Part shown: piece after piece, positions 1 to 64,000 of the stretch
Layout: every line of letters starts with the position of its first letter
Position numbering within the stretch: position 1 is the first letter of the stretch
Source of the DNA: Elusimicrobiota bacterium
GTDB lineage: Bacteria > Elusimicrobiota > Elusimicrobia > UBA1565
Assembly: GCA_041660925.1 (NCBI GenBank)
Contig: JBAZVI010000002.1
Span: 19,906 to 83,905 of the forward strand
Direction of reading: 5' to 3'
Length of the DNA: 64,000 nucleotides
Translations under genes and position numbers: made by a program
The notes under the pieces: generated by a model
Databases searched by the model: none
Told to the model about the DNA's origin: nothing
What the model saw: the letters and a program-made list of their open reading frames with translations, nothing else

Positions 1-1602
1 GGGCGCGCCGTAGTCGAGCGCGTTGAGCAGGAGGCCGAAGCGCTCGCGCATCTCCTCCTTGCCGTAGCCCATGAGCGCGAAGATCCTCTCCTGGATGTCG
101 ACGCGGTGGTTGCGCACGGAGCCGGAGCCGAGCTCGACGCCGTTGACGACGAGGTCGTACTGGTAGGAGCGCACGCTCCCCGGGTCGCTCTCGAGCTTCT
201 GGATGTCCTCGTCGAGCGGCGCGGTGAAAGGGTTGTGGGTGAAGGTCCAGTTTCCGGTCTCGGCGTCCTTCTCGAGCAGCGGGAAGTGCCGCACCCAGAG
301 CAGCGCCCAGGGCCGCGCCGGCTTGAGGCCGAGCTTCGCGATGAGCTCCTTGCGCAGCGCTCCCAGGTGCGCGGAGACGTCGGCCGCGGGCCCGGCGCCG
401 AAAAGCAGGGCGTCCCCGGCCTTCGGAGCGAAGCGCTTCTTCAGGGCGTCGAGCTCCGAGGGCGTGAGGAACTTGGCGATGGGAGAGTCGGCCACGACCG
501 TCCCCCCCTCGTCCTTCCAGCGGATCCAGGCCAGGCCTTTGGCGCCCAGGGCTTTGACGAGGTCCGTGAGCTTGTCGAGGTCGGCGCGGTTGAGAGCCTT
601 CCCCTCGGGGCCGGCCGCCGCGGGCAGCGCGCGCACGACGCCGCCCGACTTCGCGGCTTCGGCGAAGACCTTGAAGGCGCTCGCGCGGAAGTCCTCGGTG
701 AGGTCGGCGATCTCGAGGTCGTAGCGCAGATCGGGCTTGTCGGAGCCGAAGCGGGCCATCGTCTCGGAGTAGTCGAGCGCCATGAACGGGGCGGCGATCT
801 CCACGCCGAGGGTCGCCTTGAAGATGTCGGCCATCATCCCCTCGACGAGGCGATGGACCTCGTCCTCGCCGATGAAGGACATCTCGACGTCGATCTGCGT
901 GTGCTCGGGCTGGCGGTCGGCGCGCAGGTCCTCGTCGCGGAAGGCGCGGGAGAACTGGAAGTAGCGCTCGACGCCGGAGACCATGAGGATCTGCTTGAAG
1001 ATCTGAGGGGACTGCGGAAGCGCGTAGAAGGTGCCGGGGTTGATGCGGCAGGGCACGAGGAAGTCGCGCGCCCCTTCCGGAGTGGACTTCGCGAGGATGG
1101 GAGTCTCCACCTCGATGAAGCCGCGTCCGTCGAGGAAGCGGCGCGCGGCGGCGGCGGCCTGGTGGCGCACGCGCAGGTTCCCGTACATGCGGGGGCGGCG
1201 CAGGTCGATGAAGCGGTACTTCAGGCGCGTGTCCTCGTTGGCGACGACGTCGTCCTGGACTTCGAACGGGAGGGTCTTGGAGACGTTGAGGACCGTGATC
1301 TCGTGGGCGTGGAGCTCGTAGAGCCCGGTCGGGATCTTCGGGTTCTCGCGGCCCGCGGGGCGCTTCTCGACGCGGCCGCGCACGCTGACGACGAACTCCG
1401 CGCCGAGCGCTCCGGCCGCCGCGAACGCCTCCTTCTGCGCGGGGTCGGCGACGACCTGGGCGACGCCGGTGCGGTCGCGCAGGTCGAAGAAATAGAGCCC
1501 GCCGTGGTCGCGCCGGGCGTTGACCCAGCCGGCCAGGTGGACCTCCTTGCCGACGCGGTCCGCGCCGATCTCTCCGCACCAAAGCGTCCTGTATTTTTGC
1601 AT
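1..1602 (-). CDS. aspS: aspartate--tRNA ligase (partial; C-terminal end lies beyond window start)
   Basis: Not in ORF track (no stop inside window). Reverse-complement from ATG at 1600-1602 reads MQKYRTLWCGEIGADRVGKEVHLAGWVNARRDHGGLYFFDLRDRTGVAQVV..., later FQFSRAFRDEDLRADRQPEHTQIDVEMSF, matching conserved AspS class II motifs; frame open to position 1. Confidence 0.8.
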   Translation of the reverse strand, partial: MQKYRTLWCGEIGADRVGKEVHLAGWVNARRDHGGLYFFDLRDRTGVAQVVADPAQKEAFAAAGALGAEFVVSVRGRVEKRPAGRENPKIPTGLYELHAHEITVLNVSKTLPFEVQDDVVANEDTRLKYRFIDLRRPRMYGNLRVRHQAAAAARRFLDGRGFIEVETPILAKSTPEGARDFLVPCRINPGTFYALPQSPQIFKQILMVSGVERYFQFSRAFRDEDLRADRQPEHTQIDVEMSFIGEDEVHRLVEGMMADIFKATLGVEIAAPFMALDYSETMARFGSDKPDLRYDLEIADLTEDFRASAFKVFAEAAKSGGVVRALPAAAGPEGKALNRADLDKLTDLVKALGAKGLAWIRWKDEGGTVVADSPIAKFLTPSELDALKKRFAPKAGDALLFGAGPAADVSAHLGALRKELIAKLGLKPARPWALLWVRHFPLLEKDAETGNWTFTHNPFTAPLDEDIQKLESDPGSVRSYQYDLVVNGVELGSGSVRNHRVDIQERIFALMGYGKEEMRERFGLLLNALDYGAP

Positions 1603-1610
1603 GGCGTCCC

Positions 1611-2903
1611 TCAGGCCGCGCGGGCGGCGGCGGCGACTTCGTCGAGCGCGACGCGGCGTTCCGCGCCGCCGGTCATGTCCTTGAGCGTGCACGCGCCGCT
1701 CTTGAGCTCCTCTTCGCCGAGGATGGCCACGAAGCGGGCGCCACAGCGGTTGGCCTCGCGCATCTGCGCCTTGAGGCTGGAGGCGAAGAGCCCCCCCGCC
1801 GCCCGCAGGCCGGCGCGGCGCACGGCCTCGAGCAGGCGCATCCCCGCGGCGTCGGCCTCGTCTCCGCGTCCCTGGAGCGCGACGAAGACGTCGGGCTTCT
1901 CGGCGGGCATGGCGCGGCGCAGCGCCGCCCCTTCGGGGTCGGCGGCCAGGGCCGCCATGAGCGTGCGCTCGACGCCGAGCGCCCAGCCGACGGCGGGCGT
2001 CGCCGGGCCGCCCATGGAGCCGACGAGCCCGTCGTAGCGGCCTCCGCCGGCGAGCGCGTCCTGAGCGCCGACGCCCGCGGCGGTGAACTCGAAGACGGTG
2101 CGGGTGTAGTAGTCGAGACCGCGCACGAGGTTCGCGTCCGGGTAGACGTGGGCGCAGCCCTCGGCGCTCAGCGCGCGAGAGACCGTCCCGACGTGGGCCG
2201 CGCAGGCGGCGCAGGGCTCCAGGCGGGGAGCGTCGGCGGCGAGGCGCGGACCGTCGGCCTTGCAGTCGAGAGCGCGCAGCGGGTTGCGTCCGACGCGGCG
2301 CCGGCAGCTCTCGCAGAGCTCCGCCTCGCGGGCCGAGAGGTACTCCTTCAGGCGGGCGCGGAAGCCCGGGCGGCAGGAGGGGTCCTCGTCGCAGCCGAGG
2401 TTGTTGAGACGGAGCTTCACGCGCCCCTCGAGCCCGGCCGCGTCGAAGACGGCCTTGAGCGCCAGGATGGACTCGACGTCGGCGGCGGGGTGGGGGTTGC
2501 CCAGGGTCTCGGCGCCGATCTGCTCGAACTCGCGGTAGCGTCCGGCCTGCGGGCGCTCGGCGCGGAACATCGAGCCGACATAGTAGAGCTTGCAGGCCGG
2601 TCCGCCCTGCGAGAGGGAGTGCTGCAGGAAGGCGCGCACCGCCCCCGGGGTCCCCTCGGGGCGCAGGGCCAGCCGGCGTCCGCCGGCGTCTTCGAAGGCG
2701 AACATCTCCTTCTCGACGATGTCGGTGGTCTCGCCGGTCGACTTCACGAAGAGCTCGTGGTTCTCGACGGTCGGCAGGCGGAGCTCGCGGAAACCGTAGC
2801 GCGCGAGCGCGGCGCGCGCGAGCGCCTCGAGGGCGGCCGTGCGCTCGGACTCGGGCGGCAGGAGGTCGCGGAAGCCGCGGACGCTCTGGATCTTCGAGGA
2901 CAT
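1611..2903 (-). CDS. hisS: histidine--tRNA ligase
   Basis: ORF track 430 aa; N-terminal GFRDLLPPES and overall class II HisS-like sequence; 4-nt gap to upstream crp-like stop. Confidence 0.9.
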   Translation of the reverse strand: MSSKIQSVRGFRDLLPPESERTAALEALARAALARYGFRELRLPTVENHELFVKSTGETTDIVEKEMFAFEDAGGRRLALRPEGTPGAVRAFLQHSLSQGGPACKLYYVGSMFRAERPQAGRYREFEQIGAETLGNPHPAADVESILALKAVFDAAGLEGRVKLRLNNLGCDEDPSCRPGFRARLKEYLSAREAELCESCRRRVGRNPLRALDCKADGPRLAADAPRLEPCAACAAHVGTVSRALSAEGCAHVYPDANLVRGLDYYTRTVFEFTAAGVGAQDALAGGGRYDGLVGSMGGPATPAVGWALGVERTLMAALAADPEGAALRRAMPAEKPDVFVALQGRGDEADAAGMRLLEAVRRAGLRAAGGLFASSLKAQMREANRCGARFVAILGEEELKSGACTLKDMTGGAERRVALDEVAAAARAA

Positions 2904-2907
2904 CGCG

Positions 2908-3603
2908 TCAGCCGGCGACGACGGAGTCGCGGATCATCCCCGCGAGCTTCTTAGGGTCGGGGATGAAGAAGCGGCCCTCGTGGGTGTCCACGATCTGGGC
3001 GCTGCGCAGCATCGCGAGCGCGCGGGAGAGCGGCTCGCGCGTCGTCCCGACGAGGTCGGCGAGCTCCTGGTGCGTATAGCGCTCCTGGAGCAGGACGCCG
3101 CGGCGCTGCGGGCGGCCGCAGTGGGCGGCGAGGTCGTGGAGCGTCTTTGAGACGCGGCCGAGGATGTTGCGGAAGAGCAGGCTCTCGATCTCGTCGTCGG
3201 CGTGGCGCAGCCGCTCCGCGACCGTGCGCAGGAGGGTGAGGGTCACGTTGGGGTCGGAGAGGAGGAAGCGCTCGAAGTCCCGGTTGCGGATGATGAGCAG
3301 GCGCGAGGGGATGACGGCCTGGGCGGAGGCGGAACGGGGCGCATGGAGCAGCAGGCCCATCTCGCCGAAGATGTCCCCCGCCGAGAGGTAGGCGAAGGTC
3401 TTGCGCTTGCGCGCCGGGGACTGGCAGTAGATCTTCACCCGTCCCGAGACGACGAAGAAGATGTGGTTGGCGGTCTCGGACTTCGAGAACACGAGCTGGC
3501 CGGCGGCGAAGTCGCGCGTCTTCGCGAGCTTGAGGATGCGCTGAAGCTGCGTCTTGGGCAGGGTGCGCAGGAGGGCGAAGCGATGGAGCTGGGAAAGGGT
3601 CAT
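2908..3603 (-). CDS. Crp/Fnr-family transcriptional regulator (cNMP-binding domain + C-terminal HTH)
   Basis: 231 aa; cNMP-binding-like FFVVSGRVKIY...GDIFGEMGLL followed by HTH-like QELADLVGTTREPLSRAL. Confidence 0.8.
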   Translation of the reverse strand: MTLSQLHRFALLRTLPKTQLQRILKLAKTRDFAAGQLVFSKSETANHIFFVVSGRVKIYCQSPARKRKTFAYLSAGDIFGEMGLLLHAPRSASAQAVIPSRLLIIRNRDFERFLLSDPNVTLTLLRTVAERLRHADDEIESLLFRNILGRVSKTLHDLAAHCGRPQRRGVLLQERYTHQELADLVGTTREPLSRALAMLRSAQIVDTHEGRFFIPDPKKLAGMIRDSVVAG

Positions 3604-3614
3604 GGGCGGAGTCT

Positions 3615-3659
3615 ACCGAAAAAGCCGACGTCCGGCAATCCCCGGACGGGGATTGCCGG
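3615..3659 (-). terminator. intrinsic terminator-like hairpin with U-run (read on minus strand), 12 nt upstream of crp-like start
   Basis: Perfect 12-bp stem ccggcaatcccc/ggggattgccgg (3632-3659) preceded on plus strand by gaaaaag, i.e. hairpin followed by UUUUUC on the minus-strand transcript. Confidence 0.55.
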
Positions 3660-3765
3660 AGGGCTTCGTTTTCGACGGGGTTAGGTGACGCTCGTCCGAA
3701 TCGATTCGCCTGGGAAATCCGGCGCAGCGGGATTCATCGGCTGGCGAGGGAATGCGCCGGATTTT

Positions 3766-5718
3766 TCAGGCGAGAGGAAGACGGAACCAGAAGCGGGTGC
3801 CGCGGCCGGGGCTGTCGAAGCCGATGCTCCCTCCGTGGGCTTCGACGATGCCCTTGACGATGTAGAGGCCGAGTCCGGCGCCCTGCAGGCGGCGGGTCGC
3901 CTCGTCGCCGGCGCGGAAGAAGCGCTGGAAGATGCGGCCGCGCGCGGCCTCCGGGATGCCGGGGCCCTCGTCGGCGACCGAGCACTCGAGCTCATCGTCC
4001 CTGCGGCGGCCGGCGATGAGCACGCGACCGCCTCTGGGCGAGTACTTGAGCGCGTTCCCGACGAGGTTGAGGAGGACGCGCTGGATCCCGTCGGCGTCGA
4101 CGGAGGCCTTCGGCAGGCCGCTCTCGAAGTCGAGCTCGACGCGGACCCCCGAGGGGTGCCCGGCGAAGGTCTCGGCGACGCGCGCGGCGAGCTCGGCGAG
4201 GTCGGCCGGCGCCCGCTCCAGCCGGGCGCCGCCGGACTCGAGGCGCGAGACGTCCAGGAAATCGGTGAGGAGGCGCGCGAGACGGGCCGACTCTCGGGCG
4301 ATGACCTCGAGCTGCTTCCCGCGCTCCTCCCGGGTCATCTTCTCTCCGTACTCGAGCAGGGTCTCGGAGAAGCCGCGGATGGAGGTCAGAGGACCGCGCA
4401 GCTCGTGGCTGACGACGTTGACGAGCTCGGTCTTGAGGCGCTCGAGCTCCTGGCGGCGGCGCAGGTCGCGCACGATCAGGAGCAGCGCGAACGGGCGGTC
4501 CTTCTCGTCGTCGATGCGCGTCATCGTGAGCTCGACGGGGACGAGCTCTCCGTCGGCCCGCAGGTAGAGGGTCTCGTGGTCGCGCAGGGTCCCGCGCTCG
4601 AGGGCCCTGGCCGCGGCCTTGCGGTGTTCCACGCGGCGGTCGGCGGGGACGAGCAGCTCCTCGAGCGGCTGTCGGAGCGTCCTCTCGGCCGCGTGCCCGA
4701 AGAACTCGGCGGCGGTACGGCTCCAGAGGGTGATCCGGCCTTCGAGGTCCATGAGGATGACGGGGTCGGCCGACTGGTCGAGCATCGCGGCGAGGGTGCG
4801 TTCGCGGCGCAGCTCGCCTTCGAGGACGAGGGCGTTGTAGAGGAGGCGTGCGACCTCCTCGAGGGCGTGGGAGGCCGCGTCGGTCCTGACGCCGGCGGAG
4901 CGCGGGAAGCCGACGACGACGATCCCGGCGAGATGGGAGTCAGCGCCGGCCGCCGCCGCGGGCATGGCGAAGAGGCCGATCTCCTCGCGCGTGAGGGCGG
5001 CGGGCTTGCGCTCGCGGCGGACCTGCTCGATGAGCGCGCGCTCCGCCCCAGCGGCCTCCTCGGTCCGGAAGCGCGCGTCGCCCATGCGGTGCAGGGCCTG
5101 GAGGGACGAACCCTCGATGCGGTGCACGCCGAAGTACTTGGCGCCCGTCAGGGCCAGGACGTTGTGCCCGACCGCGCCGAGGGAGGCCTCGAGCGACTCC
5201 TTCGCGAAGAGGCCGAGCGCGAAATGGTTGAGGAGGACGAGCTTCTGGTAGCGCTCGGCGAGAGCGTTCTCGGGCGCGCCGCCGCCGGCCGGGGCCGCGG
5301 CGGCCTCCAGGGCCCCTCCCGCGTGCAGGTGCAGCCGGTTCCCCCCCGCATCGACCGCTTCGCGCAGGGCCCGGGCGGCGCGCTCGCAGAGGTCGCGGGG
5401 GTCCCCGCCCGCGGCGAGGCCGAGGCTCACGGGGAAGCGGAACTCCTCTCGCAGGCGGCGCAGCAGCTCCGCGGCGCGCGCGCGCGCGTCCTCCGCGCGC
5501 AGGCTCAGCGCGAGGCCCCCCTCGAAAGGCCCGGCGAGCTCCCCCTCTGAGAGGAGCGCGTGGAGGGAGAGCTCGAGGCGGCCGAGGAGGCGGCGCGCGG
5601 TCGGCTCTCCGCGCGTTCGCCGGACCGTCTCGAGTTCGTCGACGGCGAGGGCGAGGACGGCGCCTCCGCGGCGCTCGGCCTCGGCGCGGAAGGCGGCTTC
5701 GTCGAGGGCGACGCTCAT
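3766..5718 (-). CDS. multidomain sensor histidine kinase (N-terminal sensor region, GAF-like, PAS-like, HisKA, HATPase_c)
   Basis: Longest ORF 3766..6150 has an Arg/Pro-rich junk N-terminus; trimmed to ATG at 5716-5718 (MSVALDE...), which overlaps capA stop as ATGA. C-terminus has H-box VSHELRGPLTSI and HATPase motifs LLNLVGNALKYS, DEGPGIP, GAGLGL. Confidence 0.8.
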   Translation of the reverse strand: MSVALDEAAFRAEAERRGGAVLALAVDELETVRRTRGEPTARRLLGRLELSLHALLSEGELAGPFEGGLALSLRAEDARARAAELLRRLREEFRFPVSLGLAAGGDPRDLCERAARALREAVDAGGNRLHLHAGGALEAAAAPAGGGAPENALAERYQKLVLLNHFALGLFAKESLEASLGAVGHNVLALTGAKYFGVHRIEGSSLQALHRMGDARFRTEEAAGAERALIEQVRRERKPAALTREEIGLFAMPAAAAGADSHLAGIVVVGFPRSAGVRTDAASHALEEVARLLYNALVLEGELRRERTLAAMLDQSADPVILMDLEGRITLWSRTAAEFFGHAAERTLRQPLEELLVPADRRVEHRKAAARALERGTLRDHETLYLRADGELVPVELTMTRIDDEKDRPFALLLIVRDLRRRQELERLKTELVNVVSHELRGPLTSIRGFSETLLEYGEKMTREERGKQLEVIARESARLARLLTDFLDVSRLESGGARLERAPADLAELAARVAETFAGHPSGVRVELDFESGLPKASVDADGIQRVLLNLVGNALKYSPRGGRVLIAGRRRDDELECSVADEGPGIPEAARGRIFQRFFRAGDEATRRLQGAGLGLYIVKGIVEAHGGSIGFDSPGRGTRFWFRLPLA

Positions 5719-6905
5719 CGCGGGTCCGCCAGGCGGAAGAGCTCGGGATGGGCGCTCAGGGTCCCGTCGCGGTCGAGCGCCGCGCGGACGATGTCCGCGG
5801 AGTCGGGGGCCGGGCGCAGGCGGCCGTCGGACCAGGTGTCGGTCGGCACGAACTCCACGCCGAGGACGCCGCGGCGTCCTATGCGGATGCGCGCGAGCGC
5901 GCTCCAGCGCGTGACCGGGGTCGGGGAGACGAAGAGACCGTTGCCGATGCTGTGGAGGATGGGGCGGCCTTTGTAGAGTTCGACCGCCTGAAGGACGTGC
6001 GGGTGGTGTCCGATCACGGCGTCCGCGCCGGCGTCGACCGCGAGGCGGCCGAAGGCGCGCTGGATCTCGTTGGGGTCTTCCGCCTTCTCCGTCCCTCCGT
6101 GGAAGGAGACGAGGAGGACGTCGCAGGAGGATTTCGCGAGCCGGATCCATTCGGGCACGCGCGCGTCGCCCGAATACGCGACGCCGGGGCGCTCGCGCCG
6201 GGCCCAGGCCTCTTCGGGGTGCGTGCTCGTGAAGGCGAGCAGGCCGACGCGCAGTCCGCCGCGCTCGAAGAAGACCGGGCGCACGGCCTCGCCGAGGTCG
6301 CGCCCGGCGCCCACCCGGCGGAAGCCGCCCTCGTCGAGGAGGCGCAGGGTGTCGAGGAAGGCCTCGGGCCCGTAGTCCATGACGTGATTGTTGGCCAGGT
6401 TGAGGACCGTGAATCCCGTCGCGCGCAGGATGGCGATGTTCTCGGGCGGGGCGCGGAAGGTGAAGGTCTTCCCCCGCGTCGGCGCTCCCCGCCGGGAGAC
6501 GGAGGTCTCGAGGTTCCCGAAGAGGACGTCGCCCTCGAGCCAGCGCCGGACGGCCGAGGCCGGGGCCGAGGGGCCGTTCTCCGCAAAGGCCCGGCCCTCC
6601 GGGCCATCGAGGCGGATGTCCCCCATCGCTACAAAAATCATCTCCGGCTCCGGCGTCGGAGCCGGAGATGGGGTGTTGGGAACGGTGACTGTCGGGGTGG
6701 AGATGACGGCGGGCGCCGAGGCGGAGGAGAGGTCGACGGAGGCTGTCGGCTCCGCGGCCTGCGCGGCGGGCGTCAGCCCAAGGAGGATAGAGGTCAGGAG
6801 GATGACACTACTGGAGGTACGCGGCGGTTCGAGCAACGACGCCGGAGGCCGAAAGCCGCGTTTGCAGGCGCAGCGGGGTTTCTGGATGGCTTCTAGAAGG
6901 ACCAT
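5715..6905 (-). CDS. CapA/PgsA-family metallophosphatase-like protein (poly-gamma-glutamate synthesis family), signal peptide
   Basis: Trimmed from ORF 5715..8063 to ATG at 6903-6905 (MVLLEAIQ...); hydrophobic N-terminus, Pro/Thr/Ser linker, then CapA-like core (VLNLANNHVMDYG, GHHPHVLQ). Confidence 0.75.
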   Translation of the reverse strand: MVLLEAIQKPRCACKRGFRPPASLLEPPRTSSSVILLTSILLGLTPAAQAAEPTASVDLSSASAPAVISTPTVTVPNTPSPAPTPEPEMIFVAMGDIRLDGPEGRAFAENGPSAPASAVRRWLEGDVLFGNLETSVSRRGAPTRGKTFTFRAPPENIAILRATGFTVLNLANNHVMDYGPEAFLDTLRLLDEGGFRRVGAGRDLGEAVRPVFFERGGLRVGLLAFTSTHPEEAWARRERPGVAYSGDARVPEWIRLAKSSCDVLLVSFHGGTEKAEDPNEIQRAFGRLAVDAGADAVIGHHPHVLQAVELYKGRPILHSIGNGLFVSPTPVTRWSALARIRIGRRGVLGVEFVPTDTWSDGRLRPAPDSADIVRAALDRDGTLSAHPELFRLADPR

Positions 6906-7657
6906 GTGCGCAGCTCGTCCATCATGGGAAGATAGGTGTGGTCGATGTTCAGCGGGGTCACGGAGACGAAGCCGTCGGCGACCGCGCGTACGTCGGTGCC
7001 CGGTTCCAGGACGCTGGAGACGTACGGGCCGGAGAGCCAGAAATAGCGCTTCCCGTTGGGGTCGCGCCGGACCTCGACCTTCTTCGAGTAGAGGCGGCGT
7101 CCGAGCCGCGCGGTCCGGAAACCCTTCAGCCGCGCCTTCGGCAGGGCGGGGACGTTCACGTTGAGGCAGACGCCCGGAGGCAGGCCGCGCGCGAGGATGC
7201 GGGCCGCGACCTTGCCTGCGGCTTCGGCCGCGGGGATGAAGTCGCGGGAGCGGCGCGAGCGGCCCCGGCTGACGGAGAGGGCGGGCGCGCCGAGGAGGAC
7301 CCCTTCGAGGGCGCCGGCGACCGTGCCCGAGTAGACGACGTCGGAGCCCAGGTTGTAGCCGTCGTTGATCCCGGAGACGACGAGGTCGGCCCGGCCCTTG
7401 AGGACCTCGAGGAGCCCCAGGCGCGCGCAGTCCGCCGGGGTCCCGTCGACGGCGTAGAGGCCGGCGCGCACCTCGCGCATGCGCAGCGGATGGCGCAGGG
7501 TGAGGCAGTGGCTCACCGCGGAGCGTTCCCCCTCCGGGACCACCGCGACGACCTCTCCCAATCCGGAGAGCACCGCGATGAGGGGAAGCAGGCCGGCGCC
7601 CGGGAGCCCGTCGTCGTTGACGACGAGGATCCGAGGCCGTCGGCAGGGACGCTTCAC
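6893..7657 (-). CDS. surE: 5'/3'-nucleotidase SurE
   Basis: 254 aa; RILVVNDDG motif near N-terminus; start is GTG at 7655-7657 overlapping murG stop (GTGA). Confidence 0.85.
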   Translation of the reverse strand: MKRPCRRPRILVVNDDGLPGAGLLPLIAVLSGLGEVVAVVPEGERSAVSHCLTLRHPLRMREVRAGLYAVDGTPADCARLGLLEVLKGRADLVVSGINDGYNLGSDVVYSGTVAGALEGVLLGAPALSVSRGRSRRSRDFIPAAEAAGKVAARILARGLPPGVCLNVNVPALPKARLKGFRTARLGRRLYSKKVEVRRDPNGKRYFWLSGPYVSSVLEPGTDVRAVADGFVSVTPLNIDHTYLPMMDELRTWSF

Positions 7658-8769
7658 GCGTTCCTCCGCGGGTGCGCGCGCACGACCTTTTCGACGAGGT
7701 CGGCGAGGGCCGAAGCGCTCTCCTTCGCGGAGGGCAGCCCGATGCGGGCGTAGGCGTCCGCCATCCGCGCGCGCAGGGCCGCGTCGGAGAAAAGCTCGCG
7801 CAGGCGGTCGGCGAGGGCCTCCGGCGGGAAGGGTTCCTTGAGCATCCGCGCGGCGCCTGCCGTCTCGAGCACGCGGGCGTTGCGCTCCTGGTGCCCGGCG
7901 GCGGCGCTGGGGTAGGGGACGAGGACCGCCGCGCGGCGCGCGGCCGCCAGTTCGGCCAGGGTGGCGGCGCCGGCTCGGCAGAGCACGACGTCGGCGGCCG
8001 CGTACGCGGCCGGCATATCCTCGAGATAGGGAAGGACGCGCGCTTCGGGGAGTCCGGCTTCACGATAGAGGCGCGACGTCTCTTCCGCCTCCGCGCGCCC
8101 GGCGAGGTGGAGGACTTGCGGACGGACGCCCTCGGCGCGCAGGCGCGCGAGCGCCGCGGGGGCGGCCCGGTTCACCGCGCGGGCTCCCTGGGAGCCGCCG
8201 AAGACCAGGAGGGTCGCCCGTTCGGGCTCGAGGGAGAGCCGGCGGCGGGCCTCGGTCGAGTCGGGGAGTTTCGAGAAGCCGGAGCGCACCGGCGTGCCGG
8301 TGAGCGTCGCTCCGGGCGCGGCGCCCGGGTCGCAGAGCGGGAGGCCGAGGGCGAGGGCGTCGGCGAAGGGGAGGATCGCGCGGACCGCCAGGCCGAGCAC
8401 GGCGTTGGATTCATGGAGCACGACCGGGATCCCGCACGAGCGCGCGGCGGCCCCGAGCGGGAAGGTCAGGTAGCCCCCCATCCCGACGGCCGCGGAGGGC
8501 CGCCAGGCGCGGATCAGCGCGCGCGCCGCCAGGACGCTGCGTCCCAGGCGCCAGGGGAACGCGAGGAGCTCGGTGGAGACCTTGCGGGGCAGGCCGCGCA
8601 GGTCGAGCTCCGCGTACGGGAGGTCGTCGGCCTCGAGGCGCGCGGCCGCGGGGTCGTCGCTGCGCAACACGAAGAGGACTTCGTGGCCGCGCTCGCGCAG
8701 ACGGCGTCCGAGCGCGTAGCCGGGGTAGAAATGGCCGCCGGTCCCCCCGCAGGCGATGACGATGCGCAT
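7654..8769 (-). CDS. murG: undecaprenyldiphospho-muramoylpentapeptide beta-N-acetylglucosaminyltransferase
   Basis: 371 aa; N-terminal MRIVIACGGTGGHFYPG signature of MurG. Confidence 0.9.
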   Translation of the reverse strand: MRIVIACGGTGGHFYPGYALGRRLRERGHEVLFVLRSDDPAAARLEADDLPYAELDLRGLPRKVSTELLAFPWRLGRSVLAARALIRAWRPSAAVGMGGYLTFPLGAAARSCGIPVVLHESNAVLGLAVRAILPFADALALGLPLCDPGAAPGATLTGTPVRSGFSKLPDSTEARRRLSLEPERATLLVFGGSQGARAVNRAAPAALARLRAEGVRPQVLHLAGRAEAEETSRLYREAGLPEARVLPYLEDMPAAYAAADVVLCRAGAATLAELAAARRAAVLVPYPSAAAGHQERNARVLETAGAARMLKEPFPPEALADRLRELFSDAALRARMADAYARIGLPSAKESASALADLVEKVVRAHPRRNA

Positions 8770-8819
8770 GGCCCAATCATGCCAGTTTTTGGCCGGGATT
8801 TCCCAGCGGGAAATCCCGC

Positions 8820-9932
8820 TCAGCGCGTCGGGCTCGCGCCCTGGCGGGAGATGTTGAGCAGGATCCCCACCGCACAGAGGCTCACGAGCAGGGAGGAGCC
8901 GCCGTAGGAGAAGAAGGGCAGGGGGATGCCCTTGGTGGGGATGAGGCCGATGGACATCGCGACGTTGAAGAAGGCCTGCAGGACCAGCAGGAGCGTGAGG
9001 CCGGAGGCGAGGAGGCTGCCGAAGAGGTCGGGGGCGTGCCGCGCGGCCCGGAGCCCGCGCATGAGCAGGGAGGCGAAGAGGGCGAGGACCGCGAGGGCGC
9101 CGACGAAGCCGAGCTCTTCACAGACGATGGGGAAGATGAAGTCGGTGTGCGGGGCGGGGAGGTACATGAGCTTGAGCTGGGAGGCGCCGAGGCCCTTCCC
9201 GAACCAGCCCCCCGAGCCGACCGCGATGAGCGACTGCGCGAGCTGGTAGCCCGCGCCCTGGGCCTGCTCGAAGGGGTCGAGGAAGGTGAGCAGGCGCTTG
9301 CGGCGGTAGGGCTTGCGCAGGAGCTCGACGATGACGATCGGGACGGCCGCCAGGATGGCGCCGAGCACGTAGGAGACGCGGGCGCCGCCGATGAACAGGG
9401 TGAGGATGACCGTCGCGAAGATGAGCGCCGGCGTGCCGAGGTCGGGCTCCAGGCCCATGAGGACCAGCGGGACGGCGACCACCCCGAGCGGGACGAGGAG
9501 GCCGATCAGCGGGGAGCCGATGCGGCTCTTCTTGCGGTCGACGAAATCCGCGATGAAGAGGATGACCGAGAGCTTCGCGAACTCGGCCGGCTGGAGCCCG
9601 AAGGGCCCGAGGCGGATCCAGCGGCGCACCCCCGCCACCGGGGGCATGAAGAGCACCGCCGCCAGCAGGAGGACGCTCACGAAGAAGGCCGGCCAGACCC
9701 AGCCGCGCAGGCGGTGGTAGTCGGTGCGGGCGAAGAAGGCCATGAGCATGAGGCCGACGGCGGCGAAGAGGCCCTGGCGCTTGAGGAAGAAGAGGGAGTC
9801 GTGCATCTGCTGGTCGGCGAGGATCGCGCTCGCGGACCACATCATCATGAGACCGAAGCCGAGCAGGAGGAGGGCGGCCAGGAGCAGGCCGTAGTCGGAC
9901 TGCGCGTCGCGGCGGCGCGCGCGGGGGATCAT
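8820..9932 (-). CDS. ftsW: SEDS-family peptidoglycan glycosyltransferase FtsW
   Basis: 370 aa polytopic membrane protein with FtsW/RodA-like motifs (IGSGGWFGKGLG, FIFPIVCEELG, PLPFFSYGGSS); placed between murD and murG. Confidence 0.9.
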   Translation of the reverse strand: MIPRARRRDAQSDYGLLLAALLLLGFGLMMMWSASAILADQQMHDSLFFLKRQGLFAAVGLMLMAFFARTDYHRLRGWVWPAFFVSVLLLAAVLFMPPVAGVRRWIRLGPFGLQPAEFAKLSVILFIADFVDRKKSRIGSPLIGLLVPLGVVAVPLVLMGLEPDLGTPALIFATVILTLFIGGARVSYVLGAILAAVPIVIVELLRKPYRRKRLLTFLDPFEQAQGAGYQLAQSLIAVGSGGWFGKGLGASQLKLMYLPAPHTDFIFPIVCEELGFVGALAVLALFASLLMRGLRAARHAPDLFGSLLASGLTLLLVLQAFFNVAMSIGLIPTKGIPLPFFSYGGSSLLVSLCAVGILLNISRQGASPTR

Positions 9933-11413
9933 CGCGGCTTCGTCGTCTCGACCAGCTCCTTGAAGGCGCGGCCGCGGTGCTCGAAGTCCCTGAACTGGTC
10001 CATCGAGGCGCAGGCGGGAGAGAGCAGGAGCGTCTCGCCCTTCTGCCCGATGCGGAAGGCCACCTCGACGGCCTGCGCGAGGGTCTCGCAGGGGAAGACG
10101 GGCGCGGCGCCGGCGAGGTCCTCTTCGATCTTGGCGGCCGCGCTGCCGATGGTGAGCACCGCCTTCGCGCAGCGGGAGACGAGCGGGCGCAGCGCGGCGA
10201 AGCCGCCGGGCTTGGCCAGCCCGCCGAGGATGAGGAGGATCTTCCCGGCGCGCTCGTCGAGGCTCTTGAGCGCGACGAGGGTGGAGTCGACGTTCGTGGC
10301 CTTGGAGTCGTTGATGCAGTCGAGTCCGTGGTGGCTCCCGCAGTCCTCGATGCGGTGCTCGACGCCGCGGAAGGCGCGGAAGGCCTTCGCGATGGCGGCG
10401 TCGGGGACCTTCTGCGAGAGGGCGAGGAGGGCGGCCGCCATCGCGTTCTCGAGGTTGTGGTCGCCGGGGAGCCGCGGGGGCGCGAGCTTCCGGGGCTTCT
10501 TCTCGCCCGGCAGGCGCGCGAAGATCTTCCCCCCCTCGACCCAGGCCGAGCCCGCCGTCGAGGGCGAGAGCGCGAAGAGGAGGCGGCGGGCCCGGCAGGT
10601 CCGGGCGAGCCCGAAGCAGAGAGGGTCGGCCGAATTGAAGACGCAGACGCCTCCGCGGTCCATGTCGCGGAAGACCCGGGCCTTCGCCGCGACGTACGCG
10701 GCCATGCTGCCGTGGTGGTCGACGTGGTCGGAGGTGATGTTGAGGATCGCCGCCGAGGACGGACGGAACCGGCGGCTGTCCTCGAGCTGGTAGCTCGAGA
10801 CCTCGAGGACGAGGACGTCTCCCTTCCGGACGCGGGCGGCTTCGGCGGAGAGCGGGGTCCCGACGTTCCCGACGAGATGGACGCGGCGGCGCGCGGCTCG
10901 GAAGACGGCCTCGGTCAGGTGCGCCGTCGTGGTCTTCCCGTTGGTCCCCGTCACCGCCACGACGCGGACGTCGGGCGGGCAGAAGGCGAGGGCGACCTCG
11001 AGCTCGCTGAAGACCGGGATGCCCGCCTCTTTCAGCTTCGCGAGCACGCTCGCTCCCGGCAGGAGGCCGGGGCTCTTCACCGCGAAGCCGCAGGTGAGGA
11101 CCTTCTCCATGCGGCCGCCCGCCTCGAGGACGACGCCCTCGGGCAGCTTGTCGGCGAACGGGAGGTCGCGGCGCTGCTTGTCGTCCTGGACGAGGACGCG
11201 GAAGCCCTTGCGGCGCAGCAGGACGGCGGCGTGGAAGCCCGAGCGTCCCAGGCCGAGCACGAGGGCGCGCTTGCCCTTCCAGGCGGCGGGGAGGAACCGG
11301 TCCTGGGGCGGCGCCGGCCTGGGCCGGCGGACGGGCGCCTTTCTCGCCGCCTTGCGCGGAGGCGCCTTCTTCCCGCGCGCCGCAGACTTTTTCGCCGCCT
11401 TCCGCTTCTTCAA
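9929..11413 (-). CDS. murD: UDP-N-acetylmuramoylalanine--D-glutamate ligase
   Basis: 494 aa; Mur ligase P-loop VTGTNGKTTT; about 45 aa Lys/Ala/Pro/Arg-rich N-terminal extension before the Rossmann segment ALVLGLGRSG, so true start uncertain. Confidence 0.85.
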   Translation of the reverse strand: MKKRKAAKKSAARGKKAPPRKAARKAPVRRPRPAPPQDRFLPAAWKGKRALVLGLGRSGFHAAVLLRRKGFRVLVQDDKQRRDLPFADKLPEGVVLEAGGRMEKVLTCGFAVKSPGLLPGASVLAKLKEAGIPVFSELEVALAFCPPDVRVVAVTGTNGKTTTAHLTEAVFRAARRRVHLVGNVGTPLSAEAARVRKGDVLVLEVSSYQLEDSRRFRPSSAAILNITSDHVDHHGSMAAYVAAKARVFRDMDRGGVCVFNSADPLCFGLARTCRARRLLFALSPSTAGSAWVEGGKIFARLPGEKKPRKLAPPRLPGDHNLENAMAAALLALSQKVPDAAIAKAFRAFRGVEHRIEDCGSHHGLDCINDSKATNVDSTLVALKSLDERAGKILLILGGLAKPGGFAALRPLVSRCAKAVLTIGSAAAKIEEDLAGAAPVFPCETLAQAVEVAFRIGQKGETLLLSPACASMDQFRDFEHRGRAFKELVETTKPR

Positions 11414-11414
11414 C

Positions 11415-12500
11415 TCAGCGCACCTTCAGCGAGGCCAGGGCGGCCAGCATGAGCACGATGCAGGTGATCCAGAAGCGGACGGTGACCTTGGACTCCGCGA
11501 CCCCGCCGAGCTCGAAGTGGTGGTGGATGGGGGCCATGCGGAAGACGCGCTTGCCGCCCCGGAGCTTGTAGGAGCCCATCTGGAGGATGACGGAGAGGGT
11601 CTCGACGACGAAGACCCCGCCGACGACCGGGAGGATGAGCTCCTGCTTGACGCAGAGCGCGATGGTGCCGATGACGCCTCCGAGGAAGAGCGAGGAGGTG
11701 TCGCCCATGAAGACCTCGGCCGGGTAGGCGTTGAACCAGAGGAAGCCGAGGCAGGCGCCGATGAGGGCGGCGCAGAAGACGGCGATCTCTCCGGCGTTCT
11801 CGACGTGGATGATCCGCAGGTAGTCGGCGAACTTGGCGTTGCCGGCCGTGTAGGCGAACACGCCGTAGGCGATGGCGCAGAAGATGATCGAGCCGGCCGC
11901 CAGCCCGTCGAGTCCGTCGGTGAGGTTCACCGCGTTGGAGGAGCCGACGATGATCAGTACGCCGAGCACGAAGTAGAGCGAGCCCAGCGCGACGTAGAGT
12001 CCCTTGGTGTAGGGGACGAGCAGGGAGTCGACGTAGTCTCCGTTGGGCGGGCGCACCGCGAGCCAGGCGACGACGACGACCGCCGCGGCGATCTGGACGG
12101 CGAACTTGAGCCGCGAGGGCGCCCCGCGCGGGTCCTTGCGCACGAGCTTGAGGTAGTCGTCCCAGAAGCCGACCGCCCCCAGCGCGGCGGTGACGAAGAG
12201 GAGTATCCAGGTGAAGCGGACGTCGGGCCGCATCCAGAGCAGGGTCGAGAGGGTCAGCGCGAGGAGGATGAGCAGGCCTCCCATCGTCGGCGTGCCGTGC
12301 TTGGCGAGGTGGCTCTTGGGACCGTCGGTGCGCTGCTGCTGGCCGATCTTCTTCTCGCGCAGCAGGGCGATGAGGGAGGGCCCGAAGAGCAGGGAGATCC
12401 CGAGGGCGGTCAGCATGGCGCCGCCGCTGCGGAAGGTGATGTAGCGGAAGACGTTGAGCGGGCCCCAGGACTCACGCAGCAGATGGAGATAATAGAGCAT
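11415..12500 (-). CDS. mraY: phospho-N-acetylmuramoyl-pentapeptide transferase
   Basis: 361 aa polytopic membrane protein with MraY motifs (GTPTMGG, NAVNLTDGLDGLA, HHHFE). Confidence 0.9.
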   Translation of the reverse strand: MLYYLHLLRESWGPLNVFRYITFRSGGAMLTALGISLLFGPSLIALLREKKIGQQQRTDGPKSHLAKHGTPTMGGLLILLALTLSTLLWMRPDVRFTWILLFVTAALGAVGFWDDYLKLVRKDPRGAPSRLKFAVQIAAAVVVVAWLAVRPPNGDYVDSLLVPYTKGLYVALGSLYFVLGVLIIVGSSNAVNLTDGLDGLAAGSIIFCAIAYGVFAYTAGNAKFADYLRIIHVENAGEIAVFCAALIGACLGFLWFNAYPAEVFMGDTSSLFLGGVIGTIALCVKQELILPVVGGVFVVETLSVILQMGSYKLRGGKRVFRMAPIHHHFELGGVAESKVTVRFWITCIVLMLAALASLKVR

Positions 12501-13885
12501 CAGAGCGCCTCCGCGAGGGCCTCCAGGCGCATGGCGCGCGAGGCCTTGAAGTAGACGCTGACGGCGGGTGCGAGCAGGCCGCGCAGGGCGTCTCGCAGCC
12601 CGTCGGCGTCGGGAGCGTGGAGGATCTCGAAGCGGGCGCCCTTCTCCCGCAGCCCCTCGGCGGTCTCGGCGCTCAGGGGCCCGGCGAGGAGGACGGCGGA
12701 GAGCGGGAGGCCGGCGAGCCAGCGGCCCAGTTCGCGGTGGAAGCGCGGCGACTCCGGGCCCAGCTCGCGCATGTCGCCGAGCACGAGGACCCGCCGGCCG
12801 GGCGGGGCGGTCTCCAGGAAGGTCTCCACCCCGGCCCGCATCGAGTCCGGGTTGGCGTTGTAGGCGTCGACGAGCAGCCAGGCTCCGCTCGCATGCGCGC
12901 GCTGCGCGAAGCGCAGCGGCGCCGGGCGGAAATCCGCGAGGCCGGCGGCGATCTCCGCGGCGGAGAAGCCGAGCGCGTGGGCGGCGGCGGCCGCCGCCGC
13001 CGCGTCGAGGCGGTGGGGACGCCCGATCGGCCCCCCCGGACGGGCGCGGGCCTCTCCGTCGGGCAGGCGCAGGGCGATCTCCCCGGCCTCGGCCGGGAGC
13101 GCGCGCACGCGCGCCTCCGCGCCGAAGCCGAAGGTGACCGCGCGCGCGCCGAGGCCCGGCAGCAGGCGGCAGAGATAGGGGTCGTCGGCGTTGAGCACCG
13201 CGGGGGCGTCGGCCGGCAGCGCTTCGAAGAGCTCCGCCTTGGTCTTGAACACGCGCTCGAGACTGCCGAAGTACTCGAGGTGGGCCGCGCCGATGTTCGT
13301 GAGGACGCCGAGCGTCGGTCGGGCCGCCCGGCAGAGGTACGCGATGTCCCCCGGGCGGGAGGCCCCCATCTCGAAGACGGCGAAGGCGTGCTCGGCGCGC
13401 AGGCCCAGCACGGTCATGGGCAGGCCGACCTCGTTGTTGAAGTTGAGCTCGGTCGCGCAGACCTTCCCGCGGCGGGCGAGGACGGCGCGGAGCATCTCCT
13501 TGGTCGTGGTCTTGCCGTTGGTGCCGGTGAGCCCCACGACGGGGAGGGTGAAGCGGGAGCGGTGCTCCGCCGCGGCGTCGGAGAGGGCCTTCAGCGTGTC
13601 GGGGACCTCGAGCACGCAGGGCGGCTGGAGGGCGGGCAGCGGCGCGCCGGCGCGCACGATCCAGCCGCCGGCGGCGCGAGCGGCGTGCTCGTTGAGGAAG
13701 GCGTGGGCGTCGAAGCGCTCCCCCTTGAGCGCGAGGAAGGCCTCTCCGGGGCGCAGGAGCCGGCTGTCGGTGCAGAGGGAGCGCACGGGGGCGTCGGGGC
13801 GGCCGCGCAGGAGCCGTCCGCCGGCGGCGCGCGCGAAGTCTCCCCAGGTCAGCGTCAGTTCCATCCTCTCCTCTGCCGTCAGCAT
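12500..13885 (-). CDS. murF: UDP-N-acetylmuramoyl-tripeptide--D-alanyl-D-alanine ligase
   Basis: 461 aa; Mur ligase P-loop GLTGTNGKTTTKEM; position between murE and mraY. Confidence 0.9.
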   Translation of the reverse strand: MLTAEERMELTLTWGDFARAAGGRLLRGRPDAPVRSLCTDSRLLRPGEAFLALKGERFDAHAFLNEHAARAAGGWIVRAGAPLPALQPPCVLEVPDTLKALSDAAAEHRSRFTLPVVGLTGTNGKTTTKEMLRAVLARRGKVCATELNFNNEVGLPMTVLGLRAEHAFAVFEMGASRPGDIAYLCRAARPTLGVLTNIGAAHLEYFGSLERVFKTKAELFEALPADAPAVLNADDPYLCRLLPGLGARAVTFGFGAEARVRALPAEAGEIALRLPDGEARARPGGPIGRPHRLDAAAAAAAAHALGFSAAEIAAGLADFRPAPLRFAQRAHASGAWLLVDAYNANPDSMRAGVETFLETAPPGRRVLVLGDMRELGPESPRFHRELGRWLAGLPLSAVLLAGPLSAETAEGLREKGARFEILHAPDADGLRDALRGLLAPAVSVYFKASRAMRLEALAEAL

Positions 13886-15396
13886 CGGCCCAGGTCCTTC
13901 AGGGCCTCGCGGGCGACCTCGCGGTCGTCGAAGCGCACGGTGCGCTCGCGCAGGATCTGATGGTCCTCGTGCCCCTTCCCGGCGATGAGGACGAGGTCCT
14001 CGGGCTGGGCCAGGCGCACGGCCTCGCGGATCGCTTCCCGTCGGTCGGGGACGATTCTATAATTTTGCCGGCCGGCGCGCTTGAGCCCCTCCTCGACCGC
14101 GGCGAGGATCGCGAGCGGGTCCTCCCCGCGAGGGTTGTCGCTCGTCGCGAGGACGACGTCGCTGCCCGCGGCCGCGGCCTCTCCCATCGGCGCGCGCTTC
14201 CCGGGGTCGCGGTCTCCGCCGCAGCCGAAGACGGTCACGATGCGGCGGTGCGGCAGCGCGCGCACGGTCTCGAGCGCCGAGGCGAGGGCCTCGGCGGTAT
14301 GGGCGAAATCGACGAGCACGGCGAACTCCTGGCCCGCCTCGACGGGCTCCAGCCGGCCCGGGACGCATTCCAGGGCCGCGAGCCCTTCCAGGACGCCCTG
14401 TTCCGGGAGGCCCAGCGCCCACGCCGCCGCCGCCGCCGCCAGGGCGTTGGAGACGTTGTGGCGCCCGAGCAGGCGCAGGGTGACCGCCGCCTCCGCGCCC
14501 GTGCGCCGGAGGCGGAAGGTCGTGCCGCGGCGGCCGAGCACCACGCCCTCGGCGCGGAGGTCGGCGGCCTCGTGGAAGCCGTAGCTGACGAGGCGGGCTC
14601 CCTCGGCCGCGCGGGCGAAGCGCGCGAAGGCCGGGTCGTCGCGGTTGACCACGGCCGCGCGCTCGCGCTTCGAGGAGGAGGCCCGGTCGAGGAGCTCGAA
14701 GAGCCGGAGCTTGGCCTCGAGGTAGGCCTCGTGCGTCTTGTGGAAGTCGAGGTGGTCGCGCTGGAGGTTGGTGAGGACCGCGGCGTCGAACTCGACGTCC
14801 TCGACGCGCTTCGTCGAGAGCGCGTGAGAGGAGACCTCCATCGCGACGTGCGTGGCTCCGCCCTCGCGCATGCGCGCGAGCAGGCGCAGGAGGTCGAGGC
14901 TGTAGGGCGTGGTGTTCGCCGCCTTCTCGAGGACCCGGTGGCGCAGGCGGTGGGCGATGGTCCCCACGAGGCCGGGGACCTTCCCGCAGCGGCTGAACAC
15001 GGATTCGAGGAACCACGCCGTCGTCGTCTTCCCGTTGGTCCCGGTGATCCCGACGACGGAGAGCCCCGCGCTCGGGTCGCCGAAGAAGTTGTTCGCCCCG
15101 CGGCTCATGGCCTCGAACGCGTCGGGGACCTGCACCCAGGCGGCGCCCCCTCCTCCCGGACGCGCGAGCGTCATCGGCGGCGGGGGCGGCGCGAGCTCGC
15201 TGACCACGGCCGCCGCGCCGCGCTCGACGGCCTCGCGGGCATGCCGGTTCCCGTCGGTGCGGGCGCCGGGCAGCGCGAAGAAGACGGTGCCGGGCAGGAC
15301 GCGCCGGGAGTCGTGGGCGACGTCGGAGGCCTCGCGGTCTCCCGCGGCGCCGAGCGGCGGGTGCTGGACGCCGCGCAGGACCTCCGCGAGCCTCAT
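13879..15396 (-). CDS. murE: UDP-N-acetylmuramoyl-L-alanyl-D-glutamate--2,6-diaminopimelate ligase
   Basis: 505 aa; GITGTNGKTTT P-loop and MurE-like C-terminus; ATGA overlap with ftsI. Confidence 0.9.
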   Translation of the reverse strand: MRLAEVLRGVQHPPLGAAGDREASDVAHDSRRVLPGTVFFALPGARTDGNRHAREAVERGAAAVVSELAPPPPPMTLARPGGGGAAWVQVPDAFEAMSRGANNFFGDPSAGLSVVGITGTNGKTTTAWFLESVFSRCGKVPGLVGTIAHRLRHRVLEKAANTTPYSLDLLRLLARMREGGATHVAMEVSSHALSTKRVEDVEFDAAVLTNLQRDHLDFHKTHEAYLEAKLRLFELLDRASSSKRERAAVVNRDDPAFARFARAAEGARLVSYGFHEAADLRAEGVVLGRRGTTFRLRRTGAEAAVTLRLLGRHNVSNALAAAAAAWALGLPEQGVLEGLAALECVPGRLEPVEAGQEFAVLVDFAHTAEALASALETVRALPHRRIVTVFGCGGDRDPGKRAPMGEAAAAGSDVVLATSDNPRGEDPLAILAAVEEGLKRAGRQNYRIVPDRREAIREAVRLAQPEDLVLIAGKGHEDHQILRERTVRFDDREVAREALKDLGRC

Positions 15397-17168
15397 GCGC
15401 CGCTCGGGCGGCCGAGGGCGGGCGAGGCGGCCTTCCCGCCGGGGGCCTGGACGCGGCCGGGCGCCAGGGGGCGCGCGGGGAGCGCGGGGCGCTGGGGCGC
15501 GGTGCGCCAGGCGTTGGGTCCGCTCGGGATGCGCAGCGGCAGCGACACGTCGGGCGGGATCCCGCGATGGGCGAGGACCTCGCGCGCGACGCGCGAGAAG
15601 ACGGGGCCCGCGACCTCGGAGCCGTAGTAGCCGACGCGCGGGCTGTCGATGACGACGAGGACGGTGAGCTTCGGGTCCCGGGCCGGCAGGTAGCCGATGA
15701 AGGACGAGACGTAGTCGTTGGGGGAGTAGCGGCCGGTCGCGGGGTCGATCTTCTGGGCGGTCCCGGTCTTGCCCGCGGTCCGGAAGCCGGGGACCTGCGC
15801 CGACTGTCCGGTCCCGCGCAGGACGACGCCCTCGAGCATGTCGCGCACGGCCGCGACCGCCTCCGGCGACGCCACCTGACGCAGGCGCACGGGCCCGGGA
15901 GCCTCGCGCTCTCCCAGCGCGAGCAGGAGGCGGGGCGCGAGGAGCTCCCCGTCGTTGGCGATGGCGGAATAGGCGCCGGCGAGCTGGAGCGGCGTCACCG
16001 CGACGCCCTGGCCGAAGCCGGCGTTGGCCAGACGCACCGGGGTGAACTCCTTGGGCTCGGGCAGAAGCCCCGCGCTCTCGCCGGGCAGCGGCAGGCCGGT
16101 CTTGTAGCCGAATCCGAAGAGGCGGCAGAAGCGGTGGAAGCTCCCGGCGCCGACGCGCAGGGTGACCTTGGCCGTCCCGATGTTCGACGAGCGCTCCAGG
16201 ACCTGGGAGAGGGTGATGCGGGTCTCGGGTTCGTGGTCCTTGATGGTGACGCCTTTGGCGACCTCCCAGCGGCCTCCCTCGCAGTCGACGATGTCGTCGG
16301 GGCGGAAGAGACCCTTGTCGAGCGCGGCGGCGAGCGCGACGAGCTTGAAGGTCGAGCCGGGCTCGTAGACGTCCTGCACCGCGTGGTTCTTGAGCGCGTC
16401 CGGGGGCCAGGAGGCGAGGGCGAGCAGGTCGCCTGTGCGCGGATCCTGCACCACGACGGTGCCGCGCTTGGCGCGGCGCGCGACGACCGCTTCGCGGACG
16501 GCCGACTCCGCGAAGTGCTGGACGCTGCGGTCGATGCTCAGGCGCAGGTCCGGCGCTCGCGCGGTGTCGGGCGGTCCCTCCTGGACGATCGCGTTGCCCG
16601 CGCGGTCCTTCGTCGTCCGGACGCGGTAGGAGCGCCCGCTGAGCTCGCGGTCGTAGGCGAGCTCGAGGCCGGAGAGTCCCTTCTCGTCGAGGTCCACGGA
16701 GCCGATGACCGCGCGGAGCATCTCCCCGTTGGGATAGACGCGCTGCTCGTCGGCGACGAAGCCGACCCAGGGCAGGCGGAAGGCGCGCAGCCGGGCGGCC
16801 TCCTCCGGCAGCATCTTGCGCTTGAGCCAGAGGAAGCGCCGGCCGGGACGCAGCTTCCCGAGCAGGGGGCCGGCGTCGACGCCGGCCGCCTTGGCCGCCG
16901 CGCGCAGGGCGCGCGCGGGCTCCTCGACGCCGGTGAAGTCGCAGAAGCTGGAGGAGACGGGGACGGACTCCGCGAGGACGCGGCCTTCCCGGTCGAGGAT
17001 GCGGCCGCGGGGGACGAGGATCAGCTCGCTGCCGAGCGTCTCGTCGGCGGCTTTCAGCTCGAGCTGCTGATGGCGGACGACCTGCAGCCAGGCCAGGCGC
17101 AGGGCGAGCGGAAGGAGTGCGAGGATGCAGAGGGTTCGGACGACGGCCAGGCGGCTGCGAGTTTCCAA
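15393..17168 (-). CDS. ftsI: peptidoglycan D,D-transpeptidase FtsI (class B PBP)
   Basis: 591 aa; N-terminal membrane anchor, transpeptidase motifs STFK and KTGTA. Confidence 0.9.
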   Translation of the reverse strand: METRSRLAVVRTLCILALLPLALRLAWLQVVRHQQLELKAADETLGSELILVPRGRILDREGRVLAESVPVSSSFCDFTGVEEPARALRAAAKAAGVDAGPLLGKLRPGRRFLWLKRKMLPEEAARLRAFRLPWVGFVADEQRVYPNGEMLRAVIGSVDLDEKGLSGLELAYDRELSGRSYRVRTTKDRAGNAIVQEGPPDTARAPDLRLSIDRSVQHFAESAVREAVVARRAKRGTVVVQDPRTGDLLALASWPPDALKNHAVQDVYEPGSTFKLVALAAALDKGLFRPDDIVDCEGGRWEVAKGVTIKDHEPETRITLSQVLERSSNIGTAKVTLRVGAGSFHRFCRLFGFGYKTGLPLPGESAGLLPEPKEFTPVRLANAGFGQGVAVTPLQLAGAYSAIANDGELLAPRLLLALGEREAPGPVRLRQVASPEAVAAVRDMLEGVVLRGTGQSAQVPGFRTAGKTGTAQKIDPATGRYSPNDYVSSFIGYLPARDPKLTVLVVIDSPRVGYYGSEVAGPVFSRVAREVLAHRGIPPDVSLPLRIPSGPNAWRTAPQRPALPARPLAPGRVQAPGGKAASPALGRPSGA

Positions 17169-17175
17169 CCGCGCC

Positions 17176-17487
17176 TCAATGGATCAGGAAGCTGAGAAGA
17201 CCCTGCCCTTCTCCCCCCCGGGCGAGCGCGCGTCCGAGGAAAATCTGACTCTCCGGCGTCGGCGGCGTCATGCGCAGGCGGGTCTCCGCCTCGCGGGCGA
17301 TCCGCTCCGGGGCCCGCAGGCGCGCGAGCTGCATGCGCAGATGGACGACCGTCTGCGACTGCAGGCGCAGCTCCTTGCGGGCCCGGCCCACCTCATAGCC
17401 CACCCGCACGGCCTGTACCTGCTCCCAGAGGAACAGGAAGGCCAGTGCGGTGAGGGCTGCGAGGACGACGACGCGGATGCGGTTCAT
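17176..17487 (-). CDS. ftsL: cell division protein FtsL-like (small bitopic protein)
   Basis: 103 aa; single N-terminal TM helix then coiled-coil-like region; canonical position immediately upstream of ftsI. Confidence 0.6.
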   Translation of the reverse strand: MNRIRVVVLAALTALAFLFLWEQVQAVRVGYEVGRARKELRLQSQTVVHLRMQLARLRAPERIAREAETRLRMTPPTPESQIFLGRALARGGEGQGLLSFLIH

Positions 17488-17535
17488 TCAAAATGCGGCG
17501 GGCACCCCGCCGAGTAGGTGCCCACCAGATCGGTT

Positions 17536-17706
17536 TCAGTGCCTCTGGGGCCGTCCCTTGAGGAAGACGCGCTGCCAGATATAGCCGGCGCCGGAGGCCG
17601 GGCCGACGGGCATCAGCCGGATGATCTGTTCGCGGGCCGGGAGCATGCGCGCCGCGCCCTCGCCCCCCTCGCTTCCGCCGGTCCCGCCGAAGAAGAACTC
17701 TTTCAT
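17536..17706 (-). CDS. hypothetical small Gly-rich protein (56 aa)
   Basis: Tail of ORF 17536..18177; ATG at 17704-17706 preceded by GGGGGGAG Shine-Dalgarno-like run at optimal spacing; lies between rsmH and ftsL. Confidence 0.3.
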   Translation of the reverse strand: MKEFFFGGTGGSEGGEGAARMLPAREQIIRLMPVGPASGAGYIWQRVFLKGRPQRH

Positions 17707-17720
17707 GATCTCCCCCCTGT

Positions 17721-18623
17721 TCAGAGTTTCTCGACGACGCGGAGCTTCGCGCTCCGCGCCCGCGGATTTCGAGCGATCTCTTCCGGCTGGGGTGAGACCG
17801 CGCCTTCCGTCACCCATCGGCAGCTGCCCGAGGCCACGTACGACTTGAAAACGTTCTTCGCGATGCGGTCTTCCAGGGAGTGGAAGGAGATCGCGGCGAC
17901 CCGTCCGCCGGAGCGCAGCATCCCCAGGACGTCCTCGAGGCCGCGGGTCAGGTTCTCGAGCTCGCCGTTGACCGCGATGCGCAGCGCCTGGAAGGTCCGG
18001 GTCGCCGGGTGGATGCGTCCGGTGCGGGGCAGGCGGGACTCGAGAAGGACGGCGAGGTCGCCGGTCGTCTCGAAGGGCTTCGCCGCGCGCGCGTCGACGA
18101 CCCAGCGCGCGATGCGCGCGGCTTCCCGCTCCTCCCCGTATTCCCTCAGAAGCAGCTCGATCTGCTCGGCCGGCCACTCGTTGACGATGCGGGCGGCGGT
18201 GAGCGGATTCGACGGATCGAGCCTCATGTCGAGCGGTCCTTCCCGCTGGATCGCGAAGCCGCGCTCCGCCTTGTCGAACTGGAGGGAGGAAACCCCGAGA
18301 TCGAACAAGGCACCGGCCAGCGGGAAGAACCCCTCGTTCTGGAGGATGCGGACGAGGTCGCGGAAATTGCCCTGGACGAGGCGGCAGCGCCCCGCGTAGG
18401 AGCGCAGGCGCTCCTCGGCGAGCGCGAGGGCCTCGGGGTCGAGGTCGATGCCGAGCAGGCGGCCCTGCGGAAGAAGGCCGCGCAGCACCGCCTCCGCGTG
18501 GCCCCCGAGCCCGAGGGTCGCGTCGAGGTAGAGGCCTTCGCGGTCGGTGACGAGCGCGGAGACCGTCTCTTCGAGGAGGACCGGTGCGTGAGTGTATTCT
18601 TCGTTCATGGTCGCGGTGCTCAT
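17721..18623 (-). CDS. rsmH: 16S rRNA (cytosine1402-N4)-methyltransferase RsmH/MraW
   Basis: Trimmed from ORF 17721..18944 to ATG at 18621-18623 (MSTATMNEEYTHAPVLLEE...); RsmH-like core with HxPVLL start and SAM-binding region; alternative ATG at 18606-18608. Confidence 0.85.
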   Translation of the reverse strand: MSTATMNEEYTHAPVLLEETVSALVTDREGLYLDATLGLGGHAEAVLRGLLPQGRLLGIDLDPEALALAEERLRSYAGRCRLVQGNFRDLVRILQNEGFFPLAGALFDLGVSSLQFDKAERGFAIQREGPLDMRLDPSNPLTAARIVNEWPAEQIELLLREYGEEREAARIARWVVDARAAKPFETTGDLAVLLESRLPRTGRIHPATRTFQALRIAVNGELENLTRGLEDVLGMLRSGGRVAAISFHSLEDRIAKNVFKSYVASGSCRWVTEGAVSPQPEEIARNPRARSAKLRVVEKL

Positions 18624-19075
18624 CAGAGATCGAGGTCCTTGGCGAGCTCCGTGAAGGACGGCGCGGCGTGCTTGCGGGAGTATTCCTGCCAGCGCGCGCG
18701 GTCCCAGATCTCGGCCTTGTTCCCCGCCCCGGCCACCACCACGTCCTTCTTGAGCCCTGCGAAATCCTTGAGGTTCTGCGGGACGAGCACGCGGCCCTGC
18801 TCGTCCACCGGCGCCTCGACCGCGCTGCTGAAGATGAAGCGCTTCGCGGCGCGGGCCTTCTTCTTGTCCTTGATGTCCTGCGTATGCGTCTTCGCGTCGT
18901 CCAGGAACGCCTCCCATTGGGACGGGAGGAACAGCCAGAGGCATTCGTCCTGACCGATCGCCAGCACGAAGTGCGAGCCCTTCTCCGCGATGAGCGCTTC
19001 GCGGTAGCGCGGCGGTACGACGACCCGGTTCTTCGGGTCGAGAGAGTAGTCGTACTGTCCGATGGTGACGGTCAT
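18623..19075 (-). CDS. mraZ: transcriptional regulator MraZ
   Basis: Trimmed from GTG-initiated ORF 18623..19117 to ATG at 19073-19075 (MTVTIGQYDYSLDPKNRVVVPPRYR...), giving a typical 150-aa two-repeat MraZ; the longer ORF would run through the operator repeats. Confidence 0.8.
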   Translation of the reverse strand: MTVTIGQYDYSLDPKNRVVVPPRYREALIAEKGSHFVLAIGQDECLWLFLPSQWEAFLDDAKTHTQDIKDKKKARAAKRFIFSSAVEAPVDEQGRVLVPQNLKDFAGLKKDVVVAGAGNKAEIWDRARWQEYSRKHAAPSFTELAKDLDL

Positions 19076-19100
19076 TTTCTTTTTTCTGCGGGGTCCCAGT

Positions 19101-19140
19101 TCCCTACTTTTCCCCACTCTTTGCCACTCTTCCCCACTGG
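19101..19140 (-). promoter_or_regulatory. candidate MraZ operator: four 10-bp-phased direct repeats with GTGGG-like cores
   Basis: Minus-strand reading CCAGTGGGGA AGAGTGGCAA AGAGTGGGGA AAAGTAGGGA, 26-65 nt upstream of the proposed mraZ ATG. Confidence 0.6.
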
Positions 19141-19315
19141 GAGCTTGAGTATAGGTAGTGAGTCGCGATTTGTCAAGACCTAGTTGAAAAAGAGCGCGCG
19201 GTGCCGACGTACTATCGCGCGCGTGAGGAACACGCGCGCGTAGTGGATGCGCGCGGTGCGCGCGCGAACCTTATAGGGGAGTGTCGGGTTCCGTTGGGAG
19301 TTGGGTTCCTTAACT

Positions 19316-19415
19316 CCCTCCCCTTCGGGGGAGGGAAGGGTGGGGGAGGACGGATGCCATCGCTAGGTACAACAGCAGGTTCCCCCTCCTCCTGCCTCCT
19401 CCCGCGGGAGGAGGA
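19316..19415. repeat. two GC-rich hairpins of the CCCTCCC-loop-GGGAGGG family
   Basis: 19316-19335 ccctcccc-ttcg-ggggaggg (8-bp stem, UUCG-type loop) and 19395-19415 cctcctccc-gcg-gggaggagg, between an upstream minus-strand gene and the mraZ leader. Confidence 0.6.
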
Positions 19416-19430
19416 GTTGAGGAAGGTCGT

Positions 19431-20558
19431 CTACATCCTGTGTTGCTGAAGATCGTAGCGCCAGGCGTACTCGAGCGCCTTGACGCGGTTGAAGGGCATG
19501 CCGTACGCGCGGTAGAGCGCGTCGTGCACGGCGACGCCGTCCTTGAGGAGGGCCGAGAAGCGGAAGAACGAGGACTTGTACTGCGCGCGGATGAGGAAGC
19601 GCACGACGCTGTAGGCCTGCGTGTACCAGAGGCGCACGCTCGCGTCGTCGGCGCCCGCCGTGTTCTCGACCGAAAGGAGCTCGGTGAGCGCGTAGCCGCC
19701 GCCGCGGCGGAGGACCTCCATGTTCTCCTTGAGCCAGTTCGGCGCCGCGAGTCCGCGCTCGGTCTGCACGAGCGTCGCCATGCCCTCGCTGAGCCAGAGC
19801 GGGTTGGAGCGTCCCCCCAGGAAGAAGCTGTCGAAGTAGATGTGGCAGAGCTCGTGGGCGAGGATGCCGATGCTCTCCTCGCTCTCGTAGAGGTAGATCT
19901 TGCGGCCCTTCACCGAACTCGCGCCGCCCGACCAGGACGGCCGGCCGGTGACGCGGCGGTAGGAGTCCTGGCTTCGGAAGAGGTAGATGGAGACGCGCTC
20001 GTCGCGCGCCCACGGGGAGAACGCCGCGAGGTCGAGCATGAGGTTGGCGTGGAGGTTCTCGATGGCGTCCACATAGGCGGCCGGCGCCTCGGTCCCTTCG
20101 GCGTAGATGTTGAAGTGGCGCGTCTGCGTCCGAAGGAAGCCCTTGGGCGTCGCGGGCTCCGCGGCCGTGGGCGCGGGCCGCACGGGCCGTTCGGGGACGG
20201 GGCGCGGAGCGCTCTCGTCCACCGGCGCCGGCCCGATCGGCTGGGGCGTCGTCGGCAGCGCGCGCAGGTGCGGGAGGGCGGCGAGCGCGGCCTCTTCGCG
20301 CGCGCGGTCCACCTGCTTCGGCAAAGTCGAGGAGGGCGGCGCGGGCTCCTGCAGCAGGTCCTCGGCGGGGCGCGGCGGGAAGAGCTGGGCATGGGAGACG
20401 GGCTCGGCCGGCGGCGGCGCCGTGGCGATGCGGCTGGTGACCCAGCGCATCTGCGGCAGCTCCCCGGTCTCGTCCTCCAGGAACTGATAGATCATGATCC
20501 CCCACAGGCAGAGGACCATGAGCCAGAGGTACAGCCGCAGCTTGATCAGGATGTCCAT
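19431..20558 (-). CDS. hypothetical membrane-anchored protein with HExxH motif (putative zinc metallopeptidase-like)
   Basis: 375 aa; N-terminal TM helix, Pro-rich linker, then domain containing ILAHELCHIYF; family assignment from memory only. Confidence 0.65.
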   Translation of the reverse strand: MDILIKLRLYLWLMVLCLWGIMIYQFLEDETGELPQMRWVTSRIATAPPPAEPVSHAQLFPPRPAEDLLQEPAPPSSTLPKQVDRAREEAALAALPHLRALPTTPQPIGPAPVDESAPRPVPERPVRPAPTAAEPATPKGFLRTQTRHFNIYAEGTEAPAAYVDAIENLHANLMLDLAAFSPWARDERVSIYLFRSQDSYRRVTGRPSWSGGASSVKGRKIYLYESEESIGILAHELCHIYFDSFFLGGRSNPLWLSEGMATLVQTERGLAAPNWLKENMEVLRRGGGYALTELLSVENTAGADDASVRLWYTQAYSVVRFLIRAQYKSSFFRFSALLKDGVAVHDALYRAYGMPFNRVKALEYAWRYDLQQHRM

Positions 20559-20646
20559 TCTTCAAACGATACGAACAGAAACCTCGTCGAGAACCGCCTC
20601 CTTTATAGGAACCGCCGGGGGGCCCGAAAGCCCCCCCCGCGGAGCC

Positions 20647-21165
20647 CTAGACCCTCGAGCCGACGTCCCGCATGCGCAGGGCGGTCTCGGCCAGAGCGTG
20701 CGCGAACATCCCGATGACGACGATGAAGACCGCGTGCACGCCGGCCATCGCCCAATGCTGTTCGCCGAGCTCGAGACCCTGGGTGTGCGCGCGCAGCGCG
20801 TAGAGCGCGAGCATCGTCAGGCCCGAGACGACCGCGGTGGCGAAGGTCTGCCAGCGGCCCTGATACATCGCCGCGGTCACCGGGGCCATCGTGAAGAGCA
20901 GCCACATCGGCCCCCAGTAGGTCCCGAGCAGGTAGAAGAGCGGGATGACCCAGAAGTAGGTGAGCCAGACCTGGAGGAGCTTCAGGCGGCTCGCCCAGCC
21001 GACGAAGCGGTAGGTGTTGCGCGCGAACCAGTGGTTGACGAGCAGCGAGGCCAGCAGCACGCCGAAGGACATGTTGCGGGTGAGCTTGTCGGGCTCCGAG
21101 AAGTAGATCGCGGCCAGGACCAGCATGGTCGCGAACGGGGTGAAGTAGATGTTCATCAGGTTCAT
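20647..21165 (-). CDS. hypothetical polytopic membrane protein
   Basis: 172 aa with several hydrophobic helices; ATG overlaps rsmG stop (ATGA), implying co-translation with rsmG. Confidence 0.6.
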   Translation of the reverse strand: MNLMNIYFTPFATMLVLAAIYFSEPDKLTRNMSFGVLLASLLVNHWFARNTYRFVGWASRLKLLQVWLTYFWVIPLFYLLGTYWGPMWLLFTMAPVTAAMYQGRWQTFATAVVSGLTMLALYALRAHTQGLELGEQHWAMAGVHAVFIVVIGMFAHALAETALRMRDVGSRV

Positions 21166-21848
21166 GCGTTCCCTCTCTCGGCGGGGCTTTTCGCCCCGAC
21201 CAGGACGATGTGGCGTTCCCGCTCCTCGCCGGGCAGGCGGTAGGTGCGGTCCTCCAGCACGGCGGCGGCGTGCGGCGAAAGCGCTTTCTCGAGCGCGGCG
21301 TCGCCCGGCGAGGGCGGCGCGCTGGTCCAGGCGGCCAGCAGCGGGGCCATCGGCAGGGCGATGCGCGCGAGCTCCGGGAGCGGCGCGACGGCGCGCGCCA
21401 TCACGGCGTCGTAGCGCCCCGCGCCCGGCGCGGGGACGCGGCGGGGCTCGATGCGCTCGTGCACGACGCGCAGGCCCGGCACGCCCAGGTGCAGCGCGGC
21501 GACGTTCAGGAAGCGGTACTTCCGGTACACGGATTCGATGAGCGTGACCTCGGCCTCGGGCCAGGCGATCTTCACGCAGAAGCCCAAAAAGCCCCCGCCC
21601 GCGCCCACGTCGGCGATGCGCGGAGCGGGGCCGAGGCGCCCGCGCAGCGCGTTCACGCCCGCGAAGGAGTCGAGGAGGTGGCGGCGGACGAGCTCCTCCT
21701 CTCCCTCCGCCGCGGTGATGTTGACGCGGCGGCTGTATTCCAACACATCGACGAGATAATTGTCCAGGAGTCCCCAGGCCCTGGCGTCCAGGGACATCCC
21801 CCAGGAGGAGAGGACCGCTTCCGCCTCGGCGCGCAGCTCGGGCTTCAT
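21162..21848 (-). CDS. rsmG: 16S rRNA (guanine527-N7)-methyltransferase RsmG (GidB)
   Basis: Trimmed from ORF 21162..23297 to ATG at 21846-21848 (MKPELRAE..., 228 aa); SAM-binding [10 protein letters not shown]; ATGA overlap with mnmG stop. Confidence 0.85.
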
Positions 21849-23584
21849 GCGGCGCACCTCTTGAGCCAGACCGAGAGGACCTGGAGGTCGGCGGCGGTGA
21901 CGCCGTGGACGCGGGAGGCCTGCGCGAGGTTCTCGGGACGGACGCGCGAGAGCCGGACGCGCGCCTCGGCGACCAGCGGCAGGCGCTCGTAGCGGAAGGC
22001 GGCGGGGATCGGCGTGCGCTCGAGGCGGCGCAGCTCCTCGAGAGCGCGCAGGTCGCGGCGCACGTAGGCGGCGTAGTGGCGGACCGTCTCGGCCTGCGCC
22101 CGCGCCTTCTCCAGCGACCAGGGGCTCATCGCCGCGTCGCCGTCCGCCGGCGCGCGGCCGGCGGCAAGAGCGTCGACCGCGTCGCGGTAGCGGAGGAAGC
22201 GCTCGCGAAGCTCGCGTCCGACGAGGCCCAGCGCGAAGCCCTTCTCGAGCAGGCGGAGGTCGGCGTTGTCGGCGCGCAGGGAGAGGCGGTGTTCGGCGCG
22301 GGCGGTGAAGAGCCGGTAGGGCTCGTCGGCGCCCCGGGTCACGAGGTCGTCGACCATGACCCCGAGGTAGGCCTCCTCCCGGGAGAGGGTGAAGCTTTCG
22401 CGCCCGAGCGCGGCCTGCGCGGCGTTGATCCCGGCGAGCAGGCCCTGGCCGGCGGCTTCCTCGTAGCCGGTGGTCCCGTTGAGCTGTCCGGCGAGGAAGA
22501 GCCCGGGCACGGCCTTCGTCTCGAGGCTCGCGCGCAGGCCCGTCGGCGGGCAGTAGTCGTACTCGATCGCGTAGCCGGGCCGCGCGACTTCGACGCGCTC
22601 GAGACCGGGGATCGTCCGCAGGAACTCGAGCTGGACCTCCTCGGGGAGGCTCGTGGAGAGGCCGCTGGGATAAAGCTCGTCGGAGTCCCGCCCCTCGGGC
22701 TCCAGGAAGACCTGGTGGCGGGTCTTCTCCGGGAACTTCACGACCTTGTCCTCGATGGAGGGGCAGTAGCGCGGGCCGAGCGCGCTCACGACGCCGCCGT
22801 AGAGGGCCGAGCGGGACAGGTTCGCGCGGATGAGCGCGTGCGCGGCTTCCCCGGTCCACGCGATCCAGCACGGCTGGAAGGGCCCGCGCGGCTTCGGTGA
22901 GCGCAGGGAGAACGGCTCGGGCTCGGGGTCGGGCTCCTCGCGCTCGAGGCGCCCGAGGTCGACGGAGCCCGCGCGCAGGCGCGGCGGCGTCCCGGTCTTG
23001 AAGCGCGCGACCTCGAGACCGAGCGCGCGCAGCGAGGCCGAGAGCCGCTGCGCGGGGGGCTCTCCGGCGCGGCCGCCGGGCTCGGTGCGCGAGCCGACGT
23101 GGATGCGGCCGCCGAGGAAGGTCCCGGCGCAGAGCACGACGGCGTCCGCCTCCACGCGGCCGGCTCGGCGCGCGAGGACGCCCCGCGCGCGGCCGTTCTC
23201 GACGAGCACCTCCTCGACCTCGTCTTCGAGGACCTCGAGCCCCGGCTGGGCCTCGAGCGCGGCGCGCATCGCCGCCGAGTAGGCCTCGCGGCCGCACTGC
23301 ACGCGCGGCGCGCGGACCGCGGCCCCGCGCGAGCGGTTGAGCGTCATGTAGTGGAGCGCGGAGCGGTCGGCGGCCAGCGCCGTCTCTCCTCCGAGGGCGT
23401 CGAGCTCGCGCACGAGCTGCCCCTTCGCGGTGCCGCCGATCGACGGGTTGCAGGACATCCGTCCCGCCGAGGCGAGGGCGTGCGTGGCGAGGACCGCGCG
23501 GCAGCCCAGGCGCGCGGCGGCGAGGGCCGCTTCGCAGCCCGCGTGGCCGGCGCCGACCACGACGACGACGGGCGCCGCGCTCAT
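21845..23584 (-). CDS. mnmG: tRNA uridine 5-carboxymethylaminomethyl modification enzyme MnmG (GidA)
   Basis: Trimmed from ORF 21845..23881 to ATG at 23582-23584 ([20 protein letters not shown]..., FAD-binding fold); MnmG-like throughout. Confidence 0.9.
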
Positions 23585-24384
23585 ACGGACATGAGCGCCT
23601 TGAGCACGGTGCGCGGGAGCGCCCCGAGGTAGTGGAAGGCGAAGACGAGGACGATCTGCGAGAGCATCGCCAGGAAGAGGGCGCAGAAGGCCCGGGCGTT
23701 GGGCAGCCGGGCGATGCGGGCGACGCCGTAGGTCCCCCACCCCAGCGTCGCGAAGAGCAGGGCGATCTCGAGCCCGTTGTAGAGCAGGGCGGCGCGCAGC
23801 AGGACGGCGGCGGCGAAGAGCGGCATCAGCGCGAGGTTGAGTGCGTTGACGAGCAGGAGCCAGCCTGCGAGCGGCCGCCACAGCGAGGGGTCGGTCGCGC
23901 GCAGGCGGCGGCCGATGAGGGCGGCGAGCGCGAGGAGTCCGGCGCCGAGCGCCCAGCGCGGCATCCCCGTGTTCCGGTAGATGAGCAGGAGCGCGAGGGG
24001 CGCGGCCGCGCTCGCGCAGGCCGCCAGCAGGCGCGGCGCGAGGCGCCGGCCGGCGAGGAGCGTCAGGAAGAAGGCCGTGAGCGCGCAGAGGAGCGCGGTC
24101 AGGGGCGGGCTCCAGGCCTGGACCTGCGCCCAGAAGAGGAGACCCCCCTCGGGAGGCGTGAAGGGCTGCTCCGGCCCGAGCGGCGGGAAGCCGGCGGGCT
24201 TGAGCGCGTAGAAGACGGTGCTGAAGGCGAGGTAGGCGGCGTAGACGCGCGCGGCCGACCAGAGCGCCTCGGGGTCCTCGTGCAGCGCGCGCAGGGCGCG
24301 GGCCGGCGCGAACACCAGGTCCCGCGCGAGCGCCCAGGCCGACGCGGCCTCCGCGAGGGTCTTCGCTTCCCCCTTACGCGGCAC
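23581..24384 (-). CDS. hypothetical polytopic membrane protein
   Basis: 267 aa, multiple TM helices; stop overlaps mnmG start (ATGA). Confidence 0.55.
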
Positions 24385-25645
24385 GGGCGGCCTCCCGGGA
24401 GTCGGTCTCCACGCTGCGCGCGCCCCAGAGGCAGAAGGCGCCGGCCAGGCCCATGAACGCCATGGAGCCGAGCAGGGCGGCGCGCAGGCCCCAGAGGTCG
24501 GAGGCGCGGCCGATGAGCGTCGGGCTGACCGCGTCGCCGAGGGCGTGGATGACGAAGATGTTGGCCGCGAAGGCCATGGAGCGGACGGCCGGGGCCGTGA
24601 CGGAGACGATGACCCCGTTGAGCGGCCCCATGTTCAGGAAGGCGCAGGTCTCCGCGAGGAAGAGGGCGCCGAGCGTCAGCGGCAGCGAGCCCGCGCAGAG
24701 GGACCAGATCCCGAAGGGCATCGCGAGCAGGAGTCCCGTGCCGGAGACGAGGAAGTAGGCCTTGCCGGTGACTTTGAGGAGGCGGTCTCCGAGCCAGCCG
24801 CCGAGGAGGCTCCCGACGAGTCCCCCCGCCACCGTGACGGCGCCGAAGAGCGTCCCGGCGCGGGCGACGTCCATGCCCCAGTAGCGGTTGAAGAAGCTCG
24901 GCATCCAGACCGCGAGGCCGCCGAGGCAGAAGGTCATCGCGGCCATGGCGAGCGTGCTCGCGAGGTAGGAGGGGTTGCGGTAGAGCGCCGCGTACTCTCG
25001 AAGGGTCGGCGGGATGCGGGAGGCGCCGGCTTCCCCGCGCGGGTCGCGCAGGCGCAGGGCGAGCGCGGCGAGCAGGAGCCCCGGGAGGCCGAGGAGGAAG
25101 AAGGCGGCGCGCCAGCCGAAGCGGCCGCCGAACCAGCCGCCGAGGACGTAGCCGAGCGCGCTGCCGACGGGGATGGCCATCGAGAAGAGGGCGAGGACGC
25201 GGCCGCGGCGCTCGGCCGGGAAGGGTTCCGCGACGAACGAGGGAGAGACGCTGCCGTAGCAGGACTCTCCGATGCCCACCGCGGCGCGCGCGGCGAAGAG
25301 CTGCGCGTAGCCGCGGGCGAGCCCCGAGAAGCAGGTCGCGACGCTCCAGAAGGCGATGCCTCCGGCGATCCAGCGGGTCCGGCGGGTGCGGTCGGCGAGC
25401 CAGCCGATGGGCGGGGCCGCGCACATGTAGACGAGCATGAACGCCGAGGCGAGGGCTCCGAGCCGCGCGTCGCTGACGAGGAACTCCGCCTTGATGAGCG
25501 GAAGCAGCGCGTAGAGGACCTGCCGGTCGATGTAGTTGAAGAGGTTGATGAAGAAGAGGAGCAGCAGCGCGCCGTTGGGAGAGGCGATCCCCGCCCAGGC
25601 CGCCGCGCGCTCGGAGGGAAGGTCGGCCGTGATGGGAGAGCTCAC
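24374..25645 (-). CDS. MFS transporter
   Basis: 423 aa, about 12 predicted TM helices, MFS-like loop motifs (GWLADRTRRTRW, GRFGWR). Confidence 0.8.
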   Translation of the reverse strand: MSSPITADLPSERAAAWAGIASPNGALLLLFFINLFNYIDRQVLYALLPLIKAEFLVSDARLGALASAFMLVYMCAAPPIGWLADRTRRTRWIAGGIAFWSVATCFSGLARGYAQLFAARAAVGIGESCYGSVSPSFVAEPFPAERRGRVLALFSMAIPVGSALGYVLGGWFGGRFGWRAAFFLLGLPGLLLAALALRLRDPRGEAGASRIPPTLREYAALYRNPSYLASTLAMAAMTFCLGGLAVWMPSFFNRYWGMDVARAGTLFGAVTVAGGLVGSLLGGWLGDRLLKVTGKAYFLVSGTGLLLAMPFGIWSLCAGSLPLTLGALFLAETCAFLNMGPLNGVIVSVTAPAVRSMAFAANIFVIHALGDAVSPTLIGRASDLWGLRAALLGSMAFMGLAGAFCLWGARSVETDSREAARAA

Positions 25646-25673
25646 GCGCGCGGTCCGCCCATAAGTTGTTCCC

Positions 25674-25760
25674 CCCTCCCTCTCGAGGGAGGGGTAGGGG
25701 GGAGGGTAGAGCTCTGAACGGCAGTTCTACCCACTCCGTCCCTCCCTCGAAGAGGGAGGG
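25674..25760. repeat. two GC-rich hairpins of the CCCTCCC-loop-GGGAGGG family
   Basis: 25674-25693 ccctccc-tctcga-gggaggg and 25740-25760 ccctccct-cgaag-agggaggg, in the intergenic region between mnmE stop and MFS start. Confidence 0.6.
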
Positions 25761-25793
25761 TGATGGAAAGTCGGGCGATCGGGTCGGGCGGAC

Positions 25794-27146
25794 TCATTTG
25801 CCTACACAAAAGTGCGCAAACACCGCGGAGAGGACGTCTTCGCGCGTCGTCCGTCCGCAGAGCTCGTCGAGGGCGTCGAGCGCCGCGCGCAGGTGCGCGG
25901 CCGCGAGCTCGGGTTCGGCGGCCCGAGCGCAGGCGGCGTCCGTCTCCTTCAGCGCCTCCTCCAGGGCCGCGAGGTGGCGCTCCCCGAGCCCGAAGGCCCA
26001 GGGCTCGCCGGCGTCGTCGGCGGGAACGGCGGCGGCGCGCAGGCCGGAGGCGAGCGCCTCGAGACCCTCCCCGCGCAGGGCGGAGACCTCGACGACCGGC
26101 AGGCCGGGCGTCCAGGAGAGGACCGCGGGCGTCGTAAGGCCGGCGGGCAGGTCGCACTTGTTGAGGGCGGCGACGGCCGGCCTCCCCTCCCGCGCGACGC
26201 GCTCGAGCAGCGCGCGCTGCGGTCCCGGGGAGGCCGCGCGGTCGAGCACGACGAGGGCGGCGTCGCAGCCGGCGAGCTCCGCCTCGGCGCGGCGGCGTCC
26301 CTCGGCTTCCACGGCGCCGACTCCGTCCTCGCGCAGCCCCGCCGTGTCCACCAGGACGGCGGGGAGGCCGTCGAGGTCGCAGGCGGCTTCGAGCGTGTCG
26401 CGCGTCGTCCCCGGCAGCGGGGAGACGATGGCCCGTTCGCGCCCGAGCAGGGCGTTGAGGAGCGAGGACTTCCCGGCGTTGGGGCGCCCGAGGATGGCGA
26501 TGCGCGGCTCCGCCGAAAGGATGCGCCCGCGGCGCGCGGCCGCGGCCGTCCGGAAGAGGCGTTCGCGGGCGCGCGCGAGCGCGCGGCGGAGGCTCTCTGC
26601 GGAGAGCGCGGCGACCTCCCCTTCGGGGTGGTCGACGGCGGCCTCGACGGGGGCCAGGGCGTCGAGCAGGACGGCGCGCAGCGCCGCGGTCTCGCGGGAG
26701 AGGCCGCCCTCGAGGCGCAGCATCGCGCCCCGGTGGGCCCGGCGGCTGCGGGCGGCGATGAGGTCGGCGACGGCCTCGGCCTGGGAGAGGTCGAGACGTC
26801 CGTTGAGGTAGGCGCGCTGGGTGAACTCCCCCGGCCGCGCCGGCCGCGCTCCGGCTTCGCGGCAGAGCGCGAGCAGGCGCTCGAGGATCCAGGGGGAGCC
26901 GTGCGCGGAGAACTCCACCGCGTCCTCACCCGTGGAGCTCGAAGCGGCGGGGAAGTAGGTCACGAGCGCGCGGTCGAGCGGCTTCCCCCCGTCGAAGACC
27001 GTGCGCAGGACGGGATGGCGAGCGGGGAGCTCCGCCCCGGCGAGGAGGGCGCGCGCGAGCGCGCGCGCCCCCCCGCCGGAGAGCCGGACGATCCCGAGCG
27101 CCCCTCGTCCGGGGGGCGTCGCGAGCGCGGCGATGACGTCGCTCAC
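25794..27146 (-). CDS. mnmE: tRNA modification GTPase MnmE (TrmE)
   Basis: 450 aa; G1 motif GRPNAGKSSLLNAL, G3 DTAGLR, characteristic C-terminal FCVGK. Confidence 0.9.
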   Translation of the reverse strand: MSDVIAALATPPGRGALGIVRLSGGGARALARALLAGAELPARHPVLRTVFDGGKPLDRALVTYFPAASSSTGEDAVEFSAHGSPWILERLLALCREAGARPARPGEFTQRAYLNGRLDLSQAEAVADLIAARSRRAHRGAMLRLEGGLSRETAALRAVLLDALAPVEAAVDHPEGEVAALSAESLRRALARARERLFRTAAAARRGRILSAEPRIAILGRPNAGKSSLLNALLGRERAIVSPLPGTTRDTLEAACDLDGLPAVLVDTAGLREDGVGAVEAEGRRRAEAELAGCDAALVVLDRAASPGPQRALLERVAREGRPAVAALNKCDLPAGLTTPAVLSWTPGLPVVEVSALRGEGLEALASGLRAAAVPADDAGEPWAFGLGERHLAALEEALKETDAACARAAEPELAAAHLRAALDALDELCGRTTREDVLSAVFAHFCVGK

Positions 27147-27157
27147 CGCGCGGGGTC

Positions 27158-28006
27158 TCAGCCCTTGCGGGGCTTGACGACGACCTTCCGCCAGGGACCT
27201 TCCCCTTCGGAGGCCGTCTCGACGTCCGGGTCGTTCATGAGCTTTCGGTGGATGAGGCGGCGCATCGCGGGGTCCATGGGCTCGAAGCGCCAGGGACGGC
27301 CCGTGCTCTTGACCTGAGCGACGGCGGCGCCGATGTCGGCGACGATCCGCTCCTCGATGCGCTTCCAGTAGCCCTGGCTGTCGACCTGCACGGCGACCGG
27401 CGAGCCCATGCGGCGCCCGGCGATCACGGTGACGAGGAACTGCAGGGACTCCAGGGTCTTCCCACCCTTGCCGATGAGCAGCGCGGCGTCGACGGTCTCG
27501 ACCTCCGCGCGCACGCGCGCCTGCTCGACGTCCCAGGCGGCGCTCACCCCGACCTCGGCGACGCCGAGCAGCGGGAGGAACTCCTTGAGGACCTCCTGCG
27601 CGACGGCGCAGGCCTTGGCGGTGTCGACGGGGACTTCCGGCTCCTGGGGACGCGGTTCGCGCCGTTCCGGCGCGGGACCCGGCCGGTGCTCGGGCGCGGC
27701 GTGCGGGCGCGGGGTCCTCTCCGCGCGCGGGGCGTGGCGTTCCGGGCGCGGCGTCGAGTGCGCTCGCGCGACCGGCTTGGGCGCGGCGGGACGGACGGAC
27801 GGGGGCTCGGAGGGCTCCGGCGCCTCGGGTCCCCAGCGCTTCTCGCGGATGAGCACGCGGGCGGGCTTGGCGCCGATGCCGAGGAAGCCCGCGTTGCCTT
27901 CTTCGAGGACCTGCACCTCGACCTGGTCGCGGCGCAGGCCGATCTCCTTGAGGCCGTGCTCGACGGCGATGGTGACGGTCTTTCCTTCCATCTCTAGTTC
28001 TTTCAT
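27158..28006 (-). CDS. jag: Jag/KhpB-family RNA-binding protein (KH + R3H domains)
   Basis: Trimmed from ORF 27158..28981 to ATG at 28004-28006 (MKELEMEGK...), 2 nt after yidC stop; KH-like LIGKGGKTLESLQ and R3H-like C-terminus; canonical position after yidC. Confidence 0.8.
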   Translation of the reverse strand: MKELEMEGKTVTIAVEHGLKEIGLRRDQVEVQVLEEGNAGFLGIGAKPARVLIREKRWGPEAPEPSEPPSVRPAAPKPVARAHSTPRPERHAPRAERTPRPHAAPEHRPGPAPERREPRPQEPEVPVDTAKACAVAQEVLKEFLPLLGVAEVGVSAAWDVEQARVRAEVETVDAALLIGKGGKTLESLQFLVTVIAGRRMGSPVAVQVDSQGYWKRIEERIVADIGAAVAQVKSTGRPWRFEPMDPAMRRLIHRKLMNDPDVETASEGEGPWRKVVVKPRKG

Positions 28007-28008
28007 GG

Positions 28009-29598
28009 TCAGCTCCAGTGCTTGCGGAGGGAATATTGCTGGATGAGGCCGAGCGTGCTGTTGGTGAGCCAGTAGAGCACGAGCCCGGCCGGGAACTTCA
28101 GGAACATGAACGTGAAGATCACGGGCATGTACTGGAACATCTTCGACTGCACGGGGTCGCCCGTCTGCACGGGGTTCAGTCGGCTCTGCAGGAACATGAC
28201 TCCGCCCATCACCAGCGGGAGCGCGTAGTACGGGTCGTGCGCGGACAGGTCGTGGATCCAGAAGATCCACGGCGCGCCGTGCAGCTCCCAGGCGTTGCGC
28301 AGGGCGTTGAAGAGCGCGACGAAGACCGGCATCTGCAGGAGGATGGGCAGGCAGCCTCCGAGCGGATTGGCGCCGTGCTTCCGGTAGAGCTCCATCATCT
28401 CCTGGTTCATGCGTGCGGGGTCCTTCGAGTACTTCTGCTGGATGCGGGACATCTCGGGCTGCACCTTCTTCATGATGGCCGCGGACTTCATCTGCTTGTA
28501 CGTGAGAGGGAACATCAGGATCTGCAGCAGGACGGTCATGAGCAGGATCGCCCAGCCGTAGTTCCCGGTCAGCCGGTAGAGACGGTAGATGACCTTGAGC
28601 GCCGCGCGCCCGAAGGTGTCGAACCAGCCGAACTGCACCGACTTCTCGAGGCCGAGCTGCAGGTCCCGCAGGGCCACGTAGCCCTTGGGGCCGAGGTAGA
28701 ACGGCAGCTCGAGGGTCATCTCGGCGCGGGGCTCGAGGGCGAGCGGCTTCATCCCCACGCGCGTGCGCGGGGCGAGGTCCCCCGCCATCGGCTCGGCCGA
28801 GGTCTCGACGCGGCCGGAGGCCGCGTCGCCGGGAAGGACGACGGCGAGGAAGTAGCGGTTGTGCACGCCGGCCCAGCGGAACTCCCCGTCGCGGGAGACG
28901 GGCTCTCCTTTGGGCTTGAAGTCCTGGAAGCGCGGCTGCTTCTTGCCGAGCTCCGGGGGCAGCAGGAGCGCGCTCCTCCACTGAGACGAGTTCTCCTTGA
29001 GCTCGCTGGGGACCGTGCCGAGACCGGGACCGACCGACAGGTCCCAGGCGGGGAGCTCGACGCGCTTCGCTCCGGGGTTGTTCACCGTGAGCTTCATCTT
29101 GTGCAGCCCGCGCGCTTCGTCGAAGAGGTACTCCTTGCGGATGAGCGCGCCGGAGGGGTGCTTCGCCTCGAAGGCCAGGGCGCCCGCTCCCGCGGGGACC
29201 GCGCGGAAGGCGAGCTCGGGCCAGGTCGCGAAGAAGCCCGGCCGGGCCGCGGGCACGAGCTCGACGGGGCCGAGAGGCCCGGGGTAGCGGTAGCTTGCGA
29301 TCGACGCGCCGAGCGGCTGGACCTTGAGCTCGACGCGTCCGAGCGTGTAGGGCAGGGCCCCCTCGGTCCCGTCGTCGGGGAGCGCGGAGACCGGGGCCGC
29401 GGGCAGCGCGGCGGCGGTCTTCCCCTCCGCGGCCGCGGTCCGCGCGGCTGCGGCGGGAGCGGCCTTCCCTCCCGCGGACGCCGATGCGGCCGGCGGCGCG
29501 GGCTTGTTCGTGTCCGGGTAGACGCGCTTCATGATGCCGAACCAGCCGGCGTAGACGAGGATCGAGAGGGCTACGGCTAGGAAGAGGTTGCGGTCCAT
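28009..29598 (-). CDS. yidC: membrane protein insertase YidC
   Basis: 529 aa; N-terminal TM, large periplasmic domain, conserved C-terminal core (PLGGCLPILLQMPVF...). Confidence 0.9.
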   Translation of the reverse strand: MDRNLFLAVALSILVYAGWFGIMKRVYPDTNKPAPPAASASAGGKAAPAAAARTAAAEGKTAAALPAAPVSALPDDGTEGALPYTLGRVELKVQPLGASIASYRYPGPLGPVELVPAARPGFFATWPELAFRAVPAGAGALAFEAKHPSGALIRKEYLFDEARGLHKMKLTVNNPGAKRVELPAWDLSVGPGLGTVPSELKENSSQWRSALLLPPELGKKQPRFQDFKPKGEPVSRDGEFRWAGVHNRYFLAVVLPGDAASGRVETSAEPMAGDLAPRTRVGMKPLALEPRAEMTLELPFYLGPKGYVALRDLQLGLEKSVQFGWFDTFGRAALKVIYRLYRLTGNYGWAILLMTVLLQILMFPLTYKQMKSAAIMKKVQPEMSRIQQKYSKDPARMNQEMMELYRKHGANPLGGCLPILLQMPVFVALFNALRNAWELHGAPWIFWIHDLSAHDPYYALPLVMGGVMFLQSRLNPVQTGDPVQSKMFQYMPVIFTFMFLKFPAGLVLYWLTNSTLGLIQQYSLRKHWS

Positions 29599-29653
29599 TC
29601 CATCTCCAGGCGATGACGGTCGCCGTCCGGCTGGAGGCCGCGAGCGCGCGGGG

Positions 29654-29911
29654 TCATCCGGCCGGTACGGGGTCGTGGCCGCCGGGATGGAACGGATGGC
29701 AGCGCAGGAGCCGCCCGACGATCCTCATGAAGGCGAGGTGCAGGGGCAGGCGGGTGAGCGCTTCGCGGGCGTAGAGAGAGCAGGTCGGAGAGAACCGGCA
29801 GCTCGCCGGCCACAGGGCCGCACGGGCCGCGCGGAACAGGTCGAGCACCGTCAGGAGTACGGTCCGCACCTTCTCATTCATGGCGGAGGATGCCCGCTCT
29901 GCGGCAGACAT
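29654..29911 (-). CDS. yidD: membrane protein insertion efficiency factor YidD
   Basis: 85 aa with CRFSPTCSLY...RCHPFHPGGHDPVP signature; true start may be the internal Met (MNEKV...), which shortens the overlap with rnpA. Confidence 0.8.
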   Translation of the reverse strand: MSAAERASSAMNEKVRTVLLTVLDLFRAARAALWPASCRFSPTCSLYAREALTRLPLHLAFMRIVGRLLRCHPFHPGGHDPVPAG

Positions 29912-30233
29912 CCAGGAGCGCTGCCTCTGCGTCGTCCAGTCCCATCCAACGGCAGCCGGGGCGCGGATAGAAGATACAGTCCGCCCCGGGGTCGATGCGG
30001 CTTCGGTTGAGGCGGAAAGCTTCGCGGAGCAGACGCTTCAACCGGCTGCGGCGCACGGCGCCGCCGAGCTTGCGGCTGACGGAGAGTCCGATGCGCGGAC
30101 CGACCGTCGTCCCCGAGTCCCGTCGGTACCAGAGGATCAGGTCCGGGCGCACGCACTTGCGGCCTGAGGAGAAGACGCCCCTCATCGCGAGGGCCGTCAT
30201 CCGCGCGCATCGCCCGAGTCCTCCGGTGCGCAC
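29874..30233 (-). CDS. rnpA: ribonuclease P protein component
   Basis: 119 aa basic protein with RnpA-like core (GLSVSRKLGGAVRRSRLKRLLREAFR); position between rpmH and yidD; start uncertain. Confidence 0.75.
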   Translation of the reverse strand: MRTGGLGRCARMTALAMRGVFSSGRKCVRPDLILWYRRDSGTTVGPRIGLSVSRKLGGAVRRSRLKRLLREAFRLNRSRIDPGADCIFYPRPGCRWMGLDDAEAALLDVCRRAGILRHE

Positions 30234-30244
30234 CGGGCGGAGAC

Positions 30245-30391
30245 TCAGTGCTTCTCGATCTTGATCAGCTGGTGCCGGCCTTTTCTTCGGCGAGCCGAAA
30301 GGACCTTGCGGCCCCCGGCCGTCTTCATGCGGGCCCGGAAACCGATGTGCTTAGCGCGCTTGCGTCGATTGGGTCGATATGTGGGAAGCAT
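30245..30391 (-). CDS. rpmH: 50S ribosomal protein L34
   Basis: Last 48 codons of ORF 30245..31471 read [48 protein letters not shown] from ATG at 30389-30391, a near-canonical L34 sequence. Confidence 0.85.
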
Positions 30392-30517
30392 GGTGCGGAT
30401 TATAGTAAAAATCGGCGCGAAGGCGGCATCGGAGAATCGTCCCGGCGTATATATAGGAATCCGACGCGCCGGCGCCGCTCCCTCGCGGGGAAGTCGGGGG
30501 CGTCGAAAAAATGATAT

Positions 30518-31726
30518 ATGAGGCGTACGATGACGAGCTTCTTCTCCGCCGCGCTCCTCCTCCTGGCCCTGCCGGCCGCGTCCGCCCCCGCGCCGACGGA
30601 AGCCGGCCCCATCGAGGAGGAGGCCCCCGCCGAGGTCCCCGACACCGCGGGCGCGGGCCTCAAGGAGGTCCTGCGGCGCGCGCGCCTCTCCCGCGCGGAC
30701 GCGCGCCTGGTCTCCATCTCGGCGCGCACCACGGCCTCCGGGACCGTCCTCTGCGACCCGACGGCCCCTTTCCAGGAGGGCTGGCGCTTCAGCCTCTACT
30801 CCAAATCGGCCCGGAAGTTCCTCCTGCTCGCCGAGTGCGCGGGGGCCGTCGCCGGGCCGCTCGAGGAGATGCGCGACAGCGAGATCCTCCAGCGTCCCAT
30901 CGAGGGCAGCTTCATCGACAGCGACGAGGCCATGCGCGTGCTCTCCGCCCAGAAGGTCTCGCTCGACCCGAAGGAGTACCGGGTCGTCGGCAAGCGCCCC
31001 TTCTCCCTGAAGCTCTCGAGCATCGAGGACCAGCGCTTCCCCGACCCCAAGCCCGCGGTCTGGGAGGTGACGGTCGGCTCTTCCCGGTTCACCGTCGACG
31101 CCGGGAAGGCCGGACTCTTCGACCCCGCCGCCTACGGTCTGAACCCGGAGATCTTCCTGCCCGACGAGGAGATCGCCAAGCGCGAAGCGAACCTGAAGCA
31201 GCGCCCGAAGAAGGGCAAGCGCAACGCGACGGCGCGCACCGACTACGACAAGGTCATGGCCTTCGCCGGCAAGAAGTATCCCGGATCGCGGCTCATGGCC
31301 GTCGAGAGCATCGTCGACTCCTGGGGCGGCTCCCCCTGCGTGGGGCCCGGCGACGGCTGGGCGTACTACTTCGCGTATCCCGACCGGAAGGACTTCGCGG
31401 CGATCTTCTCCTGCCTCGGGGACGTCGGCGTGGGCGCCTCGCCGAACATCCCGGTGAGCAAGGAGACCCATCAGCCCCTCGAGGGACGCTTCGTCGACAG
31501 CGACGTCATCCTCGACGGACTGCTCAAGCTCCAGCCCGGCTCCATGAACGAGGGGCTCGGCCGCAACTACACGCGCCTGGGCACGCTGCGCCTCGTCAAC
31601 TTCAAGAAGGCGCCCTTCCGCGACCCCGCGCTCTCCCAGGTCACCCTCTTCTGGGTCTTCAACCTGGGGAACTCGCGCTACACCTTCAACGCGCGCGACG
31701 GGCGTCTGGTGGATACGCGCGAGTGA
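30518..31726 (+). CDS. hypothetical secreted protein (N-terminal signal peptide)
   Basis: 402 aa; hydrophobic signal-like N-terminus [19 protein letters not shown]; no family recognised. Confidence 0.65.
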
Positions 31727-31810
31727 ACGTCTTGTATACGGGGCCCGCTTTCAATGCTAGAATCCAGAGGTTCGGATGACGGACGAGAAGCCCATTTCAC
31801 CGGAGGCCTG

Positions 31811-32494
31811 ATGGCGAGCAAACCGACCCAGAAGAAGATCAACGTCCTTATCGCGGACGATCAGACTCTTTTCCGCGAGGGCATCAAGGACGTTCTCGAG
31901 GGTGAGCGGGACATCGTCATCGTCGGCGAGGCCGTCGACGGCGCGGACGCCGTGGCGAAGGCCAAGCGCCTGAAGCCCGACGTCGTGCTCATGGACATCA
32001 AGCTTCCGAAGCTCGACGGCATCGGCGCCACGCGGCAGATCCGCAAGGAATGCCCCAGCATCAACATCCTCATCCTCTCCTCTTTCGAAGACGAGTCTCA
32101 CGTGCTCGAGGCCATCTCGGCCGGAGCCAACGGCTACCTCTCCAAGATGCTCCCGGCCGTCGAGCTCATCCGCGCGCTGAAGACCTTCGCCAACGAGGGC
32201 GTCATGATCCCGCAGGGCGTCATGGGAAAGCTCCTCGAGGGCCTGCGCTCGAAGGCGCTCAGCCCCGACTCCGGCGGCACCGCCCTCACGAAGACCGAGG
32301 TCAAGGTCCTCACCTGCCTCGGCCGGGGGCTCTCCAACAAGGAGATCGCCGCGGCGCTCGAGTGCAGCGTGAAGACGGTCAAGAACCACCTCAACAGCAT
32401 CTTCCAGAAGCTCGACGTCAGCAACCGCACCGAGGCCGTCGTGCGCGGCATCGAGATGGGCCTCATCTCCGGAGAGGACTCCTCCGCGAGCTGA
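31811..32494 (+). CDS. two-component response regulator, NarL/FixJ (LuxR-type HTH) family
   Basis: Trimmed from ORF 31754..32494 to ATG at 31811 (MASKPTQKKINVLIADDQ...) with GGAGG 5 nt upstream; receiver domain (DVVLMDIKLP) plus LuxR-type HTH (LSNKEIAAALECSVKTVKNH). Confidence 0.85.
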   Translation: MASKPTQKKINVLIADDQTLFREGIKDVLEGERDIVIVGEAVDGADAVAKAKRLKPDVVLMDIKLPKLDGIGATRQIRKECPSINILILSSFEDESHVLEAISAGANGYLSKMLPAVELIRALKTFANEGVMIPQGVMGKLLEGLRSKALSPDSGGTALTKTEVKVLTCLGRGLSNKEIAAALECSVKTVKNHLNSIFQKLDVSNRTEAVVRGIEMGLISGEDSSAS

Positions 32495-32505
32495 ACCGAG
32501 GGACG

Positions 32506-32877
32506 ATGACCGACCTCGACGGCCTGCGCCGCCTCGCGACTTCGCGGCGCTACGAGCATCTCAGCGAGCGCCTCAACGACGAGCCGGTCCCGCCGCTCGC
32601 CGAGGCCTGGCCGCGTCTCAAGCAGCTCGAGAAGCTCGTGTTCTTCAAGCTGCTCGACTCCGACCGCGCGATGCGCCTCTATGCGGCGCTCCCCTTCGAG
32701 GAGAAGTACTTCCTCCTGCTCGGCTACGCGCCCGCGTCCGTCGCGCCCGCGCTCGAGGGTCTCCCCCCCGCCGCCCGCCGCCTCTTCACCCGCCTCCCCG
32801 AGGGCTGCTACGACAGCATGCTGAAGCTCCTCGTCGGGGAAGAGATCGACATCCCCCTGACGTTCGACCGGAACTGA
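32506..32877 (+). CDS. hypothetical protein (123 aa)
   Basis: In-frame tail of ORF 32050..32877 starting at ATG 32506 (MTDLDGLRRL...), 12 nt after the response regulator stop. Confidence 0.45.
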   Translation: MTDLDGLRRLATSRRYEHLSERLNDEPVPPLAEAWPRLKQLEKLVFFKLLDSDRAMRLYAALPFEEKYFLLLGYAPASVAPALEGLPPAARRLFTRLPEGCYDSMLKLLVGEEIDIPLTFDRN

Positions 32878-32879
32878 CC

Positions 32880-33674
32880 ATGGCGGGCCGTCGCCACTCG
32901 CGCGGTCGCATGGCGATCGCCCAGGGGCTCGTCCTTCGCCGGGGAGTGCTCGGAGAGTCCGACCGCTTCTGCGTCCTCTACACGGCCGAGTACGGCAAGC
33001 TGCCGGTCCGCTTCATCGGCGTCAACCGCCCGCACGGGAAGCTCAAGGCCCTCTCCGAGCCGCTGGCCCTGGGCGAGTACCGCCTCCACCTGCGCGAGGG
33101 CTCCGAGTCGGCGCTCTGCACGGGAGGGTCCCTGACCACCACCCACCCGCGCCTGCGCGCCGACCTCGACCGGCTGCTGCGCGCGCTGCAGGTCTGCGAG
33201 CTGCTCGACCGCCTGACGCCCGTCTCTCAGCCGAGTCCCGCCAAGTTCTCGCTCGCGCTCGAGACCCTCGCGCGCATCGAGGACGCCGAGGCCCTCTTCT
33301 CCTGCGACTGGCTGCTCATCTCCTTCTCGCTGCGCCTGCTCGGCGAGGCCGGCTTCGGCGTGGCCGACCTGCCCGTCACGGAGCGCAACCGCGCGCTCTG
33401 GGACCTGCTCCACGACGCGCCGCTCTCCGAGGTCGCGGCCCTGCCCGAGGACCCCGAGCGCCGCGCGCGCCTCGAGGGCTATCTCCAGCGCAGCGTCGAG
33501 GGCCTGACCGAGAAGCCGCTGCGCACGCTCCGGATGCGCGCGCAGCTCGCCGCGCCCATCATCTCCCCTCCCTTCTCAAGGGAGGGGCTGGGGGTGGGTA
33601 GGACTCCTAAGACGGCGGTTCTCCCCCACCCTGCCCTCCCCGTAGGGGAGGGAATATTGAAAGGACGACCCTGA
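32880..33674 (+). CDS. recO: DNA repair protein RecO
   Basis: 264 aa; N-terminal OB-fold-like segment [30 protein letters not shown]; start may be the internal ATG near 32910; 3' end runs through two GC-rich hairpin repeats. Confidence 0.7.
33565..33652. repeat. two GC-rich hairpins of the CCCTCCC-loop-GGGAGGG family
   Basis: 33565-33587 cccctccc-ttctcaa-gggagggg and 33634-33652 ccctcccc-gta-ggggaggg, inside the last about 35 codons of the recO ORF and just upstream of glyQ. Confidence 0.6.
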
Positions 33675-33681
33675 GGAACCA

Positions 33682-34551
33682 ATGAACTTCCAGGATCTCG
33701 TGATGAACCTCCAGCGCTTCTGGGCGCGCCAGGGCTGCCTCATCGTCCAGCCCTACGACCTCGAGAAGGGCGCCGGCACCTTCAACCCGGCGACCTTCTT
33801 CGGCGTCCTGGGTCCCAAGCCGACGCGGGCCGCCTACGTCGAGCCCTCGCGCCGCCCCGGCGACGGGCGCTACGGGGAGAACCCGAACCGCCTCGGCAAG
33901 TACTTCCAGTTCCAGGTCATCCTGAAGCCCGCGCCGGCCGACGTCCAGGCCGTCTACCTGCGCTCGCTGAAGGCCATCGGCCTCGACGCGCGCCGCCACG
34001 ACATCCGCTGGATCGAGGACGACTGGGAGTCCCCCACCCTCGGCGCCGCCGGCGTGGGCTGGGAGGTCTGGCTCGACGGCATGGAAGTCACCCAGTTCAC
34101 CTATTTCCAGCAGATGGGCGGCCAGACGCTGAACCCGGTCTCCGTGGAGATCACCTACGGGCTCGAGCGCCTCGCGATGTACTCCCAGAAGAAGGACCGG
34201 GTCTACGACCTCGATTACAACGACGACACGACCTACGGAGACCTCTTCCTCCGCCAGGAGCGGGAGTTCTCCCCCTACCACTTCGAGCACTCCGACCCGG
34301 AGATGCTGCGCCGGCACTTCGACGACTACGAGAAGGAAGGCGCCCGGCTCTGCGAGAAGGAGCTTCCGCTGGCCGCCTACGACTGCGTGCTCAAATGCTC
34401 GCACCTCTTCAACCTGCTCGACGCGCGCGGGGCCATCTCGGTCTCCGAGCGCCAGGGCTACATCTCCCGCGTGCGCGGCGCGGCCAAGCGCGTCATCGGG
34501 GCGTATCTCGGCGAGCCGAAGAAGGACGCCGTCGCCGGAGGCGCGCGATGA
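33682..34551 (+). CDS. glyQ: glycine--tRNA ligase alpha subunit
   Basis: 289 aa; highly conserved GlyQ sequence ([19 protein letters not shown]..., FQFQVILKP). Confidence 0.9.
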
Positions 34552-36647
34552 AGACCGCCCTGCTCGAGATCGGCGTCGAGACCCTGCCGGCGCGCTTCAT
34601 CCGTCCGACCCTGCGCCAGATGGAGGCGCTGGCCGTCGAGATGCTCAAGGCCGAGCGCCTCGAGCACGGCGCCGTCCGCGCCGTCGGCTCTCCGATGCGC
34701 CTGGCGCTCCTCATCTCGGGCGTCGCCGAGAAGTCCTCCGCCGACGAGCGCGAGGCCTCCGGGCCGCCCGCGCGCCTGCTCAAGGACGAGAAGGGCGCGT
34801 ACACGCCGCAGGCGCTGGGCTTCGCCCGGGCGCAGGGCGTCCGGGTCGAGGACCTCTCGACGAAGGAGACGCCCAAGGGACTCGTCCTGCTCGCCCGCAA
34901 GACCCTTCCCGGCGAGGGCGCGCTGCAGGTCCTGCGCCGCGTCTTCCCGGCGCTCATCGGGCGTCTCGAGTTCCCGAAGACCCTCGAGTGGGAGGAGTCG
35001 CGCTTCCGCTTCGGCCGACCGATCCGCAACCTCGTCGCCCTCTACGGGAAGAAGGTCGTGCCCTTCACGCTGGCCGGCGTGCGCGCGGGCAGCCGCACGC
35101 GCGGACTCGCCGCGCTCGGGCAGAAGCCCGTGCCCGTCGCCGACCCCGACAAGTACGTGAAGACCCTGCGCGACCGCTGCGTGCTCGTCGACCAGGACGA
35201 GCGCATGAAGGCCCTGCGCGAGGGGCTCGAAGCCGCCGCGAAGCGCTCCGGCGGCCGCCTCGACGAGGACGACGAGCTCCTCGAGCAGCTGAACTTCCTC
35301 TGCGAGCATCCCGTCGCCGTGCTCGCCGGCTTCGACAAGGCCTATCTCGAGCTGCCGCAGGCCCTGCTCACGACCGTGCTCAAGACCCAGCTCAAGTTCT
35401 TCCCGCTCGTCGGCAAGGACGGCCGGCTCCTCCCCGAGTTCATCGGGGTCCGCGACGGCGTCAGCGAGGGCCAGAAGGAGGTGCAGTACGGCTTCGAGCG
35501 CGTGCTCACCGCGCGCTACAGCGACGCGCGCTTCTTCTTCGGGCGCGACCGCGAGACGACGCTGTCCGCCAAGCGCGCGAAGCTGAAGCTCGTCGGCTTC
35601 CAGAAGGGCCTGGGCACGATGCTCGACAAGAGCGACCGCACCCTCGCCCTGACGCGCTGGCTCTGCGAGCGCCTGCGCCAGGAGAAGCATCTCGACGAGC
35701 GTTCGGCCGAGGCCATCGCCGACCTCTGCCACTGCGACCTCGTCAGCGACGTGGTCAAGGAGTTCCCCGAGCTGCAGGGGACGATGGGCGGCGTCTACGC
35801 CCGCCACGAGGACCTCGGCGAGCGCGTCGCGCTCGGTCTCGAGGAGTTCTACTTCCCCGTGGGAGCGAAGGGCCGGCTCCCCTCGCACCTGGAGGCCGTG
35901 CTCGCCTCGCTCGCCGGGAAAGTCGACGCCGTCGCCGCGATGTTCTCCGCCGGGATGAAGCCGACGGGCAGCGAGGACCCCTTCGCGCTGCGCCGGCTCG
36001 GCAACGGCGCCGTGCGCATCCTCCTCGAGAAGCAGGTCCGCGTCCCGCTGCGCGAGATCCTCGAGGCGGCTCTTGCCGTCGTCGAGAAGCAGGAGCTTCC
36101 CGCCTCCCGGCTCAAGGACGGGAAGGCCGAGACCCTGCGCGAGCTCGAGGAGTTCTTCTGGCAGCGGGCCGAGTCGCTCTTCCTCGACCAGGGCTTCCGG
36201 CAGGACGAGCTCAAGGCGGTCAAAGACGGCGGCCTCGACGACTTCCCCCGCACCTACAAACGCCTCGCCGCCCTGCACGCCCTGCGCGCGGAAGCCGAGT
36301 TCTCCGCGCTCGCCCAGGCCTTCAAGCGCGCCTCGCACATCGTGAAGGGCGACGACGGGGCTTCGCTCCAGGACGTCGACAAGGCCCTGTTCTCCGAGGA
36401 GGCCGAGCGCGGGCTCTACGACGCGCTCGCCCGCGTCGAGGGCGAGGTCCGCAGCAAGACCGCCGAGGAGGAGTACGAGGCGGCCCTGCGGGCGCTGGTG
36501 CGCATCAAGCCGGACCTCGACCTCTTCTTCGAGAAGGTCCTCGTCATGGCCCAGGACCCGAAGGTGAAGGCGAACCGCCTCTCGCTCGTCGGCCGGCTCG
36601 TGCGGCTCTTCCGCTCGGTCGCCGACGTCTCCCAGATCCAGAACTAA
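34548..36647 (+). CDS. glyS: glycine--tRNA ligase beta subunit
   Basis: Trimmed from ORF 34395..36647 to ATG at 34548 ([17 protein letters not shown]...), overlapping glyQ stop as ATGA; GlyS-like throughout. Confidence 0.9.
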
Positions 36648-36652
36648 GCGAA

Positions 36653-36702
36653 GCGTGAAACAGCGTGGAGGGGCCTTTCGGCCCCGCCCCGCTGTTTCAC
36701 GC
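36653..36702. terminator. nested inverted repeat between convergent glyS and toxin-antitoxin genes (candidate bidirectional terminator)
   Basis: 13-bp outer inverted repeat gcgtgaaacagcg/cgctgtttcacgc enclosing inner hairpin ggggcc-tttc-ggcccc; no clean U-tract on either strand. Confidence 0.45.
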
Positions 36703-36707
36703 TCTGT

Positions 36708-36869
36708 TCAGTGAAGACGGCGACGATAGGTCCGTTCGTTGCGGCGTAGGACTCGCAGGACCGTCACGATGCGCTTGCCGTCGTCGATGGAGTAGAGGAT
36801 CCGCCAGATGCATCCTTCGCCCGTCGGGTGAAATACCCCCGGGCCGAGACCGCCTTCTCCGGACGCTTC
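36708..36869 (-). pseudogene. RelE/ParE-family toxin C-terminal remnant (N-terminal half absent; probable degraded toxin)
   Basis: Frame ending at stop 36708-36710 reads ...GVFHPTGEGCIWRILYSIDDGKRIVTVLRVLRRNERTYRRRLH, resembling RelE/ParE C-termini; upstream in this frame is only the off-frame translation of the antitoxin gene. Confidence 0.4.
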
Positions 36870-37039
36870 AGGTGACTCTTCCACGCTTTCTGTGCGGCGC
36901 GGAGGTCCGCCAGCTCCTGGTGGTAGGTCTCCTCCACGGCTTTCCGCAGGAGATCCGCCATCGGGCAGCGCATCTCGACGGCGAGATGCTTGAGCCCGCT
37001 GTGCAGTTCTTCCGGCAGATAGATGGTCGTGCGTACCAT
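36764..37039 (-). CDS. ribbon-helix-helix (CopG/ParD-like) antitoxin
   Basis: ATG at 37037-37039 preceded by GGAGGG; MVRTTIYLPEELHSGLKHLAVEMRCPMADLLRKAVEETY is a typical RHH N-terminal domain; 91 aa, translated manually codon by codon. Confidence 0.65.
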   Translation of the reverse strand: MVRTTIYLPEELHSGLKHLAVEMRCPMADLLRKAVEETYHQELADLRAAQKAWKSHLKRPEKAVSARGYFTRRAKDASGGSSTPSTTASAS

Positions 37040-37348
37040 GGGGATACCCTCCATGGATAGTATGGGGTATAGACATACATATGTCAATATGTCCCAAAGC
37101 CATCTCCCCACCCCGATCATCCCCCCTCCTGCGGTCTTCAAATAGGATACGTACGGGAACGCAATAAGTTCCATTTGAGATATGAATATTTGGCGGACGC
37201 CTTCGGCCCTGCCCCGCGAATCTGGAACTTTCCCACGCCTCGGCGCGTACTCCCTATATGGATGCAGCGGCGTCAGATACAGCGGCGTCAGGCACCGCAA
37301 CTTTCGGAACTTATTGGGGGTGCGCGGGGATAAGCGCGGGCCTGTGCT

Positions 37349-37648
37349 CGCTAGGAGTCCGTCCGAGTAATAGCGTATTCCCCGGAGGCCCTCAGCCTGA
37401 GCCGTGCGCAAGGCGTGACGAGCGAGCATAGCTTCGCTATGTGAGCGAGGAGCAACGCGGCGCACGGCCGGGATGGGGCCTCCCGCTCCTCCTCGTATCC
37501 TCGTCGGAGGAGCGGGTCGCGCGCTATTGGGCTCCTCCTTCGTTGCTCGTCGCTTACAGGCCTTCAGGCCTGCGCGCTCCTCGCGCCTCGGCTCGCTCCA
37601 ACAGCGCGCGACCGGAGAACACGCTATTACTCGGACGGACTCCTAGCG
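37349..37648. repeat. 300-bp element bounded by 28-bp perfect terminal inverted repeats (candidate MITE or structured RNA)
   Basis: cgctaggagtccgtccgagtaatagcgt at 37349-37376 is the exact reverse complement of acgctattactcggacggactcctagcg at 37621-37648; interior holds further hairpins; no credible ORF. Confidence 0.45.
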
Positions 37649-37906
37649 GCTGCGTGAGCGCAAGTCTCGAAAGTTGCAAAAGTTGACGTCTGACCCCATC
37701 AGGATCACCTCAGTGAAAGTTCCATATCTCCCCTTCCTGCGAGTTCGCACTATCGGACTCCTCATTGCGTGCGATCGCGGCACTATCAGGGATGGGGTGC
37801 CGCCGAAGGGGCAGGGGAAGGGGGCTCTTTCCTCCCCGCGTACGGTCCTGACGCTATGGGTCGGGGTGTCGGTGAAGAGGGCGATGCGGGGGCGGGAGGT
37901 GGAGGG

Positions 37907-39535
37907 TCAGCGGTACTTGCCGCGGGCGACGGGCATGCGCCGGCCGATGCCGAAGGCCTTTCCGGTGATCTTCACTCCGGGAGCGGCCTGGCGGCGCTTG
38001 TACTCGGTGCGGTCGATGCGGTCGAGCACGTCGAGGACGAGGGCCTTGCGGTGTCCCCGGCGGACGATGGCGTCGAGCGTGCGGCCCTCCTCGACGTAGG
38101 CGCGCATGATGTCGTCGAGGACCTCGTAGTCGGGGAGGTCGTCCTGGTCCTTCTGTCCCGGCTTGAGCTCGGCCGAGGGGGCCTTGCGGATGGAGCTCTC
38201 GGGGATGCGCTCCCCTCCGCGGTTGATGAAGCGCGCGAGCTCGTAGACCGTGGTCTTGGGCACGTCCGAGATGAGGGAGAGCCCCCCCGCCATGTCGCCG
38301 TAGAGCGTGCAGTAGCCCACCGAGCACTCCGACTTGTTCCCCGTCGAGAGCAGCAGCGCCCCGCGCTGGTTGCTCAGCGCCATGAGGAGCATCCCGCGCA
38401 GGCGCGCCTGGACGTTCTGCTCGACGAGCGAGCCCGGCGCGGCGGTCTCTCCGAGCGCCCCGAGCGCGGCCTGGTGGATGGGGTTGATGGGGAGCATCAC
38501 CGTCTCGACGCCGAGGTTGCGCGCGAGGGCGAGCGCGTCGTCGACGCTCCCTTTGCTGGAGTACTTCGAGGGCATGAGGACGCCGAGCACGTTGCCCGGG
38601 CCGAGGGCGTCGGCCGCGAGCGTGCAGACGAGAGCCGAGTCGATGCCGCCGCTCAAACCCACGACGGCGCGGGTGAAGCCGCACTTGCGCGCGTAGTCGC
38701 GCAGGCCGAGCAGCAGGGCTTTGTAGATCTCCTCGGTCTCTCCCTCCGCGCGCAGGGCGATGGCCGGCGCGGCGGCGTCCGGGTCGACGAGGACGAGGTC
38801 CTCCCCGAAGCCGCGGGCGAGCGCGACGAGGCGTCCCTTCGCGTCGAGCGCCATGCTCGCGCCGTCGAAGACGAGCTCGTCGTTGCCGCCGACGAGGTTG
38901 CAGTAGAGGAACGGGAGGCGGTGGCGCCGGGCCTGGCTGCGCAGCATCTTCAGGCGGAAGCCGCGCTTGCCGCGGTAGTAGGGCGAGGCGGAGAGGTTGA
39001 GGAGGAGGTCCGCCTTGGCCCGGGCGAGCGCCGCGACCGGGTCGCGGTCATAGAGCGGCTTCTCCCAGAAGGAGCGGTCGTTCCAGGCGTCCTCGCAGAC
39101 GGTGACGCCGAGGCGGCGGCCTTCGAAGGGGATGGGTTCGTTGCGCGGGGAGGGCTCGAAGTAGCGGCCCTCGTCGAAGACGTCGTAGGTCGGGATGAGG
39201 GTCTTGAAGCGCCGGGCGGCGACCTTCCCGCGGTGCAGGAGGGCGGCGGCGTTGAAGAGGGCCTTGCCGCGGCCGCGGTTGGGCTCGGCGTAGCCTACGA
39301 GCATCGCGGTCCGGCGGGAGGCGCGGGCGAGCTCCCCGAGGGCCTTGAGGTTCGCGCGCACGAAGTCGGGCTGGTAGAGCAGGTCCCCCGAGGGGTAGCC
39401 GGGGATGCACAGCTCGGGGAAGAGCACGAGTCCGGCCCCGCGGCGCTCGGCCTCGGCGTAGGCGTGCAGGATGCGGTCGCGGTTCCCTCGGATGTCTCCG
39501 ACGGTGGTGTCGAGCTGGGCGAGCGCGACCTTCAT
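37907..39535 (-). CDS. nadE: glutamine-dependent NAD+ synthetase (N-terminal CN-hydrolase domain + C-terminal synthetase domain)
   Basis: 542 aa; nitrilase-like N-terminus (MKVALAQLDTTVGDI..., LFPELCIPGYP) and NAD synthetase PP-loop GLSGGIDS. Confidence 0.9.
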   Translation of the reverse strand: MKVALAQLDTTVGDIRGNRDRILHAYAEAERRGAGLVLFPELCIPGYPSGDLLYQPDFVRANLKALGELARASRRTAMLVGYAEPNRGRGKALFNAAALLHRGKVAARRFKTLIPTYDVFDEGRYFEPSPRNEPIPFEGRRLGVTVCEDAWNDRSFWEKPLYDRDPVAALARAKADLLLNLSASPYYRGKRGFRLKMLRSQARRHRLPFLYCNLVGGNDELVFDGASMALDAKGRLVALARGFGEDLVLVDPDAAAPAIALRAEGETEEIYKALLLGLRDYARKCGFTRAVVGLSGGIDSALVCTLAADALGPGNVLGVLMPSKYSSKGSVDDALALARNLGVETVMLPINPIHQAALGALGETAAPGSLVEQNVQARLRGMLLMALSNQRGALLLSTGNKSECSVGYCTLYGDMAGGLSLISDVPKTTVYELARFINRGGERIPESSIRKAPSAELKPGQKDQDDLPDYEVLDDIMRAYVEEGRTLDAIVRRGHRKALVLDVLDRIDRTEYKRRQAAPGVKITGKAFGIGRRMPVARGKYR

Positions 39536-39975
39536 CCGCGCAGTTCGCGGCAGAGGTCGGCGAAGATCCCGCCCGCGCCCATGAAGGCCGACTCGATCTC
39601 GTTCTGGACGGCGACGATGACGGGCGGCTGGACCATCTTCATGACCCGCGCGACGCCCTGCAGGCCCCAGGTGAGCATCTCCTGGGGGTCGATGCCGACG
39701 TCCTGGGCGGCGTCGGCGGTGCGGCGGAGGATGAAGACCGCGGACATCGGCAGCTCGCGCTCGATGAGGAGGATCCCGGCCAGAGAGCCGGCGACGACCT
39801 GGCGCACGATCTCGTCGGGGGCCTGCTTCGCGTCGCGGGTACCCTTGATGGCCGCCACGATGGTGCGTTTGACGAGGTCCGCCGTCTTGTCGGGGGCGTC
39901 CGGGACGCCCTTGAACTGGGAGACGACGATCTCCCGGGAGAGCTTCTCGAAATCGTAGGCGTTTTCAGCGTCCAT
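39532..39975 (-). CDS. hypothetical protein (147 aa)
   Basis: Trimmed from ORF 39532..40533 to ATG at 39973-39975 (MDAENAYDFEKL...); stop overlaps nadE start (ATGA); upstream part of the ORF is antisense to the divergent lipoprotein gene. Confidence 0.55.
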   Translation of the reverse strand: MDAENAYDFEKLSREIVVSQFKGVPDAPDKTADLVKRTIVAAIKGTRDAKQAPDEIVRQVVAGSLAGILLIERELPMSAVFILRRTADAAQDVGIDPQEMLTWGLQGVARVMKMVQPPVIVAVQNEIESAFMGAGGIFADLCRELRG

Positions 39976-40011
39976 CGCCTGTAATATACAAAAAAGTATC
40001 ATGTAGCCATC

Positions 40012-40605
40012 ATGACCGGGTCCCTGCGGCGGCTCCTCCTGCTGGCGGCGGCGCTCCCCGTGCTCGCCTGCGCGAACCCGCCGAACTTCGTGAAGAAGAC
40101 CCCCGTGCTGAGGACGCTCTACCGTCCCCCCTTCAAGCCGTACCTCGACAGCCCGGTCTTCTCCTTCGAGATCCGCCGCTCCTGGACGGGCCCCGAGCCC
40201 GTCGCCGGCGGGACGCGCTATCGCTCGAAGGACGGCGCGTCGACCATCGAGGTGGCCTTCCACGCCGAGAACGCGAAGGGCTGGCGGCCCGTCGCGGAGC
40301 TCCGCCGGGACATGGCCGCCTGGGGCTCGGTCGAGGACACGCACACCGTCGTCCCCGTTCGGGTCTCCACCGCGAGCGCCTACCGCGTCGCCTTCACGAG
40401 CTACGAATACGACCCCGAGTACCTGCTCGGCGCGAGTTCCCGCGTCACCTTCACGGACTTCGTGCTCGTGCCGGACCCCGAAGGGATCATCGTCGCCCGC
40501 CTGCGCGTACCCAAGGGCGACTATGAGCGCCACTTGCGGACCTTCAACGAACTCCTGCGCTCGATGGTCATCCGCACCGTGACGTCGGCCGCCGCCGAGG
40601 AGTGA
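40012..40605 (+). CDS. hypothetical lipoprotein
   Basis: 197 aa; signal peptide ending in a lipobox-like LAC (LLLAAALPVLACANPP); no family recognised. Confidence 0.6.
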   Translation: MTGSLRRLLLLAAALPVLACANPPNFVKKTPVLRTLYRPPFKPYLDSPVFSFEIRRSWTGPEPVAGGTRYRSKDGASTIEVAFHAENAKGWRPVAELRRDMAAWGSVEDTHTVVPVRVSTASAYRVAFTSYEYDPEYLLGASSRVTFTDFVLVPDPEGIIVARLRVPKGDYERHLRTFNELLRSMVIRTVTSAAAEE

Positions 40606-40633
40606 GCGGGGCGTTCCGACGGGCCCCGCTCAC
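40602..40633 (+). terminator. stem-loop overlapping the lipoprotein stop codon (terminator-like, no U-tract)
   Basis: gtgagcggggc-loop-gccccgctcac, 11-bp perfect stem. Confidence 0.4.
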
Positions 40634-40847
40634 TCCCCTCACCCCCGCCCCCTCGCCGGCACCCCGACGCTGATAGTGCCGCAGACCGGACGCTTGCGGA
40701 ACCTGTAGTCCGGTCGCCCGCGTGGCGGTAGAGGGGAGGTAGTTTAACGGCGGGGCGTTCCGACGGGTCCCCGGGGGCCCTTGGGCCCACCTTGCGCAAG
40801 GCCTCCCGACCCTTCATCCCGGGCGCATCGCCGGCTATCCTGAGGAC

Positions 40848-41384
40848 ATGGGCCTCACGCTGTGGCCGCGCACACGGGCGGGCGGGAAGGCGGAGAACCG
40901 CCGCGACCATCGCCACTTCTGCGACTTCAAGCTCTCGCTGCTGGACGGTTCCCGCCGCTCCGTCCCCCGCCCGGCGTTCCTCACCGACATGAGCCGCTCC
41001 GGCCTCGGCCTGCGCACGGACCTCCCCTTCTCCGTGGGCGACAAGCTGGGCGTCCAACTCGCGCTCGCGGGCGGCCGGCGCATCGACGCCTCGTGCACGG
41101 TGCGCTGGACGCGTTCGGAGGGCTTCCTCAACTCCTACGGTCTCGAGTTCGAGGGGCTCGCCCGACGCGACCGGGCAGGCATCGCCTCTCTGCTCGAGCC
41201 GGCGCCCGAAGTCGACCGCGTGGGGCTGTTCCTGCAGGCCGGCGCGAGCATCGTCCTCGTCCTGGTCTTCGCCGACCTCATGGCCGGCAGCGACGCCGTG
41301 CGCTCCTCCGTCGTCGGAGCCCTCCCCTACGTCCTCATCTTCGGCGGCTGCCTCGCCGGGCTCTGGGCCTCTTTCCGGTCGTAA
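40848..41384 (+). CDS. PilZ-domain protein with C-terminal membrane segment
   Basis: 178 aa; PilZ motifs RRDHR (RxxxR) and DMSRSGLGL (DxSxxG); hydrophobic C-terminus. Confidence 0.65.
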   Translation: MGLTLWPRTRAGGKAENRRDHRHFCDFKLSLLDGSRRSVPRPAFLTDMSRSGLGLRTDLPFSVGDKLGVQLALAGGRRIDASCTVRWTRSEGFLNSYGLEFEGLARRDRAGIASLLEPAPEVDRVGLFLQAGASIVLVLVFADLMAGSDAVRSSVVGALPYVLIFGGCLAGLWASFRS

Positions 41385-41488
41385 GAGCGCCCGAAACGTG
41401 ATTGTCGCGTTTGGGACCCATATAGGCCTTTAGTCCCATGTCGTCATGGGCCGTTCGGGGCACGCTATCCCTGACGGGAGGGCGCGCC

Positions 41489-41896
41489 ATGGCGGAAACG
41501 GATCGGCGCCGGCATCACCGATACGACCAGGAAGTCAGCGTACAGCTGCGGGGCCAGAACCCCTGCAGCGTCCTCCATGTCATCGATATCAGCATGGGCG
41601 GCCTGGGGTTCCAGCTCTCCGAGCCCCTGAAGGTCGGACAGAAGATCGCCTTCCGCATGGACCTCCCCGCAGGACCCGTGGACGGAGTCGCGGTCGTCCG
41701 CTGGCTCGCCCCCCACCATCTGGGCTGGCGCTGCGGCGTGGAGCTCCGGGACCCGGGCTACCTCGCCCGGCGGCGCATGCGCCTCTTCCTGGAGCCCTGG
41801 TCCTTCAACGCCCTGCGCGTCTTCGACCGCCTTCTCATCGTGCTCGCGCCGACCATCCTCGCGCTGGCCATCCTCGACTCGGTCTTCAGTCGTTGA
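41489..41896 (+). CDS. PilZ-domain protein with C-terminal membrane segment
   Basis: Trimmed from ORF 41438..41896 to ATG at 41489 (MAETDRRRHHRY...) with GGGAGGG 6 nt upstream; PilZ motifs RRRHHR and DISMGGLGF. Confidence 0.65.
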   Translation: MAETDRRRHHRYDQEVSVQLRGQNPCSVLHVIDISMGGLGFQLSEPLKVGQKIAFRMDLPAGPVDGVAVVRWLAPHHLGWRCGVELRDPGYLARRRMRLFLEPWSFNALRVFDRLLIVLAPTILALAILDSVFSR

Positions 41897-41911
41897 ACCG
41901 CTGACGCAACA

Positions 41912-41948
41912 GGGAAGCCCTTGGCACGAAGGGCTTCCCTCTTTGTCC
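41912..41948 (+). terminator. intrinsic terminator after the second PilZ gene
   Basis: 11-bp perfect stem gggaagccctt/aagggcttccc with 6-nt loop, followed by tctttgtcc. Confidence 0.6.
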
Positions 41949-41965
41949 GGGAGGAGACGACGGGT

Positions 41966-42955
41966 CTAGAAGTTTTCCCTGCAGCGGGGGTCGAGCGCGT
42001 CCATGAGGAACGGCAAAGGGCCCTGCGGGGTGACTCGGAAGCCCCAGCGCTCGTGGCCCCAGAGCGGCTCCTTCGTCGTGTAGGCGAGGACGAAGGGGCT
42101 GCCTCCCCGGGTGGGGTCGTAGGCCACGAACTCGAGCGCGCGGGTCTCCGCCATGAGGACGTTGGGCATCGCGACGCAGCCCCCGAGCATGTCTTTCCCT
42201 TCGAAGAGCCGCATGCAGCGGCGGTAGGTCTGGGAGACCTGCGTGCCCTCGACGAGGAGGAAAGCGTCCTTGAGCCCCTTCACGCGCAGGCGCGAGCCGA
42301 AGTCGATCTTCATCTGCAGGCGCAGAGGGTCGGGGTCGGCCGCGAAGTTCCGGCCCTCGTCGTCGCCCGGCTTCACGGCGAAGGAGCCGGTCTTGAGGTC
42401 CTCCACGTTCGCCTTGCGGATGGCGAAGTCGAGGCGCTGGTAGATGCTCTCGCGGACCTCGTTCTTGAGGGCGTAGAAGTGCGCCTTGGAGAGGTCGAAC
42501 GCCGCGTTCTCCTTGAGGAGGATGGCGACGACGGGGGTCCCGACCGTCGCGAAGGCCTCCCGGCTCTCCCCCTTGAGCCACCAGGCGCGCACGCGGGAGG
42601 GCTTGCGGTCCGTGCACGCGGCTCCCCAGTTGGCGCTCGACTTCGCGGCCGTGAACTCCTCGATGCCCGCGCTGCCGATGACGAGGAGGCGGCTGCCCTT
42701 GGCGATGCGGCCCTTTCCCGCGCTCCGGTCGAGGAGCAGCCAGCGCCCGTCGAACGCGTAGACCGGGAAGATGTTCGAAGAGGAGCGCCGCGGTTCGGCG
42801 GTCTTCGGGTTTCCGGCGACGACGTCCCCCACCGTGTAGAGCGTCCCGTCGACGCCGCGGGCTTGGGGCCGCCCGTCGTCCATCCCGACGTAGCCGGTCT
42901 CGGCGGCGCAGGGCGCGGCGAGGACGGCGAGGAGCGCGAGGAGGCGGAGGATCAT
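41966..42955 (-). CDS. hypothetical secreted protein
   Basis: 329 aa; signal peptide MILRLLALLAVLAAPCAAE; no family recognised. Confidence 0.6.
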   Translation of the reverse strand: MILRLLALLAVLAAPCAAETGYVGMDDGRPQARGVDGTLYTVGDVVAGNPKTAEPRRSSSNIFPVYAFDGRWLLLDRSAGKGRIAKGSRLLVIGSAGIEEFTAAKSSANWGAACTDRKPSRVRAWWLKGESREAFATVGTPVVAILLKENAAFDLSKAHFYALKNEVRESIYQRLDFAIRKANVEDLKTGSFAVKPGDDEGRNFAADPDPLRLQMKIDFGSRLRVKGLKDAFLLVEGTQVSQTYRRCMRLFEGKDMLGGCVAMPNVLMAETRALEFVAYDPTRGGSPFVLAYTTKEPLWGHERWGFRVTPQGPLPFLMDALDPRCRENF

Positions 42956-42987
42956 GACCGGATTCTAACAAACTCCGCGGGAGGACA

Positions 42988-43818
42988 TCACGGCGCCGCG
43001 TCGGGCGGGGCGAAGGCCGTGAGGAAGGCGTCGAAGGCGTCCTTCTCTCCGGAGAAGGCCTCGCGGGGGGCGCGCAGGCGCAGCGCGTAGAAGCCTCCGC
43101 CGCGGATGGGGCGCAGGTGGACGCTCTCGCGCTCCACCTTGCGGGTCGAGCCGTACTGCCACTCGTCGCGGGCCATGATGCGCAGGCGGTACATGCTCGG
43201 CTTCGGGATGTCCGGGACCTGCTCGCCCTCGGCCATCGCCATCAGGATGCCGGTCCCGAAGCAGGTGGAGACTACCTGCCGCTGCACGGGACTCAGGCGG
43301 GAGCGGAACTCCGCGAGGTCCCCCTCGCCGGCCTTGAGGCTCCGGTAGCGGCGCAGGGTGCGCCAGGCGTCGAGCTCGATGCAGCGGTAGAGCCGGTAGG
43401 CGTCGCCGCCTTTGGGGAAGCGGCGGGATTCGAAGAAGCTCAGGCGGGGAGGCGAGGGCGAGGTGCCCAGCGTCTCCGCGTACGGATCGCCCTGCTGGAC
43501 CTGGCGGGTGAAGGTCTCGACGTCGATGCCCTCGTAGAGCTCGAAGGCGCGGCCCCCGATCTTCCGGACGGCGCGGCGCGCGCCGGCGCCGAGGTTGCGC
43601 GCGAAGACGGCGGGGTCGCCGTCGGGGTCCTCCGCCGCGTAGCGCTCGACGATGAGCGCGGCCTCCCCGTCGTGCAGCCGCTTGGAGAAGACGGCGACGA
43701 TCGGCGCGCCGAGCCGGGCGTCGCTGGCCTTGTAGCCTTCGGGCGGCGTCAGGGTGATCGGGGCGGCGGTCGAAAGGAGCGTGGAGGTTGCGAGGACGAC
43801 GGCGGCGAGGGCTTCCAT
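42988..43818 (-). CDS. hypothetical secreted protein
   Basis: Trimmed from ORF 42988..45036 to ATG at 43816-43818 (MEALAAVVLATSTLLSTAAP..., signal-like); no family recognised. Confidence 0.55.
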   Translation of the reverse strand: MEALAAVVLATSTLLSTAAPITLTPPEGYKASDARLGAPIVAVFSKRLHDGEAALIVERYAAEDPDGDPAVFARNLGAGARRAVRKIGGRAFELYEGIDVETFTRQVQQGDPYAETLGTSPSPPRLSFFESRRFPKGGDAYRLYRCIELDAWRTLRRYRSLKAGEGDLAEFRSRLSPVQRQVVSTCFGTGILMAMAEGEQVPDIPKPSMYRLRIMARDEWQYGSTRKVERESVHLRPIRGGGFYALRLRAPREAFSGEKDAFDAFLTAFAPPDAAP

Positions 43819-43844
43819 TGGTGGGGATTCTAGCATACGGCTCG

Positions 43845-45158
43845 TTACTGGCCAGCAGCCAGTAACTCGCCCGTGCGTGCATCGAACACCGCCCAGCCCT
43901 CGCCGGGGGTGACGACGGCCACGCGCAGGCCGTCGGCGCTGTAGACGATGCGCGTGCCGGTGGCCGGGTGGATGAGCCCCTCGCGGGCCCACTCGGCGAA
44001 GCGCCGGCGCAGCCAGGGCTCCCCGTCGTGGAGCACGAACCAGCCGTCGCGCGTGCGCCACCACCAGCGGTCCTGATGGCGCACCATCCGAGGACTTCCG
44101 CTCGTCGGCGTCCACCAGCGCGCGCCCTTGCGGATGAGCCAGGCCCAGCGGCCCTCCCGGCCAGCGCCCCAGGCCGCGCCCGCGTGCAGCCACGCGGCGT
44201 TCTTCCCCGCGTGCCAGTGCGGCTTGCGCGCGCCGCCGTCGGCGGCGCGCCAGGCCGCATAGGCCGGTTCGGCGTCCGGCGGCTCGAGGCGCTCGATGAA
44301 GGCCGGCGGCGGGACGCTCGCGCGTACCGGCGTCCCGTCGGGCAGGGCCGCCGGGGTGAGCGCCCTGAGGTGGGCGAAGCTCGGCGCGGCGAGCTTCCCC
44401 GTCGGCGGGTCGAAGGGGTCCTTCCCCAGCCAGTGCTTGAGGGTCGGCGGCCGGAACTCGAAGGGACGACTCTTCTTCGCAGGCTTCGACGCGGCCTTCT
44501 TCGGGGCGCGCAGGGCCGCGAGCAGGGGCTCCGGCAGCGGCGCCATCCGGCCCTCGAAGTCCGCGCGGGCCTCGACCGCTTCGACTTCGCGCCAATCGTC
44601 GATGTCGGTCCCGTGCGTGGAGCCGCCGTTGCGGCGGTGTCCAGCTCTCTGTCCGCGCACGCGCTCGGAGGAGGCTCCTCCTGAAGCGTGGGAGTCCCCC
44701 CCCGCTTGCGCGGGGGCATCCGCATCGTTGGCGCGCGTCCATTCCCCCGCCCGGGATGCGCGGGCCGACAGGTCCGAGAAGGCCCCCGCGCCCACGGCGT
44801 CGCGCAGAGCTTCTCCTTCGCGCGGACGGGCGGAGTCCGTCGCGCGGGCCCGGGCCGAGCTGTGCTCTGAGAGCCGGGCGAGCGCCCGCTCGAGCCGAGT
44901 CAGGTCCTCGCGGTAGAAGGCTTCCACCCGCTCGGGAGTAGGCGACGACGCCTCCGGACGGGGCGGGTTTGGCACCGCGCCCTTCCTCGGCGGAGCGCCC
45001 GGCAGCAGCGAACGCAGCGCGCTCAATGTCCGGCAATCGCTCAGGAAGGGCGGCAGGTCGTTTTCGGGGAGCAGGAGCAGGGCGAACGAGAGCCCCGCCA
45101 GCAGGCCGCCCAGTCCGGCCGCCGCTTTGCGCCTCCAGGAGACCTCTCCGAAGGGCAT
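43845..45158 (-). CDS. hypothetical membrane-anchored protein with Trp-rich C-terminal domain
   Basis: 437 aa; N-terminal TM helix, long Ala/Arg/Ser-rich low-complexity region, W-rich C-terminal domain; coding status partly uncertain in high-GC DNA. Confidence 0.45.
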   Translation of the reverse strand: MPFGEVSWRRKAAAGLGGLLAGLSFALLLLPENDLPPFLSDCRTLSALRSLLPGAPPRKGAVPNPPRPEASSPTPERVEAFYREDLTRLERALARLSEHSSARARATDSARPREGEALRDAVGAGAFSDLSARASRAGEWTRANDADAPAQAGGDSHASGGASSERVRGQRAGHRRNGGSTHGTDIDDWREVEAVEARADFEGRMAPLPEPLLAALRAPKKAASKPAKKSRPFEFRPPTLKHWLGKDPFDPPTGKLAAPSFAHLRALTPAALPDGTPVRASVPPPAFIERLEPPDAEPAYAAWRAADGGARKPHWHAGKNAAWLHAGAAWGAGREGRWAWLIRKGARWWTPTSGSPRMVRHQDRWWWRTRDGWFVLHDGEPWLRRRFAEWAREGLIHPATGTRIVYSADGLRVAVVTPGEGWAVFDARTGELLAAGQ

Positions 45159-45236
45159 GGCATACTCTTGCTCCGGAGAGGTCCAGGGGGCAGGGCCGCG
45201 CGGGCCTCCCGATACAGGGCCTCCGGGCCTATATTG

Positions 45237-45902
45237 TCAGTGAAGGGGCGGTTTGGGAGGTCCTTCGAGCTTCGTCAGGCGCGCATCGTGGCTTCGGATC
45301 GTCTTCCCGTGCTCGGAGAGGATGTGGTCGTTCATGATGGTCTTCTCGTCGTTGCTCGCCATCCGCTGGAGGGCGACGCGGATGTAGTCCTTGAGCTCCG
45401 CGAAGTCCTTCTTCGTGGTGAACTCCGTGCGCATCGCCTTCAATTCTTTTTGAAGGGAGACGACCATCCCAGCGATGCGGTTGGTGATGGCCTTGTGGCT
45501 TTCCCCATCGGCCCTCAGCCAGCTGACATCGGTCTTCAGCGTGCTGACATCGGCTTTCAGGGTGCTGATGTCGGCTTTCATGGGCGCAAGTTCAGTCTTC
45601 GTCGCCATGTCTGCGATGTCCCGCTTCATGGCGATGCCAAGCTGCTGGATGTCATTCTTGGTCGCGATGGCCAGCGCTTGCAGATCGCGCTTGGACGCGG
45701 TGGAGAGTGCTTGCAGATCGCGCTTGGTCGCGGTGGAGAGTGCTTGCAGATCGCGCTTGGTCGCGGTGGAGAGTGCTTGCAGATCGCGCTTGGTCGCGGT
45801 GGAGAGCGCTTGCAGATCGCGCTTGGACGCGGTGGAGAGTGCTTGCAGATCGCGTTTGGTGGCGGGAGCGTTGAGTTCGGCGCTCTTCATGTCGTCTTCC
45901 AT
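45237..45902 (-). CDS. coiled-coil protein with six 11-residue tandem repeats (TKRDLQALSTA)
   Basis: Trimmed from ORF 45237..45995 to ATG at 45900-45902 (MEDDMKSAELN...) with AAGAGGGGAA upstream; repeats encoded by 33-bp tandem DNA repeats. Confidence 0.6.
   Translation of the reverse strand: MEDDMKSAELNAPATKRDLQALSTASKRDLQALSTATKRDLQALSTATKRDLQALSTATKRDLQALSTASKRDLQALAIATKNDIQQLGIAMKRDIADMATKTELAPMKADISTLKADVSTLKTDVSWLRADGESHKAITNRIAGMVVSLQKELKAMRTEFTTKKDFAELKDYIRVALQRMASNDEKTIMNDHILSEHGKTIRSHDARLTKLEGPPKPPLH
45676..45873. repeat. 33-bp tandem repeat, about six copies, in-frame within a CDS
   Basis: Unit gcttgcagatcgcgcttgg(a/t)cgcggtggagag(t/c) repeated head-to-tail, last copy degenerate. 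Confidence 0.85.
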
Positions 45903-46042
45903 GGTAGCAGTTCCCCTCTTTTCGGATAAGGGCCCAAGGTCCCATACTTGCCCGGGTCTGCCCAAGTTACGATTGAGAGGTGCGAATAGTTCCATTGAGG
46001 GAAGCGCGGCCGGACGGGAGAAGGGATGAAAGCTGATGCTCC

Positions 46043-46183
46043 CTAGCGGGAGCGCGAGCTCTTCAGGTCCAGCTCGAAGGCGATCTTCGAACGATTCTCC
46101 CAGAAATGCGCCATCTTCTGCCTTGCCGACTTGCGGGGACGCGCAGAAGAGGCCGCGGCTTTTCTTGGTCGAGAGGCGGTCAT
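46043..46183 (-). CDS. hypothetical small basic protein (46 aa)
   Basis: ATG overlaps gmd stop (ATGA); Arg/Lys-rich; could equally be non-coding. Confidence 0.2.
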
Positions 46184-47190
46184 TTCTTTATGAGCTTGTC
46201 GGGGTCGAGGCCGGCGAGTTTGAGGTCCTCGCGCACCATGAGGCGCACGAGCTCCTTGAAGCCCACCTTCGGCTTCCAGCCCAGGGCCTTGCGCGCCTTG
46301 GAGGCGTCGCCGATGAGGAGGTCCACCTCGGTCGGGCGCAGGTAGCGCGGGTCGTAGCGGACGAAGTCCTTCGGGTCGAGCTCGACGAGCCCGAAGGCCT
46401 CGTCGAGGAACTCGCGCACGGTGTGGGTCTCGCCGGTGGCGATGACGAAGTCGTCGGCCTTGGGCTGCTGGAGCATGAGCCACATCGCCTCGACGAAGTC
46501 CTTGGCGTAGCCCCAGTCGCGCTTGGAGTCGAGGTTCCCCAGGTGCAGGTGTTCCTGCTTCTTGGCCAGGATGTTGGCCAGCGCCATCGTGATCTTGCGG
46601 GTCACGAAGGTCCCGCCGCGGCGCGGGGACTCGTGGTTGAAGAGGATGCCGTTGGCGGCGTAGATGCCGTACGCCTCGCGGTAGTTCACCGTGGTCCAGT
46701 AGGCGTAGACCTTGGCGCAGGCGTAGGGGCTGCGCGGGTAGAAGGGCGTGGCCTCCGTCTGCGGCACCTGCTGCGCCTTGCCGAACATCTCGGAGCTCGA
46801 GGCCTGGTAGAAGCGCGTCGGGATGCCCGTGTCGCGGATGGCGTCGAGGAGGCGGGTCGTGCTCAGGCCCGTCACGTCGCCGGTGTACTCGGGAGTGTCG
46901 AAGCTCACGCGCACGTGGCTCTGGGCGCCCAGGTGGTAGATCTCGTCGGGCACGAGCTTGCGCAGGATGTGGTTCAGGCCCGAGGAGTCGCTCAAGTCCC
47001 CGTAGTGCAGGAAGAGCTTCACGCCCTCGGTGTGCGGGTCGCGGAAGATGTGGTCGATGCGCTCGGTGTTGAACGAGCTCGAGCGCCGGATGACCCCGTG
47101 CACCTCGTAGCCCTTCTCCAGCAGGAGCTCCGCCAGATAGGACCCGTCCTGCCCCGTGATGCCCGTGATCAGCGCCTTTTTCGTTGCCAT
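46180..47190 (-). CDS. gmd: GDP-mannose 4,6-dehydratase
   Basis: 336 aa; [20 protein letters not shown]-terminus and SDR catalytic YACAK motif typical of Gmd. Confidence 0.9.
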
Positions 47191-47225
47191 GTCGTCCGCG
47201 ATTCTAGCAGTTTTCGTCCGAGGAG

Positions 47226-47462
47226 CTACTCGAGTGGAAGCGAATCGATAGTGGCAGGCGGGGAGTCTAAACCGGCGAGGAAACGCGCTACGAATTTTGC
47301 AGCGATGAGCCCGGCGAGCAGGATGAGGATAAGTCGGAGTTGCGTGGCGTGGAAGCGCCGCACCTTCATGTACTTCTTGTAGACGACACCGTCGCGCGTG
47401 ACCTTCCCGATGAATTTGCGACGGTATAATACGCGTTCCCAGCGGGAAGAGGGCATAGGCAC
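47226..47462 (-). CDS. hypothetical small membrane protein (78 aa)
   Basis: ORF track only; one hydrophobic helix; lower-GC region. Confidence 0.35.
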
Positions 47463-47532
47463 ATTTCTCTGTTGTCTCTCTCCGTTTGGAGCGAGAGTCG
47501 GATGTGCGCGGAAGGACGGTGCATCCTACAAA

Positions 47533-48687
47533 TTACAGGAGCATCTCTTCATCCCGATGGCATGGGAGCGTCGAGGGCTTTGATTTCTGCTCATGCAATA
47601 GTGCTAGCTCATGTCCGCGTCGAAGCATCGGCCGCTCAAGCAGATAGAAACTGATTGTGGCGCAGATGAACGCCGCAAGGACGTTCAAAGGGAATGCCTG
47701 TGCGAGACCCAGCGGCCGTCCTGCGAGCTCCGACCCGCTTACGAGGAATATCTGTTGCCAGAGGTAGAGGCCGTAAGAGATTCTCCCTACCCAGCGCAGC
47801 CACGGCAATTCCAGCATGCGACCTGCCAAGGTGTGGGGATTCAGCATCGTGCATGCGACCAGCGCGGCAGCGGATATCCCAAGGAGCATCGTCATGAGCG
47901 GAGGACGAAAGATGACGATCGCAAAGAAGCCGAAGAAAAGGAGTGGGAACTTCGATGGGGAAAGGACGCGTCGGGAGCGTGCTAGCCACGTGGGATACTC
48001 GAATAGAATCGCGGTGAGGCATCCCCAAAGCAGGCCGTCGAACCTCAGATCCGTCCGTGCGGAGCGGTTGAGGCCGGGTATAAACGCATCGACGATCCCG
48101 AATTGCCCATCGAGATTCCTCCAGATCGGGAGAATGAGTACGGCAAGAACGAGAGCGGTCCTTCCATTCCGTATGCCCAGCATCGCGAGACATACAGGCC
48201 AAAGCAAGTAGAACTGTTCTTCGATGGATAGCGACCATATGTGCGCGGTGTACCATCCGTGTCCCGGCGCATATGTGAGCAGGTTGCGAATGTGGAGAAG
48301 ACAAGTCATCCATTCTCCGCGAGAGACATTCACTCCAAAGAGTATCGAGATAACCGCCAAAATGAATAGGAATAACGCGTATGCGGGGATGATTCGGAAT
48401 GCTCGACGGAGATAAAAAGGCAGAAGGGCGAAATCTCCGATTTTCCGTTTATCGCGTATCAGTCTGTTCGTGATGAGAAAACCACTGAGCGTAAAAAAAA
48501 GGTCCACCCCGCAACTGCCGTTGCGCAGGATATTATCGAAAATCCAGGAGAGGACTCTGCCGGGTGGGGTCGGCATGGCTGCGCTGGCATGGGCGACCAA
48601 GACGAGGAGTATAGCGACGCCTCTCCATCCATCCAAAGTCGGGAGATGCCCTTGTAAGAATGAACGCGCATCCTTTTCGCGTTGCAT
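47533..48687 (-). CDS. acyltransferase family 3 membrane protein (OafA/OatA-like O-acyltransferase)
   Basis: Trimmed from ORF 47533..49065 to ATG at 48685-48687 (MQREKDARSFLQGHLPTLDGWRGVAILLVLVAH...); polytopic, acyltransferase-3-like N-terminal motif. Confidence 0.7.
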   Translation of the reverse strand: MQREKDARSFLQGHLPTLDGWRGVAILLVLVAHASAAMPTPPGRVLSWIFDNILRNGSCGVDLFFTLSGFLITNRLIRDKRKIGDFALLPFYLRRAFRIIPAYALFLFILAVISILFGVNVSRGEWMTCLLHIRNLLTYAPGHGWYTAHIWSLSIEEQFYLLWPVCLAMLGIRNGRTALVLAVLILPIWRNLDGQFGIVDAFIPGLNRSARTDLRFDGLLWGCLTAILFEYPTWLARSRRVLSPSKFPLLFFGFFAIVIFRPPLMTMLLGISAAALVACTMLNPHTLAGRMLELPWLRWVGRISYGLYLWQQIFLVSGSELAGRPLGLAQAFPLNVLAAFICATISFYLLERPMLRRGHELALLHEQKSKPSTLPCHRDEEMLL

Positions 48688-48689
48688 CG

Positions 48690-49739
48690 CTAGAAGATGC
48701 GGCTTCGGAATACGAGGATCTGATAGGGGCGCATAAGATGGCGCCCGCCCATCTCGATCAGGAGTTCCGGCAGGTAGCGGCGCGGCTCGAAGAGCGGGAT
48801 CCAGTGCCGATCGAAGAGTGCCTGCGGGCATTCGATGTAGCGGCTGGTGGTATTCGCGATGACGATGTAGTCGCGCAGGCGGTAGCGCCAGGCTTTCGCC
48901 TTGAGGCCAGCGGCGAGGTTTGCAAACGGAGGCGGCTTCGGAGTTCCTTTCTCGAGGATCGGCCGCATAACGGCGAGTTCCCGGACCACCCAGGTCAGGG
49001 CGAACCATAGCGCGGGAGCGTCGGAGAGTACCGCTCCATTCGGCCGGCGGTAGGTGTAGAACCAAAGGCCCTTTGCCCCTTCGAGAATGGCGTGATAACT
49101 CATGAACCGGAGCTCAAGAATGTCAGGGAAGCGGCCGATGGCCGGTTTCCCCGACGGGGGTTTTAGATAATCGCGCCAATCCATCGCTTGCAGAACCGCC
49201 CATACCGGCTTCCCATTTGCTGCGGCGACGGTCATCCTCACCTGTTCACCTAGTGATTCGAGGGGCCGATGGGGCACTGGGTACCAATCCACCATCAGGG
49301 CGTCGCCGCTGGCCGAGTAGCGCTCGGCGGAAGCTCCCCGACCGACGACGAAGGCCGTGGGCGCTCCGTGGGACCAGCCCTTCACTTTACGCTCGAAGGC
49401 GGCGAGCTCTTCCGGAGGGGTCCTGGCGACGTCGGGTTCGTCCTGGAGATACCAGGCGGCGAGTGGGAACCCTTTCGTCGAGACGGTGGAGGTCAGAAGT
49501 TCGTGTGGATGGACGAGAATCCGCATCCGCTCCTTCCGAGCCGCCGATGCAATCGCGTGGAGGGTCGAGGGCTCCCGCGAATAACTCTGGAGCGCGTTGA
49601 AACCTTCCCTGCTCAGTAGCGCGACGGCAGCCGGGTCGTCGACCCCAAATAGGCCGAGCGGGAACCATTGCCCCGGGGCGGACGGTTTTCGAGAGCAGCC
49701 GCAGGTTATGATGAGAAGTCCGATGAAGAGTCTCTTCAC
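48690..49739 (-). CDS. hypothetical lipoprotein/secreted protein
   Basis: From ORF 48690..49826; likely GTG start at 49737-49739 overlapping capD stop (GTGA), giving a signal-like N-terminus KRLFIGLLIITCGC. Confidence 0.55.
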   Translation of the reverse strand: MKRLFIGLLIITCGCSRKPSAPGQWFPLGLFGVDDPAAVALLSREGFNALQSYSREPSTLHAIASAARKERMRILVHPHELLTSTVSTKGFPLAAWYLQDEPDVARTPPEELAAFERKVKGWSHGAPTAFVVGRGASAERYSASGDALMVDWYPVPHRPLESLGEQVRMTVAAANGKPVWAVLQAMDWRDYLKPPSGKPAIGRFPDILELRFMSYHAILEGAKGLWFYTYRRPNGAVLSDAPALWFALTWVVRELAVMRPILEKGTPKPPPFANLAAGLKAKAWRYRLRDYIVIANTTSRYIECPQALFDRHWIPLFEPRRYLPELLIEMGGRHLMRPYQILVFRSRIF

Positions 49740-51598
49740 GGCGACCGGGTGGGTGCTGCGGGCTGGTATGCAGGGACCAAGTCTTTCATCATGTTCCGGA
49801 TGGGCGCAGAGTCCGCAAGCGAGCACAAGCGCTTAAGTTCGCTGATCTGGTCGCGCAAGATCGAGAGGTCGGCCTCTTCGGGGACGGCGGCGAAGATGTC
49901 GGGGTGCCCGGTGTCCATGCGCACATCGTGTGGACGAAACAGCTCCTCGTACATCTTCTCTCCGGGACGCATCCCTGTGAAGACGATCTTGATGTCGCGA
50001 TCGGGTTCGAATCCCGAGAGAAGGATGAGGTTGCGTGCGACGTCCAACACTTTGACGGGTTCGCCCATGTTCAGCACGAAGATCTCCCCGCCTCTGCCCA
50101 GGAAGGCTGCATGAAGGATGAGCTGGACGGCCTCTTCCGTGGTCATGAAGTAGCGGGTCACATCAGGATGCGTGACCGTGACCGGACCTCCCTGGGCGAT
50201 CTGCTCCTTGAAGATGTTGATCGCGCTGCCGGAACTCCCCAAGACGTTGCCGAATCGGACCGATATGAACTTCGTCGAAGACGTCCCGGAGAACGCCCGG
50301 ATGATCATTTCCGCCATGCGCTTCGAGACGCCCATGACACTGGTGGGGCGGACGGCCTTGTCCGTCGATATGAAGAGGAAGCGCTCGACGCCGTGCCGGG
50401 CGCACTTCTCGGCGAGGAGATGGGTGCAGAGGGTGTTGTTCTTGACCGCTTCCTGGGGATTCGATTCCATGAGCGGGACGTGCTTATGCGCGGCGGCATG
50501 GAAGACCAGTTGTGGCCTGTGTGTGACGAAGAGGTTTTCCAGCAGGTCGGCGTCTCCGACGTCGCCCGCGATGGCGAGGCGCGTGACGACGGAGTTCATG
50601 GCGGAAAGCTCCCGGTCGATGTAGAACAAGTCGGTGTTGTGCTTCTCCAGAAGCAGGAGCTTCGAGGGACCGAATCGCATAATCTGCCTAGCGAGCTCCG
50701 AGCCGATGGTCCCCCCCGCGCCGGTCACCAGTACGGTCTTGCCCTGAAGGATGCCTCGGACCGAGGCGAGGTCGGTCTTCACAGACTTGCGAGGGAGGAG
50801 GTCGGCGAGCTCGATCTTGCGCATGCCGCGGGGCTGAGAGTTGTCCTTGCGCAGGGTTTCCTCGAGGGTGGGGACTGTCTTGAACTGGACTTTGAAGCCG
50901 TCTGAGTGGGGGCAGATTTCCATAAGACTCTTGATCAGCGGGCCGCGAGAGTGGTTCACGGCCACGACGATCTCATCGATCTGCTTCTGGGCGATGATCC
51001 TCGGCAGATCTTGACGGCAGCCGAGGATGGCGATTCCATGGATGCTCCGGTGGAGCTTGGCAGGATCGTCATCGATGAAGCCGATGACCCTGTGCGTCTT
51101 GTAGTCTCGGCGTTGCATGTCGCGCACGATGCTTTCCCCCAGGTCTCCGGCGCCGAAGATGAGCACTCTGGGTAGGCTCGAAGTGTCCTGCTGATAGCGC
51201 CATTCGCGCGTGAGCCGGATGGCGAACCGGATCGAGCCGACCAGGATGAGGGTAAGGAGCGGGTCGATGAAGAGCACCGATCTCGGGAATCGCGGGTGCT
51301 GGATGAGCATGAGCGAGGCGATGATGAAGATCTGGCTGGAGCTGACGGCCTTGAACAGGGCGTTCAAGTCCGACATGCTCGCATAGCGCCAGACGCCGGC
51401 GTAGGCTCCGAAGTACGCGAAGGCTCCGGTGCGGAGAAGGACGACGATCCCGATCGTCGACGCGCAGATGCTCAACTCATGCCCGGGCACCTGGAAGTCG
51501 AATCGGAGAAGGAATGCAAGAGCGTAGGAGACGAGGAAAGCCGAGATGTCCGCGAAGAGGACTAAGGGGCGGCTGAATGCAATGAGTCTCTTATACAT
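49736..51598 (-). CDS. membrane-anchored nucleotide-sugar 4,6-dehydratase (CapD/PglF/WbpM family)
   Basis: From ORF 49736..51652, probable ATG at 51596-51598 (MYKRLIAF...); N-terminal TM helices then SDR domain with LVTGAGGTIGSEL. Confidence 0.8.
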   Translation of the reverse strand: MYKRLIAFSRPLVLFADISAFLVSYALAFLLRFDFQVPGHELSICASTIGIVVLLRTGAFAYFGAYAGVWRYASMSDLNALFKAVSSSQIFIIASLMLIQHPRFPRSVLFIDPLLTLILVGSIRFAIRLTREWRYQQDTSSLPRVLIFGAGDLGESIVRDMQRRDYKTHRVIGFIDDDPAKLHRSIHGIAILGCRQDLPRIIAQKQIDEIVVAVNHSRGPLIKSLMEICPHSDGFKVQFKTVPTLEETLRKDNSQPRGMRKIELADLLPRKSVKTDLASVRGILQGKTVLVTGAGGTIGSELARQIMRFGPSKLLLLEKHNTDLFYIDRELSAMNSVVTRLAIAGDVGDADLLENLFVTHRPQLVFHAAAHKHVPLMESNPQEAVKNNTLCTHLLAEKCARHGVERFLFISTDKAVRPTSVMGVSKRMAEMIIRAFSGTSSTKFISVRFGNVLGSSGSAINIFKEQIAQGGPVTVTHPDVTRYFMTTEEAVQLILHAAFLGRGGEIFVLNMGEPVKVLDVARNLILLSGFEPDRDIKIVFTGMRPGEKMYEELFRPHDVRMDTGHPDIFAAVPEEADLSILRDQISELKRLCSLADSAPIRNMMKDLVPAYQPAAPTRSP

Positions 51599-51673
51599 GG
51601 TCGCAGAACTCGAGGTATCTCGGGTGCCGAGCCGTTCGGCTCGGGTGAGCATATCCGGCGGATAGAGGAGTAT

Positions 51674-53575
51674 TCACCGGGCGGTGCTGTCGACGCGGAG
51701 CAGGGTCTTCACTCCAGCCCCGGACTCCGACAGTTCCCATGCGCGCGAGAACTCCGCTAGCGGGAGGGGTTCGGAAAGCATAGATTCCGGGGAGAGTCGT
51801 GCTAGGATCTTCAGGGCCTCCTCGAAGTCTTCCCCGCTGCTTCCAACGGAGCCGATGACGGACTTGTCACTGCCGACGATGGACTCGAAATTGAAGGGGA
51901 CCTCTGCGTAGGGAAAGCCCAGGAGGAGCAGGGTGGCGCCCGCGCGGCTCTTCGATAGCGCCGAGTGCAATGCGCCGACATCTCCTGTCGCCTCGATGAG
52001 GATGTCGAAATCCGCAAGGGCTGCGAGGTCTGTCGATACGGCGATTCCCGCCTCCTTGAGGACGCTTAGGCGTCCTTCGTTGCGGTCGAAGGTCGTCACG
52101 GATTCGCCGCGCAGTGACAGGACTTTCGCGGCGAGATGCCCGATGGGGCCGGCGCCGATGACTGCATGGCGAAGTACTCCACGAGCGCCGTGTGTCGAAG
52201 CATCGAGGCGACGCAGGGCCTTCAAGACAACCGCCGTGGGCTCGCATAGACAGGCCGCTCGAAGCGAAACCTCTGGAGGGATGCGATGGACGAATCGCCC
52301 CGGCACGACGACGTATTCGGAATACCCGCCGTCGCGTCCCATCACACCCACTTCAGCCCTTTGAGAACAGCCAATGGCGTTCCCGCGCTGGCAGGGTCCG
52401 CAATCGCCGCAGCCCTGGATGCACTCAGCGACGACGAGGTCTCCTTCCGCGACGTTCTCGACGCGCGGCCCCGCTGCGACCACGGTGCCGGAGAACTCAT
52501 GCCCAGGGACGATGGGATAACGGGCAAGGCCGGTCCTATAGTATCCGAGGGAGCCGTGGTAGATGTCGAGGTCAGTTCCGCAGACGCCCTCGAAGGCGAC
52601 GCGGATGAGCACGTCTCCGGGGCGGATCTCTGGCAGTTCGATGTCGACGTACGCCGCGTCACGCGGCCCGCGGACGACGACGGCCCGCGAACGACGGTCG
52701 AAGAAAAGGCGCTCGCGCTTGAGGGGGTTGTCCATCGCGGCGCCGTCGAGGACTCCTGCGCAGGTCCCGCGGAGCTTCTCCCAGCGAAAACGAAGGATCT
52801 CCGGGGTCTTGGTGAGGAGTTTCCCTTCTCTCGCTGCCCTGCGAAGGTCGCCCGCAGTACGGCGGGCTTCCTGGACCAACGCGACCGGCAGATCCCGGCG
52901 GTTCAAGACGCCTATCCACTTGGCGGCCTGCCCTTCGCGATAGAATCTGCGACGTACCTGGCTCCAGTTCTCGTCATGGATATGACGAATGTCGGCCTTG
53001 GCGGCGTAGACGACGACGAAGCCTTGCTCCATCCAGTGCTTCGCCCATTCGATGTCCTCGAGCCCCGGCAGGGTCTCGTCGAAGGGGTGTTTCTCCCAGA
53101 GGTCCCGGCGGATCGCCGAGTTCGCGTTGTTGGCGAAGAAGTCCGGAGGTGTCAGGATTCGGTCTGCGACGCCGAACGTGCGCTGGAAGTCGAGCTGCTC
53201 GGAAAACTTCGAGCGATCGTCGCCGGATTGCCGCCCGTAGACCATCGCGGTGCGCCCGTCGCGGAGGGGCTTTATCAGTTCTTCAAGCCAATGCATGCCC
53301 GCGGGAACGGTGTGTGCGGAGACGATGGCGAGGAAGCGCCCCTCGGACGCTTGGATCCCCACGTTGAGGGAGTGCCCGAAGGTGAAGTCGTGACGGGTCA
53401 GGCGAACGAGGCGATGCGTCCGTTCCGAGGCGATTTGCCGGGTGTGGTCGAAGGAGCCGGAATCCACGACGATGATCTCAAAGTCTCTGTAGCTTTGCGC
53501 GGCAAGGCCGTCGAGCAGGACCGGCAGATGCCGCTCTTCGTTGAATGCGCGGATGATGATCGATGTCTCAGGCAT
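51674..53575 (-). CDS. fusion protein: N-terminal family-2 glycosyltransferase domain + C-terminal zinc-dependent alcohol dehydrogenase (MDR) domain
   Basis: 633-aa continuous ORF; GT2-like start (IIIRAFNEE, IIVVDSGS) then MDR-like region (RVAFEGVCGTDL, GHEFSGTV, Rossmann GAGPIGHLA). Confidence 0.7.
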   Translation of the reverse strand: MPETSIIIRAFNEERHLPVLLDGLAAQSYRDFEIIVVDSGSFDHTRQIASERTHRLVRLTRHDFTFGHSLNVGIQASEGRFLAIVSAHTVPAGMHWLEELIKPLRDGRTAMVYGRQSGDDRSKFSEQLDFQRTFGVADRILTPPDFFANNANSAIRRDLWEKHPFDETLPGLEDIEWAKHWMEQGFVVVYAAKADIRHIHDENWSQVRRRFYREGQAAKWIGVLNRRDLPVALVQEARRTAGDLRRAAREGKLLTKTPEILRFRWEKLRGTCAGVLDGAAMDNPLKRERLFFDRRSRAVVVRGPRDAAYVDIELPEIRPGDVLIRVAFEGVCGTDLDIYHGSLGYYRTGLARYPIVPGHEFSGTVVAAGPRVENVAEGDLVVAECIQGCGDCGPCQRGNAIGCSQRAEVGVMGRDGGYSEYVVVPGRFVHRIPPEVSLRAACLCEPTAVVLKALRRLDASTHGARGVLRHAVIGAGPIGHLAAKVLSLRGESVTTFDRNEGRLSVLKEAGIAVSTDLAALADFDILIEATGDVGALHSALSKSRAGATLLLLGFPYAEVPFNFESIVGSDKSVIGSVGSSGEDFEEALKILARLSPESMLSEPLPLAEFSRAWELSESGAGVKTLLRVDSTAR

Positions 53576-54527
53576 CGGTGGGCCCGACGGCGGCCGGAGC
53601 GAGTACGCGGAGGAGGTTCAGGATCGTATTCTCGTGGACCCTTGCCGCGGAGGATGGACTGCTGTTCGCGTTGTGCGGGGAAAGCAGGCAGTTGCTGTGG
53701 CGGCGCAACGGGCTGTCCGCCGGAAGCGGTTCTCGCTCGTAGACATCGAGTGCGGCTCCGGCAAGTCGTCTCTCGTCGAGCGCTTGCGCCAGCGCGGACT
53801 CCACGACGACCGGGCCTCTCGAAGTGTTGATGAGGTACCCCGAAGAGCGCATCCTCTTCAAGGCCGCGGCGTCGATGAGACTGCGGCTGGTCTCGTTGAG
53901 GTCGGGGTGGAGGGAGACGAAGTCCGACTCTTCGAGGAGTCGTTCCCGGTTCACAATCGACATCCCGACGGCGTCCAGATAACCTCTTTCCGGGATGACA
54001 GGGTCGCAGCCGAGGATGCGCATGCCGAATGCCGCCGCGCGGCGGCCTACTGCCCGGCCGATGTTTCCCACCCCGATGATTCCCAAGGTCTTTTCCTTGA
54101 GTGCGAAGAGTTGGGGCTTCTCCCAAAGGCCATTGCGCATATCCTGATCCATGCGGGCGAGACCGCGCGCAAAGAGGAGCATGTATCCAAGGACAGTGTC
54201 TGCGACGGGCTCAGTGAAAGCATCGGGTGTGTTTCTAACGGGGATTCCGCGAGCCGCCGCCGCGACCTTGTCGATCGAATCGATGCCTGTTCCCCATTTC
54301 GAGATGACCTTGAGTCGCGGAGCGGCGTCCAGGACCTTTGCGGTGATCTGGTCGTCTCCGCAGATGATTCCGTCGACGTCCTTGATCAGCTCGAGAAGCT
54401 CTCCTTCCGTCAGGCGCTCGCGGACTCTGGCGATGACAAGCTCGCAACCGGCCTCCTCGAGGCGCCTACGGTAGATGTCGAGGACGGGCATGACGTACGG
54501 CGCGGAGATTAAGACGCGAGACTTCAT
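53568..54527 (-). CDS. D-isomer-specific 2-hydroxyacid dehydrogenase (phosphoglycerate dehydrogenase-like)
   Basis: 319 aa; NAD-binding GIIGVGNIGRAVG and 2-hydroxyacid dehydrogenase-like catalytic region. Confidence 0.8.
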   Translation of the reverse strand: MKSRVLISAPYVMPVLDIYRRRLEEAGCELVIARVRERLTEGELLELIKDVDGIICGDDQITAKVLDAAPRLKVISKWGTGIDSIDKVAAAARGIPVRNTPDAFTEPVADTVLGYMLLFARGLARMDQDMRNGLWEKPQLFALKEKTLGIIGVGNIGRAVGRRAAAFGMRILGCDPVIPERGYLDAVGMSIVNRERLLEESDFVSLHPDLNETSRSLIDAAALKRMRSSGYLINTSRGPVVVESALAQALDERRLAGAALDVYEREPLPADSPLRRHSNCLLSPHNANSSPSSAARVHENTILNLLRVLAPAAVGPTDA

Positions 54528-55330
54528 CGGAATGCCTCTCGACGGTACTGCGCGAAGGCGGGGTCGCTGCGCATCAGTCGTTCCGCTCGACGCAGGTCGG
54601 ACGGCGTGTCAACCGACTGTGTCCGTTCCTTTGTGCGAATCATGCGGACGGGGATCCCGTGTCCCACGAAGCGGAGCATGTCGATGGATTCTGCCTTTTC
54701 GAGGGCGGTCGGCTCGAGTCTTTCGAAAGCAAGGAGCGCATCCCGGCGGAATGGGATGACGCATACCTGCTTGAAGACCCGCAGATCGCGGAAGTTCACG
54801 CGCGCCGTCGTCGGGATGGGCTCCCTGGAGAAGTAGAGGGCGTCCCCCCTCTCGTCGGTCACGACCTTGATCGTGTTGGGGTCTGAGAAGTCGCGCTCGT
54901 CATCGATGGGGGCCATCAGGTTTACGCATTGGACCTTCGGGTCCTCCCGCATGGGGAGGAGCGCTTGCTCCAGCATCCGCGTGGTGATGAGCGGCTCGTC
55001 GCCCTGGACCATAAGGATGATCGTCTCCTTGCGCGACCGCGCTATCTCCGCGACGCGGTCGGTGGCTCGCTGGTGGGAGGGAGAGGTCATCACGGCCTGG
55101 GCACCGAAGGCGGCGGCGGCGCGGGCGATCTCCTTGTCGCAGGTCGCGATGAGGACTCTGGAGATCATCGGACAGCGCCGGACTCTCCTCCATACATGCT
55201 CGATCATCGGCAGGCCGGCGATGCGGGCGAGCGGCTTCCCCGGGAAGCGGGTCGATGCCATCCTCGCGGGGATGACGCAGAGGACCTCCGCATCCGTGCG
55301 GTTCAACTCAGCTCGACGGAGACCTGGCAT
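54524..55330 (-). CDS. sugar-acid cytidylyltransferase (CMP-Kdo / CMP-nonulosonate synthetase family)
   Basis: From ORF 54524..55540, probable ATG at 55328-55330; motif VIPARMASTRFPGKPLA typical of the KdsB/NeuA family. Confidence 0.75.
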   Translation of the reverse strand: MPGLRRAELNRTDAEVLCVIPARMASTRFPGKPLARIAGLPMIEHVWRRVRRCPMISRVLIATCDKEIARAAAAFGAQAVMTSPSHQRATDRVAEIARSRKETIILMVQGDEPLITTRMLEQALLPMREDPKVQCVNLMAPIDDERDFSDPNTIKVVTDERGDALYFSREPIPTTARVNFRDLRVFKQVCVIPFRRDALLAFERLEPTALEKAESIDMLRFVGHGIPVRMIRTKERTQSVDTPSDLRRAERLMRSDPAFAQYRREAFR

Positions 55331-56247
55331 TCGAGTGTGCCTCCCGGGAGAAGTTCCGCGCAAGTGCCGTTCTTGAGCGCCGCGCCCAGATCCTTCGGCA
55401 TGTTCGTGCAAGGTTCGAGGACCACGGTGTAAAGGTCCCGCCAGCCTCCGAAGGTCATGAATAGCCAAGTGAAGGGAAATACGTGAAGAGGAAAGTGCAG
55501 GCGGATGCGGCGTCCCGTACGCGAATCCCTGACTCCGCACCAGCCCGCTGGGAGGTCTCGGACGCAGAGGAAATCGCGGTGCTTATGCTCGGGAGAGGGC
55601 AGCTCTTCGAGGTTTACTCGGCGCCCTTCTGGGCCTGGGGCGAGCGGCCAAGTGAAACCCCCGCCAGAGACGATTCGAGTCCCGAAGCCTTCTTCGATGG
55701 GGAGGACAGTCCCTCCAGGGAGCTCTAGACGATGATGAGGTGTCACCGCGATGGGGAGGTGCTGTTTGAAGAGAAAGCGCAAGGGTTTGTCATCGAGATT
55801 GCGGATCCGGTAGCGGATGTCCATCCGTGCCGCTTCCGGGTCCATGGAGACGGTCTTCTCGCAGTAGGCGGGGACGGAGGCTGTCCTCAGGGTCATCTGA
55901 GCGCAACGCTCTGTCTCCTCGCAATCCCATGCCCGCGACCACCATTCCCCATGATCCGGTAATCTTCGGCCCTGAAACGAGCATTCCGCGTCATTCGGGA
56001 AAAGCTCTTCCCAGCCGCCGGACCAATGGTCGTCGTATCCGGCGCTTTCGTGCGGGCGCTGCAGGCCGACGTGCGGGTTCCGCCAGATCCATTCGGTTCC
56101 CGTGGCCTTGTCGACCAAACTCCAAATCTTCGCGCCGAAATCCGGAAGGATGTCGGCGTGCATTCGGGGGTTTTCAAGGCGAATGACACGGTGAGCGGCG
56201 CTGCCGCAGTGGCCTTTCGTGCGCACCGTCATCTTCCCGTTTGGCAT
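55303..56247 (-). CDS. hypothetical protein
   Basis: From ORF 55303..56355, start uncertain (ATG 56245-56247 or 56230-56232); no family recognised. Confidence 0.5.
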   Translation of the reverse strand: MPNGKMTVRTKGHCGSAAHRVIRLENPRMHADILPDFGAKIWSLVDKATGTEWIWRNPHVGLQRPHESAGYDDHWSGGWEELFPNDAECSFQGRRLPDHGEWWSRAWDCEETERCAQMTLRTASVPAYCEKTVSMDPEAARMDIRYRIRNLDDKPLRFLFKQHLPIAVTPHHRLELPGGTVLPIEEGFGTRIVSGGGFTWPLAPGPEGRRVNLEELPSPEHKHRDFLCVRDLPAGWCGVRDSRTGRRIRLHFPLHVFPFTWLFMTFGGWRDLYTVVLEPCTNMPKDLGAALKNGTCAELLPGGTLECQVSVELS

Positions 56248-56269
56248 GGAGGGATTCGCTCTAGCGTAG

Positions 56270-57298
56270 TCAGCCCTTCGCCGGGCTCTCCGCAGTGCAG
56301 ATCTCGTGATGGAGTGCGACATATGTCGGGGGGCACCAATGAGGGAGCGTGCCATCCCCCCCGCGGACGTCCGTCTCGAACACCGGCGTGGTCTTCCCGA
56401 ATCGCGTTAGAAGCGTGTTCTTGGCGGCGACGTCCTCGAACTTGTCAAGGATGACGAACTTGTAGCCATTGTAATCGTCTGCCTTCTTGAAATCGAGATA
56501 CGCGACCCCATGCGCTTCACAAAGCCTCCTGTACGCGGAGGCGATCTCGACCCGTTTGTCCCGGTAGTATTCACGGAGTTCAGGGCCCGTCATCAGCATG
56601 TGAATCAGGCAGGCAGTCAGTTCATTCGCACGGAGATTCAGTCCGTATGAGAGCGTCATGTCATGCTTGTCGTAGATTAGGAAGCGTCGGACCCAGGAAT
56701 AGACGTCCGCTCGCCGTGTGGAAACGAGGCCTCCCTCTCCCGATGGGAGGATCTTCGTAGCATAGAATGAGAACGCGAGGTCGGCATACGCCGATCCGAG
56801 AACTCCCTCGAGGTAGTGTGCGTGGGCGGCATCCACGATGAGAGGTATTCGGTTCTTCTCGCAGTAGGATTCGATCTCGCGGTATGAGGGTGATAGGAAT
56901 CCTCCGATCACCGAGTAGACGACTACGGCGGCGCGTGGGTCCGGGAGGGCAGCGACCGTCGAGGCAAGAGATTCGGGAGTCATCGCCAGGAAGTCTTTTG
57001 TGGCGGAATCGGCGACGAGGACCTCCATCCCCAACAGCTTCGGGACCGTGTAGAGCGCTCGCATCGTGTTCGATTGGATGATGACGTGAGTCTTCGAGCA
57101 GGCATATTTGTAGTATGCCAACAGGCAGAAAATCGCGGCCCCTCCAGAACAAACGGGGACCGAGTCCTTCCCCGGAAGGAACTCTCGGGAGGATTCCTGA
57201 TAGAAGTGTCCTTCCGCGACCTTGCCTGTCTTAAAAAGCTCCTCGGCCTTGCGCAGGTATGAGGCCACAAGACAATCGGGGAATGAGACGATATTCAT
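56270..57298 (-). CDS. DegT/DnrJ/EryC1/StrS-family PLP-dependent sugar aminotransferase
   Basis: From ORF 56270..57370, ATG at 57296-57298 preceded by GGGAGGA; PLP-lysine region SFYATKILPSGEGG. Confidence 0.8.
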   Translation of the reverse strand: MNIVSFPDCLVASYLRKAEELFKTGKVAEGHFYQESSREFLPGKDSVPVCSGGAAIFCLLAYYKYACSKTHVIIQSNTMRALYTVPKLLGMEVLVADSATKDFLAMTPESLASTVAALPDPRAAVVVYSVIGGFLSPSYREIESYCEKNRIPLIVDAAHAHYLEGVLGSAYADLAFSFYATKILPSGEGGLVSTRRADVYSWVRRFLIYDKHDMTLSYGLNLRANELTACLIHMLMTGPELREYYRDKRVEIASAYRRLCEAHGVAYLDFKKADDYNGYKFVILDKFEDVAAKNTLLTRFGKTTPVFETDVRGGDGTLPHWCPPTYVALHHEICTAESPAKG

Positions 57299-57432
57299 CG
57301 GTCCTCCCGCCTCGCCGGATGCTCCATGCTGTTCGTGAAATCGTACAAAATTGCCTCTTCGATGAGGCAATCCCGTCCGACTCAGTTTGATGCAGCTATA
57401 AGGTAAGAGAGAACGGGCGGCATGCCGTCAAC

Positions 57433-58659
57433 TCACGCGCCGGGTGCGTGGGAGTTCGACGGCATCGAGAGGATACTCGGATGTCCCGATTCAAGACATC
57501 GTCCTGCCAAGGTCTCGCAATACAATGCACCCATCTTCTCGACATATCGGGCCATGCTGAACTTCTCGCTCCAGGTCCGGTACCCGGCTTCCCGCAAGGC
57601 GGCGAGAGAGGCTGACGGCGCGGCGAAGATTCGAAGAAGGCGATCCGCCAGGACAGAGGGATCGTTCGGCGGGATGAGGAACCCGTTGGTCTCGTCCTGG
57701 ATTATTTCCGGGACTCCCCCTACGGCAGTGGCTACGACAAGTTTCTTCAGACACAGCGCCTCGAGGATGCTGTTCGGGATGCCTTCGCTTTCCGATGGGA
57801 GTGCGACGACGTCCGCGGTCTTGAGCGCGGCGGCGACATCCTCGATGTGACCCTTGAAGTGTATCCAATCGCGGACTCCCTCAGCGACGGCCATGCGGCA
57901 GAGAGCGTCGAAGTAGAGGCCTCCCCCGCCGTCCGTGGCGGATTCGTGGGAACCATAAACGACGACCGACAGCGGGGGTCCGCGTCGTCGGATCAATGCC
58001 AGCGCGCGCAGGAGAGTCTCGAAGCCCTTCCGTACGGTGATGCGGCTGACGACCGCTAATATCGGAGGGAGAGGTTCTCCGTCGGCGCGGACGATGTCTG
58101 GCTCCGCCAGAGGAGGACGCCCGTCGTAGATGCACGCGATCTTCGTCGGGGAAATCCTGGAACGCTGGATGAGCTCATCTCGGAGGTATTCGCCGTTCAC
58201 CGCGTAGGCGTCCACATGCGTCTGGGTGAGACGGTCGAGCTGGTGGTATGCCCACAACACGGACGCTGGCCGGTCGGACCAGTCGAGGCTTGTGTGCATG
58301 CGGAAGATATGACGCACCCCCGGGGAACTCCGCCTGACCAAGCGGCAGACGATGCTCTCGCGAAAGGCGTTCGATTGGAGGAGACGGATGCCTTCGCGGC
58401 GGGTGAGTTCGAGGATGCGTGCCGCCGCTGGCCACGGGCGCCGGAACATCAGTTCGGGTATCACATGCACGCCGAGGCCCGTCTCGGTGAACTTCCGGGC
58501 TAGAGGCCCATCCCTTCCCGTCAGGAGGAGTGGGCGACAGTGCAGACGGTCGCGCAGATGGATGGCCCAGCGGTGGACCTGCCCTTCGATTCCTCCCAGC
58601 GAGGAGGCCCGGCGCACCAGCCCAATGGGGCATCCCTCGGGCAGTTCAGATAGAGTCAT
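57433..58659 (-). CDS. glycosyltransferase family 4 (GT-B fold)
   Basis: Trimmed from ORF 57433..59169 to ATG at 58657-58659 (MTLSELPEG...); C-terminal motif LPSESEGIPNSILEAL typical of GT4. Confidence 0.8.
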   Translation of the reverse strand: MTLSELPEGCPIGLVRRASSLGGIEGQVHRWAIHLRDRLHCRPLLLTGRDGPLARKFTETGLGVHVIPELMFRRPWPAAARILELTRREGIRLLQSNAFRESIVCRLVRRSSPGVRHIFRMHTSLDWSDRPASVLWAYHQLDRLTQTHVDAYAVNGEYLRDELIQRSRISPTKIACIYDGRPPLAEPDIVRADGEPLPPILAVVSRITVRKGFETLLRALALIRRRGPPLSVVVYGSHESATDGGGGLYFDALCRMAVAEGVRDWIHFKGHIEDVAAALKTADVVALPSESEGIPNSILEALCLKKLVVATAVGGVPEIIQDETNGFLIPPNDPSVLADRLLRIFAAPSASLAALREAGYRTWSEKFSMARYVEKMGALYCETLAGRCLESGHPSILSMPSNSHAPGA

Positions 58660-59384
58660 GACGATGGCGGACGGATGAATGCAAGATAATGGGTGCACAG
58701 GAACGGCACGCGACTCAAGAGCGCACAGACGGCCGGCGAGTACGGGGCAAGGGCTCGCGTGATGGGCGGGGCCAGGGTGATCGGAATCAGTTCTATAGTG
58801 GAATCGGGGAAGAGGCTGAAGATCTCGGCGCGAGAAATCCCGTGGACATCGCGGTTGAAAGGGTTGTCGATGCGGAAGTCGTACCATACGATCGTCCCAT
58901 TTGGAGCAAGGACGCGGACCATCTCCCGAGCAATTTCGGCCTTTAATGCGGAGTCCGCGATCGAGGTGAACATCGTGCTTTGGAGTACGATGTCGAATGC
59001 TGCGTCGGGGAGTCCAGTCCGGGCGGCGTTCCTGCAGAGGATGCGGACGCTCCCGCCGGTGCGGTAGAGGGCCTCGCGGGCGCGCGCTTCGATGAGTTCG
59101 ATGCCGATGAGATTCTCCGGCCGCACGCCCCATCGAATGAACTCGAGCAGCCAGGTTCCTTCGCCGCACCCGAGCTCGAGAACGTGCATCCCGGGGAATT
59201 CGGGCAGGCCGATGCGCTGCAACGCATGCAGGACGGCTTCGTTTCGTTCACGGGTCATGAGGATGTGCGCCGGATTGTCGTCGGAATAGCGGGCGTGTAC
59301 ATCGGCTTTCTCTCGGCGCTTATACGACGCGCGTATCCGCGCTTCTTCGTCCTCGAAGTCGCGGGAAGGCTCTCGGATCATCAT
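58656..59384 (-). CDS. class I SAM-dependent methyltransferase
   Basis: 242 aa; SAM-binding motif VLELGCGEG; stop overlaps GT4 start (ATGA). Confidence 0.75.
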   Translation of the reverse strand: MMIREPSRDFEDEEARIRASYKRREKADVHARYSDDNPAHILMTRERNEAVLHALQRIGLPEFPGMHVLELGCGEGTWLLEFIRWGVRPENLIGIELIEARAREALYRTGGSVRILCRNAARTGLPDAAFDIVLQSTMFTSIADSALKAEIAREMVRVLAPNGTIVWYDFRIDNPFNRDVHGISRAEIFSLFPDSTIELIPITLAPPITRALAPYSPAVCALLSRVPFLCTHYLAFIRPPSS

Positions 59385-60745
59385 GTCTTCGCTGGCGGGA
59401 ACTCTCCCGTCTTCAAAAGGGTACGGTAACGCTTCTGGGATTCCCCCCCCAGCCCGAAGAAGAAGAATTGCGCGAGTTCCGACAGGGCCGCCGCCTCCTT
59501 CTGCGGAGCCGCGCGCGCTTTGTTCCAGAGTCCCAGGAGCCCCCTTGCATCCTCGAATTCGTCCGGATGGTCCGCCATGCTGTAATAGCCCGCATCCTTG
59601 TATCGGAAGACGGGTACGGCGCGGACGAGCATCTCATTGTAAACGGTCGATGTCCGTGCGACGCAGAAATCGATTCGAGAGGCGAAGTCGTCCATCGCCA
59701 GATCGAGCGACCCCATCCCGACGCAACGATGCAGCACCTCAGCCTCCGGATAATCTGCGCGCACGTTCAAGGGGTGCATCTTGACGACATATCGGAGATC
59801 GAGAACCTCCGCGACCTTCTCCGCGATGGAGAGCATCCGGCGGTTGCTGCCTTTGTAGATCTCCTGCTCGAAAGCGATGCCGAAGACCCCGGAGGGCGGT
59901 CGTGCGGCTCGCGCGGCCTTCACCGCCGCATGGTCGAAATCCAGGTAGCGGGGATGTCCCATGATGAACAACCGCTCGGCGGGGATGCGCTTGCACAGCT
60001 CACGGCGAGTGAACTCTCCCCAGATCAGAAACGCATCCGAGACGAAAGACTCGTAATTAATCATGTTGATGTGTGGGTCGCTCTCATCGTAGACGATGAT
60101 CTGACCATGCTGTAGCGCGGCGGTGCGGCATCCCTGGGCTTTCGCCACTTGCATCAGGACATTCGGCCATGGGAGGGCGTCGCTGAAGGCGAGGGCAAGG
60201 CGGTAGCGCTTGAAAGATATCGCGCGGGGAAGAGTGGCGGCGAACTTCACATGCTGTCCAAGGAGGCATGACAGGTAGAGGCGTTGGTCGAGACGAAGTT
60301 CGGCCGGAAGCGTGAGGGCGGTCGGGAGCAGCTGTGTGAGGAGATAGTGCAGTCCCGCTGGGCTTGCGGATGCCTCCCAGCCCCGAAGGTCGAGGACGTC
60401 GGCATCGTCGGAGAGGGCCTGTATCTTGCGGAAGGTCTCCTCGAGATCGGAGCGAAGGAATTCCCCGTGAACGAGGATGACGCGGGGGCTCTTCGACGGC
60501 GTCCGTCTCAGCCAACGGAGCTTGGGAGAAAACGCCAGGAGACGGAGCAGGCCCGAGCAGAGGAAGAGAATCGTCCTGAGTGCTCCCCATTCCGCATGTA
60601 TCGTCGTCCAGATGTGATATGAGAGGGCAGCGCCATACGCGACGCCGGCGTCGACCTGTCGATCCAGTATGGTGCGGACCTTGCGGTAGAGGAGATATTC
60701 TCGACGGGAATCCCTGCAGGGTGCCGCGTGCTCGTAGCGTCTCAT
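59381..60745 (-). CDS. hypothetical glycan-biosynthesis protein
   Basis: Trimmed from ORF 59381..61168 to ATG at 60743-60745 (MRRYEHAAP...); resembles capsule polysaccharide biosynthesis proteins only loosely. Confidence 0.55.
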   Translation of the reverse strand: MRRYEHAAPCRDSRREYLLYRKVRTILDRQVDAGVAYGAALSYHIWTTIHAEWGALRTILFLCSGLLRLLAFSPKLRWLRRTPSKSPRVILVHGEFLRSDLEETFRKIQALSDDADVLDLRGWEASASPAGLHYLLTQLLPTALTLPAELRLDQRLYLSCLLGQHVKFAATLPRAISFKRYRLALAFSDALPWPNVLMQVAKAQGCRTAALQHGQIIVYDESDPHINMINYESFVSDAFLIWGEFTRRELCKRIPAERLFIMGHPRYLDFDHAAVKAARAARPPSGVFGIAFEQEIYKGSNRRMLSIAEKVAEVLDLRYVVKMHPLNVRADYPEAEVLHRCVGMGSLDLAMDDFASRIDFCVARTSTVYNEMLVRAVPVFRYKDAGYYSMADHPDEFEDARGLLGLWNKARAAPQKEAAALSELAQFFFFGLGGESQKRYRTLLKTGEFPPAKT

Positions 60746-61830
60746 CGGGCGGATGCCCGCGCGTATGGTTTCTCTGGGGGGACGGAGGGCAGCGCCTTGG
60801 CGAGGACGACGAAAACCTGGTCCCCTCTCCCCTCCTCGTTGAGCTGGCGCGCATTCGACCGGAATCTTCGCAGTTCCTCCTTCGTGAAGATGCTGTTGCG
60901 CGGAGACTTTATGTGGGATCGATCGGACATCAGGGGTATGTCTCGGCGATATTGCTCGCTGCCTATGAATTGGAACTGCGTCGAGTCCCATCCCCACCTC
61001 TCGATGCGGAGCCCTGCGTGGGACGCCAACAGCTCGAGAGCCTTCCGCGTGAAGATGAAGCAGTGGCGCGGTGCGTCGAGCTGCACCCAGGACGGGCCAT
61101 AGATCTCCCAACAGTAGTTGGGGAGGATGGGTGTTCGAATTAGGATCTTCCCTTCGTCGGCAAGACACCTCGAGAGCGCAATCAGGGTCGTCTCTGGCTC
61201 CGGCACATGCTCGAGGGAATGGTTCATCAGGATGAGATCGAACCGCTCTGCGGATTCCGGGAGAGCGCTCCTGCGGAGCACGAGTCTGCCGTCATCGCTG
61301 GAGGCCCCAGTCGGCGGCAGGAATGGGTCGATGCCGCGCAGATGCGAGAACCCATCTCGGTAGAGGGACTGGAGTAGTCCACCTCCCCCGCATCCGACGT
61401 CGAGGATGCGGGAGCTGCGGCCTGCACCGGCCCACTCGAGCCACCGATAATGCTCGGGGTAGCCTTGCCAGGCGATGATCAACGCCCCCAGCATCCGCTT
61501 GGGTAGGGATCCGTCACCAAGACAGAAGCATGAACGGCATCGGCGGGCGAATGTCTCGAAGAAGCCCGGAGGATGCAGTGGGCCCATCGGAGTGGAGTCG
61601 AAGGAGTAGTATTCCGCGGGGTATGCGATTCCTGGACGGAGTTGAATCTCCGCGCGCTGCATCGTCCCGCAGCCTCCGCAGAGGGCATACGTGTAAGGTT
61701 CTCTTCCTCCGAAGAACATTTCATGGATTGAGAACGATTCGTTCCCGGTGGCATTCCCGCAAATCCGGCATGGAAAGGCATCCTGCGCGACGTCTGCTCC
61801 CGGAGTAGCGTTCGTTCCGGAAGGCTTCAT
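60742..61830 (-). CDS. class I SAM-dependent methyltransferase with N-terminal Cys4 zinc-ribbon
   Basis: From ORF 60742..61902, ATG at 61828-61830; CRICGN...CGGCG zinc-ribbon-like pair then LDVGCGGGGLL SAM-binding motif. Confidence 0.7.
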   Translation of the reverse strand: MKPSGTNATPGADVAQDAFPCRICGNATGNESFSIHEMFFGGREPYTYALCGGCGTMQRAEIQLRPGIAYPAEYYSFDSTPMGPLHPPGFFETFARRCRSCFCLGDGSLPKRMLGALIIAWQGYPEHYRWLEWAGAGRSSRILDVGCGGGGLLQSLYRDGFSHLRGIDPFLPPTGASSDDGRLVLRRSALPESAERFDLILMNHSLEHVPEPETTLIALSRCLADEGKILIRTPILPNYCWEIYGPSWVQLDAPRHCFIFTRKALELLASHAGLRIERWGWDSTQFQFIGSEQYRRDIPLMSDRSHIKSPRNSIFTKEELRRFRSNARQLNEEGRGDQVFVVLAKALPSVPPEKPYARASAR

Positions 61831-62792
61831 AGGTTGTCGAGTGCATCCCAATCCGGGTCGTGATGGTATCCCGGATCGAGCGGTGAGATGAAGGCGGCGC
61901 ATCTGCGGAACAACCGGCTCAGTCGTTCGCTTCTGGGGAGGCCGGCGGGTGGGAGACTGCCCGATGCGCGCAGGATCCGTCTCATATGCTCGGTTTTAGT
62001 CGCCGGGAGCCGCTGCTCACTCTCGGCCTGACGGGTCAACAGGAAGGCGAAATCCCAGTAGCGGTATGCGAGGTAGCACGCGAAGGCGCGTAGGATCTTT
62101 AATGGGTTCGACGCGAACCGCTTCAGCACGACTTCCGGCGGGAGGAAATAGAGGGCGTCGACCTCCGTCAGTTGCCCGGCGCTGCGGAGATTCGCCGGGA
62201 GGTCCGCGCGGGTCCAGTAATGCCGACGAAGATCGATGAGTTGAAGTCCGTGTGAGGTCAGGCGCTCGTGGATCTCTCCGAACGAGCATCCGCCTCCATA
62301 GATGGGCGCCAACCGAGCTTCGCTCTCGACGCCGATGATGTTGGTGAGGGTGCGTGAGGCGCCCTCCAGGACAGCGGACTCATGTCCTTGGACGTCTAAC
62401 TTCATGAAATCCAGGTCTTCACGTCCAATGAGATTCAGCTGTCTGTCGAGGTTGTCTCCAGTGAGATCGATGGTGTTGACGATTTCATAACGCTCCGGGG
62501 CATGGAAGAGGCGGAGGAAGGGGGAATGCGGCTCGTGAAGCGAGGAGACTTGCTGCTTGCGGCATTGGAAGAGTCGAACATTTCCTGAAGCGCGGGTCAG
62601 CGCCACCCTCAGGATATGCGAATCGTCTCCATCCGCGTGCGGAAGCGATGCGCGGGAGTCCGGTTCAACGAGAATCGCATGCAGACAGCTGGTGAGGTCC
62701 CCCCATCGCGGGTGCAGACCTCCAGATGCGCCGATGTCGGCGATGTTGAGTACGGTCCCGCGGAGGAGGTCGTTCATTTCCATGGAGCACAT
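61827..62792 (-). CDS. FkbM-family methyltransferase
   Basis: 321 aa; NIADIGASGG motif near N-terminus typical of FkbM-type methyltransferases. Confidence 0.7.
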   Translation of the reverse strand: MCSMEMNDLLRGTVLNIADIGASGGLHPRWGDLTSCLHAILVEPDSRASLPHADGDDSHILRVALTRASGNVRLFQCRKQQVSSLHEPHSPFLRLFHAPERYEIVNTIDLTGDNLDRQLNLIGREDLDFMKLDVQGHESAVLEGASRTLTNIIGVESEARLAPIYGGGCSFGEIHERLTSHGLQLIDLRRHYWTRADLPANLRSAGQLTEVDALYFLPPEVVLKRFASNPLKILRAFACYLAYRYWDFAFLLTRQAESEQRLPATKTEHMRRILRASGSLPPAGLPRSERLSRLFRRCAAFISPLDPGYHHDPDWDALDNL

Positions 62793-62840
62793 TCAGTAAT
62801 GTCCCGAAATCATTTTGAAGGGAAGTCTTGTCGCCGGATG

Positions 62841-63905
62841 CTAAATGAAATGACGCGTATGGACGGAGTTGACGTCGCAGAAAACTCTGTTGAACGAGGT
62901 TATCCGGCATACGCTGCAGCCGGATTGGTTCTCCGCATGGAGAAGCTTGCGGGTCGCGCTCCTCCGAATGTCTGAGTGCCAGATGTCTTCGAATGAGGAC
63001 GTCCGGAGGTTGCCGAGTGTGATCGGGTCATGACGACGCTTTTCACACAGGACGACGTCCCCGTCGGCATGAATGATGCATGCGAGTGAATGTGCGACGC
63101 AGGGCAGATGATCGTTACTTGCGATCAGACGCTCATTGATCGTCAGGAGCGGCCGGATTCGCGAGATGTCTGAAAATGCGATGAGTGCCTTCTTGAGGTC
63201 GAGGAGGTTCGCGGTCGACGGGAGGAGTTCTGGGGTCTCCTCAATGGGTCGGAAGTAGATGTAATCGACGCCGATGCGGTCGAGCACGACGAGGAGCTCC
63301 GAGATCGCCGCGATGTTCCTGTTGGTCAGGACGTACCCGACGCCGACGTGGGTCTTCTGAGGGTCCCGGGCGGAGGCGAGCCGGCCGAGATTCGTGAGGA
63401 CCTGGTCGAACATGTCGGCGCCCTTTTCGACTAGGAACTCCTTTCTGCTGCCGGCATCGAGCGAGAAGCGGATCCAGTCGAACTGGCCGGCGAATTGAGA
63501 GACGTCCTTGACACCGTTGGTCAACATCCCGAGATGGAGACCTTGGGTCGCCGCATGCGCGAGAAGCTCCAGGAAATCAGGGTGCAGTGTGGGCTCTCCG
63601 CCGCCTTCAATCGTGACCCCGACGTTGTTCTTGGCGCAATATGTGAACAGCCTGAGCAAGTCCTCCTTGCGTTGAGAGGTCTGGTTGTCTCGGATCCGTC
63701 GGTCTGTGCACCAGGAGCAGTTGAGGTTGCAAACGTTGGTGAGATGCAGCTCGATGCTGATGGGAGGGAGCGAATCGTAGTCTGCGGTGCGGTTGTAGAC
63801 ATCCAGGATGGTCTGAACCTTTTTGGGGTTTAAGAGAAGCTTGAGTTTGTTGTATTCAAAATCGCTCCAGAAGTTCATGCCACCACCTTGTCGCTTGAAG
63901 GGCAT
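62841..63905 (-). CDS. radical SAM protein with C-terminal Cys-rich (SPASM-like) region
   Basis: 354 aa; CxxxCxxC motif CNLNCSWC, glycine-rich TIEGGGEPTL, C-terminal cysteines (CVAHSLAC, CSVC); start may be the internal Met (MNFWSDF...). Confidence 0.75.
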   Translation of the reverse strand: MPFKRQGGGMNFWSDFEYNKLKLLLNPKKVQTILDVYNRTADYDSLPPISIELHLTNVCNLNCSWCTDRRIRDNQTSQRKEDLLRLFTYCAKNNVGVTIEGGGEPTLHPDFLELLAHAATQGLHLGMLTNGVKDVSQFAGQFDWIRFSLDAGSRKEFLVEKGADMFDQVLTNLGRLASARDPQKTHVGVGYVLTNRNIAAISELLVVLDRIGVDYIYFRPIEETPELLPSTANLLDLKKALIAFSDISRIRPLLTINERLIASNDHLPCVAHSLACIIHADGDVVLCEKRRHDPITLGNLRTSSFEDIWHSDIRRSATRKLLHAENQSGCSVCRITSFNRVFCDVNSVHTRHFI

Positions 63906-64000
63906 CGAGAGTAGAAGACGCTAGGCGTTCTCATGGGAGTCCTTGGGCGCGTGGTCATGTCGTTGTCCTGCTGGAAAGATTCCAAAGGAGGAGCTCCTTC

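What the first reader, a model, noticed from the sequence alone, without database searches (positions are those of the whole stretch)
3766..19075. dcw cluster stops at murG and is translationally chained to surE, capA and a sensor kinase
From mraZ to the sensor kinase, successive genes mostly overlap or abut (ATGA/GTGA overlaps at ftsI/murE, ftsW/murD, murG/surE, capA/kinase; 1-nt gap mraY/murD), suggesting one long transcript. After murG, where murC, murB, ddl, ftsQ, ftsA and ftsZ are commonly found, the window has surE, a CapA-family protein and a GAF/PAS histidine kinase instead. This may reflect a lineage with a reduced or relocated division gene set, and links cell-wall synthesis to a signalling kinase.
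Basis: partly seen in the sequence, partly recalled or inferred. Interest (0 to 1): 0.5.

Follow-up and report, generated by a model that had tools for sequence, protein, structure and literature searches.

The report
Elusimicrobial cell-wall operon ending in surE
This is the cell-wall and division (dcw) operon of an uncultured Elusimicrobiota bacterium: in this whole lineage it stops at murG and runs straight into surE, which is a modest gene-order variant, but it also holds an apparently undescribed small gene plus RNA hairpin just before ftsL.

Summary
GAF was not detected.

- **Source:** an Elusimicrobiota metagenome-assembled genome.
- **murG-surE link:** murG is followed by surE in 17 related contigs and in 0 of 77 loci from other lineages. 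It is a clade-wide trait, not an artefact.
- **Weaker links:** capA follows surE in 6 of 9 relatives, and the kinase in only 2 of 9. "Cell wall linked to a signalling kinase" is therefore a recent, local feature.
- **Packing:** overlaps are genome-wide here (8 of 11 unrelated junctions), so overlap alone says little about function.
- **Transcription signals:** one conserved MraZ-box promoter precedes mraZ, and a terminator-like hairpin follows the kinase.
- **Missing genes:** murC, ddl, ftsQ, ftsA and ftsZ are absent from the window and from ±10 kb in relatives. A published FtsZ tree includes Elusimicrobiota, so relocation is likelier than loss; I could not test this genome.
- **Unexpected:** the rsmH-ftsL gap holds a conserved ~60-aa gene, followed by 1-9 tandem hairpins with an invariant CUCGGCG loop and strongly covarying stems. 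They occur only at this locus and match no Rfam family.

The parts
19148..19176 (-). Pmra-type promoter, TTGACA-17 nt-TATACT
   Evidence: It is the only sigma-70-like hit in window 1500-19600. The same CTTGACA-17-TATACT is conserved upstream of mraZ in 18 of 18 loci examined (the window plus 17 relatives).
19103..19137 (-). Four direct repeats at exact 10-nt spacing (GTGGG, GTGGC, GTGGG, GTAGG): MraZ-box-like operator in the 5' leader
   Evidence: Read from the sequence. GTGGG repeats follow the promoter in the window and all 17 relatives examined. The assignment to MraZ rests on the known E. coli MraZ operator, not on a test here.
18623..19075 (-). mraZ
   Evidence: Pfam MraZ, E=8e-32. The ATG at 19075 matches the start used in relatives.
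17721..18623 (-). rsmH (mraW), 16S rRNA m4C1402 methyltransferase
   Evidence: Pfam Methyltransf_5, E=1e-95. TGATG junction with mraZ.
17536..17706 (-). Conserved 56-aa small ORF, ending GYIWQRVFLKGRPQRH, with a GGGGGGAG ribosome-binding site
   Evidence: Orthologues sit between rsmH and ftsL in about 42 loci. The family has 226 clusters, all about 60 aa, named only from Elusimicrobia, with no Pfam or NCBIfam match. The motif region varies like codons: entropy is 1.11 at position 3 against 0.46 and 0.21 at positions 1 and 2.
17496..17527 (-). RNA hairpin with a 12-bp stem and loop ACUCGGCG, 8 nt after the small ORF's stop and 8 nt before the ftsL ATG
   Evidence: Covariance model R1 scores it 49.5 bits, E=1.6e-10, and it is the only hit in the 64-kb window. 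The fold is confirmed. Relatives carry 1-9 tandem copies at the same place. All 12 pairs covary. It was also flagged as terminator-like.
17176..17487 (-). ftsL
   Evidence: NCBIfam FtsL models match below threshold (E=6e-8). Position and alignment with relatives agree.
15393..17168 (-). ftsI (class B PBP)
   Evidence: Pfam Transpeptidase and PBP_dimer.
13879..15396 (-). murE
   Evidence: Three Pfam Mur ligase domains. ATGA overlap with ftsI.
12500..13885 (-). murF
   Evidence: Pfam Mur_ligase_M and Mur_ligase_C.
11415..12500 (-). mraY
   Evidence: Pfam Glycos_transf_4 and MraY_sig1.
9929..11413 (-). murD (the TTG start gives a 48-aa Lys/Arg-rich N-terminal extension; the start is uncertain)
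   Evidence: TIGR01087 scores 373 bits against a cut-off of 212.
8820..9932 (-). ftsW
   Evidence: Pfam FTSW_RODA_SPOVE, E=2e-110. ATGA overlap with murD.
8794..8818 (-). 11-bp hairpin in the 50-nt ftsW-murG spacer, with no U tract
   Evidence: Fold at -26.8 kcal/mol for the 61-nt spacer segment folded, z=-2.8. It is not conserved: relatives have 0-10 nt at this junction, or an insertion of about 2.5 kb.
7654..8769 (-). murG, the last dcw gene of the cluster
   Evidence: TIGR01133 scores 270 bits against a cut-off of 250.
6893..7657 (-). surE (5'/3'-nucleotidase); its GTG start overlaps the murG stop (GTGA)
   Evidence: NF001490 scores 265 bits against a cut-off of 233. The NDDG and GINDGYN motifs are present. 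It follows murG in 17 related contigs and in 0 of 77 other loci.
5715..6905 (-). CapA/PGA_cap-family protein with an N-terminal hydrophobic signal/anchor and a Pro/Thr-rich linker
   Evidence: Pfam PGA_cap, E=2e-64. No capB or capC lies nearby. It is present after surE in 6 of 9 relatives.
3766..5718 (-). Soluble orphan histidine kinase: degenerate GGDEF-like N-terminus, PAS, HisKA, HATPase_c. ATGA overlap with capA.
   Evidence: Pfam. Below every NCBIfam equivalog cut-off. Present only in the window, L003 and L006.
3619..3648 (-). Terminator-like hairpin plus UUUUU between the kinase and crp; probable 3' end of the unit
   Evidence: Pattern scan. The 142-nt kinase-crp segment folded contains a 13-bp stem, z=-3.2.

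Best explanation
The region is the Elusimicrobiota version of the proximal dcw (mra) operon.

**Shown**
- A conserved sigma-70-type promoter with GTGGG repeats at 10-nt spacing precedes mraZ.
- The gene order is mraZ-rsmH-(60-aa small ORF)-(hairpin)-ftsL-ftsI-murE-murF-mraY-murD-ftsW-murG, in the canonical order apart from the two inserted elements.
- The distal half (murC, murB, ddl, ftsQ, ftsA, ftsZ) is not attached.
- surE instead starts inside the murG stop codon.
- This murG-surE junction is fixed across the clade.
- A CapA-family exported protein usually follows surE.
- An orphan PAS histidine kinase was inserted between capA and crp only in the sub-lineage of this window.

**Inferred**
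- The 15.5 kb from 19176 to about 3620 is transcribed mainly from the MraZ-controlled promoter and ends at the hairpin plus U tract after the kinase.
- surE is translationally coupled to murG.
- The distal division genes lie elsewhere in the genome rather than being lost.

**Tentative**
- SurE degrades UMP in E. coli. Its fixation behind mraY...murG may serve to remove the UMP (and UDP-derived) by-products of lipid I and lipid II synthesis.
- Alternatively it is simply a frozen accident of the break that split the cluster.
- The hairpin, or hairpin array, between the small ORF and ftsL is a selected RNA structure. It probably tunes how much of the transcript, or of ftsL translation, continues past rsmH.
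For: **Identities and order:**

**Junctions:**

**Promoter and terminator**
- It is the only sigma-70-like promoter in the region.
- It is conserved, with GTGGG repeats, in 18 of 18 loci.

**murG-surE adjacency**
- Found in L003-L008, L087-L089, L093, L103, L116-L119, L130 and L135, a closed genome.
- ATGA or GTGA overlap at the junction in at least five of these loci.
- Absent from 77 loci of other lineages.

**Downstream genes:** capA and kinase distribution.

**Distal genes and SurE function**
- No distal dcw gene in the window or in the flanks.
- FtsZ is present in the phylum (PMC9871819).
- SurE (UmpG) degrades UMP (PMC4470420).
- murC, murB and ddlB are often outside the cluster in other bacteria (PMC8871954).

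**Hairpin as a real RNA structure:**
Against: - No expression data exist, so co-transcription is inferred from sequence only.
- Promoters of other sigma factors, or weak ones, would be missed by the scan.
- The ftsW-murG spacer has a strong hairpin. In relative L003 it carries a 2.5-kb insertion, so murG-surE can evidently be expressed apart from the upstream genes.
- Tight packing is genome-wide.
- A perfect 14-bp hairpin plus AUUUUUG lies inside capA and could end many transcripts before the kinase.
- The UMP-removal rationale is untested, and E. coli SurE is a broad-specificity enzyme.
- The location of ftsZ and the other distal genes in this genome was not seen.
Confidence: 0.75

Rival explanations
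1. Pure genome compaction. surE, capA and the kinase sit behind murG by historical accident after the cluster broke. They are expressed at least partly from their own weak promoters, and their products have nothing to do with cell-wall synthesis.
For: - 8 of 11 junctions between unrelated neighbouring genes are equally tight.
- capA and the kinase come and go among relatives.
- L089 has dagK between murG and surE, and L008 has a gap of about 400 nt.
- In L003 an insertion upstream of murG shows that the distal part can stand alone.
Against: - murG-surE has stayed adjacent in 17 of 17 contigs, down to about 50% SurE identity. Meanwhile everything downstream of surE, and in L089 even the genes upstream of ftsW, were rearranged.
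- The 4-nt overlap with an internal Shine-Dalgarno sequence is retained in several lineages.
Confidence: 0.35
2. The lineage has lost the distal division genes and divides without FtsZ, as Planctomycetota and Chlamydiota do. The truncated cluster would be the footprint of that loss.
For: No murC, ddl, ftsQ, ftsA or ftsZ in the 64-kb window or within 10 kb of the cluster in about 17 relatives.
Against: - Elusimicrobiota FtsZ sequences are part of a published FtsZ tree (PMC9871819).
- ftsL, ftsI and ftsW are retained and conserved here.
- murC, murB and ddlB are commonly found outside the cluster in many bacteria (PMC8871954).
- murC and ddl are needed to make the substrates of the MurD, MurE and MurF enzymes encoded here.
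Confidence: 0.05
3. The murG/surE junction is an assembly or binning chimera of this contig.
For: - The window changes composition after about 46 kb (GC 0.70 falling to 0.60), so heterogeneity exists on the contig.
Against: - The same junction appears in independent assemblies from JGI, NCBI, ENA and Logan. These include two contigs with a 100% identical SurE and a closed genome.
- Composition is uniform across the junction.
Confidence: 0.01

Closest known systems
Canonical dcw/mra cluster (E. coli mraZ...ftsZ; locus L086)
   Same: Same promoter-proximal logic: a sigma-70-type Pmra promoter, GTGGG repeats, then mraZ-rsmH. Same order ftsL-ftsI-murE-murF-mraY-murD-ftsW-murG. Many overlapping stops and starts.
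   Different: No murC-ddlB-ftsQ-ftsA-ftsZ after murG; surE-capA-kinase follow instead. An extra 60-aa gene and an RNA hairpin sit between rsmH and ftsL.
Split or partial dcw clusters in other phyla (Leonard et al. 2022, PMC8871954)
   Same: murC, murB and ddlB are often found outside the main cluster. Sub-clusters are reported in several phyla, including Elusimicrobia (for murA).
   Different: The fixed, overlapping junction of murG with surE is, as far as I could find, not described. In 77 loci of other lineages surE was never beside murG.
SurE / UmpG 5'(3')-nucleotidase of E. coli (Proudfoot 2004; Reaves 2013, PMC4470420)
   Same: Equivalog-level match, with the DD and GINxGxN motifs. The family has UMP-degrading activity in E. 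coli.
   Different: In E. coli surE lies with pcm and nlpD-rpoS and is tied to stationary-phase survival. Here it is the terminal, overlapping gene of the cell-wall operon. Its activity was not tested.
CapA/PgsA of poly-gamma-glutamate synthesis
   Same: PGA_cap domain with an N-terminal membrane or signal segment.
   Different: No CapB/PgsB or CapC/PgsC partner is nearby. It is best treated as a PGA_cap-family exported metallophosphoesterase-like protein of unknown substrate.
mraW RNA motif (Rfam, Actinobacteria); EAR element of the B. subtilis eps operon; lambda N-boxB; CsrB-type multi-hairpin RNAs (from my own knowledge)
   Same: - Structured RNA inside or at the head of a long cell-envelope operon (mraW motif, EAR).
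- A short arginine-rich peptide encoded next to a small hairpin with a sequence-specific loop (N-boxB).
- Tandem hairpins displaying one constant loop motif (CsrB).
   Different: No Rfam family matches. The position is different (rsmH-ftsL gap) and so is the loop (C-UCGGC-G). The arrays are in cis within an mRNA. No binding or antitermination has been tested.

Membership tests
dcw (mra) cluster | mraZ-rsmH at the 5' end behind a promoter with MraZ-box (GTGGG) repeats | tested here: met
dcw (mra) cluster | Conserved order ftsL-ftsI-murE-murF-mraY-murD-ftsW-murG | tested here: met
dcw (mra) cluster | Distal half murC-(murB)-ddl-ftsQ-ftsA-ftsZ contiguous with murG (full-length form) | tested here: not met
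   surE follows murG. tblastn with E. coli MurC, DdlB, FtsQ, FtsA and FtsZ finds no orthologue in the window or in relatives' flanks. murB was not searched for.
SurE 5'/3'-nucleotidase | Equivalog-level profile match and the N-terminal DD metal-binding motif | tested here: met
   NF001490 265 bits against cut-off 233; TIGR00087 211 against 135. ILVVNDDG and GINDGYN are in the translation.
SurE 5'/3'-nucleotidase | Nucleotidase activity (UMP or other NMPs) | not testable with these tools
   Needs enzymology.
CapA/PgsA poly-gamma-glutamate system | PGA_cap domain | tested here: met
   E=2e-64.
CapA/PgsA poly-gamma-glutamate system | Adjacent CapB/PgsB ligase and CapC/PgsC | tested here: not met
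   The neighbours are surE and a histidine kinase. Relatives' neighbours also lack them.
Two-component sensor histidine kinase | HisKA phospho-acceptor and HATPase_c domains | tested here: met
Two-component sensor histidine kinase | Cognate response regulator in the same operon | tested here: not met
   The next gene is a Crp/Fnr-type regulator 162 nt downstream, beyond a terminator-like site.
WalK/VicK cell-wall-metabolism kinase | Equivalog-level match | tested here: not met
   206 bits against cut-off 725.
   No GAF hit at E<=10 on residues 1-313.
Known RNA families (Rfam 15, including the mraW motif) | Match at or near the gathering score | tested here: not met
   No hit in the window. Only far-sub-threshold miRNA-like noise on a 9-copy array.
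Intrinsic terminator | GC-rich hairpin directly followed by a U tract | tested here: inconclusive
   The window copy and the last copy of many arrays are followed by AUUU(U). Internal copies are not.
REP/BIME-type dispersed intergenic hairpins | Many copies dispersed over the genome | tested here: not met
   One copy in 64 kb. In the relatives' flanks outside the rsmH-ftsL gap the model finds only five weak hits (E 0.012-0.6), and none of 381 CTCGGCG 7-mers there sits in a stem of >=8 bp. Whole genomes were not scanned.

The most novel reading that the evidence does not exclude
The rsmH-ftsL gap holds a previously undescribed regulatory module specific to Elusimicrobiota dcw operons. It consists of a translated ~60-aa protein with an invariant aromatic and arginine-rich C-terminus (YVWRRVFLKGR). 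It is followed within 4-12 nt by one to nine tandem RNA hairpins that all present the same C-UCGGC-G loop on freely covarying stems. These end just before the ftsL ribosome-binding site. In the strongest reading, the small protein or another factor recognises the loops and sets how much transcription or translation proceeds from mraZ-rsmH into ftsL...murG-surE. That would be a lineage-specific checkpoint on division and wall synthesis, working like N-boxB or EAR-type antitermination or like a structured translational gate.
Probability: 0.4. Interest if true: 0.7.

Novelty: new variant of a known kind. Interest (0 to 1): 0.42.

Why it matters
- **Gene order:** the result gives a clean, easily scored gene-order marker (murG overlapping surE) for a large uncultured phylum. 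It shows that the kinase link is incidental. This matters mainly for annotation and for studies of dcw evolution.
- **SurE:** the surE fixation suggests a testable idea, that removal of the UMP by-product is coupled to lipid I/II synthesis.
- **New module:** the more valuable outcome is the small-ORF and hairpin-array module directly upstream of ftsL. Control of ftsL is a known division checkpoint in model bacteria. This is a compact element with strong comparative support, and it could be tested with simple reporters and binding assays.

Tried and rejected
**Locating ftsZ, ftsA, murC, murB and ddl in this organism: not possible**
- The exact-sequence contig look-up returned only two short contigs, not the 556-kb source contig.
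- Protein searches list only the best 120 hits, so an E. coli FtsZ query could not reach Elusimicrobia.
- Papers on Elusimicrobium and on the dcw survey were not held. Other papers were silent on the question.

**Ideas tested and dropped**
- GAF domain in the kinase: not found.
- Rfam match for the hairpin: none.
- Conserved target complementary to the loop (CGCCGAG on the sense strand): no consistent site near ftsL. The recurrent hits around +950 to +1040 lie within ftsI coding sequence.
- Fold search for the small protein: not attempted, because the AlphaFold model is weak (pLDDT 62, pTM 0.32).
- MraZ binding to the hairpin stems (some stems contain GGTGGG): rejected, because many stems lack it.
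- Dispersed REP-like repeat: rejected.
- Plain tandem satellite or CRISPR-like array: rejected, because the loops are constant while the stems differ with compensation.
- Antisense-strand structure: rejected, with 80 G-U pairs and 0 A-C pairs.
- Assembly chimera: rejected.
- Complementarity of the loop's GGCGG to 16S rRNA CCGCC (1399-1403, the RsmH target region): noted, but left as a possible coincidence.

Full report
**What the window is.** GC is 0.70-0.76 up to about 46 kb. The SurE protein is 100% identical to one on a 556-kb JGI metagenome contig. Most named relatives among the hits, including all the closest ones, are Elusimicrobia/Elusimicrobiota MAGs. All genes from rnpA (30233) down to hisS (1611) lie on the minus strand. 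The order is rnpA, yidC, jag, mnmE, an MFS transporter, a 267-aa membrane protein, mnmG, rsmG, a 172-aa protein, an MA-type peptidase, the dcw genes, surE, capA, a histidine kinase, crp, hisS and the start of aspS.

**Check of the observation.**
- The junctions are as described: ATGA at ftsI/murE, murD/ftsW and capA/kinase, GTGA at murG/surE, and a 1-nt gap at mraY/murD.
- In addition there are TGATG junctions at mraZ/rsmH and murF/mraY.
- Three places are not tight: rsmH-ftsL (233 nt), ftsW-murG (50 nt, with an 11-bp hairpin) and kinase-crp (162 nt).
- The kinase has PAS, HisKA and HATPase_c domains. No GAF is detectable, and the N-terminus gives only a weak GGDEF-like match.
- E. coli MurC, DdlB, FtsQ, FtsA and FtsZ (locus L086) find no orthologue in the 64 kb. 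The rest of the window holds housekeeping genes and a lower-GC polysaccharide island.

**Is the chain special?** Not in itself. Among the unrelated genes upstream (19.4-30.2 kb) and at hisS/aspS, 8 of 11 same-strand junctions overlap or are <=11 nt apart, and four are ATGA overlaps. Compaction is the habit of this genome.

**Is the truncation at murG a property of the lineage?** Yes.
- Contexts of SurE homologues, three loci from the genome scan, long loci from a metagenome scan with an FtsL alignment and a closed 3.8-Mb genome all show murG followed by surE. That makes 17 contigs.
- The junction is direct in 15 of them. L008 has a gap of about 400 nt, and L089 has a small dagK gene between the two.
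- The stop/start overlap (ATGA or GTGA) recurs in L003, L004, L005, L088 and the window.
- In 77 loci of other lineages from the same scan, surE is never next to murG.
- Downstream of surE the picture is looser. capA follows in 6 of 9 relatives. The kinase follows in 2 of 9 (L003 and L006, the closest relatives).
- crp-hisS-aspS is the older neighbourhood, into which the kinase was inserted. None of the relatives has murC, ddl, ftsQ, ftsA or ftsZ within 10 kb.

**Transcription signals.**
- The only sigma-70-like promoter in 1500-19600 is TTGACA-17-TATACT at 19176-19148. It is followed by four GTGGG-type repeats at exact 10-nt spacing (19137-19103).
- The same promoter and repeats precede mraZ in 18 of 18 loci examined. 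This is the classical MraZ-operator arrangement known from E. coli; the assignment rests on that knowledge, not on a binding test.
- A hairpin plus UUUUU lies between the kinase and crp (3648-3619).
- The sequence is therefore compatible with one 15.5-kb unit. This remains an inference.
- Possible internal punctuation includes the rsmH-ftsL hairpin, the ftsW-murG hairpin, and a perfect 14-bp hairpin plus AUUUUUG inside capA (6670-6639, z=-8.7).

**Lost or relocated division genes?** I could not search the rest of this genome.
- A published FtsZ phylogeny includes Elusimicrobiota sequences (PMC9871819).
- A dcw survey notes that murC, murB and ddlB are often outside the cluster (PMC8871954).
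- MurD, MurE and MurF here need the products of MurC and Ddl.

Relocation is much the likelier reading.

**Why surE?** The protein is a full-length SurE with the metal-binding DD motif. In E. coli, SurE (renamed UmpG) contributes to UMP degradation (PMC4470420; review PMC8475336). MraY releases UMP and MurG releases UDP, which is established biochemistry. A nucleotidase made in step with them could pull these reversible steps forward. This is a hypothesis only. The rival reading is a frozen accident of the break, and I rate it at about one in three.

**Unexpected content of the rsmH-ftsL gap.**

*The small ORF.*
- A 56-aa ORF (17706-17536) with a good ribosome-binding site starts 14 nt after rsmH.
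- Orthologues of 49-67 aa occupy the same place in about 42 loci, with conserved blocks LDTTVxFLxDRxQ and YVWRRVFLKGR.
- A profile search finds 226 clusters. All are about 60 aa, all are unnamed or "hypothetical", the named ones come only from Elusimicrobia, and none has a Pfam domain.
- The motif region varies like codons: entropy is 1.11 at third positions against 0.46 and 0.21, and arginine switches between CGN and AGR codons. Loci were selected for this test with a regular expression on the peptide.
- AlphaFold gives a weak model with a C-terminal beta-hairpin (pLDDT 62).

*The hairpin.*
- Eight nt after the ORF's stop lies a hairpin (17527-17496) with a 12-bp stem and loop ACUCGGCG. It is followed by CAUUUUGA and then the ftsL ATG.
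- Relatives carry 1-9 tandem hairpins at this spot. The stems differ between copies and loci, but the loop is invariant.
- L116 has nine copies at a 38-nt period.

*Evidence that the structure is selected.*
- 100 distinct units were collected. An ungapped alignment of 80 of them was scored for covariation.
- All 12 pairs show compensatory changes. There are 207 doubly changed cells against 47.5 +/- 5.6 in shuffles. The covariation score is 0.72, against 0.20 for shuffles and <=0.18 for shifted registers. Units had been picked for stems of >=8 bp, so the percentage of paired cells is biased, but the compensation is not.
- Stems contain 80 G-U pairs and no A-C pairs, so the structure is on the mRNA strand.

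*Evidence that it is locus-specific.*
- In the gaps, 112 of 139 CTCGGCG 7-mers sit in stems of >=8 bp. Elsewhere in the same loci the figure is 0 of 381. In the other loci plus the window it is 3 of 580, and one of those three is the window's own copy.
- Covariance model R1 gives about 110 sense-strand hits in the gaps. The window has a single hit (49.5 bits), and the closed genome has five copies.
- Nothing scores better than E=0.3 in 1.19 Mb of other lineages.
- No Rfam family matches.
- In 23 of 32 loci the first exact-loop hairpin starts 4-12 nt after the small ORF's stop. In seven of the other nine, a copy with a variant loop (UUCGGCG) fills that place.
- The last copy is usually followed by AUUU(U) and then the ftsL Shine-Dalgarno sequence.

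*Reading.* I read this as a selected cis-acting RNA element tied to translation of the small ORF and to expression of ftsL and the genes behind it. The mechanism is open. Candidates are attenuation, mRNA stabilisation, a translational gate, or loop-specific binding by the small basic protein or another factor.

**Verdict.** The finding is real, but as stated it is a modest, lineage-specific variant of a very well known cluster, and its kinase link is incidental. The region gains interest from the clade-wide murG-surE fusion, and above all from the small-ORF and hairpin module upstream of ftsL, which I could not find described.

Noticed in passing
window 17536-17706 (-): Conserved ~60-aa protein gene between rsmH and ftsL (C-terminus YVWRRVFLKGR). 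The family has 226 clusters, apparently restricted to Elusimicrobiota, with no known domain.
   Followed up: yes
window 17496-17527 (-); arrays in L116 9576-9912, L131 1-222, L124 449-670, L135 10191-10438, L087 224-425: Hairpin with an invariant CUCGGCG loop and strongly covarying stems, present as 1-9 tandem copies only in the rsmH-ftsL gap. It lies on the sense strand and has no Rfam match.
   Followed up: yes
window 19103-19176 (-): Textbook TTGACA-17-TATACT promoter followed by four GTGGG-type repeats at 10-nt spacing. The arrangement is conserved in all 18 loci checked, so MraZ autoregulation seems to be retained in this phylum.
   Followed up: partly
window 6639-6670 (-): Perfect 14-bp hairpin plus AUUUUUG (z=-8.7) inside the predicted capA coding region, in the Pro/Thr-rich linker just before the PGA_cap domain. 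It could be an internal terminator or attenuator, or capA could start at the ATG in its 3' arm and lack the signal segment.
   Followed up: partly
window 8794-8818 (-): 11-bp hairpin GGGAUUUCCC-GCU-GGGAAAUCCC in the 50-nt ftsW-murG spacer. It is not conserved in relatives.
   Followed up: partly
L003 / L090 (Ga0172379_10000386): The closest relative's cluster lacks murE and murD: one Mur ligase lies between ftsI and mraY, and none between mraY and ftsW. It also has an insertion of about 2.5 kb (a DUF4189 protein and a 76-aa ORF) between ftsW and murG.
   Followed up: no
window 9929-11413 (-), N-terminus: With the TTG start 1 nt after mraY, MurD carries a 48-aa Lys/Arg/Ala-rich extension before the MurD-like N domain. 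The true start is uncertain.
   Followed up: no
window about 46000-64000: GC drops from about 0.70 to about 0.60. The genes there are a polysaccharide-type set: GDP-mannose dehydratase, acyltransferase, Polysacc_synt_2, GT2, GT4, cytidylyltransferase and radical SAM/SPASM. This is a possible acquired island.
   Followed up: partly
window about 30233-30518: Gene orientation flips and the GC skew changes sign next to the rnpA-yidC-jag-mnmE-mnmG-rsmG set, which is usually near the origin. No dnaA is seen. The first plus-strand ORF (30518-31726, 402 aa) has no Pfam or NCBIfam hit.
   Followed up: no
L135 (CP096137.1, 2058983-2079171): The closed 3.8-Mb Elusimicrobiota genome shows the same order from jag to surE, but many genes are called in fragments (mnmE, murF, murG). 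This suggests indel errors in that assembly.
   Followed up: no
window 3766-5718 (-), residues 1-130: The kinase N-terminus looks like a degenerate GGDEF domain (E=0.034). It sits just upstream of a cNMP-binding Crp-family regulator.
   Followed up: partly

What the first reader, a model, noticed from the sequence alone, without database searches (positions are those of the whole stretch)
19101..19140. Four 10-bp-phased GTGGG-core direct repeats upstream of mraZ indicate the operator and argue for a shorter mraZ
On the coding strand the sequence reads CCAGTGGGGA-AGAGTGGCAA-AGAGTGGGGA-AAAGTAGGGA. MraZ is known to autoregulate the dcw operon by binding direct repeats with this kind of core and phasing. 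The longest ORF (GTG at 19117) would place these repeats inside the coding region, so the ATG at 19075 is the more plausible start.
Basis: partly seen in the sequence, partly recalled or inferred. Interest (0 to 1): 0.45.

Follow-up and report, generated by a model that had tools for sequence, protein, structure and literature searches.

The report
MraZ operator boxes at dcw promoter
The four 10-bp-spaced GTGG repeats are the ordinary, well-known binding boxes of the cell-division regulator MraZ, placed just after a near-perfect promoter in front of its own gene in an Elusimicrobiota genome, and the shorter 150-residue MraZ starting at the ATG is the right gene model.

Summary

**Layout on the minus strand**
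- A near-consensus promoter: TTGACA, 17 nt, TATACT (19176-19148).
- Ten bases later, four units in 10-bp register: ccaGTGGGGA, agaGTGGCAA, agaGTGGGGA, aaaGTAGGGA (19140-19101).
- The mraZ ATG at 19075, at the head of mraZ-rsmH-ftsL-ftsI-murE-murF-mraY-murD-ftsW-murG.

**Statistics.** The three-box pattern occurs once in 64 kb and in none of 100 shuffles.

**Conservation.** 70 Elusimicrobiota mraZ loci were examined.
- 69 carry TTGACA-17/18-TAnnnT followed by 10-bp-phased GTG(G/T) boxes.
- Among close relatives only the -35, the -10 and the box cores are invariant.
- E. coli Pmra has the same layout with three boxes.

**Protein.** It keeps the DNA-contacting residues defined in the M. genitalium MraZ-DNA structures (D13/K15/R17, D91/R95).

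**Start codon.** The GTG at 19117 is the core of box 3.
- The 14-residue extension is not conserved.
- Relatives have in-frame stops there.
- Public annotation already uses the 150-aa form.

**Caveats.** Box 4 is degenerate (GTAG, confirmed in four independent assemblies). The transcription start and MraZ binding are inferred, not measured.

This is an ordinary new instance of a known operator, of low interest.

The parts
19171..19176 (-). -35 hexamer TTGACA of the mraZ/dcw promoter
   Evidence: One search finds TTGACA-17-TATACT, 11 of 12 matches, against 0.1 expected in shuffles. TTGACA is invariant in alignment A3 and present in 69 of 70 Elusimicrobiota loci.
19148..19153 (-). -10 hexamer TATACT
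   Evidence: The exact TTGACA-N17-TATACT is found in 61 of 70 related loci and is invariant in A3.
19131..19140 (-). MraZ box 1 unit ccaGTGGGGA (core GTGG 19137-19134). It starts 11 nt after the -10, so it lies at or just after the predicted transcription start.
   Evidence: The GTGG core is invariant among close relatives. The position is typical of the phylum: the first GTG lies mostly 8-11 nt after the -10.
19121..19130 (-). MraZ box 2 unit agaGTGGCAA (core GTGG 19127-19124)
   Evidence: AGTG is invariant in A3. The position-frequency matrix shows G/T/G/G at +10 to +13 in 60-67 of 69 loci.
19111..19120 (-). MraZ box 3 unit agaGTGGGGA (core GTGG 19117-19114). Its GTG is the spurious start codon of the 164-aa ORF.
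   Evidence: Relatives have GTGG, GTGT or ATGG in this slot.
19101..19110 (-). MraZ box 4 unit aaaGTAGGGA (degenerate core GTAG 19107-19104)
   Evidence: All five close relatives have GTGG in this slot. GTAG is reproduced in four independent assemblies.
19076..19100 (-). Rest of the 5' leader (actgggaccccgcagaaaaaagaaa). It is non-coding, A-rich and has no clear Shine-Dalgarno sequence.
   Evidence: Its length and sequence are not conserved in relatives.
18623..19075 (-). mraZ coding sequence, 150 aa, starting at ATG 19075
   Evidence: TIGR00242 above cutoff; P0001 is 100% identical and 150 aa; N-terminus conserved from M1; aligns to the solved MraZ structures 1n0e and 9qlr.
17721..18623 (-). 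rsmH (mraW). Its start overlaps the mraZ stop (TGATG).
   Evidence: TIGR00006, 296.8 bits. The overlap is read.
7654..17487 (-). The rest of the dcw cluster served by this promoter: ftsL 17176-17487, ftsI-like PBP 15393-17168, murE 13879-15396, murF 12500-13885, mraY 11415-12500, murD 9929-11413, ftsW 8820-9932, murG 7654-8769.
   Evidence: That these genes are co-transcribed from this promoter is an inference.

Best explanation
**What it is.** The four 10-bp-phased units at 19140-19101 on the minus strand are the MraZ-binding boxes (operator) of the dcw/mra promoter of an uncultured Elusimicrobiota bacterium.

**How it most likely works.**
1. RNA polymerase uses the near-consensus promoter TTGACA-17-TATACT (19176-19148) and starts transcription about 19141-19137.
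2. The box cores then lie at roughly +5 to +38 of the transcript region, one per helical turn, all on one face of the DNA.
3. MraZ, the first product of the operon, binds as an oligomer. One subunit's beta-sheet 'cradle' (K15, R17, R95, held in place by D13 and D91) enters the major groove at each GTG(G/T) core.
4. The bound oligomer occludes the start site and the early transcribed region. This represses mraZ-rsmH-ftsL-ftsI-mur... in a negative feedback loop.
5. Box 4 (GTAG) is probably a weakened site.

**Gene model.** MraZ is translated from ATG 19075 (150 aa). The longer ORF from GTG 19117 arises only because a box core reads as a start codon in frame.

**Shown here:** the repeats, their phasing, the promoter match, conservation of the layout, the identity of the protein and its contact residues, and the start codon.

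**Inferred:** the transcription start, occupancy by MraZ, the sign of regulation (repression), and the extent of the transcript.
For: **Sequence and statistics.**

**Protein identity and dcw context.**

**DNA-contact residues.**
- D13, K15, R17, D91 and R95 are invariant in 18-22 homologues.
- They align to D11, K13, R15, D82 and R86 of M. genitalium MraZ.
- Those residues contact the TG(T/G) core and are required for binding and repression (PMC12957436).

**Box definition.**
- Published boxes are GTG(G/T) separated by six nucleotides with A-rich 5' flanks. There are three in most bacteria and four in M. genitalium, where the transcription start lies inside box 1 and binding and repression fall stepwise as boxes are mutated.
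- In B. subtilis, repression requires the repeats.

**Phylogenetic footprint.**
- Among six relatives with 71-81% protein identity, only the -35, the -10 and the box cores are invariant, while the flanks are unalignable.
- Of the 70 Elusimicrobiota loci examined, 69 have TTGACA-17/18-TAnnnT.
- Those 69 loci average 3.0 in-phase GTG[GT] cores at period 10, against 1.1-1.7 at periods 7-13. Three or more occur in 0.05% of shuffles.
- 39 of 69 loci have four or more in-phase boxes.

**Wider comparison.**
- E. coli MG1655 has TTGACA-18-TAAACT, 7 nt, then GTGGGAaattGTGGGGcaaaGTGGGA.
- Agathobaculum, Methylomirabilota and a gammaproteobacterial MAG show the same motif.

**Start codon.**
Against: - No experimental data exist for this organism. 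The transcription start is only predicted from the -10, and the bases 6-8 nt downstream of the -10 are pyrimidines.
- Box 4 departs from the consensus at the central G that an arginine contacts in the M. genitalium structure, so four-box occupancy is uncertain.
- MraZ was reported as an activator in M. gallisepticum (cited in PMC12957436), so the sign of regulation cannot be taken from homology alone.
- There is no recognisable Shine-Dalgarno sequence before ATG 19075.
Confidence: 0.85

Rival explanations
1. The repeats, or at least boxes 3 and 4, are coding sequence. MraZ would start at GTG 19117 and carry a 14-residue N-terminal extension (MGKSRELGPRRKKK), and the periodicity would be a by-product of a repetitive peptide.
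For: The ORF is open from GTG 19117, and open for 65 codons upstream of the ATG. Some gene callers produced extended homologues: P0017, P0047, P0096 and P0114 at 161-164 aa.
Against: - The extensions do not align with one another. They are simply translations of the box DNA in whichever frame is open.
- Most of the 69 loci tabulated have an in-frame stop within 12 codons upstream and no alternative start, including the closest relative.
- The spacing from the -10 to the ATG differs by amounts that are not multiples of three.
- The boxes keep their register relative to the promoter, not to the reading frame.
- The TIGR00242 and PDB alignments begin at residues 4-5 of the short form.
- The identical 150-aa protein is the one on public record.
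Confidence: 0.02
2. The boxes do bind MraZ, but MraZ activates rather than represses this promoter, or it acts mainly elsewhere and occupancy here has little effect.
For: MraZ was reported as an activator on overexpression in M. gallisepticum (cited in PMC12957436). The promoter is already near consensus, so the direction of control cannot be read from promoter strength alone.
Against: - The boxes lie downstream of the -10, over the predicted start site and early transcribed region. This is a repressor position.
- The same layout is repressive in M. genitalium and B. subtilis. MraZ is annotated as a repressor in E. coli.
- A promoter matching the consensus at 11 of 12 positions has little room for activation.
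Confidence: 0.08
3. The repeats act at the RNA or DNA-structure level in the 5' leader rather than as a protein operator. Examples would be repeated GGA motifs for a CsrA-like protein, or a G-quadruplex formed by the G runs (GGGG, GGGG, GGG, GGG) on the non-template strand.
For: The units contain GGGGA or GGGA and lie within the predicted 5' untranslated region. Four runs of three or more G exist between 19134 and 19094.
Against: - Across the phylum the conserved element is GTG(G/T). In most lineages it is followed by T or A (GTGGTG, GTGTTT, ATGTTG), with no GGA and no G runs.
- No Rfam family matches the leader.
- Strict 10-bp phasing relative to the -10 is a property of DNA helical-face recognition.
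Confidence: 0.03
4. The repeats are a chance or recently expanded tandem repeat with no function.
For: The array is short and imperfect (79% matches).
Against: - It occurs in 0 of 100 shuffles.
- It is conserved in position and core across 69 loci of a phylum and in other phyla.
- Spacers diverge while cores persist.
Confidence: 0.01

Closest known systems
M. genitalium MraZ four-box operator (cryo-EM structures 9qlr, 9qlg, 9sx6; PMC12957436)
   Same: - Four direct boxes with a GTG(G/T) core, six-nucleotide spacers and A-rich 5' flanks (AAAGTGT-N3 there, agaGTGG/aaaGTAG here).
- The boxes begin at the transcription start, just after the -10.
- The contact residues K, R and R and their supporting aspartates are conserved.
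   Different: - The cores here are mostly GTGG followed by G-rich bases, in a high-GC genome.
- Box 4 is GTAG.
- The operon is a full dcw cluster rather than the four-gene Mycoplasma remnant.
- Nothing has been measured for this organism.
E. coli Pmra / mraZ promoter with three GTGGG repeats
   Same: A TTGACA -35, then a -10, then boxes starting 8-11 nt later with a 10-bp period and a GTGGG(A/G) core. The mraZ ATG lies a few tens of bases beyond the last box (L088). MraZ is annotated there as a repressor.
   Different: E. coli has three boxes and a TAAACT -10 with an 18-nt spacer. The window has four slots, three of them perfect. I could not retrieve the original E. coli paper, so the comparison is by sequence only.
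B. subtilis MraZ-binding repeats (MBRs)
   Same: Three GTGG[A/T]G motifs with 4-nt spacers, which gives the same 10-bp period, lie in the mra promoter and are required for repression.
   Different: That operator has three repeats, and the repeats overlap the -35/-10 region according to the authors' construct design. Here the repeats follow the -10.

Membership tests
MraZ protein family (PF02381 / TIGR00242) | Two tandem MraZ (SpoVT/AbrB-like) domains that score above the curated cutoffs | tested here: met
   Pfam MraZ scores 109.4 bits (cutoff 23) in two stretches. TIGR00242 scores 103.9 bits against a cutoff of 98.35 for the 150-aa form. phmmer matches the solved MraZ structures 1n0e, 9qlr, 9qlg and 9sx6 at E about 1e-15.
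MraZ protein family (PF02381 / TIGR00242) | Two DXXXR motifs plus the lysine that contacts the box (M. genitalium D11/K13/R15 and D82/R86) | tested here: met
   D13-P-K15-N-R17 and D91-E-Q-G-R95 are present. They are invariant in alignments A1 and A2 and align to the M. genitalium residues. Their roles are described in PMC12957436.
MraZ protein family (PF02381 / TIGR00242) | First gene of the dcw cluster, immediately followed by rsmH (mraW) | tested here: met
   rsmH overlaps the mraZ stop. It is followed by ftsL, ftsI, murE, murF, mraY, murD, ftsW and murG.
MraZ protein family (PF02381 / TIGR00242) | Ring oligomer (octamer or dodecamer) that opens on DNA | not tested
   No structure prediction or multimer modelling was run. 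The C-terminal region aligns to the M. pneumoniae and M. genitalium proteins.
MraZ-binding boxes (MBR operator) | Three or more direct repeats with a GTG(G/T) core | tested here: met
   There are three perfect GTGG cores and one GTAG.
MraZ-binding boxes (MBR operator) | Six-nucleotide spacers, giving a 10-bp period with one box per helical turn | tested here: met
   TRF gives period 10 with no indels. Period 10 is uniquely enriched across the 69 loci.
MraZ-binding boxes (MBR operator) | Location in the promoter of mraZ itself, at or next to the transcription start | tested here: inconclusive
   The boxes begin 11 nt after a -10 that belongs to an 11-of-12 consensus promoter, and this spacing is conserved. 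The transcription start is predicted, not mapped.
MraZ-binding boxes (MBR operator) | Conservation of the boxes upstream of mraZ in related genomes | tested here: met
   See alignment A3 and the 69 of 70 Elusimicrobiota loci. The boxes are also present in Agathobaculum, a Methylomirabilota MAG, a gammaproteobacterial MAG and E. coli.
MraZ-binding boxes (MBR operator) | Direct binding by MraZ and box-dependent repression | not testable with these tools
   This needs EMSA or footprinting and a reporter assay.

The most novel reading that the evidence does not exclude
Four- and five-box MraZ operators are the rule in the phylum Elusimicrobiota rather than a Mycoplasma peculiarity.

- 39 of 69 loci have four or more in-phase boxes.
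- A further clade has a 2+2 arrangement with an empty slot between the pairs.
- All are tied to an almost invariant TTGACA-17-TATACT promoter.
- In some lineages the last box coincides with the start codon (L011, L012, L022) or with the ribosome-binding region (the clade of L005 and L008-L010).

If these boxes are all occupied, the four-subunit open-ring binding mode seen in M. genitalium would be widespread. The operator would then be under joint transcriptional and translational sequence constraint.
Probability: 0.4. Interest if true: 0.3.

Novelty: new member of a known kind. Interest (0 to 1): 0.15.

Why it matters
**Practical value.** This confirms a gene model and a regulatory site in an uncultured phylum. 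It also explains an annotation artefact that probably recurs: box DNA (GTGGGGAAAAGTGG...) reads as open frame with GTG starts, so gene callers sometimes give MraZ a false N-terminal extension. Four homologues show this.

**Biological value.** The E. coli, Bacillus and Mycoplasma MraZ operator architecture, a strong promoter followed by phased GTG(G/T) boxes over the start site, extends essentially unchanged to Elusimicrobiota, with four to five boxes. This supports the idea that the mechanism is ancestral and general. It opens no new question.

Tried and rejected
- **Fifth box.** I looked for one in the window. The next unit (actGGGAccc, 19100-19091) is out of register, and relatives have nothing conserved there. 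Rejected.
- **Other MraZ targets in the window.** GTGG-N6-GTGG gives only the two overlapping matches inside the array, against 1.6 expected by chance. No other candidate target was found.
- **RNA families.** An Rfam scan of 18900-19500 at E up to 1 gives nothing in the leader. It gives only sub-threshold hairpin-type hits at 19302-19426 in the upstream intergenic region.
- **E. coli literature.** I tried to read the original E. coli MraZ paper by DOI and it is not held. I therefore compared the E. coli sequence directly and make no claim about the mapped E. coli start site.
- **Ribosome-binding site.** I considered using it to choose the start codon. Neither candidate start has a clear Shine-Dalgarno sequence, and relatives show no consistent one, so this argument was dropped in favour of homology and in-frame stops.
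- **Plus-strand ORF.** The ORF at 18584-19183 (199 aa) is antisense to mraZ and was treated as a spurious high-GC ORF.
- **Locus without the architecture.** L024 has no promoter or boxes within 200 nt upstream. It was left unexplained as a single exception.

Full report
**Observation.**
On the minus strand the region reads as follows:

`...ctaggtcTTGACAaatcgcgactcactaccTATACTcaagctcccaGTGGggaagaGTGGcaaagaGTGGggaaaaGTAGggaactgggaccccgcagaaaaaagaaaATGaccgtc...`

- Tandem Repeats Finder reports a period-10 array of 3.9 copies with no indels.
- GTGG-N6-GTGG-N6-GTGG is unique in the 64-kb window and absent from 100 dinucleotide-preserving shuffles.
- The four-box pattern with one mismatch is also unique, against 0.01 expected.
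- The fourth core is GTAG, not GTGG. The identical sequence is present in four independent assemblies carrying the same MraZ, so this is a real variant and not an error.
- A putative fifth unit is out of register.

**Context.**
- Immediately upstream is the only sigma-70-type promoter match in 18900-19500: TTGACA, 17 nt, TATACT at 19176-19148. It matches the consensus at 11 of 12 positions, against 0.1 matches expected.
- Box 1 begins 11 nt after the -10. The box cores therefore lie at about +5 to +38 if transcription starts the usual ~7 nt after the -10. This is an inference, because the start is not mapped.
- The ORF downstream is MraZ (Pfam PF02381 in two stretches; TIGR00242 above its cutoff).
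- It is followed by rsmH (overlapping TGATG), ftsL, an ftsI-type PBP, murE, murF, mraY, murD, ftsW and murG, all on the minus strand.
- The organism is an uncultured Elusimicrobiota bacterium. P0001, 100% identical, is annotated by NCBI as MraZ of an Elusimicrobiota MAG.

**Comparative test of the operator.**
I fetched 80 loci encoding MraZ relatives from species-representative genomes and four closer relatives by exact look-up.

- Among the six closest sequences (71-81% protein identity), the intergenic DNA is unalignable except for three islands that are invariant or nearly so: CTTGACA, TATACTC and the four box cores.
- Across 70 Elusimicrobiota loci, 61 have exactly TTGACA-N17-TATACT and 69 have TTGACA-17/18-TAnnnT.
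- The first GTG lies mostly 8-11 nt after the -10.
- A position-frequency matrix anchored on that GTG shows information peaks at 0-3, 10-13, 20-23, 30-33 and 40-43.
- In-phase GTG[GT] cores average 3.0 per locus at period 10, against 1.1-1.7 at periods 7-13. Three or more occur in 0.05% of shuffled controls.
- 39 of 69 loci have four or more in-phase boxes. A distinct clade has two boxes, an empty slot, then two boxes.
- The same motif follows the promoter in Agathobaculum (Firmicutes), a Methylomirabilota MAG and a gammaproteobacterial MAG.
- In E. coli MG1655 the layout is TTGACA, 18 nt, TAAACT, 7 nt, then GTGGGAaattGTGGGGcaaaGTGGGA.

**Comparison with what is known.**
- PMC12957436 defines MraZ boxes as GTG(G/T) cores separated by six nucleotides. 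There are usually three, but four in M. genitalium, whose consensus is AAAGTGT-N3 repeated.
- That paper maps the transcription start inside box 1. It shows a stepwise loss of binding and repression as boxes are mutated.
- It also shows that each subunit inserts K13, R15 and R86, positioned by D11 and D82, into the major groove at TG(T/G).
- In B. subtilis, three GTGG[A/T]G motifs with 4-nt spacers are required for repression, as are both DXXXR arginines.
- The window's protein has D13, K15, R17, D91 and R95. They are invariant in its homologues and aligned to the M. genitalium residues.
- Every sequence-level defining feature of both the protein family and its operator is therefore met. Binding, repression and oligomer state are untested.

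**Start codon.**
- The longest ORF starts at GTG 19117. That GTG is the core of box 3.
- Public records hold the identical 150-aa form.
- Homologues are mostly 147-154 aa and align from M1.
- The few longer database entries (P0017, P0047, P0096, P0114) have unrelated extensions such as VGKSGDQWGKV. These are simply translated box DNA.
- The codon aligned with M1 is ATG in 64 of the 69 loci tabulated and GTG in one more. Most have an in-frame stop within 12 codons upstream and no alternative start.
- The closest relative has a stop six codons upstream.
- Leader lengths differ by amounts that are not multiples of three.
- The ATG at 19075 is therefore the start. It lacks an obvious Shine-Dalgarno sequence, which is also true of its relatives.

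**Mechanism (inferred).**
The promoter is strong and near consensus. Its start site and first ~40 transcribed base pairs carry four phased boxes on one DNA face. An MraZ oligomer engages one box per subunit, blocks polymerase binding or escape, and so autoregulates the dcw operon negatively. Box 4 (GTAG) changes the central G that is contacted in the structure and is probably weaker.

**Rivals.**
- A coding extension is refuted by the comparison above.
- Activation rather than repression has a precedent in M. gallisepticum but is disfavoured by the box position.
- RNA-level GGA motifs or a G-quadruplex are not conserved in relatives, where the cores are followed by T or A, and there is no Rfam match.
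- Chance is refuted.

**Verdict.**
The finding is correct and ordinary. It is a clean new instance of the known MraZ operator, and the gene model already matches public annotation.

The only mildly new point concerns box number. Four to five boxes, not three, are typical across Elusimicrobiota, whereas the 2026 structural paper treats four boxes as a Mycoplasma feature.

Noticed in passing
window 17536-17706 (- strand): A 56-aa ORF (MKEFFFGG...LPAREQIIRLMP...AGYIWQRVFLKGRPQRH) lies between rsmH and ftsL. ORFs of 48-59 aa are called at the same position in four relatives and align with it: L, R, I, Y, W and R are invariant and the closest relative is 63% identical. There is no NCBIfam match. 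It may be a lineage-specific small dcw-cluster protein.
   Followed up: partly
window 19177-19435 (- strand): The 259-nt spacer between the upstream Peptidase_MA_2 gene and the mraZ promoter is unusually structured (MFE -121 kcal/mol, z = -6.3). It holds several GC-rich hairpins:
- the perfect palindrome CCTCCTCCCGCGGGAGGAGG (19414-19395);
- CCCTTCCCTCCCCCGAAGGGGAGGGAG (about 19340-19314);
- a GCGCGC-rich stem followed by CTCTTTTT just before the -35, which looks like the upstream gene's terminator.

Only sub-threshold Rfam hits fall here (whalefall-1, 26.4 bits against a gathering score of 37).
   Followed up: partly
L011, L012, L022 (just upstream of the match start); L005, L008-L010 and relatives: In some Elusimicrobiota lineages the last MraZ box coincides with translation signals. 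In L011, L012 and L022 the box's GTG appears to be the MraZ start codon (GTGGGGATC..., giving (M)GISV...). In the 2+2 clade the last box GGTGGGGAG ends 2-3 nt before the ATG and looks like the Shine-Dalgarno sequence.
   Followed up: no
P0017, P0047, P0096, P0114: Database MraZ entries of 161-164 aa carry N-terminal extensions (for example VGKSGDQWGKV and MGEENKEWKKVG) that are translations of the box array. This is probably a recurrent gene-calling artefact, because GTGG boxes supply in-frame GTG starts.
   Followed up: partly
window 6893-8769 (- strand): After murG (7654-8769) the next gene is surE (6893-7657), and a sensor histidine kinase lies further on (3766-6150). murC, ftsQ, ftsA and ftsZ do not follow murG directly here, so the dcw cluster appears truncated or split in this genome.
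   Followed up: no
L024 (upstream of 534): This is the one Elusimicrobiota-like mraZ locus out of 70 with neither the TTGACA-17-TATACT promoter nor boxes within 200 nt upstream. The cause is unknown and could be a rearrangement, an assembly join or a second copy.
   Followed up: no

What the first reader, a model, noticed from the sequence alone, without database searches (positions are those of the whole stretch)
25674..25760. Dispersed family of GC-rich hairpins CCCTCCC(C/T)-loop-(G/A)GGGAGGG (six copies in the window)
Near-identical 7-8-bp stems with 3-7-nt loops occur at 19316-19335, 19395-19415, 25674-25693, 25740-25760, 33565-33587 and 33634-33652, always in pairs and always at gene boundaries. 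This resembles REP/BIME-type repetitive extragenic palindromes, which can act as terminators, mRNA stabilisers or targets of REP-associated transposases. No associated transposase gene is seen in this window.
Basis: seen in the sequence. Interest (0 to 1): 0.5.

Follow-up and report, generated by a model that had tools for sequence, protein, structure and literature searches.

The report
Triplex-type palindromic repeat doublets (BoxC-like)
The six GC-rich hairpins are real, but they are three copies of a roughly 100-base inverted-pair repeat of the already described "intrastrand triplex" (E. coli BoxC/PIT) kind, inserted at gene junctions in an Elusimicrobiota genome, and in other bacteria this kind of repeat sits right next to a small DUF559 nuclease gene that may be its unknown partner.

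Summary
Five exact CCCTCCC-N3-9-GGGAGGG hairpins plus one variant lie at the stated coordinates, against 0.01 expected by chance.

They are three inverted doublets (19316-19414, 25673-25760, 33565-33652), not six separate hairpins. Each half is a pyrimidine arm, a complementary purine arm, and a third G-rich arm that mirrors the purine arm. That is the class II intrastrand triplex motif known as E. coli BoxC / PIT / TM_ECO (Holder et al. 2015). All six halves fit it, against 0.025 expected.

A syntenic relative (GlyQ 89% identical) has mnmE/MFS overlapping and recO/glyQ 28 nt apart, with no element. Sites B and C are therefore insertions. B and C share their spacer, so the doublet is the copied unit.

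The elements lack a U-tract, a GTAG head and any transposase in the window. They are REP-like in behaviour but not REP/BIME.

The same motif occurs across many phyla and in viral contigs.

Unexpected lead: DUF559 (Vsr-like endonuclease) genes are bracketed by such motifs. Of 16 loci found by protein search, 13 have one within 300 nt, against 8 of 96 control windows (p = 3e-9). This includes E. coli ycjD. No DUF559 gene lies in this window.

Verdict: a new member of a known kind. The DUF559 link is worth testing.

The parts
19316..19345 (+). Half-unit A1: CCCTCCCC ttcg GGGGAGGG aa GGGTGGGG (pyrimidine arm, purine arm, mirror third arm)
   Evidence: Triplex-motif finder: stem 8, 0 mismatches. 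Also a canonical G4 motif. Sub-threshold Rfam Whalefall-1 match, 26.4 bits against a gathering score of 37.
19346..19384 (.). Spacer of doublet A (39 nt), which forms the top of the central hairpin
   Evidence: Sequence. Fold of 19305-19425: -70.3 kcal/mol, z = -3.7.
19385..19414 (-). Half-unit A2, read on the - strand: CCTCCTCC cgcg GGAGGAGG ca GGAGGAGG. The stem is a variant, and the third arm changes with it.
   Evidence: stem 8, 0 mismatches. It has no G3 tracts and so no G4 motif, yet the mirror rule is met perfectly.
25673..25707 (+). Half-unit B1: CCCCTCCCT ctcg AGGGAGGGG tagg GGGGAGGGT
   Evidence: stem 9, 0 mismatches.
25708..25728 (.). Spacer of doublet B (21 nt), homologous to the spacer of doublet C
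   Evidence: Spacer B against spacer C: 17 identical, shuffle p = 0.0005.
25729..25760 (-). Half-unit B2, read on the - strand: CCCTCCCT cttcg AGGGAGGG acg GAGTGGGT. Slightly degenerate.
   Evidence: stem 8, 1 mismatch in the third arm. No G4 motif.
25646..25793 (.). Whole segment present in the window but absent from the relative L123, where the mnmE stop and the MFS start overlap by 4 nt. It is the likely extent of insertion B (148 nt).
   Evidence: Gene table of L123 and junction alignment.
33565..33600 (+). Half-unit C1: CCCCTCCCTT ctc AAGGGAGGGG ctg GGGGTGGGTA
   Evidence: stem 10, 0 mismatches.
33601..33623 (.). Spacer of doublet C (23 nt)
33624..33652 (-). Half-unit C2, read on the - strand: CCCTCCCC tac GGGGAGGG ca GGGTGGGG
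   Evidence: stem 8, 0 mismatches.
33552..33681 (.). Segment between the ancestral end of recO and the glyQ start. It is about 130 nt here, 28 nt in L123, and a 4-nt overlap in L125 and L127. It is the likely extent of insertion C.
   Evidence: RecO ends ...LRMRAQVLAA* in L123, but here continues ...[48 protein letters not shown].
32880..33674 (+). recO open reading frame whose last ~38 codons are encoded by element C. This is a consequence of the insertion, not part of the repeat.
   Evidence: Pfam RecO_N and RecO_C, translation, comparison with relatives.

Best explanation
The six hairpins are three copies of one composite DNA repeat. Each copy is an inverted doublet of a G/C-rich 'intrastrand triplex motif'.

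Each half-unit reads 5'-pyrimidine arm (CCCCTCCC[Y]), a 3-5-nt loop, the complementary purine arm ([R]GGGAGGGG), a 2-4-nt loop, then a third arm that mirrors the purine arm, with T or A opposite A (GGGGTGGG). The two half-units face each other on opposite strands across a 21-39-nt spacer.

Shown:
- This is the same architecture as E. coli BoxC / PIT / TM_ECO.
- Copies B and C are insertions in this Elusimicrobiota lineage. They sit at junctions where relatives have overlapping or adjacent genes.
- B and C are copies of each other, spacer included, so the doublet is the unit that was copied, not the single hairpin.

Inferred:
- The element acts at the DNA level. When a strand is unpaired during replication, transcription or repair, each half can fold into a hairpin whose purine arm is covered by the third arm through reverse-Hoogsteen G*G:C and T/A*A:T triples. 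G-quadruplex and long-hairpin folds are competing alternatives.
- It spreads as a non-autonomous, REPIN/MITE-like repeat, not by serving the neighbouring genes.
- Its local effects are side effects. It separates genes that are overlapping or adjacent in relatives (likely translationally coupled), extends recO by ~38 codons, and probably makes the locus prone to rearrangement.

Inferred more weakly: the enzyme that recognises it is a DUF559 (Vsr-like, PD-(D/E)XK) endonuclease encoded elsewhere in the genome.
For: Architecture:
- All six half-units satisfy a class II triplex-motif definition, five perfectly with stems of 8-10. Forty Markov-simulated windows average 0.025.
- The variant half-unit A2 changes its stem to GGAGGAGG and its third arm changes to GGAGGAGG. 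It keeps the mirror while losing G3 tracts.
- For hairpins with asymmetric purine arms, third arms obey the mirror rule and not the direct-repeat rule. Exclusive counts are window 3:0, loci chosen only by DUF559 protein similarity 25:1, genome loci 104:0 and viral loci 74:1. An earlier run-length test gave 76:0.
- The G4 rule fits only 4 of 6 half-units.

Identity with a known kind:
- PMC4666352 defines TM_ECO/BoxC as CCCTCNCCC-N3-6-GGGNGAGGG-N3-GGGNGAGGG. It is intergenic, often occurs in inverted pairs, and forms a triplex in vitro by NMR.
- Purine-motif triplexes do not form in RNA.

Insertion:
- The syntenic relative L123 (GlyQ 89% identical) has mnmE/MFS overlapping by 4 nt and recO/glyQ 28 nt apart. 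L125-L128 have recO/glyQ overlapping. None carries the element.
- No triplex motif of this kind occurs in the syntenic 20-kb regions from the three related genomes, each sampled from two assemblies (L123-L128). One weak 7-nt one-mismatch hit in L125/L126 does not resemble it.

Copying unit:
- B and C share 106 of 136 positions, with spacer similarity p = 0.0005. They lie in the same DNA orientation although their flanking genes are on opposite strands.

Not a terminator: no T-run.

Breadth:
- At least 120 stretches in genomes of many phyla, with GC from 31% to 71%, and at least 120 in viral contigs.

DUF559 link:
- Seven DUF559 genes occur in the motif-selected loci, six of them with a motif within 30 nt of a gene end.
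- In the reverse test, starting from the protein, 13 of 16 loci have motifs within 300 nt, against 8 of 96 control windows. Fisher p = 2.6e-9.
- E. coli ycjD has a BoxC 165 nt downstream.
- E. coli lineages with ycjD carry 19-30 TM_ECO copies. Those inferred to lack it (shown for B2 and O157:H7; inferred from phylogroup for the D and F strains) carry 1-15.
Against: - Only three copies are visible, and the rest of the 556-kb contig could not be read.
- B and C are only 78% identical, so copying is not recent.
- No target-site duplication could be defined. Intergenic sequence has diverged from the nearest relative.
- A metagenome scan for the B/C-type spacer plus hairpin found only the site-C copy itself and one unrelated hit. 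This subfamily is therefore not demonstrably high-copy.
- For E. coli TM_ECO, in vivo DMS footprinting did not detect a stable triplex. PIT elements had no measurable in vivo effect on replication, transcription or conjugation (PMC4666352).
- The authors found no association with transposons, phages or plasmids.
- No DUF559 gene is in the window.
- The E. coli correlation between copy number and ycjD is confounded by phylogeny, amounting to about one or two events.
- Orientation of the motifs around DUF559 genes is not uniform. They face inward in alphaproteobacteria and outward in Deinococcus, Synechocystis and Prevotella.
Confidence: 0.62

Rival explanations
1. REP/BIME-type repetitive extragenic palindromes mobilised by a REP-associated tyrosine transposase (RAYT) encoded elsewhere.
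For: The repeats are extragenic, palindromic, in inverted pairs like REPINs, and present or absent at orthologous sites.
Against: - There is no GTAG/CGTC tetranucleotide head beside the stems. That this head defines REPs is recalled from the literature, not tested here.
- A third mirror arm is present, which REPs do not have.
- No Y1/HUH transposase was found among the ORFs scanned.
- The gene repeatedly found bracketed by such motifs elsewhere is DUF559, not a RAYT.
Confidence: 0.05
2. An RNA-level element: a bidirectional transcription terminator or attenuator, a 3'-end mRNA stabiliser, or an RNA hairpin/G-quadruplex switch affecting the neighbouring genes.
For: - Both strands fold stably, with z-scores from -2.8 to -6.3.
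- All three copies lie between co-directional genes.
- Site A lies between a gene end and the promoter-like site of mraZ.
- Four of six half-units hold a canonical G4 motif.
Against: - No U-tract follows any hairpin.
- B and C sit where relatives have overlapping or adjacent genes, presumably co-transcribed. One of these precedes the essential glyQS genes.
- B and C have the same DNA orientation but opposite orientation to transcription.
- The mirror rule for the third arm has no RNA rationale, because purine-motif triplexes do not form in RNA (PMC4666352).
- E. coli PIT elements showed no promoter or terminator activity.
- No Rfam family reaches its threshold.
Confidence: 0.13
3. A DNA G-quadruplex/hairpin/duplex switch acting as a regulatory site, as in Kaplan et al. 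2016. The G tracts would be what is selected, and the triplex geometry incidental.
For: - Four G tracts with 1-3-nt loops occur in A1, B1, C1 and C2.
- The E. coli counterpart and an archaeal C3TC3 counterpart show G4/hairpin/triplex equilibria in vitro (PMC5100583; PMC8044849).
Against: - A2 and B2 lack a G4 motif but keep the mirror arm.
- Run lengths of the third arm track the mirror of the purine arm. Mirror-only against direct-only counts are 76:0, and 104:0, 74:1 and 25:1. A quadruplex does not require this.
- NMR of TM_ECO showed a triplex, not a G4 (PMC4666352).
- No common function or set distance to flanking genes was found in E. coli.
Confidence: 0.12
4. Chance or compositional artefact of a 70% G+C genome.
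For: The window has high G+C.
Against: - 0.01 hairpins are expected against 5 observed.
- 0.025 triplex motifs are expected against 6 observed.
- The same motif occurs in genomes of 31-45% G+C.
Confidence: 0.01

Closest known systems
E. coli BoxC, also called PIT (potential intrastrand triplex) element or TM_ECO (Bachellier 1990s; Hoyne and Maher 2000/2002; Holder et al. 2015, PMC4666352)
   Same: - Three-segment class II architecture: pyrimidine arm, purine arm, mirror third arm.
- G/C-rich stems of 8-10 nt.
- Intergenic and multi-copy.
- Frequently arranged as inverted pairs on opposite strands.
- Presence or absence varies between relatives.
- No terminator features.
   Different: - Stem sequence: CCC(C)TCCC(Y) with one interruption, against CCCTCNCCC with two.
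- Second loop of 2-4 nt instead of 3.
- Host phylum is Elusimicrobiota rather than Proteobacteria.
- Triplex folding is not shown for this variant.
Recurrent PQS/C3TC3 repeats of Methanomicrobiaceae (PMC8044849)
   Same: - Same minimal stem, C3TC3/G3AG3, plus two further G runs.
- Intergenic.
- Hairpin, antiparallel triplex and G4 equilibria were shown in vitro.
   Different: - The order is reversed: the G-rich third strand is 5' and the C-rich arm 3' (class I).
- Archaeal hosts.
- No doublet arrangement was reported in what I read.
REP/BIME and REPIN-RAYT systems
   Same: - Works alike in outline. Short extragenic palindromes occur as inverted doublets and are non-autonomous.
- A single-copy gene for a nuclease-type enzyme is bracketed by the repeats (DUF559 here, RAYT there).
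- Repeat number tracks presence of that gene in E. coli lineages.
   Different: - No GTAG/CGTC head.
- An extra mirror arm is present.
- The candidate enzyme has a PD-(D/E)XK Vsr-like fold (Pfam DUF559; PDB 3HRL), not a Y1 HUH transposase.
- No activity has been demonstrated.
Rfam Whalefall-1 RNA motif (RF01762)
   Same: The model consensus is a CUCUCC/GGAGAG hairpin followed by AGGGUGAGG. This is probably the same kind of element seen in a metagenome.
   Different: The match is below the gathering score (26.4 against 37 bits) and covers one half-unit only. It was described as an RNA, not a DNA repeat.

Membership tests
BoxC / PIT / TM_ECO-type intrastrand triplex repeat | Class II three-segment layout: homopyrimidine arm, loop, complementary homopurine arm, loop, and a third arm antiparallel to and mirroring the purine arm (G opposite G, A or T opposite A) | tested here: met
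   Six of six half-units fit, five perfectly. Mirror-only against direct-only counts are 3:0 in the window and 25:1, 104:0 and 74:1 in other sets.
BoxC / PIT / TM_ECO-type intrastrand triplex repeat | TM_ECO consensus CCCTCNCCC-N3-6-GGGNGAGGG-N3-GGGNGAGGG | tested here: not met
   The stems are CCCTCCCC, CCCCTCCCT or CCTCCTCC, and the second loop is 2-4 nt (compared with the consensus quoted). This is a sister variant, not TM_ECO itself.
BoxC / PIT / TM_ECO-type intrastrand triplex repeat | Intergenic, multi-copy, often as inverted pairs on opposite strands | tested here: met
   Three doublets lie at gene junctions. The paper reports 5 inverted pairs among 23 copies in K-12.
BoxC / PIT / TM_ECO-type intrastrand triplex repeat | The single strand folds into a stable triplex in vitro (CD/NMR) | not testable with these tools
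   Only Watson-Crick folding could be computed.
REP/BIME with RAYT | Conserved GTAG or CGTC tetranucleotide at the 5' end of the palindrome (recalled from Nunvar 2010 and Di Nocera 2013) | tested here: not met
   The left flanks are ...TTAACT...GTTGTTCC and ...CATCATCT.
REP/BIME with RAYT | A Y1 (HUH) transposase gene flanked by the repeats somewhere in the genome | tested here: inconclusive
   None was found among 40 window ORFs scanned with Pfam. The rest of the genome is not available.
MITE | Terminal inverted repeats plus a target-site duplication plus a related full-length IS | tested here: inconclusive
   The ends are inverted-repeat-like. No duplication is definable, because the flanks have diverged from the empty sites. 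No IS lies in the window. DUF559 genes bracketed by the motif in other genomes could be the autonomous form.
Intrinsic terminator | G+C-rich hairpin followed by a U/T run | tested here: not met
   None of the six hairpins is reported by the terminator scan, and no T-run follows them (sequence).
Hairpin/G-quadruplex switch (HPGQ of Kaplan 2016) | Four G3+ tracts with short loops, preceded by a C-rich tract complementary to two of them | tested here: inconclusive
   Met by A1, B1, C1 and C2. Not met by A2 and B2.
Rfam Whalefall-1 (RF01762) | Score at or above the family's gathering threshold (37 bits) | tested here: not met
   26.4 bits on A1 only. No family reaches its gathering score anywhere in the window.

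The most novel reading that the evidence does not exclude
The BoxC/PIT/'triplex motif' repeats have had no known enzyme or mechanism of spread since the 1990s. They may be the DNA partner of the uncharacterised DUF559 (Vsr-like, PD-(D/E)XK) endonuclease family. DUF559 genes bracketed by inverted motifs would be the autonomous form. Gene-less doublets like the three in this window would be the non-autonomous form, made or maintained in trans. The relation would resemble RAYT and REPINs, or a homing endonuclease and its target. This would explain why near-identical motifs occur across bacterial phyla and in viral contigs. I found no paper linking the two.
Probability: 0.4. Interest if true: 0.8.

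Novelty: new member of a known kind. Interest (0 to 1): 0.5.

Why it matters
For this window, the repeats explain three local oddities:
- an extended recO reading frame;
- loss of gene overlap at mnmE/MFS and at recO/glyQ;
- a long spacer upstream of the mraZ (dcw) promoter.

They also warn annotators that the last ~38 codons of recO are repeat-derived.

More generally, the data give sequence-only evidence that the third arm is constrained to triplex geometry across many lineages. This bears on the unsettled question of whether these motifs matter as triplexes, as quadruplexes or only as hairpins.

The tight linkage with DUF559 genes offers a concrete, testable candidate for the missing protein partner of a repeat family that is widespread but functionally orphan. 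It would also give a first functional context for DUF559/YcjD.

Tried and rejected
- Rfam at gathering thresholds gave no hit in the window. In E-value mode there were only sub-threshold matches, mostly miRNA-precursor models matching any long hairpin. The one meaningful match is Whalefall-1 at 26.4 of 37 bits.
- BLAST of element B against plasmid and phage collections gave no match, probably because the low-complexity filter masks it. I used pattern scans instead.
- A metagenome scan for the B/C-type spacer plus hairpin was meant to collect more copies of this subfamily. It returned only the site-C copy (L130, the same contig as L001) and one unrelated hit (L129).
- I looked for a target-site duplication by aligning filled and empty sites. 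The flanks are too diverged.
- The first literature search, with the sequence string GGGGAGGGG, found nothing relevant.
- All-against-all clustering of ORFs in motif-bearing loci was mostly noise. It returned shadow ORFs of high-GC DNA, gene-transfer-agent-like prophage genes in the viral set, and ABC ATPases. The DUF559 cluster was the one informative result.
- I looked for a clean 'empty site' for the E. coli ycjD + BoxC cassette. In B2 and O157:H7 strains the site holds the eef RND-efflux operon instead, so it is a replacement and not an empty site.
- The nucleotide statistics opposite the A (T 145, A 9, C 1) are not usable as evidence. My search pattern (GGGKGK) largely forced T.
- The exact-protein look-up did not return the 556-kb source contig, so I could not do a genome-wide count or a DUF559 search in the source organism.
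Full report
OBSERVATION

The hairpins are real and are not chance. The exact pattern CCCTCCC-N3-9-GGGAGGG occurs five times in the window, at 19316, 25674, 25740, 33566 and 33634. Dinucleotide-preserving shuffles give 0.01. A relaxed scan adds the variant CCTCCTCC-cgcg-GGAGGAGG at 19395-19414 and nothing comparable elsewhere in the 64 kb.

The flanking genes were identified with Pfam.
- Site A lies between the stop of a Peptidase_MA gene (19431-20558, -) and mraZ (18623-19117, -), the first gene of the dcw cluster. A strong sigma-70-like site (TTGACA-17-TATACT, 19176-19148, -) lies between the element and mraZ.
- Site B lies between the mnmE stop (25794) and the start of an MFS transporter gene (25645), both on the - strand.
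- Site C lies 8 nt upstream of glyQ (33682, +). The recO reading frame (32880-33674) runs through it.

ANATOMY

The six hairpins are not independent. Aligning the three sites shows one composite unit: hairpin 1, a G-rich run, a variable centre, a C-rich run, then hairpin 2. Both strands fold far better than shuffles, with z from -2.8 to -6.3.

The G-rich run after hairpin 1, and the G-rich run after hairpin 2 read on the other strand, are not arbitrary. Each mirrors the purine arm of its hairpin, with T or A opposite the A.
- A1: GGGGAGGG-aa-GGGTGGGG
- B1: AGGGAGGGG-tagg-GGGGAGGGT
- C1: AAGGGAGGGG-ctg-GGGGTGGGTA
- C2: GGGGAGGG-ca-GGGTGGGG
- A2: GGAGGAGG-ca-GGAGGAGG
- B2: one mismatch

A finder for this three-segment layout reports exactly these six sites. 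Forty Markov-simulated windows average 0.025. Each site is therefore an inverted doublet of a pyrimidine arm, purine arm and mirror arm, with third arms pointing inward across a 21-39-nt spacer.

WHAT IT IS

The hosts included:
- Bacteroidota, including Prevotella at 43-55% G+C and others down to 31%;
- Cyanobacteria at 39-43% G+C;
- Alpha-, Beta- and Gammaproteobacteria;
- Chloroflexota, Planctomycetota and Nitrospiraceae;
- Clostridia, 'Deltaproteobacteria' and Chthonomonadaceae.

In Sphingomonas and other alphaproteobacteria the hits come as + / - pairs 80-110 nt apart, which is the same doublet.

The literature search led to Holder et al. 2015 (PMC4666352). That paper describes 'intrastrand triplex motifs'. 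In particular it covers TM_ECO, which is the same as BoxC and as the PIT element of Hoyne and Maher. Its consensus is CCCTCNCCC-N3-6-GGGNGAGGG-N3-GGGNGAGGG. The paper reports the following:
- 3610 copies in 262 proteobacterial genomes;
- 23 copies in K-12, all intergenic, ten of them as five inverted pairs;
- a stable triplex in vitro by NMR;
- no stable triplex detectable in vivo by DMS footprinting;
- no promoter or terminator activity in earlier tests;
- an association with locally variable genome regions.

Kaplan et al. 2016 (PMC5100583) read the same E. coli motif as a G-quadruplex/hairpin/duplex switch. A 2021 paper (PMC8044849) found a C3TC3-stem version in reversed order in methanogenic archaea, with hairpin, triplex and G4 equilibria in vitro.

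The window's elements share the architecture of this kind but not the TM_ECO consensus. They are a sister variant.

TRIPLEX, QUADRUPLEX OR JUST A HAIRPIN?

A sequence-only test separates these readings. If the purine arm is asymmetric (for example G4-A-G3), a reverse-Hoogsteen third strand must be its mirror (G3-W-G4). A quadruplex or a local duplication would be equally satisfied by the direct order.

Among asymmetric arms in the genome loci, 76 fit only the mirror, 0 fit only the direct order, 26 fit both and 7 fit neither. A more general recount gives these mirror-only against direct-only figures:
- window: 3:0
- genome loci: 104:0
- viral loci: 74:1
- 16 loci chosen purely by DUF559 protein similarity: 25:1

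The last set was not selected through any DNA pattern. In those loci the stems differ by lineage, yet the third arm follows each time:
- Deinococcus: GGGGGAGGC / GGGAGGGGG
- Pseudanabaena: TGGGGGA / AGGGGGC
- Neisseria: GGGAGAGAG / GAGAGAGGG
- Photobacterium: AAGGGGGAGG / GGTGGGGGTT
- Synechocystis: GGAGAGGGG / GGGGTGAGG

In the window, a canonical G4 motif exists in only four of the six half-units. The triplex rule holds for all six. Purine-motif triplexes do not form in RNA (PMC4666352), so this constraint points to a DNA-level property. This is inference from sequence. Folding was not and cannot be tested here.

ORIGIN OF THE COPIES IN THIS GENOME

GlyQ identifies the source as an Elusimicrobiota MAG with a 556-kb contig. 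Three related genomes, each sampled from two assemblies, are syntenic.
- In L123 (GlyQ 89% identical), the mnmE stop and the MFS start overlap by 4 nt, and recO ends 28 nt before glyQ.
- In L125-L128 (82% and 76% identical), recO and glyQ overlap.
- None has the element.
- Their 20-kb regions contain no triplex motif of this kind. There is only one weak hit, with a 7-nt stem and one mismatch, in L125/L126.

Parsimony therefore makes B (about 148 nt extra) and C (about 100-130 nt extra) insertions in the window's lineage. RecO ends ...LRMRAQVLAA* in L123. Here it continues for ~38 codons encoded by the element.

B and C are 78% identical over 136 nt. Their spacers are significantly similar (p = 0.0005) and their left flanks are too (p = 0.018). 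They lie in the same DNA orientation although B sits among - strand genes and C among + strand genes. The doublet is therefore the unit that was copied, and its orientation is not tied to transcription. A is a more distant relative, with a variant stem and a better match in reverse orientation.

No target-site duplication could be defined. A scan of metagenome contigs for the B/C spacer type found no further copies.

WHAT IT IS NOT

- Not REP/BIME. There is no GTAG/CGTC head and there is an extra arm. No Y1 transposase was found among 40 ORFs scanned.
- Not an intrinsic terminator. No T-run follows any hairpin, and B and C sit inside what relatives keep as overlapping or tightly adjacent gene pairs.
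- Not a described RNA family. The only suggestive sub-threshold match is Whalefall-1, whose consensus is a CUCUCC/GGAGAG hairpin plus AGGGUGAGG. It looks like the same kind of element.

AN UNEXPECTED ASSOCIATION

I clustered all ORFs of the 120 motif-bearing genome loci to look for a recurrent neighbour. One small family stood out, in five loci. Pfam identifies it as DUF559 (PF04480, E about 1e-34 to 1e-37), with a weaker match to REase_MTES_1575. The nearest solved structure is the uncharacterised 'endonuclease-like protein' 3HRL.

tblastn finds seven such genes in the 2 Mb of motif-selected loci. Six have a strict-pattern motif within 30 nt of a gene end. By eye all seven have motif-like sequence at one or both ends of the gene:
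- a sense motif 13-35 nt before the start codon; and/or
- an antisense motif overlapping the last codons, giving C-terminal tails such as HPHPNPPPEGEG or TPTPSPSPQGGGE.

In E. coli K-12, the single DUF559 gene ycjD has a CCCTCGC/GCGAGGG hairpin at its stop and a full BoxC 165 nt downstream. With 23 copies in 4.6 Mb, that is unlikely by chance (roughly 0.004 by my own estimate).

Those loci had been selected for the motif, so I ran the reverse test. tblastn of one DUF559 protein against plasmid and chromid records gave 35 records. I fetched 16 loci from Azospirillum, Sphingomonas, Shinella, Sinorhizobium, four Deinococcus, Picosynechococcus, Pseudanabaena, Synechocystis, Neisseria, Photobacterium, Qipengyuania and Pseudomonas.
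- Thirteen of the 16 have triplex motifs within 300 nt of the gene, usually on both sides.
- Eight of 96 equally sized control windows in the same loci have one.
- The odds ratio is 48 and Fisher p = 2.6e-9.
- Three Deinococcus loci are orthologous, so the number of independent cases is nearer 11 of 14.

In Photobacterium and Neisseria the gene sits at the edge of a tandem array of doublets. The genes are lone small ORFs wedged into housekeeping operons, for example between gatB/yqeY and dnaG, between paaD and paaZ, and in the hpa cluster. That is how selfish genes sit.

In E. coli, ycjD is present in 3378 of 5426 complete genomes. It characterises phylogroups A, B1 and C, plus ST69 and ST182. 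Elsewhere the eef efflux operon occupies the site (PMC12817139).

Holder's supplementary table gives TM_ECO counts per strain:
- A/B1/C strains: 19-30
- O157:H7: 11
- 042: 12-13
- UMN026: 15
- IAI39: 6
- SMS-3-5: 7
- B2 strains: 1-2

Repeat number is thus highest where the gene is present, as with RAYT and REPINs. The contrast is phylogenetically confounded, amounting to one or two events. ycjD status was checked directly only for B2 and O157:H7 representatives. For the D and F strains it is inferred from phylogroup.

None of the 25 papers in the library that mention DUF559, nor those mentioning YcjD, links it to these repeats. Holder et al. do not mention the gene.

No DUF559 gene is in the window. 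If the link is functional, the enzyme acts in trans from elsewhere in the genome or has been lost.

MECHANISM, WITH STATUS OF EACH STEP

Shown:
- the three-arm mirror architecture;
- the doublet arrangement;
- insertion at two junctions;
- copying of the doublet as a unit;
- absence of terminator, REP and transposase features;
- cross-phylum occurrence;
- tight physical linkage of this motif class with DUF559 genes.

Established by others for the E. coli variant:
- a triplex fold in vitro;
- no stable triplex in vivo;
- locally elevated genome variability.

Inferred:
- the element matters as DNA that folds when single-stranded;
- it propagates as a non-autonomous repeat;
- its effects on recO, on gene coupling and on the dcw upstream region are by-products.

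Speculative, at about 0.4: DUF559 is the enzyme that recognises the folded or duplex motif and either spreads the doublets or homes into them.

VERDICT

The elements are a new member, with a CCCTCCC stem and in Elusimicrobiota, of an already described kind: BoxC/PIT/TM intrastrand-triplex repeats. For the window alone, interest is moderate. The DUF559 association, found on the way, is the part that could make an old open question testable.

Noticed in passing
L003, L030, L039, L046, L084, L116, L180; L252-L267; E. coli K-12 L251:7206-7761: DUF559 (PF04480, Vsr-like endonuclease) genes are bracketed by triplex-type motifs in many phyla. Of 16 loci chosen by protein similarity, 13 have motifs within 300 nt, against 8 of 96 control windows. 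E. coli ycjD has a BoxC 165 nt downstream. No paper found in the library links the two.
   Followed up: yes
window 32880-33674: The recO reading frame runs through element C and gains about 38 repeat-encoded codons (...[39 protein letters not shown]) compared with relatives. An annotated RecO from this genome would carry a spurious or novel C-terminal tail.
   Followed up: yes
L129:11230-11420 (JGI contig Ga0160428_1001490): A triplex-motif doublet appears to be inserted in frame inside a class I aminoacyl-tRNA synthetase gene, between ...WPFATLGW and RYPNDVLISGFDILFFW. Its second half-unit is itself split by a ~62-nt palindromic insertion. This is reminiscent of Rickettsia palindromic elements within coding genes.
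   Followed up: partly
L263:3355-4940 (Photobacterium sp. GJ3 pGJ3-1); L262:3484-4180 (Neisseria gonorrhoeae): Tandem arrays of triplex-motif doublets start right next to a DUF559 gene. The period is about 150 nt in Photobacterium and about 280 nt in Neisseria.
   Followed up: partly
window 46000-64000: G+C drops from about 70% to about 60% over a cluster of surface-polysaccharide genes. These include GDP-mannose dehydratase, Polysacc_synt_2, glycosyltransferases, DegT aminotransferase, cytidylyltransferase, acyltransferase, FkbM methyltransferase and a radical SAM/SPASM protein. It is probably a horizontally exchanged glycan locus. It holds no triplex motifs.
   Followed up: partly
window 19148-19176 (- strand): A near-consensus sigma-70-type promoter-like site (TTGACA-17-TATACT, 11 of 12) lies about 30 nt upstream of mraZ, between element A and the dcw cluster.
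   Followed up: no
window 19314-19351: Sub-threshold match to the Rfam Whalefall-1 RNA motif (26.4 bits, gathering score 37). The model's consensus is a CUCUCC/GGAGAG hairpin followed by AGGGUGAGG. Whalefall-1 may itself be a triplex-type DNA repeat, not an RNA.
   Followed up: partly
About 29 of the fetched loci share a set of phage-like genes, which I judged by eye to resemble alphaproteobacterial gene-transfer-agent clusters. This was not confirmed with a family search.
   Followed up: no
window 21000-30500: The gene order rsmG - mnmG region - MFS - mnmE - jag - yidC - yidD/rnpA is the cluster usually found near the replication origin. GC skew changes sign near 30 kb. All three doublets lie within 14 kb around it. 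Holder et al. noted origin-proximal clustering of TM_ECO in K-12 only.
   Followed up: no
E. coli fabI-sapF intergenic site (L251, L268, L269): ycjD plus its BoxC, and the eefRABCD efflux operon, are alternative occupants of the same site. ycjD is present in 3378 of 5426 complete genomes. Published work infers at least two independent replacements.
   Followed up: partly
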